Below, one piece after another: positions 1-43,971 of a stretch of DNA of 43,971 bases (its first letter is position 1; every line of letters starts with the position of its first letter). The notes beneath the pieces are model-generated. The model made no database searches. It was not told the origin of the DNA and saw nothing but the letters and a program-made list of their open reading frames with translations. Location of the stretch: positions 4,107-48,077 of the forward strand of contig JAYPYM010000003.1 in assembly GCA_038135915.1 (NCBI GenBank), in the 5' to 3' direction. The translations under genes were made by a program, and so were the position numbers. This DNA comes from Gammaproteobacteria bacterium. Lineage in GTDB: Bacteria; Pseudomonadota; Gammaproteobacteria; Pseudomonadales; UBA6940.

Positions 1-1379
1 GTAAATGCATGAGTAGAGTAATTTCGATCTGAGCCAATGGTGCAACCCGAAATTAAATTATTGTTCCAAATGCTTTGGACAGCAGATACTGCGCTAGTAT
101 AATGATTCGTCTGGTTAGCGATGCCTGGATTAGTATCGTAATGTGGGATACAAGCATAGTGCGACAATAATTCTTCCACTGTATGCGCGTGTCGAGCTGG
201 CGCATTTGTCAAATAAAAATCTGTCCTATCAGATAAATCAAGGTAGAAAGTGCTCCCATTACGTAAAGCTAATTCACTTTCTAACTTTGCCGCTAAAGTC
301 GCACCAATCACTTTTGATACTGAGGCTGCATTATATACTGTACCTGAGTGGGCAACTTTGTTGTTCCAGGTATCTGCAAAACCAAATCCACGACGATATC
401 GCGTGACACCATTTTCTATAATCGCAACAGATATGCCTGGAAGATTATTATCATCACGATAATTATCCACAACACTGTCTAATTGTGACTTTCGATTGTA
501 ACGATATCTCGAATTATTCTCTAACCATATGCCTCCGTATTGATTGCCATGACGCTCAAAATCTACAAGACGATAGCCTTTATCACGATATTCACGCCAG
601 AGATTCGCAAATTGTCGTTCAGAACGATTAGTACGAATCTGATAAGCATAACCTGGCTTTTTCTCCCAAATCGCCGCATAACGTGTCCCAGATGGCGTGC
701 TATAACGTTCGTAGTCCACGACCATATATCCTTGAGCTCCGCGGCTACTGACTTCTTGCTGATATTTAGTGCGGGTCATGTTTCGAAGTTGTGCCCAAGG
801 GCGATAAGGCGTATTTTTATACCAAATAGCTGAGTAACGTAGTCCACTGCTTGTTTGGTAAGCTTCCATATCGACCAATCGATACCCACTACTACTTTTT
901 TCCGCAAAAATTTCTCCATATCTCTGACTTGTTAGGTTTCGATATGAAGACCAGCCTATATTCTCTTTATTTTTCACCCAAATTCCAGCAAATCTTAGCT
1001 GACCACCATATTGGTAGGCAGCAATGTCTAAGGGTCGATACCCACGACTTCGATAATACTGCCACTTACTACTATAACCTGAAGAAGTAAGATTCCTATG
1101 TTCTGCCCATGCCCGGCCGTCAGTATTCTTACGCCAAATCATAGAGTATCGCGTACTATTTCCAACTGAATAGCCGTCTACATCTATCATTAGGTAACCT
1201 TTGTTTTTATACTTATTAAATTCAGTAGTGAATTGACTACTGGTTAGGTCTCTTTTTGAAACCCAACCCAGTTCCTTTTGGTCTTTTAAAATCGTTGCAA
1301 ATGTTGAAGTACTGAATAACACTGCCCCTAACCCGATTATCTGCCCCAATATCCAAAAGATAGATGAACGCTTATTCAT
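1..1379 (-). CDS. Secreted tandem-repeat (BTRD1/polyglycine-hydrolase-like) + beta-lactamase-fold serine hydrolase, 3'-truncated by window edge
   Basis: Not in ORF track (no stop inside window). Manual translation from ATG 1379 (GAGG upstream): MNKRSSIFWILGQIIGLGAVLFSTSTFA signal peptide, five ~50-aa repeats (W...R(N/D)LTS..Y/F......GY...D...Y......Y/F..IW.KN), then LPGISVAIIENG...RRGFGFAD...YNAASVSKV (SxxK)...EELLSH. Frame open to position 1. Confidence 0.85.
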   Translation of the reverse strand, partial: MNKRSSIFWILGQIIGLGAVLFSTSTFATILKDQKELGWVSKRDLTSSQFTTEFNKYKNKGYLMIDVDGYSVGNSTRYSMIWRKNTDGRAWAEHRNLTSSGYSSKWQYYRSRGYRPLDIAAYQYGGQLRFAGIWVKNKENIGWSSYRNLTSQRYGEIFAEKSSSGYRLVDMEAYQTSSGLRYSAIWYKNTPYRPWAQLRNMTRTKYQQEVSSRGAQGYMVVDYERYSTPSGTRYAAIWEKKPGYAYQIRTNRSERQFANLWREYRDKGYRLVDFERHGNQYGGIWLENNSRYRYNRKSQLDSVVDNYRDDNNLPGISVAIIENGVTRYRRGFGFADTWNNKVAHSGTVYNAASVSKVIGATLAAKLESELALRNGSTFYLDLSDRTDFYLTNAPARHAHTVEELLSHYACIPHYDTNPGIANQTNHYTSAVSAVQSIWNNNLISGCTIGSDRNYSTHAF

Positions 1380-1543
1380 ACAAACCTCAGTAGGTAAAGT
1401 AAATATTGTCAGTTGAAATTTAAACCACAGCGATTGTGCGGCCATAGTATTGCTTATGTACCAGGAACAAATATATTAAAGAGGACACAAATATTTTGGT
1501 AATTTTACGATTTTACGAACAATGATTTGAGCGAGAGAGGCAT

Positions 1544-3250
1544 TTAGGGAGCATATGTATTTCTTCGGAAAGGCCGAAATGATTTAGAAATAAATCTTCT
1601 GATACCTTTGCGATTTTTTTTCGTCGTCTTAGGTTCAGATGTGGACTCTGCAGATCCGTTTGCTCTATCTAAATCAGCTTGTATGATATCAAATGGCGAA
1701 GATCCAAGTGAAGGGTCGTTTGAATATTCAAATTGATAGGTAGAATATCGTTCAAGCAGCTCGGCATGTTTGTTTGGAGATACTGAAGGTTTAATCTCAT
1801 CAAATAGTGCTGCAGATAACTGATCATCTCTAATATACTGAGGATGATCCTTATCAAATAACCTCTCCGAAAGCAAGGCGGCGGCGTGGCTTGTAAGAAC
1901 TAATTTCGCAAGCCTAGACATTTTTAGTCTTGCCATAAAGCAGAGATTTTTTTGATCAATTTTTTCTTTAGGGCTTAGCTCACAAGTCATTATCCAACGT
2001 CGATCCGTGCCAGTATCGGTAATGAAATGTCGTGCTTTTGGCCCAGCATGTACAGAATTTCTAACACCTAGCGCTTGATTTAAACGTTGACCCGTATGAA
2101 TAGTCGGACTACCGTTGAGTCCTGCTTGCCTTAGTTCGTCATCATTCAGGTTTTGAGCGGTCATAATATGATCGCGATCGATAAAAGGTAATCCTAATCC
2201 TTCAATTTCATCAGTAGGTTGGCCTGGATTTGGCGGTTTTACGTTGTTGAACCTATTGTCATAGAGAGTTCCTAGCTCACCCGGTTTATTTCTTCCAAGC
2301 TTCATCACTAAATTTAAACCATCGAAATCGATATGCCAGCCTCGATTATGAGGCTCGAGATTGTCAGGGCTCAAAAAACGAATCTGATTAAACTCAAACA
2401 CTTCATCGAGTTTAGACCGGTTGTTAGGGTCATCCAGTAAATATGTCTTAACATTTTCTGGGAAAAGATCGAGTAATGCAGTGTACAATAACTGACGAGC
2501 CTTAGCAGTTAAGCACTGTTCCTCACTTGAAGATGAATCTGAGGATATTCCATAACCATCAAAGAATGCACCGTTCTGGTTTCTAGGATCAACTGCTCTC
2601 ATTCTAGCATTTAATTTGTTTTCCTGAATAGCCTTCTCCAAAACGCTTGATGCTGCAGCTTCAAAATCAGGTACATATACTTCAAGGTTATCACTCCAAC
2701 CTTTATCATCAAAATTTCTTGTGACTTCGAATGCTTCGGTTTCATTCATAGGTAATATTTCGAGTTCTTTGGTAGGCGATGCTTGTTCTTGCCCGGTCGG
2801 TGGCGTGAGCAATGCCGTCCAATCGTCTGAATACGGAGAATCAGAGTTAACATGAGTCATAGGCTTCGAGCTGAGGTTTATTTTTGGGGCTAGATCGATA
2901 GAGATGCTCTGCAACTCATGTTCAGCTGGCTGCCCGCTTAGTAACTTTTCTAAATCTATATGTCCGTCATCATCAAAATCTTCGATGTTAACTTGTTGAA
3001 CTAAAGTGTCAGTACCAGAACCCCAGTCTCTTGTAATAGTTACTTGCAAGGGTTCTCTAAAGTCAAATCGCCTAGCTAAGAAATCATGCTTTTGAATTCC
3101 TTCCTTGACTTTTAAAGAAACTTTTCCAATATTAGTCGTAAAAAACCCGTCTGCATCGGCCTTGACGCGCTGACCATCGTACTGGAGATCAAAAAGATCG
3201 CTAGATACATTCCTTACCTGTATAAATTCTGGCATTGAAGGGTTACTCAT
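1544..3250 (-). CDS. Hypothetical protein with C-terminal 2OG-Fe(II) oxygenase-like (DUF1826-like) motif set
   Basis: 568-aa ORF; GWHIDF (HxD)...GTLY...SVHAGP (distal His)...RRWIMT; acidic low-complexity N-half, basic C-tail. ORF is solid, function tentative. Confidence 0.55.
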   Translation of the reverse strand: MSNPSMPEFIQVRNVSSDLFDLQYDGQRVKADADGFFTTNIGKVSLKVKEGIQKHDFLARRFDFREPLQVTITRDWGSGTDTLVQQVNIEDFDDDGHIDLEKLLSGQPAEHELQSISIDLAPKINLSSKPMTHVNSDSPYSDDWTALLTPPTGQEQASPTKELEILPMNETEAFEVTRNFDDKGWSDNLEVYVPDFEAAASSVLEKAIQENKLNARMRAVDPRNQNGAFFDGYGISSDSSSSEEQCLTAKARQLLYTALLDLFPENVKTYLLDDPNNRSKLDEVFEFNQIRFLSPDNLEPHNRGWHIDFDGLNLVMKLGRNKPGELGTLYDNRFNNVKPPNPGQPTDEIEGLGLPFIDRDHIMTAQNLNDDELRQAGLNGSPTIHTGQRLNQALGVRNSVHAGPKARHFITDTGTDRRWIMTCELSPKEKIDQKNLCFMARLKMSRLAKLVLTSHAAALLSERLFDKDHPQYIRDDQLSAALFDEIKPSVSPNKHAELLERYSTYQFEYSNDPSLGSSPFDIIQADLDRANGSAESTSEPKTTKKNRKGIRRFISKSFRPFRRNTYAP

Positions 3251-3447
3251 TAGACTAAATTTTTTGCTCAGCTTAATGGCTTTTTTTACTGATATCTACT
3301 GACAATGAGTATCGTTTATATATTGGGCAACATCTATATTGTAAGCATGTGTTACTAAAGCTCCCTCTAACGACTATTAGTATATAAAGTAGCTAGAGCA
3401 GCTTTTTAAATGAAGGAGGGATTAAAAGAAAATCGTTCGATTCTACA

Positions 3448-5046
3448 CTATCCTGCTGCAAATACCTGGCTTGCCAGGTATTCATCATAGGTACCCTGAT
3501 AATCAATCAACTGTTTATCCTTAATCTCAAGAATACGGTTTGCAAGGGATGATACGAACTCTCGATCGTGGCTTACAAAAATCAAGGTCCCTTCGTAGTT
3601 TTCCAAAGCGAGGTTTAGGGCTTCTATGGATTCCATATCTAAGTGGTTGGTAGGTTCGTCCATAATCAAGATGTTGGGATCCATCATCATTAACTTACCA
3701 AACAAGAGACGGTTTTTTTCTCCTCCAGAACAAACCTTCGCTTGCTTCTTAAAGTCATCTGCTTTGAAAAGCAAGCGACCTAACATGGCTCTAACGGTCA
3801 AATCATCATGAGTAGGTTTTCGCCACTGACTCATCCACTCAAAAATAGTTTGATCGCCAGAAAATTCATCTGAACTATCTTGCGGGCAATACCCTAAAGC
3901 GGCATTTTCAGACCAGGTTATTTTACCTTTATTAACCTCTAGTTCATTCATCAAACATCTTAGCAAGGTGGTTTTACCTGACCCATTTTCTCCAATAACT
4001 GCTAACCGAGCACCAGCTTCAAGAATAATACTCCCGTTGCTGAATAACACCTCATTATCAAATCCATGTTCGATCTTTTCAAATACCAAAGCTTGCCTAT
4101 GAAGTTTTTTTTCTTGTTGGAAACGAATATAAGGGCTGACCCGGCTAGAGGCTTTAATGTCTTCAAGTTTTATTTTACTCATTTGCCGCGCTCTTGAAGT
4201 AGCCTGCTTGGCTTTAGATGCATTAGCAGAGAACCGGCTCACAAACTGTTTTAACTCTTCAATCTGAGCAGTTTTTTTAGCATTAGCTTGTTCTAGCCGC
4301 TCTCTCGCTTGAGTGGATGCCAACATAAAGTCATCATAGTTCCCTGGATATACTCTTAGTTCACCATAGTCAATATCTGCCATATGTGTGCATACTGAAT
4401 TTAAAAAATGGCGATCATGCGAAATAATGATCATGGTACTTTTTCGGCTATTCAGAACTGTTTCAAGCCATTGAATGGTATAAATATCCAAGTTATTGGT
4501 GGGCTCATCTAGCAAAAGAATATCTGGGTCTGAAAACAGAACTTGTGCCAATAGCACCCGCAACTTCCAACCCGGTGCCACTTCACTCATGAGCCCGTAA
4601 TGTAACTCGCTTTCAATTCCTGCCTGCAAGAGTATTTCTTCCGCTCGGCTTTCCGCACTGTAACCATCTAACTCGGCAAACTCAACTTCTAGCTCAGCCA
4701 CTTTTATCCCTTCTTCTTCAGACATTTCTGGCAAAGCATAGAGCCGATCTCGCTCTTGTTTAATCGCCCACAATTTGGTATCACCCATAATCACAGTATC
4801 AACAACAGTATATGCTTCAAAAGCAAATTGATCTTGATTAAGCGTACCTACTGTATCGCCAGGTGAAAAAGAAACATTACCGGAAGTAGGCGTTAACTCG
4901 CCGTTCAAGATTTTCATAAAGGTTGATTTGCCGCAACCATTAGCGCCGATCAAGCCATATCGATTTCCCTCGCCGAACTTCATAGAAATATTTTCAAATA
5001 AGGGCTTAGGTCCAAATTGCATGGTAATATTTGAGGCAATAATCAA
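3448..5046 (-). CDS. ybiT: ABC-F family ATPase (YbiT-like)
   Basis: Two ABC domains ([18 protein letters not shown]; [21 protein letters not shown]), linker [30 protein letters not shown] signature, no TM segments; TTG start. Confidence 0.9.
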
Positions 5047-5259
5047 TGTGAGTCTTTCCTATAAAATGCATTGAGTGAAATTAGATGAGACACCGATATT
5101 GCGACAGGGGCACTTGGGTGGGAACATCTGAGGTGAGCCTGAAGGTCAGACTACTTACATTAGCAATGCCAGAGATAATAGTGAAAATAAGAAAAACTTT
5201 CAATGATCATGAGATGTTAATCTGGAATTAAATTCACTTTATACGCCTGTCAAGGGACC

Positions 5260-5562
5260 TTATTCAATAGTGAATTTTCTATCGAGTTTGAAAGAATTGA
5301 GTATTTTTTTAATCTGAGGCTTTGGATTTAAAATGCAGAACTTTTTAGAGCTCATAGATTTTCTCATTGCTATCAACGTACCTAATGCTGCACTATCAAG
5401 ATGATCTGTGTCATTTAAGTCAACTACAAACTCTTGGCAACATTGGCTTGCCTCTTCGTCGAATAAGTTTTTAAACTCTTTCACTTGTTGAAAATCAAAT
5501 CTACTGCCTAGGATAATAGTTAATTGACGCCCATCGGCCGAAACACTAGATTTCATTCTCAT
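5260..5562 (-). CDS. STAS-domain anti-sigma factor antagonist
   Basis: 100 aa; VVDLNDTDHLDSAALGTL contains the conserved DS phospho-serine motif. Start may be the second Met (5556). Confidence 0.85.
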   Translation of the reverse strand: MRMKSSVSADGRQLTIILGSRFDFQQVKEFKNLFDEEASQCCQEFVVDLNDTDHLDSAALGTLIAMRKSMSSKKFCILNPKPQIKKILNSFKLDRKFTIE

Positions 5563-5619
5563 ATATGATCCTCATCACACACTATAAGTAAGAGAATTTT
5601 AGTACAACTTACGAAAATA

Positions 5620-6495
5620 TCAAAATGACTTATCTGGGTGACTGTTATAATGGCTAGAGTAGTTATATTTTGCACAACAAGCGTTAAATTCCTCCTCATC
5701 ATGTGAGCAAATTAATCTTACTTCATGGCTATGCATCTTGGCTAAATGCGCTAACCGCTTTTGATTGTTAATCCGATCGGCACGCGCAACATCATCTAAG
5801 AATTGGATCGCTTTAATACCCAAAGGACGGGACCAGTTCATTTGACGAATTTCATTTCGATGAAAATAAGCGTCGCCACAATGAAGCAACCAACCTTCAT
5901 GGGTAGACACTGCTACACCAGCATGTCCCCGACTATGGCCCACAAGCGGTATCAGCAATATTTCAAACAAAGCGTCTGACAATACCTGAACTGAATCAAA
6001 ACCAAACCAAGTTTCACCTTGCACACGATGTAACGACCAATTAGGTGAGTGACGCCAATCACGTGGACTGTATCGCCATTTTTCAGCTATTGTGGATGGA
6101 TCCATAGCCGCCGCCCATTCTTCCGCTAACAAATGTACTTGCGCACCAGGAAAATCTTTAATACCACCCACATGATCTCTATCTAAATGGGTAACAATAA
6201 TATGCTTCACCTCTTCAGGCTGATATCCTAGCCCCCTAATTTGGTTAATAGCACACTCCTCCGGATCACAGCGCGCATTGAATGTTTTCAGCATCAACTT
6301 ATCGATCATCAAACCCTTGGTAACATCCTGCAAACTAAATCCGGTATCGACCAAAATCAGTCCCTCATTGGTTTCAATTAAAAGGCAATGACAAATCAGT
6401 TTACCAGCTGCAAAATAGCTACCTCGGCCTTCCATCAGACGCCGTGTGCCGGGGCAAAGAGTTGCACAGTTTAAATGATGAACTTTGTGTGCCAT
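5620..6495 (-). CDS. MBL-fold metallo-hydrolase
   Basis: LVDTG, THLDRDHVGG (variant HxHxDH), GHSRGH, GDA, CSHD motifs. Confidence 0.85.
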   Translation of the reverse strand: MAHKVHHLNCATLCPGTRRLMEGRGSYFAAGKLICHCLLIETNEGLILVDTGFSLQDVTKGLMIDKLMLKTFNARCDPEECAINQIRGLGYQPEEVKHIIVTHLDRDHVGGIKDFPGAQVHLLAEEWAAAMDPSTIAEKWRYSPRDWRHSPNWSLHRVQGETWFGFDSVQVLSDALFEILLIPLVGHSRGHAGVAVSTHEGWLLHCGDAYFHRNEIRQMNWSRPLGIKAIQFLDDVARADRINNQKRLAHLAKMHSHEVRLICSHDEEEFNACCAKYNYSSHYNSHPDKSF

Positions 6496-6555
6496 CTATA
6501 CCTCTTGTTATCCAAATAACATTGGTTTCATTAAATCAAATGCTATTCTATTTAG

Positions 6556-9500
6556 TTAATCTGTTGTAATAGGGCTGGTCAGTACCGAACGAATGATTGT
6601 AGCCCTATTATTCACAAAGGTAAGGGCGCTACGGCGCGCACCTGTCCAGCTAGCAAGATCTCCTGTTTCTCGATAAGCATCCAACATAGCACTAATTCTT
6701 GCGCTACCGAATCCGATCGGGGAAGCCACACTTGCATTATAACGTTCCACTGCATTAGCAATAGCAGCTGCCGTTCGACTGCCACTAGAAAGGTTATCTA
6801 ACGCTTGTCTAACACCATTATTCAGATTCAATGGAGCCGTTTCTTCAACCTGCTCACCACCAACATCCTGTTGCGAATAGGTAGAAATAATATTGTCATT
6901 AAATGCCTCTCGTTCACTGCCATCCAAGTTCTTGATATGAGCTTCGCACTGGAAAGTCGCATTGATAAAGTTTTCTGGATGTTTTGCATTTGGATGTCTG
7001 ATTGATTCTGTGATATTCCGAACACGTACACGATAGCTCACCCAGTACTGGCGATCAATCCAACTTTTGACACGACTTTCAACTCGAGAATGATGCGCAC
7101 TATTAGCTGCACCAGTGATAGGATACATGTTAGTACTATCTCCAGGGCCACCAATATTGTGGTTTAGCAAATGCCCCTTAATATATTTCGACGCACTGCG
7201 GCGACTGGGATTAGTGACCAACTTACTCATAACGCCTCGCAACGCAGATGCTCTTGGCTCGCTGCCTGCATTTATTTTATCTCGCCCTAATGGGTCGGCT
7301 TCCATACTGATACCCACCGTATCCCCTGCTGCTGTACCAGTGTTATGCGTGATGCTAGAAGCCATATTAATGCCCGTAGTAGTGCCTCGATGAGCGACAT
7401 TAACGTCGACCCTTTGTTCCCGACTTGCACGCAATTTTACCGCATATCTGTCACCATTTTGCTGATAACTGACTTCACTCAATGCAAACCGAGTACGAAT
7501 TCGATCAAAATTGGTAGCCAAGGCCTCACTACCATCTGCTGTTTCTACCGCTAATAATAAAATTTGTCTGGCACCATTTAAATCAATCTGCTCTTCTTCT
7601 GGGCTTCTCGGCATCGTCACAGGCGGGTCATTTAGGGTATTCAAAGTTAAAGGACTCGGCAAACGACCATTAGTATCACCCACACCACCCAGCAATGGTG
7701 TTAAGTGCGTTGATAGCTCATTAATCTTCTGATTAAGTTGTGTTTGCAAACTGCTGGTATCGGCACCCCTTCTTTGCCGTGCAATATCTGTTTTAATACG
7801 ATTAATCTCATTCAATTTAGCTTGCGCTCGCGTTTTATGGTTTTGCTTCTGAGCTCGCTGCGGATCCTCATTTGCAATCACTAGCGCACTCAAAAATCTA
7901 CCGACAGGCGTTGGATCACTCTCAACAGTCAATTCACCACGCTCGCTTGGGAAATAAAGCTGGTGGGATTGCCCAGTTGAATCTCGAAAAGAATGACGAT
8001 TTTCCCACCAATTCCTCACCGCCGCCACACCACTGCGAACCATATCCAAAAAGCCGCTCCCCAATCGTACGGCATTACCAATCAGCCAACTTAAAGCACC
8101 GTTTACTCGCTCTCTTAAACTTTCAACCAGTTCTCTAACACGACTACCTAAACGCCCTAAACCAAACTGATTGGCCAGAAAGCCAATCACGATGGGCAAA
8201 GATTCTGCCATGGTGGATTCGAGATAGTCAGCTGCACGCTGTATCATCCCTTGCGCAATTTCACCTAAACCGGCCACCACTGAATTGACCACTTCAAGCA
8301 TTTGCACCAAATATTGTGCGAAAGATTCAATAGCACGGTAGACAGCAATCAAGGCATTAATGACAGGCGTGATACCCGTTGCATCTAATAATGACAGTAA
8401 CCACCTAGACGCCGTGGTAACAATCGCCGAGTTAACCCAACTGGCAACACTGTCTAATACTAAATTCCACAAATCAGACAGCCTCTCCTGAATCATACGC
8501 CAAATACCTGGTAACCCTTCAGTGACTGCAACTCGGACAAACTCCCATGCACCGGTGGCAAACTCTAATGCCGATCGAATTCGATCCACCAGTGGTCTAC
8601 CCACATGCTCAGCTAAAATTCTCCAGATGTTTTCAAGCGTGAGTCCCAGTAGATCAAATACAAACTCAACAATAGAGCGAAAGCTGGTAATGTCAGGCGG
8701 GGTTAATCCAGCTTCTTCGATTTGACCAAATAACCAACCCGTGACACCACCCAACAAATGACTCAAAATGTTACTAAAAAACTGTGTTGCCCCTTGCCAC
8801 ATGGAGCGAAGCAAATTATTCAGAAAACCAATAGGATTCATGATAATATCGGATATCGCCTGTGCCGCATTGGCAATGATACGCACCACTAATTGAGCCG
8901 GGATACCAATTAAGCCCAACATTTCCCGGAAGAAACGCCACGCGGCACCCATAAGGTCGCCATCGACAAAAATCTGTCTGAGTATACTCAGAGCGGTGGC
9001 TTGTACTCGTTGCCAAATATCCCCCGCTTCCATCAACTGCTGAAACAAAGGTATTCGCGCTAATATCTGCTCAATAAAGAAATTCTTAATCGGATTTTTG
9101 ATACAGTCCGGCAACAACCACCAAATCGGCCCCAACAAAAAGTCAGGTAAGCGCCCTAATAGATTACCCACCACCTCCAGGATACGACGCAATGCATTTA
9201 ATACGGGCTCAATAAATTGAGACAGCCAAACCAAGGCGTTACCGATATTGGTAAATAAGCCCTGTACAGTCTGTTGAGCCCAATGATTAAGATGATTCAA
9301 CCCATCATTCAACCATCCGAAAGCAGCACCTATGCCTCGCACAATAGGCGACCGAGCAATCGCACTAATAAAACCCTGACCAACTTCAACCACCTGACCA
9401 ATTTTTTCCCCAACCCAAACCCCTGTAGAAATCAAGCTGCCACGAAAACTTTGAATACTCTCTAAAATAGCCGGTAAAATGGCACGCAAACTATCTTGAT

Positions 9501-17957: not shown

Positions 17958-19589
17958 CTACATTTCATCAGCTAAGTGAGCGAGATGCTCGTCGGGCACG
18001 ACAATTGCCTCGTAACCCAAGGGTAAAAAATCTTTTAGTTTGTCTGTTACTGCTTCGAACCGAAGACTAAGTTGTAAAAAGTGGTAGCAGCCCACCTCAG
18101 TACCATCTTCTGCACCATAACGAATCTCTGGCTCTGTCGCTGGATGCAATACACCACAACCTGGTTCCCCAAAGGTATCTGAAAAAAACCATAGTGGAGC
18201 GCGCGTATTGTGAAACTTTGCGTCTAGATTTAACGGCATTTGATCTGAATGAATACGAGAATATCGTATACATTGCTTATCCGGCGGCACCAATGTCAAA
18301 TGATCTTTCTGAATCAAACAAGTAAATAGCGTATCACTGGCTTGGAGAGATTCCACTAAACACTTTCTTAGCACCGTACAATATTCCAACCGAGCAAGGC
18401 TGGTTGCTGCCTGAATACTATGAAAAAGCGTATCTTTCGCATCAATCACAGGTTCTACCAAATGCCTGGGATCGTCACCAGCATATCGACTATGAACTTC
18501 AATATGTCTTACCGCACACCGATCCAGAGAAACTGTGCCAGAATCCACTTCCACGCTATTTTCCAACACCAATCCTGAAAAATGGTACCGACCCGCATCA
18601 GGAGAACCCACACCACTTCCTGGCACCTGACCAAGCTTAAAAATGCCTCGGATCTCTACAGGAAAAAATCGAGGCCCGCCTAGGTGCCGATTTTCAAATA
18701 CCAGCGTGCGATCTAACCGAGTGTAGAGTGTTACCCAATTTAGGAAGTTATCACTGGGCAGAATCTCCTTATCTAACCATTGCTGACGCCACTGAACTCG
18801 AGGAGCTTGTGATGAAAAAAACCCTTCTGGTTGCACTACATACAACAGAATCTTACGGGGATGATAGTGCCCTACTCGCCAATCGCTTGAACGTAAGTCA
18901 GGCGTTCGTTTTGAAACATCATCAAAAGTAGAGGCTTGAAACTCACCAGCCAAATCAATTCTTTGATGATTGCATGGAATACCATGAGGATACTGTTGAC
19001 GCCAGCGAACCGTTTTTCCTCGCACACTACTCACTTGGCTATTGGGGTGATGATCCTCATCAGCCACTGCTCGACTACCTAGCCGAAAATCTGGCGTAAC
19101 TGCTGGCAACCCAGGGTGCTTTGCCATATCAGAGAATATTGTTGGTTCAACAGTCTCATCTAATCCATAATAACTTTCGGGCAACAAGGGTTCGTCCAAT
19201 CTAGGGGTTTGCGCAATTCTCTGCCAGGCCTCTTGAACCACCACCTCCCACTGCCCAACTGCCTGAGCTACCTCATCCACTACGGTCCGAGTGCCTTTAC
19301 GCTGTCGCCAACGCACCGCATGATTGACCTCATCACGCTTACCTTCTATCAAAGGCGACACTAAGCGCGCATTCAATAAATCAGCAAAATAAGGCAACAG
19401 CCAAGGTTGTGATTCTTGTTCTTCACTCCCATCAGGAAAGTTATCAGCATAATACTGCCGCAGGGTTTGGTGAATTTTACCCAATAGGCTGTCAGCCGCA
19501 GTGAGATACTCTCGAGTATGGGCATTTTCATCTTTTAAACGAATATATTGCGGCAATACATCATAGAGTTTTAAACCAGGTTTAGCCAT
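17958..19589 (-). CDS. Baseplate/tail protein (P2 gpI-like N-terminus)
   Basis: LYDVLPQYIRLKD...PWLLPYFADLL...VRWRQRKGT; C-terminal beta-helix-like part ending KLKDFLPLG; directly follows baseplate J. Confidence 0.7.
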   Translation of the reverse strand: MAKPGLKLYDVLPQYIRLKDENAHTREYLTAADSLLGKIHQTLRQYYADNFPDGSEEQESQPWLLPYFADLLNARLVSPLIEGKRDEVNHAVRWRQRKGTRTVVDEVAQAVGQWEVVVQEAWQRIAQTPRLDEPLLPESYYGLDETVEPTIFSDMAKHPGLPAVTPDFRLGSRAVADEDHHPNSQVSSVRGKTVRWRQQYPHGIPCNHQRIDLAGEFQASTFDDVSKRTPDLRSSDWRVGHYHPRKILLYVVQPEGFFSSQAPRVQWRQQWLDKEILPSDNFLNWVTLYTRLDRTLVFENRHLGGPRFFPVEIRGIFKLGQVPGSGVGSPDAGRYHFSGLVLENSVEVDSGTVSLDRCAVRHIEVHSRYAGDDPRHLVEPVIDAKDTLFHSIQAATSLARLEYCTVLRKCLVESLQASDTLFTCLIQKDHLTLVPPDKQCIRYSRIHSDQMPLNLDAKFHNTRAPLWFFSDTFGEPGCGVLHPATEPEIRYGAEDGTEVGCYHFLQLSLRFEAVTDKLKDFLPLGYEAIVVPDEHLAHLADEM

Positions 19590-22392
19590 GATCAGCCTCC
19601 CATCCGATATCCAACCCCACTAGGCTTGTATTGAGGTAAATTAACTGACGGTCGGTAGGTGTGATTCGGCGAAGGCTACCGTCATCTGCAATGTAGGTAT
19701 CCTTAGGCGAAATAATTAACCCTTGCTCATCAACAAAGCCTTCTGGATTCATGTTTACCTCTACATTTTCCACACCTTCCACTTGTTCTATTATTTGATA
19801 GATACTAGCGCGATACAGTGATTCGCCTAAGGTTACTTTCTGTAAGCTCAAGGCATTCTTTAATGCAGCTTCTACCGCTGCCCTGACCAGTTCTCCATCA
19901 TAAGCTTGAGCATCTACTCGAATGGTCACTCGTAGATCTAAAAGAAGCGCCTGATATCGACTGACAGTCACCTCAACACCTGGACGAGAATATTTTGTTA
20001 GATAGTCACGCAAGCTATTTTGTAATTCGCCTAGATCTCCTCCCTCTGCAGGTACAAGGACGACTTCTACTCGATCTGTTGCACCCGGTATATCAGGTAA
20101 CGCAAAAGCCCTGGCTTGCCAAATACTACTTTGGCGTTGTGCAAGGTGCGCATAGTCGGAAACGGATACTGCTCGATCAAGTGACAATACTGATGCAGGA
20201 GCGAGCGTCTTCAATGACCTTGTATTTTCCATATCACCGCCACCCGTTGCTTGAACGGGTTGACATACGCCACCCACCAATGCATGGTTCTTTTTTAATT
20301 TATTCAGACTACCTGCAGATAAATTACCTTGCACGCCATTGCCAAAGCGCGCTTGGATAGTCACATTATTTATACCGGTGGGGAGCCGTTGCCCATGAGC
20401 ACCGTCACCAAAAGTGATTTCTAACGCTGCATCTTCATTAAGCTTTGTTTCAAAGAAGGTATCGGTGGCATTAGCATTACGCAGGCTATCCACCTGTTTC
20501 CAGCGACGATTATCAACACAAACTTCTATCGCTGCGCTGACACCACTGCTAAACTCACTATCCTGCTCAAAAGCTAAACCAGTTTTTTTGTAGGTGAAAC
20601 GCTGATTTTTTTTAACTCGATTCCCGTCACCTAAAACGTTCTTAGCACGCGTTTCACCATGACCTGCTTTGACTACATTACCATAAATCCAGGTGTCATA
20701 TTTAGGAAAGGTTTGGCCAGCCAAACTTGGCGTGACAATCAAGGTAGTCGTGCCTGAGATTGGATCAGTGGATAACACCTTAACAAGCGTAACCCTGGTC
20801 GCGCTAGTGCTGCTCACCACCCAGAGCATACGCCCAGTGACCAAGACTTCAGGCAAGTCATTCAATAGTAACGTCAGTTGACAGCTAGTATTTGTTGCAT
20901 CTGTAAAGGCTGGCGTCTCATTTTTATCATAAGACCGATGATGTAAGCTATCCGTAAAATGACCACTTGAATACTGCCAGACATCACCACCTAAACTATC
21001 AAGCATATCTAGCTCATAAAAACCATCTTTAGTGTCAACTGAATTCACTTGGTGACTGACCCAGTCTCCATCGGCATTGTGTAACAAAACCCAATCGTCA
21101 GTCAGTATGTCGCCGGGCTTACCTGGATATTGTAAAGCTGCAGGATGTATGTTAACTGCAGAAAAAGTTGAGGGCGAACCCTGTGGCAGGTAATATACTT
21201 CTGTTGCTAAATGATCCCATACATAGTGAAATAAATGATCAGAAGTAGCGTCACCGTCTGCATCCACGACATATTCGTAGTCTGGCGTAACCTCATTCAG
21301 GTCTTGGTCCCAAAGCGTATCAACTTCACGCTCTAGCGGTGCGACAAATACTTGGTAATGATCTCCATAGCTTTGCAAAGGGATACTCTGTGCCCTGAAG
21401 AATATTGGAGCACCAATTACACTAGCGTTAAGCTGAATCCGCTTTCCCTGTATCGCAATAACTTTTCTTGGATGCCAGCTTCCATCCATTTGGTAAGCTA
21501 ACACATCGCCTACAGCCACTAGCATATTGGGCTGGTCAACTTCGATCACAGTAGAACCATTCAGGTTTGGTGCTGAATCCCATTTAGGTGTCAAATGCAG
21601 CTGGATACCCGATTTTTTCCATATAGCACCAGAAAAATCCTTTTCAATAATGGTCAGGTCAATCGTATCTTGACTAAAATCACTGACCATGACAGCAACA
21701 TGATCTAACCCAAAAGACAGCACACCTCGATCACCCACTGAAATTCCTTTGGGTAAGACATGCTGATCAGGTATAGCATAGGTAAAGGTTTCACCTTTTG
21801 AAGGAATACTTAGCTCATCTACAGATTGATCGAATCCTGCTACCCTGAGTTGGTTAATACGATAATCTACCCTGATATCTTCTAAAGTTTCAAAGGTAAG
21901 AGGCGTACCTCCATCACCTGGTTGATTCTTTATTGCAAGCCCTTTTTCAACACTGCCTACAGCTTGGTTGTCAACTTTGGCCATTAAGGCGAGGTAAGTC
22001 TCAGCCGAAGCAGGCGGTGCCGGACGGTAATCCAACATACTCACCAAGCGCCGGACATTATCCCACTGGGTTGCAGTACGAATATAACGCTCATTAGCAT
22101 AGGCATTAATAGTCTGAGTCAGCACATGAGCAGCGCGTACAAAGCTCCGGATCATTTCCCACGCATAATCACGCCGCTCAGCAGTGTATTGCGCGATCAA
22201 GCGCTCAAGCCACGCTTGTTGATTTTTATCAGTGACGGCCTCTCCTAACCAGTTCAAGACAGCTGGTTCGCTAGCAAACTGAGTACGCAACGCTAAGCGC
22301 AAGTCTTCAAGATAGGTCGCCGCATTACCTTCTATGTAATCTAGTTGAGACAAACCTGCCCGATTCCACCGTGTTAAGTCTGACACACTCAT
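19582..22392 (-). CDS. Baseplate J-like wedge protein (Afp11/12-like)
   Basis: ANERYIRTATQWDNVRRLVSMLDYRP, FETLED, ITFGDGAHGQRLPTG, GGGDME, DRAVSVSDY. Start moved from 22425 to ATG 22392, which overlaps the upstream TGA (ATGA). Confidence 0.85.
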   Translation of the reverse strand: MSVSDLTRWNRAGLSQLDYIEGNAATYLEDLRLALRTQFASEPAVLNWLGEAVTDKNQQAWLERLIAQYTAERRDYAWEMIRSFVRAAHVLTQTINAYANERYIRTATQWDNVRRLVSMLDYRPAPPASAETYLALMAKVDNQAVGSVEKGLAIKNQPGDGGTPLTFETLEDIRVDYRINQLRVAGFDQSVDELSIPSKGETFTYAIPDQHVLPKGISVGDRGVLSFGLDHVAVMVSDFSQDTIDLTIIEKDFSGAIWKKSGIQLHLTPKWDSAPNLNGSTVIEVDQPNMLVAVGDVLAYQMDGSWHPRKVIAIQGKRIQLNASVIGAPIFFRAQSIPLQSYGDHYQVFVAPLEREVDTLWDQDLNEVTPDYEYVVDADGDATSDHLFHYVWDHLATEVYYLPQGSPSTFSAVNIHPAALQYPGKPGDILTDDWVLLHNADGDWVSHQVNSVDTKDGFYELDMLDSLGGDVWQYSSGHFTDSLHHRSYDKNETPAFTDATNTSCQLTLLLNDLPEVLVTGRMLWVVSSTSATRVTLVKVLSTDPISGTTTLIVTPSLAGQTFPKYDTWIYGNVVKAGHGETRAKNVLGDGNRVKKNQRFTYKKTGLAFEQDSEFSSGVSAAIEVCVDNRRWKQVDSLRNANATDTFFETKLNEDAALEITFGDGAHGQRLPTGINNVTIQARFGNGVQGNLSAGSLNKLKKNHALVGGVCQPVQATGGGDMENTRSLKTLAPASVLSLDRAVSVSDYAHLAQRQSSIWQARAFALPDIPGATDRVEVVLVPAEGGDLGELQNSLRDYLTKYSRPGVEVTVSRYQALLLDLRVTIRVDAQAYDGELVRAAVEAALKNALSLQKVTLGESLYRASIYQIIEQVEGVENVEVNMNPEGFVDEQGLIISPKDTYIADDGSLRRITPTDRQLIYLNTSLVGLDIGWEADHG

Positions 22393-23807
22393 CCCCGTTG
22401 GCCTCCATGCAATACTAGTCTCCAATAGCCGTACATGGGATTTCCTATTTGGTTATCACAGCGAGCAATTTCAGTATCATGAAGCTGAACAACACCTGAT
22501 CCAGACTCATCTGGATAACGATCTCCTACGCGTTTAAACCGGTTCAAACAAACAGTTTTCACACCTTCTAAAGACATCAGCTTCTCGATCAGGTCACTGG
22601 CATACACATCTTCTCCAAATGCCAACTGGCCTGGCTCGAAAAACCCACCCGGTTGCGTACTCATGGCTTCGCCAATGGCTTGACGCACCTCAGATTGAAA
22701 ATAAGTCGATGCCACTTGGACTGACAAGCTAATGCTCAACCCGATCGGTGTTGCATCACTCAACCAAACCTCCTGTCCCACCATACGATATCGTTCCACG
22801 TAGGCTTGGATAACACTTCGAAAACTTGGTTTAAGATGCCAATCAATACTGGGTAGCGCATGGCGCCAGTGAAAATTATCCACTTCATACTGCATCTGAA
22901 TGAACGCCTCCTCATTGAATAGCGCCTCAATTGGGCTATCCAATTGTCCATTTCCCCTCAGCACCATTACAATCTTGACGGTCGCCCATGAACCCGTCCA
23001 ATTTTGCCGACTAGTCGCCCTGAGCACCAAGGGATGATCCTCGGTACGTTCAGCATAATCTGACAAGGTAACCATTCGATGATTCGTATGAATCGCAGCG
23101 GGTCCCGCTTGTCGCGCACTGTCCATCAAATCCGTTTGTGCATACCAGGCTTTATCTAAAGCTTTTTCCGCAAATTCTCGATGCACGGGGATATCCAAAT
23201 TGAACGCTTCTCTAAGCGTATCTGCATCATAGCCAATCAGACTTAACCATTGTCGCTCAGTATCACGATCAGCCAAATTGGGATCAGGCCCCAACGCATT
23301 TGCAGGTTGGCCTAAAAAGACCAGCAAGCGTTGCAGCGTTGCCGGATCCATCAGGTCAAGGGTAAAATTCAACGCAGATACATCATAACCCCGATAGATA
23401 AGCAAATGCTTAACCAAGGAAGCATCAGACCAGCTCAACCGATAATGATGCCTGACTGCATCATATCCAATCAAGGATAAGAGCTTCCTGACACTTTCCG
23501 GCCTTCGAGCTGAATCCAAAAATGCCTCAGTATGCACACGATCTAAAGTATCAGATAATTGATCCAAAACAACAGCAAAAGCCTCGACAAAAATAACTTC
23601 TATATCTGCAGGCGTCCAATGGCGACGTTCAGGAAATCTGCCTGCTAGTTCCTCCAACATAGAAAGGCGAAAACCATCATAATCTCTAACGAACCAATCA
23701 AAGTCGTCACCAATATCAGGCATAGATTTAGGCAGCTGCACTTGTCTCTGACCACAATCACCACAACTGTCAGAAAAATAAAGTGAAGATTTAGGCGTGT
23801 TAGACAT
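22389..23807 (-). CDS. Baseplate J-like wedge protein (second paralog)
   Basis: RDYDGFRLSML, EAFLDSARRPESVRKLLSLIGYD, RMVTLSDY, FGEDVYASDL...LEGV. Confidence 0.85.
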   Translation of the reverse strand: MSNTPKSSLYFSDSCGDCGQRQVQLPKSMPDIGDDFDWFVRDYDGFRLSMLEELAGRFPERRHWTPADIEVIFVEAFAVVLDQLSDTLDRVHTEAFLDSARRPESVRKLLSLIGYDAVRHHYRLSWSDASLVKHLLIYRGYDVSALNFTLDLMDPATLQRLLVFLGQPANALGPDPNLADRDTERQWLSLIGYDADTLREAFNLDIPVHREFAEKALDKAWYAQTDLMDSARQAGPAAIHTNHRMVTLSDYAERTEDHPLVLRATSRQNWTGSWATVKIVMVLRGNGQLDSPIEALFNEEAFIQMQYEVDNFHWRHALPSIDWHLKPSFRSVIQAYVERYRMVGQEVWLSDATPIGLSISLSVQVASTYFQSEVRQAIGEAMSTQPGGFFEPGQLAFGEDVYASDLIEKLMSLEGVKTVCLNRFKRVGDRYPDESGSGVVQLHDTEIARCDNQIGNPMYGYWRLVLHGGQRG

Positions 23808-24202
23808 CAGACACCCCCTGACACTTCAAACTCAAGGGTTTCACTGTGATTCAATGCTGACAACCGATAGCCCACCTGAATCATTAAACGCTCTGGGAAA
23901 TCATCATCGGCCCGGACATCAATCTCTAAGTCCCGAGGAGCCACTTCTCCTTGCAAGGCATCAGAAAGGCTTGCCTGCAATCGTTGTTTGGTGATTTGCC
24001 AAAGTGGTGAGCCATTGGGTTCAAATACCAATGTCCGTATACCCGCGCCAAACTCTGGTCGGAACCAACGCTCGCCAGGGTCAGTAAATAAGACCTGCTC
24101 TATTTGATGTCGAATATGTGCAATACGCTGTGTAGTTTTTGCCCCTTCACGCCCAATTGAAAAGGGAAAGTCGGTGTACACAAATTGATTGAGTTTACTC
24201 AT
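23807..24202 (-). CDS. GPW/gp25 family baseplate protein (Afp9-like)
   Basis: FPF...IRHQIEQVLFTDPGERWFRPEFGAGIRTLVFEP; TGATG overlap with the next gene. Confidence 0.9.
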   Translation of the reverse strand: MSKLNQFVYTDFPFSIGREGAKTTQRIAHIRHQIEQVLFTDPGERWFRPEFGAGIRTLVFEPNGSPLWQITKQRLQASLSDALQGEVAPRDLEIDVRADDDFPERLMIQVGYRLSALNHSETLEFEVSGGV

Positions 24203-24214
24203 GAATGCCCCCTT

Positions 24215-25033
24215 CTAAGTGGCAGTGGTCTTCGTGGTTAAAGTTGACATCTCACCTTGAGGGATAGGCGGCGATGAAGGAGAACCCGGTGCAGTACAGG
24301 TATGCATGTGGGTGGCAAACAGCGTCAGGAAACTGGTACCTTTGATCAGAGGCTCACCGCCAGCGCCTCCCACAGCAACCTGACTACCATCAATGGTAAT
24401 CATTTGCCCCTTCACGTTAATCTGCCCAGCCGACATACTGATCTCATTACCGTTACTGTCTTTTATCAAGGTACCACTTGAATCCATCACCATACTGTTA
24501 CCATTTCCGTCTTTTAATTCCACGCTATTACTTGATGCATCCAAGGTTAACTGAGCATCATTGGTGTCGTTCAAGATAATAGTCCCGTTCTCGTCGATGT
24601 TTAACTCTGATCCAGCTTGATGACCAAGACGAATTTTTTCCGCCCCTTCCTCATCATCAAATTGCAACAAGTGCCCGCTAGCGGTTTTAATCAAGCGTGT
24701 AGTCGGCGGTGTCTTCTGTGCTTCACCTGGAACTGGCTCTGACGGTTGCCAAAAGACGCCAACCCAAATTGGCAAATCCTTATTGCCTTCTTCAAATTCA
24801 ATCCAAACTTGTGCGCCTAACTCGGGTACCATAAACAACCCTTGCTCGGCTAGACCACCAAATGGAGAGCAGGGCAATGCCCAATAGGTCTCTTGCTGAC
24901 CAAAAACAGAAGGAACTCTGACACGCACACGTCCTCTCTGCTCTGGATCTTCGTTATCAACGATAAAGCCACGGTATTTACCATAATATCGCTGTTGTAC
25001 TTGACGAACTGTTTGTTCTAATACGTTTGTCAT
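24215..25033 (-). CDS. Central spike, baseplate assembly protein V / gp5 OB-fold + beta-helix with HxH apex
   Basis: YYGKYRGFIVDNEDPEQRGRVRVRVP...WALPC...VPELGAQVWIEFEEG...PIWVG; D.NGN beta repeats; THMH. ATG 25033 (AAGGA upstream) preferred over 25075. Confidence 0.88.
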   Translation of the reverse strand: MTNVLEQTVRQVQQRYYGKYRGFIVDNEDPEQRGRVRVRVPSVFGQQETYWALPCSPFGGLAEQGLFMVPELGAQVWIEFEEGNKDLPIWVGVFWQPSEPVPGEAQKTPPTTRLIKTASGHLLQFDDEEGAEKIRLGHQAGSELNIDENGTIILNDTNDAQLTLDASSNSVELKDGNGNSMVMDSSGTLIKDSNGNEISMSAGQINVKGQMITIDGSQVAVGGAGGEPLIKGTSFLTLFATHMHTCTAPGSPSSPPIPQGEMSTLTTKTTAT

Positions 25034-25108
25034 GACTCTATACTTTTCCTTAAGCGACCCTAACATCTGGAGCAACGCGCTACATAATCGGTGAACGAAG
25101 TCGCCGCT

Positions 25109-25142
25109 GACTTTATATCTCTGCCGACTTTATATCTCTGCC
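25109..25142. repeat. 17-bp perfect tandem repeat x2 (GACTTTATATCTCTGCC)
   Basis: Read directly: 25109-25125 and 25126-25142, between hub and spike genes. Confidence 0.9.
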
Positions 25143-25146
25143 GATT

Positions 25147-26274
25147 TTAAACTACCGACGATAAAGGATTAGACATGCTACCTAAATCATCTCCAGTTGC
25201 ATTACGTACGACTTCAAATGTCTGCTTATAACCGTTTGCATCAAATTTATGCGTTACTTTGGTGACATACCATCGACCTGCATAGCGCTCACCAACCCCA
25301 TCAACACCAACTGGATCACCAGGTAATAGAACGTGCCCATAAATGACGCCATCAAGCTCGCCATTTGCCTTTATTTTCAGGGAGGCTTCATTGGCCTGAG
25401 CCTGGGCACGCTGTTGCGCTTGAGCATCACTACTCAGGCCCTCGCGATTCAATCTCCAAGCAAACTCGCCCTCTCCACCACTGGTGCTATCAATACGTTG
25501 AGTACCCAGCGCAGGCCAATCAGGCGATACGCTGGTTTCTTGCGTTTCGTCACCATCATCTGTGGCAATCTCATAAACCACAGCATCAGGGTGATGACCA
25601 TCATCATCCAGCTCGAACCGAATACAGGAGGTATGCGTTCCACCGTAAACCAAAATTGAGGGCTGAGGACTACGATCAAAACGTGGCTCACCGAAATAGA
25701 GGGCGCCTTCTCGAAAAAATAGATCATAGGCACTTTCTTGCGCTCGCTTAGCCAGAAATTTTATATCTGTCTCATTTTGCTGAACAACTAAATCCGTCAT
25801 ACCTTCTCCAGGCACATCTAGAAAGCTCAGGCCAGACTCCTGAATAATTTGGCTCACAATCTCACGATCAGTCACAGGAACTTCGTCACCCCAACGATGA
25901 TTACGCTGGCTGCGGTCTAACAACAAAGAAGTATCTTGACAGGTCAAGGTGACGGCTGCTGCACCCTTCTCTTCCGGAAAATCCACTTTCACTTGCCGAA
26001 TAAAACCTTGAAATATCTCATCTTCACGATCACCAAATGTCGCTGAAATCTGAATCGGTTTCCATGGGCGAATACGATCATCATCATGCACATTCCAATT
26101 TCCATCTTCTAATCGACGAGTTTCAAAGACTAGTGTTGCTTCAGCCGCTTCACGATGCAGCAACATAGCATTTGCCTCCACTAAATTCGGATAAAGATCA
26201 GTAATTTCTTGACCGTCCACACGAACCACGCAAGCTGCTGGATCTCGGATTAGGTCGTCAAACCAGTTAAGCAT
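25147..26274 (-). CDS. Baseplate hub, phage late control D / gp27-like (N-terminal half of Afp8/VgrG)
   Basis: IFQGFI, QQNETDIKFLAKRA, LLPGDPVGVDGVGERYAGRWYVTKVTHKF. Confidence 0.88.
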   Translation of the reverse strand: MLNWFDDLIRDPAACVVRVDGQEITDLYPNLVEANAMLLHREAAEATLVFETRRLEDGNWNVHDDDRIRPWKPIQISATFGDREDEIFQGFIRQVKVDFPEEKGAAAVTLTCQDTSLLLDRSQRNHRWGDEVPVTDREIVSQIIQESGLSFLDVPGEGMTDLVVQQNETDIKFLAKRAQESAYDLFFREGALYFGEPRFDRSPQPSILVYGGTHTSCIRFELDDDGHHPDAVVYEIATDDGDETQETSVSPDWPALGTQRIDSTSGGEGEFAWRLNREGLSSDAQAQQRAQAQANEASLKIKANGELDGVIYGHVLLPGDPVGVDGVGERYAGRWYVTKVTHKFDANGYKQTFEVVRNATGDDLGSMSNPLSSVV

Positions 26275-26569
26275 CAGCAGTTTCCTTTGCCTGAGGGATC
26301 AGTATGACCTCCCCCACATAGTCAGGCCCTAATACATTATCTGCAAATAACAATCTCGGATTTGCATCTAATATTCGCCACCATAATCGGTTATCATTGT
26401 AATAATGTTGCGCGAGATGATCTAATCGATCCGTTTCAGTAACCGTATGCTCTATCATGCCTTCCAGCGTGCTCACTTGACGTGGACGAATACCGCGAAA
26501 CACGCCCAGCTCATTTTGAGGCTCAAAAAGCCTAAGATTTTTTCTATAGCGTGAATTTTTTAATAACAT
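26267..26569 (-). CDS. LysM-like / tail protein X (gp53-like) baseplate protein
   Basis: SRY...HTVTETDRLDHLAQHYYNDNRLWWRILDANP...GEVILIP; ATG 26569 preferred over the TTG at 26581. Confidence 0.85.
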   Translation of the reverse strand: MLLKNSRYRKNLRLFEPQNELGVFRGIRPRQVSTLEGMIEHTVTETDRLDHLAQHYYNDNRLWWRILDANPRLLFADNVLGPDYVGEVILIPQAKETADA

Positions 26570-26586
26570 ACAAAGCCCCAATTACA

Positions 26587-27252
26587 CTAGCCAAATATTT
26601 TACTCAGCACATTCGCTGCTCCTGAAGCGAAATTCATCGAAGCACCAACCGCCTGCCTTACTTTCTCAACTTTATAAAAGGGATTATTACCCTCAATGAC
26701 TTGAAAACTCAGATTCACGTTCGCACGATAGGGTTTGAGATTTGGCAAATGCGATACTTCTTCTACCTGCACACTGGTTAGAAACACAGGCAGGATATGG
26801 CTGCCCCATACCAATAGCAACACTGAAGGGTATTCATCTCTTTGAAAAGCACGCTCACCACCTAAACCTAATCCAGCCAACATCTGCATGCCGCCAGGAC
26901 CCTGTATTTTTGGCTCAACCATAGAACGTAATGTGTCTAGATCTGGCTCTATACCAAACTCATTAGCAATCGTATGCACAGGATGATTGGCATCGCCCAT
27001 ACGATCCGTTGCATCTACTAAAATGTCAATACTAAACTGCTCTGGATCTACACTCACACCCTGAGCAACACGACTGGTTTCCCACGGGAATGAAAAATCA
27101 TACCCCCCTCTGGTACCCGGCGCGTTACCCGTAGTGATAGACACTGAGCGTGTTCTGCTAAGCGACTGCGGATTAAATTCGAACTCCAATATGAGGGGCG
27201 GGACACTCAACCCATACTCTACTAACGCTCCTTTGGTCATGTTAGGAATCAC
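26587..27252 (-). CDS. CIS tube initiator (Afp7 N-terminal-like)
   Basis: FEFNPQSLSR, LLLVWG...PVFLTSV.....PYRANVNLSF; located just before LysM-like and hub genes. Confidence 0.8.
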   Translation of the reverse strand: MIPNMTKGALVEYGLSVPPLILEFEFNPQSLSRTRSVSITTGNAPGTRGGYDFSFPWETSRVAQGVSVDPEQFSIDILVDATDRMGDANHPVHTIANEFGIEPDLDTLRSMVEPKIQGPGGMQMLAGLGLGGERAFQRDEYPSVLLLVWGSHILPVFLTSVQVEEVSHLPNLKPYRANVNLSFQVIEGNNPFYKVEKVRQAVGASMNFASGAANVLSKIFG

Positions 27253-27257
27253 CGGTC

Positions 27258-27536
27258 TTACGCCCCCTCATCTTTCAGGCGAGAAGCCTGTTCAATTTGA
27301 ATTTTCGCACTACGGTATAATTGTTCTGCAACCTGGCGCGCAATAGACAAGTTTGTCTCTTGTTTAGAGAACGCCAAAGGCGGAACAATGAGATTGTTAA
27401 CTTGACCACTGGGCCAATCGAAATGCTTTAATTCAGCACGCAAGTGTTGAACAATCGCATGACGTCTAGAACCCAAGGATATTGGCAACTCTAAACTCAT
27501 ATGATCGATACTCAGTTTCATATCCAATCGCCTCAA
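27258..27536 (-). CDS. Small hypothetical eCIS protein
   Basis: Overlaps the ATPase stop; LSIDHMSLEL...IARQVAEQLY pattern; in operon. Confidence 0.6.
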   Translation of the reverse strand: MRRLDMKLSIDHMSLELPISLGSRRHAIVQHLRAELKHFDWPSGQVNNLIVPPLAFSKQETNLSIARQVAEQLYRSAKIQIEQASRLKDEGA

Positions 27537-28945
27537 TCTAGCGCCTGACCAAGATATTGTGCAAGCACACCCATTTGACTCAGTGAAACTTGACTTTGTT
27601 CTTTTGCCAACTCACGGTGAACAGCCACTGCAATGCATTGCCAACCTATCTCGGAATGATTTGCAGCGGCAAGATAAGCAGCATGAAGCGCTGCATTACG
27701 TATCTGCCCACCTGTAAAATTAATTGCCTTAGCCAAAATGACAAAATCAAGATCCGGGGCAAGTGGCGCACGTGGTGGTAAGAGCTGTTTCCACAAAGTG
27801 ACCCGCTGCTCCACACCTGGGCGCGGAAACTCAACCACCATCTGAAACCTACGACAAAATGCTTTATCTATTTGACTACGCAAATTAGTGGTCAATACAC
27901 AGGGCCCTTCATGCTCTTCGATTCGCGCTAGCAAGTAGCTGACCTCCATGTTTGCATAACGATCCTTAGCTTCTCTTAGTTCTCCACGTTTCCCCATTAA
28001 CGCATCAACTTCATCGAACTGTAGAATGATCTTTCGCCCATGTGTAGCATCAAACAGTTGGCCAATGTTTTTTTCCGTTTCTCCCACATACTTGCTGACC
28101 AAAGCTGCCAGGTCTACTCGAAAAAGCGGCCAATTAAGTTCCTTCGCCAACACGCTGGCAGCCATCGTCTTTCCCGTACCGGACGGGCCGGCGAACAAGG
28201 CAACAGGGCCACCAGTAGCTTGACCACCCCATTCACCAACTACCCGGTGTTTTTGTTGAATCCAATACAAATATTCTCTGAGCATTGCCTTCTGCGCACT
28301 GGGTAAAATGAGCTCATCCCACCGGGCTCGTCGCTTCACCGAATAAGAACCTGGCGGCGCAGCTTCATCTAAGGACCATTTCATTAGACCAGACAATAAA
28401 AGACGGTCAGGAAACAGAGGAGAAAATGGTGTAGCTTGGTCACGCTTGATATATCCAGCTGCCTCTAGTCGGGCAATCACTTTTCGAGTTAAATGTAAAA
28501 GAGCGTCTGGTATTGCTAGCACAGAAAGGATCAGCGCTTCGCTCGGTGCAGGTGTTTTATCGCTCTGTAGGTCTTGATACAACCATCCAACTCTAGGCAA
28601 AACATGAGGCGCAAAAACACAAGCGATAATATCCTGCGTTAGAGCTATTTCTTGAGCAGACATAGATGGGTCTCTCGTCAAGGGAAGCGCATGCCAATAG
28701 GTACTAGCACGCACCTGATTAACCTTGGACTGGGCACGCTTTAGTTCAGATAGCAAGTCATCTGACGGACCTTCTGCCGCACTCAGTAAACAGAGACAAA
28801 GCAATTCAATACGATGCCACTCAGCCAAGTCTTCCAATTCAGGGCTAGCCTCATGAGGCTCTACCTCAACGCCATCTATTTGTTCAAGATTGGTAGCTTG
28901 TTCAAGATGGGCAGCTTGCTCAAGACTGATAGCACGCTCTGTCAT
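27533..28945 (-). CDS. AAA+ ATPase (Afp15/Pvc15-like)
   Basis: Walker A GPSGTGKT, RVDLAALVSKYVGETEKN, Walker B FDEVDALMGKR, DRYANMEVSYLL, IDKAFCRRF. Confidence 0.92.
   Translation of the reverse strand: MTERAISLEQAAHLEQATNLEQIDGVEVEPHEASPELEDLAEWHRIELLCLCLLSAAEGPSDDLLSELKRAQSKVNQVRASTYWHALPLTRDPSMSAQEIALTQDIIACVFAPHVLPRVGWLYQDLQSDKTPAPSEALILSVLAIPDALLHLTRKVIARLEAAGYIKRDQATPFSPLFPDRLLLSGLMKWSLDEAAPPGSYSVKRRARWDELILPSAQKAMLREYLYWIQQKHRVVGEWGGQATGGPVALFAGPSGTGKTMAASVLAKELNWPLFRVDLAALVSKYVGETEKNIGQLFDATHGRKIILQFDEVDALMGKRGELREAKDRYANMEVSYLLARIEEHEGPCVLTTNLRSQIDKAFCRRFQMVVEFPRPGVEQRVTLWKQLLPPRAPLAPDLDFVILAKAINFTGGQIRNAALHAAYLAAANHSEIGWQCIAVAVHRELAKEQSQVSLSQMGVLAQYLGQALD
28880..28933. repeat. 18-bp in-frame tandem repeat x3 in the ATPase 5' end
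   Basis: TTGTTCAAGATTGGTAGC / TTGTTCAAGATGGGCAGC / TTGCTCAAGACTGATAGC, encoding AISLEQ-AAHLEQ-ATNLEQ. Confidence 0.85.
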
Positions 28946-29964
28946 AGGGTACTCCCCCTATACAAACTCATCAGCAAGGGATTACTGCGTAACACCAGGG
29001 TAGGCCCACCTGGATAAGCTTGATCATTTCTAGTTGCGAACAAGAGTAACTGCCAACGATCCTGATCAACGGTGTTCAAAGTAGGCAAGGCTAGAGTCGG
29101 CAAGCCCACGGGGATTTGATCAGGATTAATTGCCGCGGAACTAATAGTGATGGTGGGTCCTATCTGGCTCGACCATCGTGATGATTCCCAAATCTGCCAT
29201 TCTATATTAACGGACTCTCCACTTCGCCCAGCGATCCATATCTCAGGCATCACCGTGGCAGGATCCATGACATCAACATCTATACTCACTGATGTTTGAC
29301 ACTCACCTGACACCACCCAGCAAACGATTGGCGCCCATGCCGGATTCAATGGATTCACCGTTTCAGTATTAACACCGGGGGAATAGATAGTACCCGCAAA
29401 TGGGTCGTAACGCCCCCTCATCAAAGCAGTTGTTTCCAACCCGGTAAATCCAACCCGAGGGGGTTCCCCTCGAAGATTCTCTGGCATCACAGGCACCAAA
29501 GCTATTTCATAAATAACAGATGGTCGAAACGTTAAATCGCCCTGCGTGGCCCATATTTGATTGATTTGCTCATCGGTAGCCGGTGCAAATATGGCCTGCA
29601 ATCGCACAGTCTCTTCACCAATTGTCAGTGCTGGTAAGACAGGTGACTCATGCAAGTAAGAAAGCACCAAACCCAACAAGCGTATATCATCCCTACCCTG
29701 ATCTTCACCAGTTTCCGCCATACAGGTGATCATACAAAACATCCGAATACGCCACGGATCGTTTGGGTGTGCATCTGATTGAAACCCTGAGGGTTCAAAT
29801 CGATAAAAAAATAAATTCAGCCGATTTTCATCTGTTTTCTTGCTAATATCTGCAGGTGCACCCATATAGATTTTTATGGCATGCGTAGTTGCTTGAATAC
29901 CCTGACTGATTGCATCCGAGACCGCATTACAGGCATGATAGAGGGCGCTATCGGGAATGGCCAT
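28942..29964 (-). CDS. Pvc16/Afp16-like (DUF4255) tail terminator/cap with C-terminal extension
   Basis: RLNLFFYRFEP...RLLGLVLSYLHESP...QINQIW...FRPSVIYEI; adjacent to the ATPase as in Afp/PVC. Confidence 0.82.
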   Translation of the reverse strand: MAIPDSALYHACNAVSDAISQGIQATTHAIKIYMGAPADISKKTDENRLNLFFYRFEPSGFQSDAHPNDPWRIRMFCMITCMAETGEDQGRDDIRLLGLVLSYLHESPVLPALTIGEETVRLQAIFAPATDEQINQIWATQGDLTFRPSVIYEIALVPVMPENLRGEPPRVGFTGLETTALMRGRYDPFAGTIYSPGVNTETVNPLNPAWAPIVCWVVSGECQTSVSIDVDVMDPATVMPEIWIAGRSGESVNIEWQIWESSRWSSQIGPTITISSAAINPDQIPVGLPTLALPTLNTVDQDRWQLLLFATRNDQAYPGGPTLVLRSNPLLMSLYRGSTL

Positions 29965-29965
29965 A

Positions 29966-30532
29966 TCAGAGTGTCCTTAAGAATTGACGGCTGTCGTGTT
30001 TACCTAGCGCAACTTCAGGCGAATCTTGCTTACTGCCTCTTTTGCTCGCCCCTGAGTTAGCTCGTCCTTTCTTTGAAAATGGCTCAGTATCCATAATACG
30101 AATTTGCACCGAATTAATATGAAGCCCCTGCTTTGCTTGTACGCTATCCTGTCGAGAGCGAAAATAGCTGTTCGCTTTTTCCTGATCTCTGGTTTTAACC
30201 ACGCTCGACGGACTTGACTTGTTCACAGAAACAACATCACCTTCATCCCCGGCTTCCTTTCTAACTGTTCTATCTAGATTAATAGAGGATTTGGTAACCC
30301 TTAACTGCTCTGTCAATTCTAATCCAGGTTGATCAAATACATCTTCAGCATGTCTTTGCTGATTTGGCGTTCCGGATGCTTTCTGAAATTCATCATAACC
30401 TCTCGCCATGTTTGATGCTCTCTCGTTCTGATGACCATCATGGAGCATCTTTTTTTCAATTAGAGCACGGCTAGGGCTGCTATCTATACCAGGTGCATTC
30501 ACCTTTTGATTAGATTTAACATCTACATTCAA
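29966..30532 (-). CDS. Hypothetical low-complexity eCIS protein (possibly C-terminal part of a split gene)
   Basis: Polar/charged ORF; C-terminal LHINSVQIRI...SRQFLRTL; frame stays open about 28 codons upstream of the TTG. Confidence 0.55.
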   Translation of the reverse strand: MNVDVKSNQKVNAPGIDSSPSRALIEKKMLHDGHQNERASNMARGYDEFQKASGTPNQQRHAEDVFDQPGLELTEQLRVTKSSINLDRTVRKEAGDEGDVVSVNKSSPSSVVKTRDQEKANSYFRSRQDSVQAKQGLHINSVQIRIMDTEPFSKKGRANSGASKRGSKQDSPEVALGKHDSRQFLRTL

Positions 30533-30641
30533 CTCAACCTCTTTTGCACAATGCCTATCACTGACATCAGCCTTATGATCTTCAGGTCCTGTCGTTTTTT
30601 GTTTAAAAAATTTAATTTAGATAAAATGTGTTTTGTTAAAT

Positions 30642-30950
30642 TTAGATGCTTGCAGCTGCTTGTTTCACTTCTTGCTTTTTAGCAATCGCATTTGGCCTAT
30701 CTATTTTGTTCACCCGGGAAACATCACTTTTCTGCAATATAGGATCAGCATTCATAATGAGAGCCTCTTCGCTTGAATGACAGACCTTATGCTGACTTGC
30801 TCGCTCACTGAGAGGCACTGTTTCTGACCCCATCATTACCATATCATCCAGCAGTTCGATAGCCTCATCTGAAGCTATCGCATTAGGCAAGGGCCTCAGA
30901 GTGTCCGCCAAAATGCGTTCAAAGTAAGCATTTACATGATCAGTCTTCAT
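30642..30950 (-). CDS. Hypothetical protein (possibly N-terminal part of a split gene)
   Basis: Start coupled to upstream stop (ATGA); begins MKTDHVNAYFERIL. Confidence 0.55.
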   Translation of the reverse strand: MKTDHVNAYFERILADTLRPLPNAIASDEAIELLDDMVMMGSETVPLSERASQHKVCHSSEEALIMNADPILQKSDVSRVNKIDRPNAIAKKQEVKQAAASI

Positions 30951-31843
30951 GCATACATCTCCCTCATGCCTCGATCTCGATCCAATCGAGACAAGTAGGC
31001 TTTTCGTCTTCTTGTTGGCAGCTGTAATATTACATCCTCACCCCAATGATAATTTAAAGCAAGCCTATGCACATCATCCAAAAGCGTATTAATTGATTGA
31101 GCTAGACCACTGTAAAAATCAAGCGCCACACTTTTAGGCTCACCACAGTCGGGGCAGTTCGTATTGATATGATCTGCACATTCTGGCGCTACCGCCTCTA
31201 CAGCTGATTCAATTCGGTCCACATCATCAATTGTTAGCGCCTTAAGCCGACACTGATCGACTTTCAAAATCAAACGCATCGCAAAGGCTTTTCGTATATC
31301 TGTAAATGACATGCTAGCATGTTCAGCTAACCACACCTGGTCTTCACCATTAGGTACACGAACTAGGCAATCACCTAAACTAGTTTTCACTGTTGCAAAT
31401 GGAAAACTTGGCCCTGCAGATTTGATTGGCAACTGACTCCAATCAACTGAAACATCAAATCTAGCATCACAGGCTTTACAAGATTCAGTCAACCATTGCA
31501 CAGATTCACCATGTTGCAAACGCCACTGCAGTACCAAATACTGCCTGTCCGCAATGCAAAGCCGATGAACATCACGTGACGACGTCACCATTTCATGGTC
31601 AAAAGAAATAGTACGAAATAAAAATTCGCCGATCCATGCTGGGTGAGACAAGCCCTTATCATGGCTCTGTTGCAATAGCTCAAACAAACTCATCTCGAGT
31701 GCACCGGACATTCTGACAAAACGGAATTGCTGACGAAGGTTCGCCGACCAGCCATGTTGGTCACCAGCAGATAAGCTTTTCACTTGATGAACGTTAAGGT
31801 CATCCTCAAACGCTTGTGTCAGTAACCCACCTGGCAATAACAT
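30947..31843 (-). CDS. T4 gp26-like baseplate/tail assembly chaperone with two CxxC motifs
   Basis: LCIADRQYL, CKAC, RVPNGED, CPDCG, DVHRLALNYHWGEDVILQLPTRRR; follows the tube gene. Confidence 0.75.
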   Translation of the reverse strand: MLLPGGLLTQAFEDDLNVHQVKSLSAGDQHGWSANLRQQFRFVRMSGALEMSLFELLQQSHDKGLSHPAWIGEFLFRTISFDHEMVTSSRDVHRLCIADRQYLVLQWRLQHGESVQWLTESCKACDARFDVSVDWSQLPIKSAGPSFPFATVKTSLGDCLVRVPNGEDQVWLAEHASMSFTDIRKAFAMRLILKVDQCRLKALTIDDVDRIESAVEAVAPECADHINTNCPDCGEPKSVALDFYSGLAQSINTLLDDVHRLALNYHWGEDVILQLPTRRRKAYLSRLDRDRGMREMYA

Positions 31844-31846
31844 GAA

Positions 31847-32356
31847 TCAAGACTCGGCTGGCTCGTTTACGCTGGCGTCCCTTTCCCAGCCTTCATGTTG
31901 AAGCGTGACAGTCTGAATACCCACAGTATTCATGGCACCCGCATCGAATTCAGGTAACGCTTGAAATTCTGATACCCAGGCACGATAGATTTTATATGAA
32001 ATAGCTACCGTTCCTTGTAAATTCAGGACATTAATGACTATGTCTTTTCGATAATTTGCCAAGGACATGGCAGCACTACCTTGTATATTATTCACCAGAT
32101 TTGCCCAGTTTTCGAATACCGGATCGTGCGTTAAACCCTGCTCTAGCGTGATGGGCTCCCAGCTGGTTCCGCCTGGCATCACTCGCTCATGAGCCGGATC
32201 ACCTGCACTGCGCCATTTAACGGCTTCAGTACTTTTTTTCAATACACTCATTTTTTTTAACCCAGCCACAGGTTGACCATCAATTAACACTTGGAATTTA
32301 AAGGTGCGATAGGGGTCAAATCGGTGTGCATTCACTGGAAAGGTCGGCGCAGCCAT
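31847..32356 (-). CDS. Tail tube protein (T4 gp19 / Afp1-5 family)
   Basis: RFDPYRTFKFQV...PGGTSWEPITLEQGLT...FENWAN...RAWVSEF. Confidence 0.93.
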   Translation of the reverse strand: MAAPTFPVNAHRFDPYRTFKFQVLIDGQPVAGLKKMSVLKKSTEAVKWRSAGDPAHERVMPGGTSWEPITLEQGLTHDPVFENWANLVNNIQGSAAMSLANYRKDIVINVLNLQGTVAISYKIYRAWVSEFQALPEFDAGAMNTVGIQTVTLQHEGWERDASVNEPAES

Positions 32357-32408
32357 AGACGTTTCTCCTAATTGTCTAACGGTTTCATACAGGGCAACTT
32401 ACAAGCTC

Positions 32409-32454
32409 ACAGCATCACCGGAAAGACCTATCTCTTTAAGGTGACACTTGCTGT
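32409..32454 (-). promoter_or_regulatory. Intercistronic stem-loop between sheath and tube genes
   Basis: Nested complementary blocks ACAGCA/TGCTGT, TCACC/GGTGA, AAAGA/TCTTT; no U-tract. Confidence 0.45.
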
Positions 32455-32467
32455 ATTCACTGTATGA

Positions 32468-34027
32468 CTATTCTTGGTTTATTTTTTGTTGAAGCCGTAA
32501 AATTACAAACTCAGCTGGCTTAAGCGGAGCGAACCCGACTACAATTATCACTTGACCACGATCAATATCGCCCTGCGTCATGGTGTCACCTAATCCGCAG
32601 CGAACAAAGTAGGCTTCATCAGCTGTTGCGCCCTGGAACGCACCAGCACGAAACATCCCATTCATAAAGGAACCAATGTTAACGCGTAAAGCACTCCATA
32701 AAGGGTGATCATTGGGTTCAAAAACAGACCACTGAATACCATTATAAATACTTTGCTCAATGTAAATTGCCGTTCTCCGCACAGGCACATATCGCCATTC
32801 AGGATCAGCCTTGGTAGCAAGGGTACGGCTACCCCAAAATACAGAACCATAACCGGGACGATTACGGATACAGTTCACGCCACGGGGATTCAAGTAATCT
32901 TGCTCCAAATCTTCTACATTTTCCTCAAGCCCAGAAACACTGATACGCGTTTCCACACCAGCAGGGGCTTTCCATACACCCCGTTTTCCGTCAACCTTTG
33001 TCCACATACCAGCAGCAATAGCAGATGGTGGTATAGCTATCGTTGCACTGGCCGTGGGATTATTATCCACACTGTATAAGGGGTTTGGCACTTGAACCCA
33101 AGGATAATAAAGCGTGGTATAAGTGGAAGTAGGTAGATTCATGCCGTCGACCTGTGCGCCATCGGTAAACTCAGTGTTTTCCGGATCAATAATAAGCACC
33201 CTACTCATGGTGGACTCACAATGGGTAATGGTATTAGTAATAAACTGATTACCTGTACCAGCGGCAGGCCAAGTTTGTCCGGGCAATACAATCACCGAAA
33301 CATCACGGACTTTCCGCAGGCTATTGTTATAAAAATTCATGTAATCAGTGGCAGTAGCAGCTGCATTCGCACCAGCCGTGTTGTTATCCAGCGGCGTACC
33401 GGCAGGGGCTGAATTGTCAGGTAAAGTCGTAGGCGTGCCTACGATGCTAGCCTGTATCAGCTTGGAACTAGCATTAACAATTTTTTCAACAAAATTATCA
33501 TCTGTTGCCTCCATGCTCAGACCAAGAAATTTCTCTCCGCTCAAGGGAATTAAATCTCCGTTGCTGTCAGTTTCATAACCAACTTCTAAATCAAACGTAC
33601 CAAGGCTTGCATTACCTGTGACACGAATTTCAATATCATTAGCCCAAGCACCTTCGCTACTCGCCGTAATGGTGAGCACATCAGTCGCACCACTGTCTTG
33701 CAACGTCACGGAAGCCGCTACCGGTGCTGGCGAGGCTTGAACCATACGGCATATGTAAGCGGCCTTCCCGCCATTCTGATAAAAAGACAAGACTGCTAAC
33801 CCCATGCTGTCCTGACCGCCAGACACATCTTCAATACCGGTGCTTTGGCGATAGTCACCAAACTGAGCAACATATTCGTCCCAACTGCCAATCAATATAG
33901 GTGTGTTGGCAGGGCCACGAAAAGCAGGGCCAACAAAGGCTGTAACTGAGGTGGACACCCCTTCAATTGGCTTAGAACCACTGGGAATTTCTTCTATATA
34001 AACGCCGGGGTGCAAATAGCTTGGCAT
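32468..34027 (-). CDS. Contractile tail sheath protein (Afp2/3/4 family)
   Basis: MPSYLHPGVYIEE, FYQNGG, YYPWV, RGVWKAPAG, LNPRGVNCIR, WRYVPVRR, FEPN, GFAPLKPAEFV. ATG 34027 has GGAGA RBS (preferred over 34066). Confidence 0.95.
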   Translation of the reverse strand: MPSYLHPGVYIEEIPSGSKPIEGVSTSVTAFVGPAFRGPANTPILIGSWDEYVAQFGDYRQSTGIEDVSGGQDSMGLAVLSFYQNGGKAAYICRMVQASPAPVAASVTLQDSGATDVLTITASSEGAWANDIEIRVTGNASLGTFDLEVGYETDSNGDLIPLSGEKFLGLSMEATDDNFVEKIVNASSKLIQASIVGTPTTLPDNSAPAGTPLDNNTAGANAAATATDYMNFYNNSLRKVRDVSVIVLPGQTWPAAGTGNQFITNTITHCESTMSRVLIIDPENTEFTDGAQVDGMNLPTSTYTTLYYPWVQVPNPLYSVDNNPTASATIAIPPSAIAAGMWTKVDGKRGVWKAPAGVETRISVSGLEENVEDLEQDYLNPRGVNCIRNRPGYGSVFWGSRTLATKADPEWRYVPVRRTAIYIEQSIYNGIQWSVFEPNDHPLWSALRVNIGSFMNGMFRAGAFQGATADEAYFVRCGLGDTMTQGDIDRGQVIIVVGFAPLKPAEFVILRLQQKINQE

Positions 34028-34141
34028 GATTGCAGTCTCCGTTTGCATGAACCACATGGAAATCATATTTCCAATGCAGCTCTTGAGTTGATTGGATGAG
34101 ATTCTACTGTATTCAAAAAAAACGGGTGTTTAAAGCAAAAC

Positions 34142-34172
34142 TGGTCACACTTTTATCATGAAATAGTGACCA
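34142..34172. promoter_or_regulatory. Inverted repeat upstream of eCIS operon (operator or leader hairpin)
   Basis: TGGTCAC-N17-GTGACCA. Confidence 0.4.
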
Positions 34173-34197
34173 ACCCATTCCCATACTTTCTTCGTAT

Positions 34198-34214
34198 TGC
34201 AGCATTTTCGCCAA
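34198..34214 (-). promoter_or_regulatory. Candidate sigma-54 (-24/-12) promoter for eCIS operon
   Basis: Minus strand TTGGCGAAAATGCTGCA: GG-N10-GC spacing, pointing at the sheath gene; several mismatches to consensus. Confidence 0.3.
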
Positions 34215-34558
34215 ATAGTTCAACCATAACGAAACATACTGAAATTTTCTATTGTTTAAAACTTAATCTTAACAGGCGTTAAAAACCGTCTGAATTTCCA
34301 GACTATATCGAACCTAACTAATCCATTCAACCGCTTTATTAAAAGTTTAACCCTCTCGACACTTACGTCATATACGTAGAAAAACCTTAACATAGCTTTT
34401 TTATCCATTTTCGACAACAGGTCATAGGAAAACTTAGCGTTCTCAACATTCAGCATTCATTCATACGAGCACTGATAATATTTATTCTGTAGTCAAGTAT
34501 TCCTAACCATATTTGGTGGAGTACTGAAAGTAGTCATCTCTAGTAACGAGGTATATAT

Positions 34559-35083
34559 ATGAAAACCAATACTTTATGTAAAACATGCTTAAGCCTAATT
34601 GCGCTAGCACTCAGCCTAAACAGCTATGCACAAGACAACTATGTAGGCATTAATTACGGGTCGATAGATTTTGAAGAAGCAGGCGACAGTTTAGATCTTG
34701 ACACCATAAATTTTACAATAGGCAGCAACCTCAACGAGCACATAGCCGGCGAATTACGTGGTGGTGTTGGTATTTCAAATGAAGATGAAGCAGGTGTTTC
34801 TATAGGTATTGACTCTTTAATTGGTGCCTATGGGCGCATTAATCTTCCAAACAGCTCTCCAGTCACTCCTTATGTTGTAGCTGGTGTGACACAAGTTAAA
34901 CTAGAAGTTGATTTTTTGGGTTTAGGTAGCGCCACAGCAGATGAAACAGATGCATCCTACGGTCTAGGTGCAGACTTCAATGTCTCAGACAACACGAAGT
35001 TGAACCTTGAATACATGAAGTATCTAGATAAAGATGGTGCAGAGATTGCGGGACTCAATGTGGGCATCGCTGTTAAGTTTTAA
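34559..35083 (+). CDS. Outer-membrane beta-barrel protein (OmpA-like transmembrane domain)
   Basis: Signal peptide, alternating beta pattern, TPYVVAG, YGLGADF, C-terminal Phe; GAGG RBS. Confidence 0.88.
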   Translation: MKTNTLCKTCLSLIALALSLNSYAQDNYVGINYGSIDFEEAGDSLDLDTINFTIGSNLNEHIAGELRGGVGISNEDEAGVSIGIDSLIGAYGRINLPNSSPVTPYVVAGVTQVKLEVDFLGLGSATADETDASYGLGADFNVSDNTKLNLEYMKYLDKDGAEIAGLNVGIAVKF

Positions 35084-35095
35084 AACCGCCATCCA

Positions 35096-35119
35096 TTTGG
35101 CCTTCTAAAGAAGGCCAAA
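35096..35119. terminator. Probable bidirectional intrinsic terminator
   Basis: TTTGGCCTTC-TAAA-GAAGGCCAAA perfect stem between convergent genes. Confidence 0.75.
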
Positions 35120-35152
35120 ACCTTTTAGCGGATTCGAGCGCTCTCTGATGAT

Positions 35153-36238
35153 TTAACAAGCTCTTGGATAGTCTGTATATCCTTTTGAACCACTCGTATA
35201 CCAATCAGACATATCATCCCAAGGTGTTAAGGCTTTTCCTGCTTCAATACGACTAGGAAAATCTGGATTCGTAATAAATGGTCGACCAAAGGCAATTGCA
35301 CTCGCATACCCTTCCGCGATCTGTTTTTCGGCAGCTTCTGCATCATAACCACAGTTTCCAATCAGGTTTCCTGAATAAATACTGCTAGCCTCGCTTAATG
35401 AAAAAGGGGCACCTTGCTCATGAAAACCAAATGCTAGCCCATCCATCACATGCAGATAAGCAAGATTCATATTATCTAGCAACTTAATCACATACGTGTA
35501 TATTTCTCTAAAATCTGAACCGCCCATATCATTAAACAGGCCATTAGGAGACAGCCTGACACCAACTTGCTCGGATGGAAAAACAGCACATACTTGTTGT
35601 AAAATTTCATGCAACAGCCTACACCGATTCTCTAACGAGCCACCATACTCATCAGTGCGCTTGTTCGTCTTTGAGTCCAAAAACTGATTAATTAAGTACC
35701 CGTTTGCAGCATGCACTTCTACCCCGGAAAACTCTGCTTCTTTGGCCCGCTCGGCTGCTCGCCCATAACTCAATACAACATCCTTAACTTCTGCGGTGGT
35801 CAGTGCTCGAGGGGTTTCATAGTCCTTCTTCCCATAAGGAGTACGCACCATATCGCCTTGTATTTTAACTGCACTAGCAGACACTGGTAGCTTACCTTGA
35901 TGGAAGTCACTGTGTGACGCTCGGCCGCAATGCCACATCTGCAATACCAGTGGAGTATTGAAAGGCCTCAAACGCCGGTTAATTTTAAACCAACCCTCAG
36001 TCATTTCATCTGTGTAAATACCAGGTGAGTTAACCCAACCATTACCCTGCTCAGAAATAACCGTCGCTTCAGAAATGAGCATGCCAGCTTCTGCTCTCTG
36101 CAAATAATAATCCCCCATCATATGATTCGGAATTCTCTGTGGCCCAGCCCTACCACGGGTCAGCGGCGCTAAAACAATTCTGTTTTTTAAAGATAAAAGC
36201 CCTAACTGAGCAGGAGAAAACAAGTGATGATATGACAT
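35153..36238 (-). CDS. Alkene reductase, Old Yellow Enzyme / NemA family
   Basis: NRIVLAPLTRGRA, QMWHCGR, EVHAANGYLINQFL, RTDEYGGSLENR, FGRPFITNPD. Confidence 0.92.
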   Translation of the reverse strand: MSYHHLFSPAQLGLLSLKNRIVLAPLTRGRAGPQRIPNHMMGDYYLQRAEAGMLISEATVISEQGNGWVNSPGIYTDEMTEGWFKINRRLRPFNTPLVLQMWHCGRASHSDFHQGKLPVSASAVKIQGDMVRTPYGKKDYETPRALTTAEVKDVVLSYGRAAERAKEAEFSGVEVHAANGYLINQFLDSKTNKRTDEYGGSLENRCRLLHEILQQVCAVFPSEQVGVRLSPNGLFNDMGGSDFREIYTYVIKLLDNMNLAYLHVMDGLAFGFHEQGAPFSLSEASSIYSGNLIGNCGYDAEAAEKQIAEGYASAIAFGRPFITNPDFPSRIEAGKALTPWDDMSDWYTSGSKGYTDYPRAC

Positions 36239-36539
36239 ATAACAATCCTTAGACCATCAAGTGGCCAGCAACAAAAGAACAAGATACCCCTAAATATCAA
36301 TATTTAATCTGATTTGGATGAAGTGCTATTATCCCAGATCAGCCCAATGTATAATCCCTAAATACTGATGCAATTTTAGAGATTTCTACTATACATGTTT
36401 AATGTTTGCAAATTAGACTAAATTTCCACTCCATCTAAGGCAGTTTCAATACAAACTCAGCAAGTGAAACTAACATGAATTCTATGTCTAACTAAACTTA
36501 AACAACAGCATTTTCATTCATGATGATGGTAATAGCCTA

Positions 36540-43971: not shown

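Follow-up and report, generated by a model that had tools for sequence, protein, structure and literature searches.

The minus strand of the window (the whole stretch of DNA analysed, 43,971 nucleotides) carries an operon that, judged by its gene families, encodes a genuine contractile injection system (CIS). We consider it likely that the locus is a horizontally acquired, single-copy CIS of dbeCIS lineage II, with a baseplate resembling those of phage P2 and R-pyocin, that works in the manner proposed below. The operon extends from 34027 to 6556 (27.5 kb; its start lies at 34066 if the longest sheath ORF is taken) and comprises 19 tightly packed ORFs (Table 1), most of which overlap or are separated by 12 nt or less; the three largest gaps are 111, 109 and 71 nt. 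The operon has a GC content of 0.457, higher than that of the flanks (0.405) and of the host (about 40%), and the nearest homologues that bear names are from Gammaproteobacteria. The locus is present once, and its sheath, already counted as single in the earlier note on this DNA, is the sole one in a 94%-complete genome.

Table 1. Predicted features of the CIS operon (window coordinates; cut-offs are those of Pfam)
Feature	Coordinates	Strand	Basis
g01 sheath, 519 aa from ATG 34027	32468..34027	-	Phage_sheath_1 and 1C above cut-off
g02 inner tube (gp19/Hcp-like)	31847..32356	-	Phage_T4_gp19, 133 bits; TIGR02241
g03 lineage-conserved protein, two CxxC pairs	30947..31843	-	PF12322, 20.3 bits, below cut-off
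g04 (30642-30950) and g05 (29966-30532)	29966..30950	-	fragments of a single conserved, mostly disordered gene
g06 tail terminator/cap (Afp16/Pvc16-like)	28942..29964	-	Pvc16_N, 80.4 bits; only such match in genome
g07 AAA+ ATPase (Afp15-like)	27533..28945	-	AAA, 90.9 bits
g08 small conserved protein, no assigned function	27258..27536	-	no family match
g09 putative tube-like tube initiator (Afp7 N-terminal equivalent)	26587..27252	-	CIS_tube, 33.4 bits (cut-off 27)
g10 LysM/P2 gpX-like (weak)	26267..26581	-	Phage_tail_X E 0.005, LysM PRK11198 E 0.002, both sub-threshold
g11 putative baseplate hub, gp27/gpD-like half of spike complex, 375 aa	25147..26274	-	phrog_52 E 6e-17; Phage_GPD sub-threshold
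g12 stand-alone spike, 286 aa, gp5/gpV-like OB fold and beta-helix	24215..25075	-	Phage_base_V, 83.6 bits
g13 gp25-like sheath initiator	23807..24202	-	GPW_gp25, 44.8 bits
g14 short Baseplate_J paralogue, putative wedge, 472 aa	22389..23807	-	Baseplate_J 17 bits, sub-threshold; phrog_6 baseplate wedge E 3e-8
g15 long Baseplate_J, Afp11/gp6-like wedge, 947 aa	19582..22425	-	Baseplate_J, 34.5 bits
g16 P2 gpI-like wedge/fibre adaptor (weak)	17958..19589	-	Tail_P2_I 18.5 bits, sub-threshold
g17 tail fibre, 1479 aa	13479..17918	-	N-terminal DUF6519/eBAP5 anchor (17415-17918); DUF6519, 73.8 bits
g18 cargo candidate	11488..13482	-	PG_binding_1 (13063-13248); aspzincin M35 peptidase (12094-12495)
g19 candidate cargo, 1630 aa	6556..11448	-	DUF4157/eCIS_core (10447-10674), 94.9 bits
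g19 tape-measure-like helical region, about 800 residues	about 7897-10341	-	PHROG matches
g19 EndA-like His-Me nuclease	about 6859-7431	-	homologue families; fold search with AlphaFold model

Pfam families matched above cut-off in the operon are Phage_sheath_1/1C, Phage_T4_gp19, Pvc16_N, AAA, CIS_tube, Phage_base_V, GPW_gp25, Baseplate_J (in the 947-aa protein), DUF6519, PG_binding_1, Aspzincin_M35 and eCIS_core. Matches whose bit scores fell below the cut-off were treated as leads only: T4_baseplate (20.3, cut-off 24.5), Phage_tail_X (16.9, 22), Phage_GPD (23, 30.1), Baseplate_J in the 472-aa protein (17, 21.1), Tail_P2_I (18.5, 20.6) and Endonuclea_NS_2 (21.5, 27). The assignments of g10, g11, g14 and g16 to the baseplate combine such matches with synteny. 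As claimed earlier, no ORF of the operon or its flanks matches a capsid, terminase, holin/endolysin or T6SS membrane-complex family; one flanking ORF (1544-3250) matches no family whatsoever.

By gene content, rather than by a tree, the locus can be assigned with high confidence to dbeCIS lineage II. That lineage is marked by one sheath, an Afp8 split into gp27-like and gp5-like proteins, two Afp11 proteins, no homologues of Afp12, Afp13 or Afp14, and two or three genes particular to the lineage that carry no known domain (Chen 2019). The locus has the one sheath, the split Afp8 and two Baseplate_J proteins and lacks Afp12/13/14, which places it closest to IIa/IIc by gene content; g03, g04/g05 and g08 would be its counterparts of the domainless genes. 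Unlike IIa and IIc, it has no PAAR gene: as the earlier note had observed for the operon, a separate PAAR is absent, and at E ≤ 0.1 PF05488 matches nothing in the entire genome. Subtype IIb is the only one reported to lack PAAR, whereas two afp11 copies mark IIa/IIc (Chen 2019), so that the gene content of the locus agrees in full with none of the subtypes. Gene order is identical in G351, G185, G316 and a Sphingomonadales MAG, that of the upstream half is kept in all ten metagenome loci examined, and members of the sheath and spike families number in the thousands. The earlier reading of an atypical inventory as an uncharacterised subtype is not supported, since every difference from Afp and PVC that it listed has been described for lineage II (Chen 2019), and the layout it considered unusual is common to every relative examined. 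On sequence grounds the parts list is normal for an already catalogued, little-studied CIS branch. Serratia Afp and Photorhabdus PVC, both of subtype Ia, share with it the core of the superfamily, consisting of sheath, tube, spike, gp25 and Baseplate_J proteins, AAA+ ATPase and an Afp16-type cap, and likewise carry toxins at the 3' end; they differ in having three sheath paralogues and two for the tube, an Afp8 in one piece that bears a PAAR cap, Afp12, an Afp13 fibre of adenovirus-like type and a tape measure, Afp14.

The sheath, of which the database copy (P0001) is also 519 aa long, matches over its full length the Streptomyces CIS sheaths 8bky (E 1.2e-78) and 8bl4 (9e-76) and that of Halogeometricum (9ezm, 9.1e-77), while Afp and PVC sheaths align just to its C-terminal ~200 aa. 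Identity to relatives is 75-89% for the tube and 44-68% for the ATPase. The Streptomyces coelicolor system CISSc (subclade IId; 8BKY, 9GTP), which provides the best full-length sheath match, also lacks conventional Afp13 and Afp14, and its pyocin-like wedge of two Cis11 and one Cis12 is comparable to g14/g15/g16; unlike the locus, it has a one-piece spike, a single cis11, two tube genes and no fibre. The Halogeometricum borinquense CIS (clade IIa; 9EZM; Sci Adv 2024) resembles the locus in its sheath, its two cis11 genes and the lack of a tape-measure gene, and its DUF4157 proteins are secreted cargo, as may be the DUF4157 protein here; it differs in being archaeal, plasmid-borne and a membrane-anchored T6SS, held by a transmembrane anchor, whose toxins have immunity partners. 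Homologues of g03 occupy the same position in 14 of 14 related loci examined. The protein matches phrog_150 (baseplate hub, E 2e-4) and nothing in the PDB, and PF12322 is found in 25 of its 30 nearest Atlas clusters; we treat its likeness to the T4 gp26/gp51 baseplate-hub assembly factors as a lead only. The N-terminal motif of g08 is kept in all four aligned genome loci, with blastp matches in six of the ten metagenome loci examined.

The division of Afp8 proposed in the earlier note is confirmed by alignment: g11 corresponds to residues ~13-347, and g12 to residues ~370-580, of the 580-640-aa one-piece VgrG-type spikes (AlgoCIS, tCIS and CISSc in the case of g11). The analogous division of Afp7 is plausible only, supported by the CIS_tube domain of g09 (which has no PDB sequence match) together with the sub-threshold LysM and Tail_X matches of g10; the position of g10 is conserved across relatives. 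Homologues of g12 number 1628 at E ≤ 1e-10, and its fold matches are central spikes, among them those of phiKZ, R2 pyocin (4s37), phi92 (gp138) and P2 (gpV, 3qr8). Its C-terminal extension carries an HxH motif (H256, H258) that occurs without exception in the 42 aligned spike sequences and that may bind metal, as in P2 gpV and phi92 gp138; the model of this region (residues 240-283) is of low confidence (pLDDT about 40-66). The extension may form the spike's own tip, so that no PAAR protein would be needed. Among the wedge proteins, g15 weakly matches the CISSc Cis11 chain 9gtp_1K, and g16 has no PDB match and full-length homologues at the same position that are 33-35% identical.

DUF6519 has been defined as the fibre anchor eBAP5, encoded downstream of Tail_P2_I genes, and loci with eBAP3/5 have Tail_P2_I adaptors and no Afp12 (Nachmias 2026). 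By that definition g17 is a tail fibre as judged from its sequence, so that the fibre reported missing from the locus in the earlier note, as an Afp13, is present in another form. Like other eBAP5-type fibres, g17 has an N-terminal DUF6519 and is encoded directly after a Tail_P2_I-like gene in a locus without Afp12. Whereas eBAP5 has been correlated with Actinobacteriota (Nachmias 2026), g17 comes from a probable gammaproteobacterium. As expected of a receptor-binding protein, only residues 1-476 are conserved with relatives; the divergent C-terminal part contains no recognisable binding domain.

Two genes at the 3' end, g18 and g19, had been put forward as a metalloprotease and a nuclease cargo, and both remain candidates. 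In g18 the M35 match lies above the Pfam cut-off and the catalytic motif is intact (HEAGH at 425-429, followed by GTEDFGYG). In g19, the last gene of the operon, the Endonuclea_NS_2 match is itself sub-threshold, but relatives of the C-terminal domain match that family in 43 of 46 cases, and the GH..N..N..E set is conserved. An AlphaFold model of the domain (pLDDT 86.1) has EndA (3owv) as top match (E 1.9e-5, probability 1.0), with NucA, EsaD and EndoG also among its best matches. The preceding helical region was overlooked when the locus was said to have no tape measure: 12 of the 19 PHROG matches of g19 are to tape-measure families (best E 1.4e-21), and such matches recur in its full-length homologue P0127 (51% identical) and in P0128 and P0135, and in none of six DUF4157 proteins of related loci.

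This layout is the published EAT architecture. The same domain order is found in Tme (BN159_7576) of the Streptomyces davawensis CIS, with DUF4157, a region remotely like a phage tape measure and, at the C-terminus, a non-specific nuclease of EndA type that has a catalytic His and that its authors compared with the same EndA structure, 3owv (Nagakubo et al. 2024). The likeness of the two proteins is one of architecture; Tme is longer (2247 versus 1630 aa) and has several predicted transmembrane helices, where g19 has two marginal hydrophobic segments, and its gene lies just upstream of the baseplate genes rather than last in the operon.

In the working that we propose, g09 (tube initiator), the LysM-like g10, the gp27-like hub g11 and the gp5/gpV-like spike g12 would form the centre of the baseplate, surrounded by wedges of g13 (gp25), the Baseplate_J paralogues g14 and g15 and the gpI-like g16, to which the fibre g17 would attach. 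The tube (g02) and sheath (g01) would polymerise on this baseplate and be capped by g06, with the ATPase g07 and the gp26/gp51-like g03 perhaps helping in assembly or cargo loading. The tape-measure-like helices of g19 could lie in the tube lumen, its payload being the non-specific nuclease, alongside g18 with its aspzincin peptidase and peptidoglycan-binding domain. Engagement of a target by the fibres would then trigger contraction of the sheath and drive spike, tube and cargo into it.

Whether such a particle acts outside its producer is a separate matter, and we rate its release as a free extracellular particle at slightly better than even. The two closest solved sheath relatives, CISSc (8bky) and Halogeometricum (9ezm), are not released, so membership of lineage II does not predict release. 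A machine that is real but fires inside the producer or at its envelope is a less likely possibility; it could then act in stress-induced cell death or eDNA release by a Tme-type nuclease, as in Streptomyces, or in contact-dependent, membrane-attached killing, as in Halogeometricum. Tme promotes eDNA release and sporulation in S. davawensis (Nagakubo et al. 2024), and the descriptions of that CIS are confined to what it does to the cells that make it; here the window holds no lysis genes and no immunity gene is evident beside the nuclease. Against this, a convincing transmembrane segment is seen in none of the operon proteins, and none is an anchor comparable to CisA, the membrane protein on which the cytoplasmic CISSc depends, or to Hbor_38620; the large eBAP5 fibre, with its divergent C-terminal part, is a mark of target-binding eCIS (Nachmias 2026); and DUF4157 cargo is found in truly extracellular systems too.

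Two genes raise the question of whether the locus is a decaying copy that no longer functions, which we think improbable. The first is g04/g05, whose two pieces differ in frame and flank an AT-rich spacer of 109 nt that is closed by stops in every frame, whereas each of 13 relatives checked has a single ORF here (291-352 aa in the 10 metagenome loci, 461-482 aa in the 3 genome loci); the N-terminal motif of these ORFs sits in g04 and the C-terminal motifs in g05. The second is g18, which has lost the DUF4157 domain of its own family: eCIS_core is present in 64 of 69 homologues, including the three nearest (P0277-P0279), relative to which about 100-140 aa are missing. That loss is in frame and spares the N-terminal leader, however, and a DUF4157 domain, which published work allows to act in trans, is encoded next door in g19. 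The other 17 genes are all intact, each starting within or close to the end of its neighbour, as are the catalytic motifs of both cargo candidates. Contigs of three runs from one study, from which the assembly itself may stem, match the window at 99% or better with no indel reported at g04/g05 or g18; none among the matches listed bridges the g04/g05 spacer. The product of the undivided g04/g05 gene is a candidate lumen or ruler protein.

A reading of the locus as an R-type tailocin, or as the tail module of a defective prophage like P2, is highly improbable: the order of its baseplate genes (X-like, D-like, V, W, J, I, fibre) resembles what we take to be that of P2 and R-pyocin, its stand-alone spike is like theirs, and spikes of both are among the fold matches of g12, but a lysis cassette, integrase, tRNA and boundary repeats were not found, the pyocin sheath matches g01 only at E 5e-7, far behind the CIS sheaths, and the above-cut-off matches to Pvc16_N, AAA+ ATPase and eCIS_core (the first and last found in none of 14 control genomes) identify it, as the earlier note held, as a CIS of the eCIS superfamily.

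An ORF scan of the window resolved the operon into 19 ORFs (g01 to g19 in transcription order), which overlap or lie at most 12 nucleotides apart except at three gaps of 111, 109 and 71 nucleotides. The database copy of the sheath gene, g01, encodes 519 residues, and its start agrees with the end coordinate given for the operon in an earlier note on this DNA. We annotated the ORFs with Pfam, taking its curated cut-offs as the criterion and treating matches below them as leads only. The earlier note had described a one-strand operon with a contractile tail and baseplate and had proposed HMM annotation of all its genes. The Pfam scans agree with that description: sheath, tube, Pvc16_N, AAA and DUF4157 all score above cut-off, and no capsid, terminase, lysis or T6SS membrane-complex gene, likewise declared missing earlier, was matched among the operon and flank ORFs of at least 80 residues on the coding strands.

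Coordinates and Pfam matches of features in the operon, its flanks and two related loci (positions in the window unless a locus is named)
Feature	Position, strand	Match or content	Standing
Operon	34066 down to 6556, minus	19 ORFs	
g01, sheath	34027 (start ATG), minus	Phage_sheath_1 and 1C	above cut-off
g02, tube		Phage_T4_gp19	above cut-off
g03, gp26/gp51-like		T4_baseplate	below cut-off, lead only
g04 and g05, disordered protein pieces	29966-30950, minus		
g06, cap		Pvc16_N, 80.4 bits	above cut-off
g07, ATPase		AAA, 90.9 bits	above cut-off
g08, small protein			
g09		CIS_tube	above cut-off
g10, LysM-like		Phage_tail_X / LysM	below cut-off, lead only
g11, gp27-like hub		Phage_GPD	below cut-off, lead only
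g12, spike		Phage_base_V	above cut-off
g13, gp25-like	24013 (site of 6-nt omission)	GPW_gp25	above cut-off
g14		Baseplate_J	below cut-off, lead only
g15		Baseplate_J	above cut-off
g16, gpI-like		Tail_P2_I, 18.5 (cut-off 20.6)	below cut-off, lead only
g17, predicted fibre		DUF6519 (PF20129), 73.8 bits	above cut-off
g18, cargo candidate	13374-13482, minus (in-frame loss)	PG_binding_1 and Aspzincin_M35	above cut-off
g19, cargo candidate		eCIS_core (DUF4157), residues 259-334, 94.9 bits	above cut-off
g19, cargo candidate		Endonuclea_NS_2	below cut-off, lead only
g19, residues ~50-230	10750-11300, minus	repeated acidic and Cys-x-x-Cys motifs	
BTRD1 protein	3-1445, minus, runs off window	five BTRD1 repeats (polyglycine-hydrolase-like) and a beta-lactamase-fold domain	unrelated to CIS
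Flank ORF, 568 aa	1544-3250, minus	no Pfam match at E <= 0.01	
MBL-fold gene	5620-6495	60 nt downstream of operon	not counted in system
Locus L030 (G351:C14)	2820-13788	four DUF4157 proteins, 719-760 aa	
Locus L014 (G041:C1, Sphingomonadales MAG)	9886-12078	full-length penicillin amidase (PF01804, E 1e-117)	

The components by which the eCIS superfamily is recognised are present in this one locus: a sheath, a gp19-type tube, gp25, Baseplate_J and a VgrG/gp5-type spike, all above cut-off, together with an Afp16/Pvc16_N terminator, an Afp15-type AAA+ ATPase and a DUF4157 protein. Pvc16_N was absent from all 14 control genomes. The host genome (4.5 Mb in 419 contigs, 94% complete) contains one Pvc16_N, one eCIS_core and one sheath match, each of them at the locus, and we therefore conclude that the CIS locus is real, far beyond chance. 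An R-type tailocin or P2-like prophage tail was rejected, as Pvc16, the AAA+ ATPase and DUF4157 are all present and no lysis gene was matched in the operon or flanks.

The GC content of the operon is 0.457 (over 27,472 nucleotides) versus 0.405 in the flanks, consistent with a horizontally acquired island. A search of the operon ends for a tRNA, integrase or boundary repeat found none, and sigma-70 promoter and terminator scans of both ends gave results at chance level. The flanks carry ordinary cellular genes (BTRD1 plus beta-lactamase-fold, ABC-F, STAS, MBL-fold, a small OMP barrel, OYE, a CHASE3 kinase, a response regulator, methyltransferases, a TPR protein, a cupin and ThiC). The MBL-fold gene directly downstream was not found in the four nearest genomes, and was left out of the system because it has no counterpart in the related loci. 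A single contig of run X3 lacks six nucleotides within g13; the omission keeps the frame and is a population variant seen at low depth. The sequencing runs listed for the locus comprise 4 DNA rows, all of one study that may be the source of the assembly, and no RNA run.

The gene order proved to be shared with other bacteria. It runs sheath, tube, g03, disordered protein, Pvc16, ATPase, g08, CIS_tube, LysM-like, hub, spike, gp25, short J, long J, gpI-like, DUF6519 fibre and DUF4157 protein(s), and is complete in two genomes of the same class (G351 and G185) and preserved to the contig end in a third (G316), while a Sphingomonadales MAG carries a distant version at 25–48% identity. Its upstream half is found in 10 of the 10 metagenome loci examined, which were selected from 26 returned for having over 3 kb of sequence upstream of the match. 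The sheath family comprises 7742 of 8000 scored candidates at E <= 1e-20; its best members are 83, 83 and 80% identical to g01, and named homologues at 60–67% identity come from Pseudoalteromonas, Cellvibrio, Saccharospirillum, Aliiglaciecola and Halomonas. The stand-alone spike of ~272 residues has 1628 homologues at E <= 1e-10, including proteins from Marinobacterium, Halomonas, Planctomycetota, Roseobacter and Desulfobacterales. In an even sample of 400 other genomes of the host's class, 32, among them the unpublished G080, have a sheath match at E <= 1e-30. Of 40 sampled relatives (2 of the same family and 38 of the same order), only 4 have a match, neither same-family genome being among them. 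This patchy spread again points to horizontal transfer.

The earlier note considered the gene inventory atypical and the system an uncharacterised subtype. As Chen et al. (2019, PMC6899500) describe lineage II of the eCIS, Afp6, Afp12, Afp13 and Afp14 are absent or highly divergent, subtypes IIa and IIc have two afp11 copies, two or three subtype-specific genes lack known domains, and afp10 (PAAR) is reported missing only in subtype IIb. Since that description corresponds to the listed oddities, and the gene order is common to relatives, the inventory is not atypical for its lineage; the locus defines no new subtype and leaves knowledge of the superfamily unchanged. Individual points on the list did stand, among them the single sheath and the split Afp8 equivalent: in the AlgoCIS, tCIS and CISSc spikes, each of which is one piece, g11 aligns to residues ~13–347 and g12 to residues ~370–580. 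There are two afp11 genes, g15 and g14, the latter recognised through phrog_6 (E 3e-8) and BLAST paralogy with g15. The split afp8 and paired afp11 are shared with IIa and IIc, whereas PAAR is missing here; judged by gene content, the locus thus appears closest to IIa/IIc, yet PAAR-less. In sequence, g01 is about as close to the solved sheath of IIa (9ezm) as to that of IId (8bky).

Two of those oddities, a 'DUF6519-like protein' and the lack of an Afp13 fibre, are probably one and the same. DUF6519 corresponds to eBAP5, which belongs to a set of five domains that sit at the N-termini of eCIS tail fibres and anchor them to the baseplate, and eBAP3/5 loci are described as using a Tail_P2_I adaptor and largely missing Afp12 (Nachmias et al. 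2026, PMC12923769). In g17 the PF20129 match spans residues 1–168 (profile positions 1–184 of 593), and the gene lies directly after g16, whose Tail_P2_I match is below cut-off. Conservation with relatives is confined to the first ~476 residues (35% identity), the remainder being unrelated, a pattern that would be usual for a receptor-binding protein; an Atlas search with residues 480–1479 returned only a DUF6519 cluster (score 0.82). By its N-terminal domain and conservation pattern g17 is a predicted eBAP5 tail fibre, and its place after a gpI-like gene would fit.

A separate PAAR protein is missing, as had been claimed: PAAR_motif gave 0 matches genome-wide at E <= 0.1, and the 12 nucleotides between g12 and g13 leave no room for such a gene. 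The conserved C-terminal extension of g12 contains an HxH motif (H256 and H258, ORF numbering) that, together with prolines, is invariant across an alignment of homologues (42 of 42). No such extension is present in the distant Sphingomonadales spike. A fold search with g12 returned central spikes, including the stand-alone spikes of phiKZ, R2 pyocin, phi92 and P2, with the tip of g12 modelled at low confidence. P2 gpV and phi92 gp138 have an apex with iron-binding HxH motifs, and we propose by analogy that g12 may be a self-sharpened spike. PAAR and the HxH tip could conceivably be alternatives to one another. No PAAR-like ORF was present in the post-spike gaps of G351 and G185. A 99-residue ORF following the Sphingomonadales spike is PAAR-like by eye but has no Pfam match at E <= 0.01.

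The claim that the operon has no separate Afp14 tape measure held in part: no Afp14 homologue is found at the locus, as in lineage II generally, but two candidates are, one a region of g19 and the other the gene represented by g04 and g05. Residues ~370–1184 of g19 match PHROG 'tail length tape measure protein' families (12 of the 19 matches listed, best E 1.4e-21). None of six DUF4157 proteins from related loci has a PHROG match of any kind, and the same tape-measure matches recur in three of six further large proteins with the nuclease domain of g19 (database homologues P0127, P0128 and P0135), so the signal does not reflect DUF4157 or composition alone. P0127 (1632 residues) is 51% identical to g19 across 1569 residues, making g19 a conserved protein type. 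The aromatic-residue periodicity of the tape-measure-like region showed no peak above shuffled controls. Nearer the N-terminus, g19 carries an acidic motif twice (residues ~68–87 and ~171–190) and a Cys-x-x-Cys motif three times (residues ~97, ~149 and ~218); P0127 has the same repeated pattern.

The second candidate is the gene that separates g03 from the cap gene. All 13 relatives checked have it as one ORF of 291–482 residues, mostly low-complexity, with a conserved N-terminal motif and conserved C-terminal motifs. Here it is split into g04 (102 residues, with the N-terminal motif) and g05 (188 residues, with the C-terminal motifs), which are in different frames and separated by a 109-nucleotide AT-rich spacer with stops in all three frames. 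The gene may have been disrupted recently, the split may be tolerated, or the assembly may be at fault here. A lumen or ruler protein would fit both the conserved ends of the gene and its location next to those for the cap and ATPase, and we regard it as a candidate for such a role.

The last gene of the operon, g19, encodes 1630 residues with a basic, non-hydrophobic N-terminus and contains HELTH within its eCIS_core domain. A search of its residues 1300–1630 against 1.84 billion representatives gave 998 matches at E <= 1e-3; among the best 46 of these, which we aligned, Endonuclea_NS_2 is present in 43 and eCIS_core in 12, and G1425, H1426, N1429, N1440, N1449, H1452 and E1457 of g19 are fully or almost fully conserved. 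An AlphaFold model of residues 1340–1560 from a 56-row alignment has a mean pLDDT of 86.1, and its top Foldseek match is S. pneumoniae EndA (3owv; E 1.9e-5, probability 1.0, TM 0.46), followed in order by S. agalactiae NucA, S. aureus EsaD, EXOG, EndoG and the Serratia nuclease. On the strength of these relatives, residues and folds, the assignment of the C-terminal domain as a predicted nuclease, as proposed in the earlier note, holds at fold and motif level despite the sub-threshold Pfam score. A PDB sequence search gave no usable match for the g19 C-terminus, g03, g09, g16 or g17.

The domain order of g19 (DUF4157, a tape-measure-related region and an EndA-like nuclease) is that of Tme, the effector described as loaded in the Streptomyces davawensis CIS (Nagakubo 2024, PMC11126660). 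Tme has multiple predicted transmembrane helices; a crude hydropathy scan of g19 indicates only two marginal hydrophobic windows (residues ~843 and ~1017). The two differ in gene position, Tme being encoded just upstream of the baseplate genes and g19 at the end of its operon. No convincing transmembrane helix was seen in any operon protein, no Sec signal in g18 or g19, and no evident immunity gene in the locus.

The other cargo candidate, g18, has 664 residues and scores 45.7 bits against a cut-off of 30 for PF14521. The aspzincin motif consists of HExxH followed by GTxDxxYG; g18 has HEAGH at residues 425–429 and GTEDFGYG at 433–440, both intact, and so carries a predicted aspzincin (M35-like) metallopeptidase domain, in line with the metalloprotease suggested earlier. 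Its homologues contain eCIS_core in 64 of 69 cases, which places g18 within a widespread DUF4157-linked cargo family, as predicted from these sequences. Compared with the three nearest (P0277–P0279; 67–69% identity, 755–803 residues), two of which probably belong to sister loci (with sheaths P0003 and P0004), g18 keeps the first ~13 residues, a basic leader, and resumes past the DUF4157 domain, an in-frame loss of ~100–140 residues. Contigs of two runs span the junction with no difference; both come from one study, possibly the source of the assembly. With g18 shortened and the g04/g05 gene broken, the locus may be decaying, against which the other 17 genes are intact. None of the fetched related loci contains a g18 homologue; as would be expected, then, cargo modules vary, and G351, with its four DUF4157 proteins, is an example.

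The full-length solved sheaths closest to g01 are those of CISSc (8bky, E 1.2e-78) and Halogeometricum (9ezm, E 9.1e-77); for the Afp, PVC, AlgoCIS and tCIS sheaths, the match is confined to the C-terminal ~200 residues. CISSc, of subclade IId, is described as cytoplasmic, with firing dependent on the membrane protein CisA (Casu 2023; eLife 2025), and the Halogeometricum CIS, of clade IIa with two cis11, no cis14 and a DUF4157 cargo, as working as a membrane-anchored T6SS (Sci Adv 2024). Lineage-II membership therefore does not in itself predict a released particle. The large predicted eBAP5 fibre and the lack of an anchor protein speak for release; the missing lysis genes and a Tme-like cargo whose Streptomyces counterpart acts on the producer speak against it. 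We lean slightly towards extracellular action and consider a cell-associated mode of action less likely.

A more elaborate and, in our estimation, improbable combination would make this a Gram-negative lineage-II CIS with a Tme-type main payload. The lumen of the tube would be occupied by the tape-measure-like segment of g19, which could stand in for the broken g04/g05 gene as ruler or lumen protein. Like its characterised relatives, the machine would act within or at the producer envelope, in self-lysis, eDNA release or contact killing, instead of as a free particle. If true, the 'tape measure turned effector' idea would reach beyond Actinobacteria to marine proteobacteria. Lineage-II CIS are abundant, yet the characterised examples that we found come only from Streptomyces and a haloarchaeon, none a released particle, and the literature searched yielded no experimental study of a proteobacterial CIS with this layout. 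A complete proteobacterial locus would be a reasonable test case for whether a fibre-bearing lineage-II system acts extracellularly, and also for how tube length is set without Afp14. The one described here has a clear eBAP5 fibre, a spike that lacks PAAR but has a tip of its own, and two cargo proteins that can be interpreted as enzymes, one of them of Tme type.

Three of the DUF4157 proteins of G351:C14 lie in direct succession and the fourth is set apart by three small ORFs, one of them lipoprotein-looking, an arrangement reminiscent of a cargo array that may include immunity or accessory genes. In the Sphingomonadales MAG, the penicillin amidase follows the DUF4157 protein at the end of the locus. 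Many close sheath homologues (in loci L020, L021, L033, L046, L049 and L051, and among P0052–P0120) are 770–900 residues long, not ~520, a large insertion separating their conserved N-terminal part from the conserved C-terminal one, indicating that sheath surface domains vary within the lineage.
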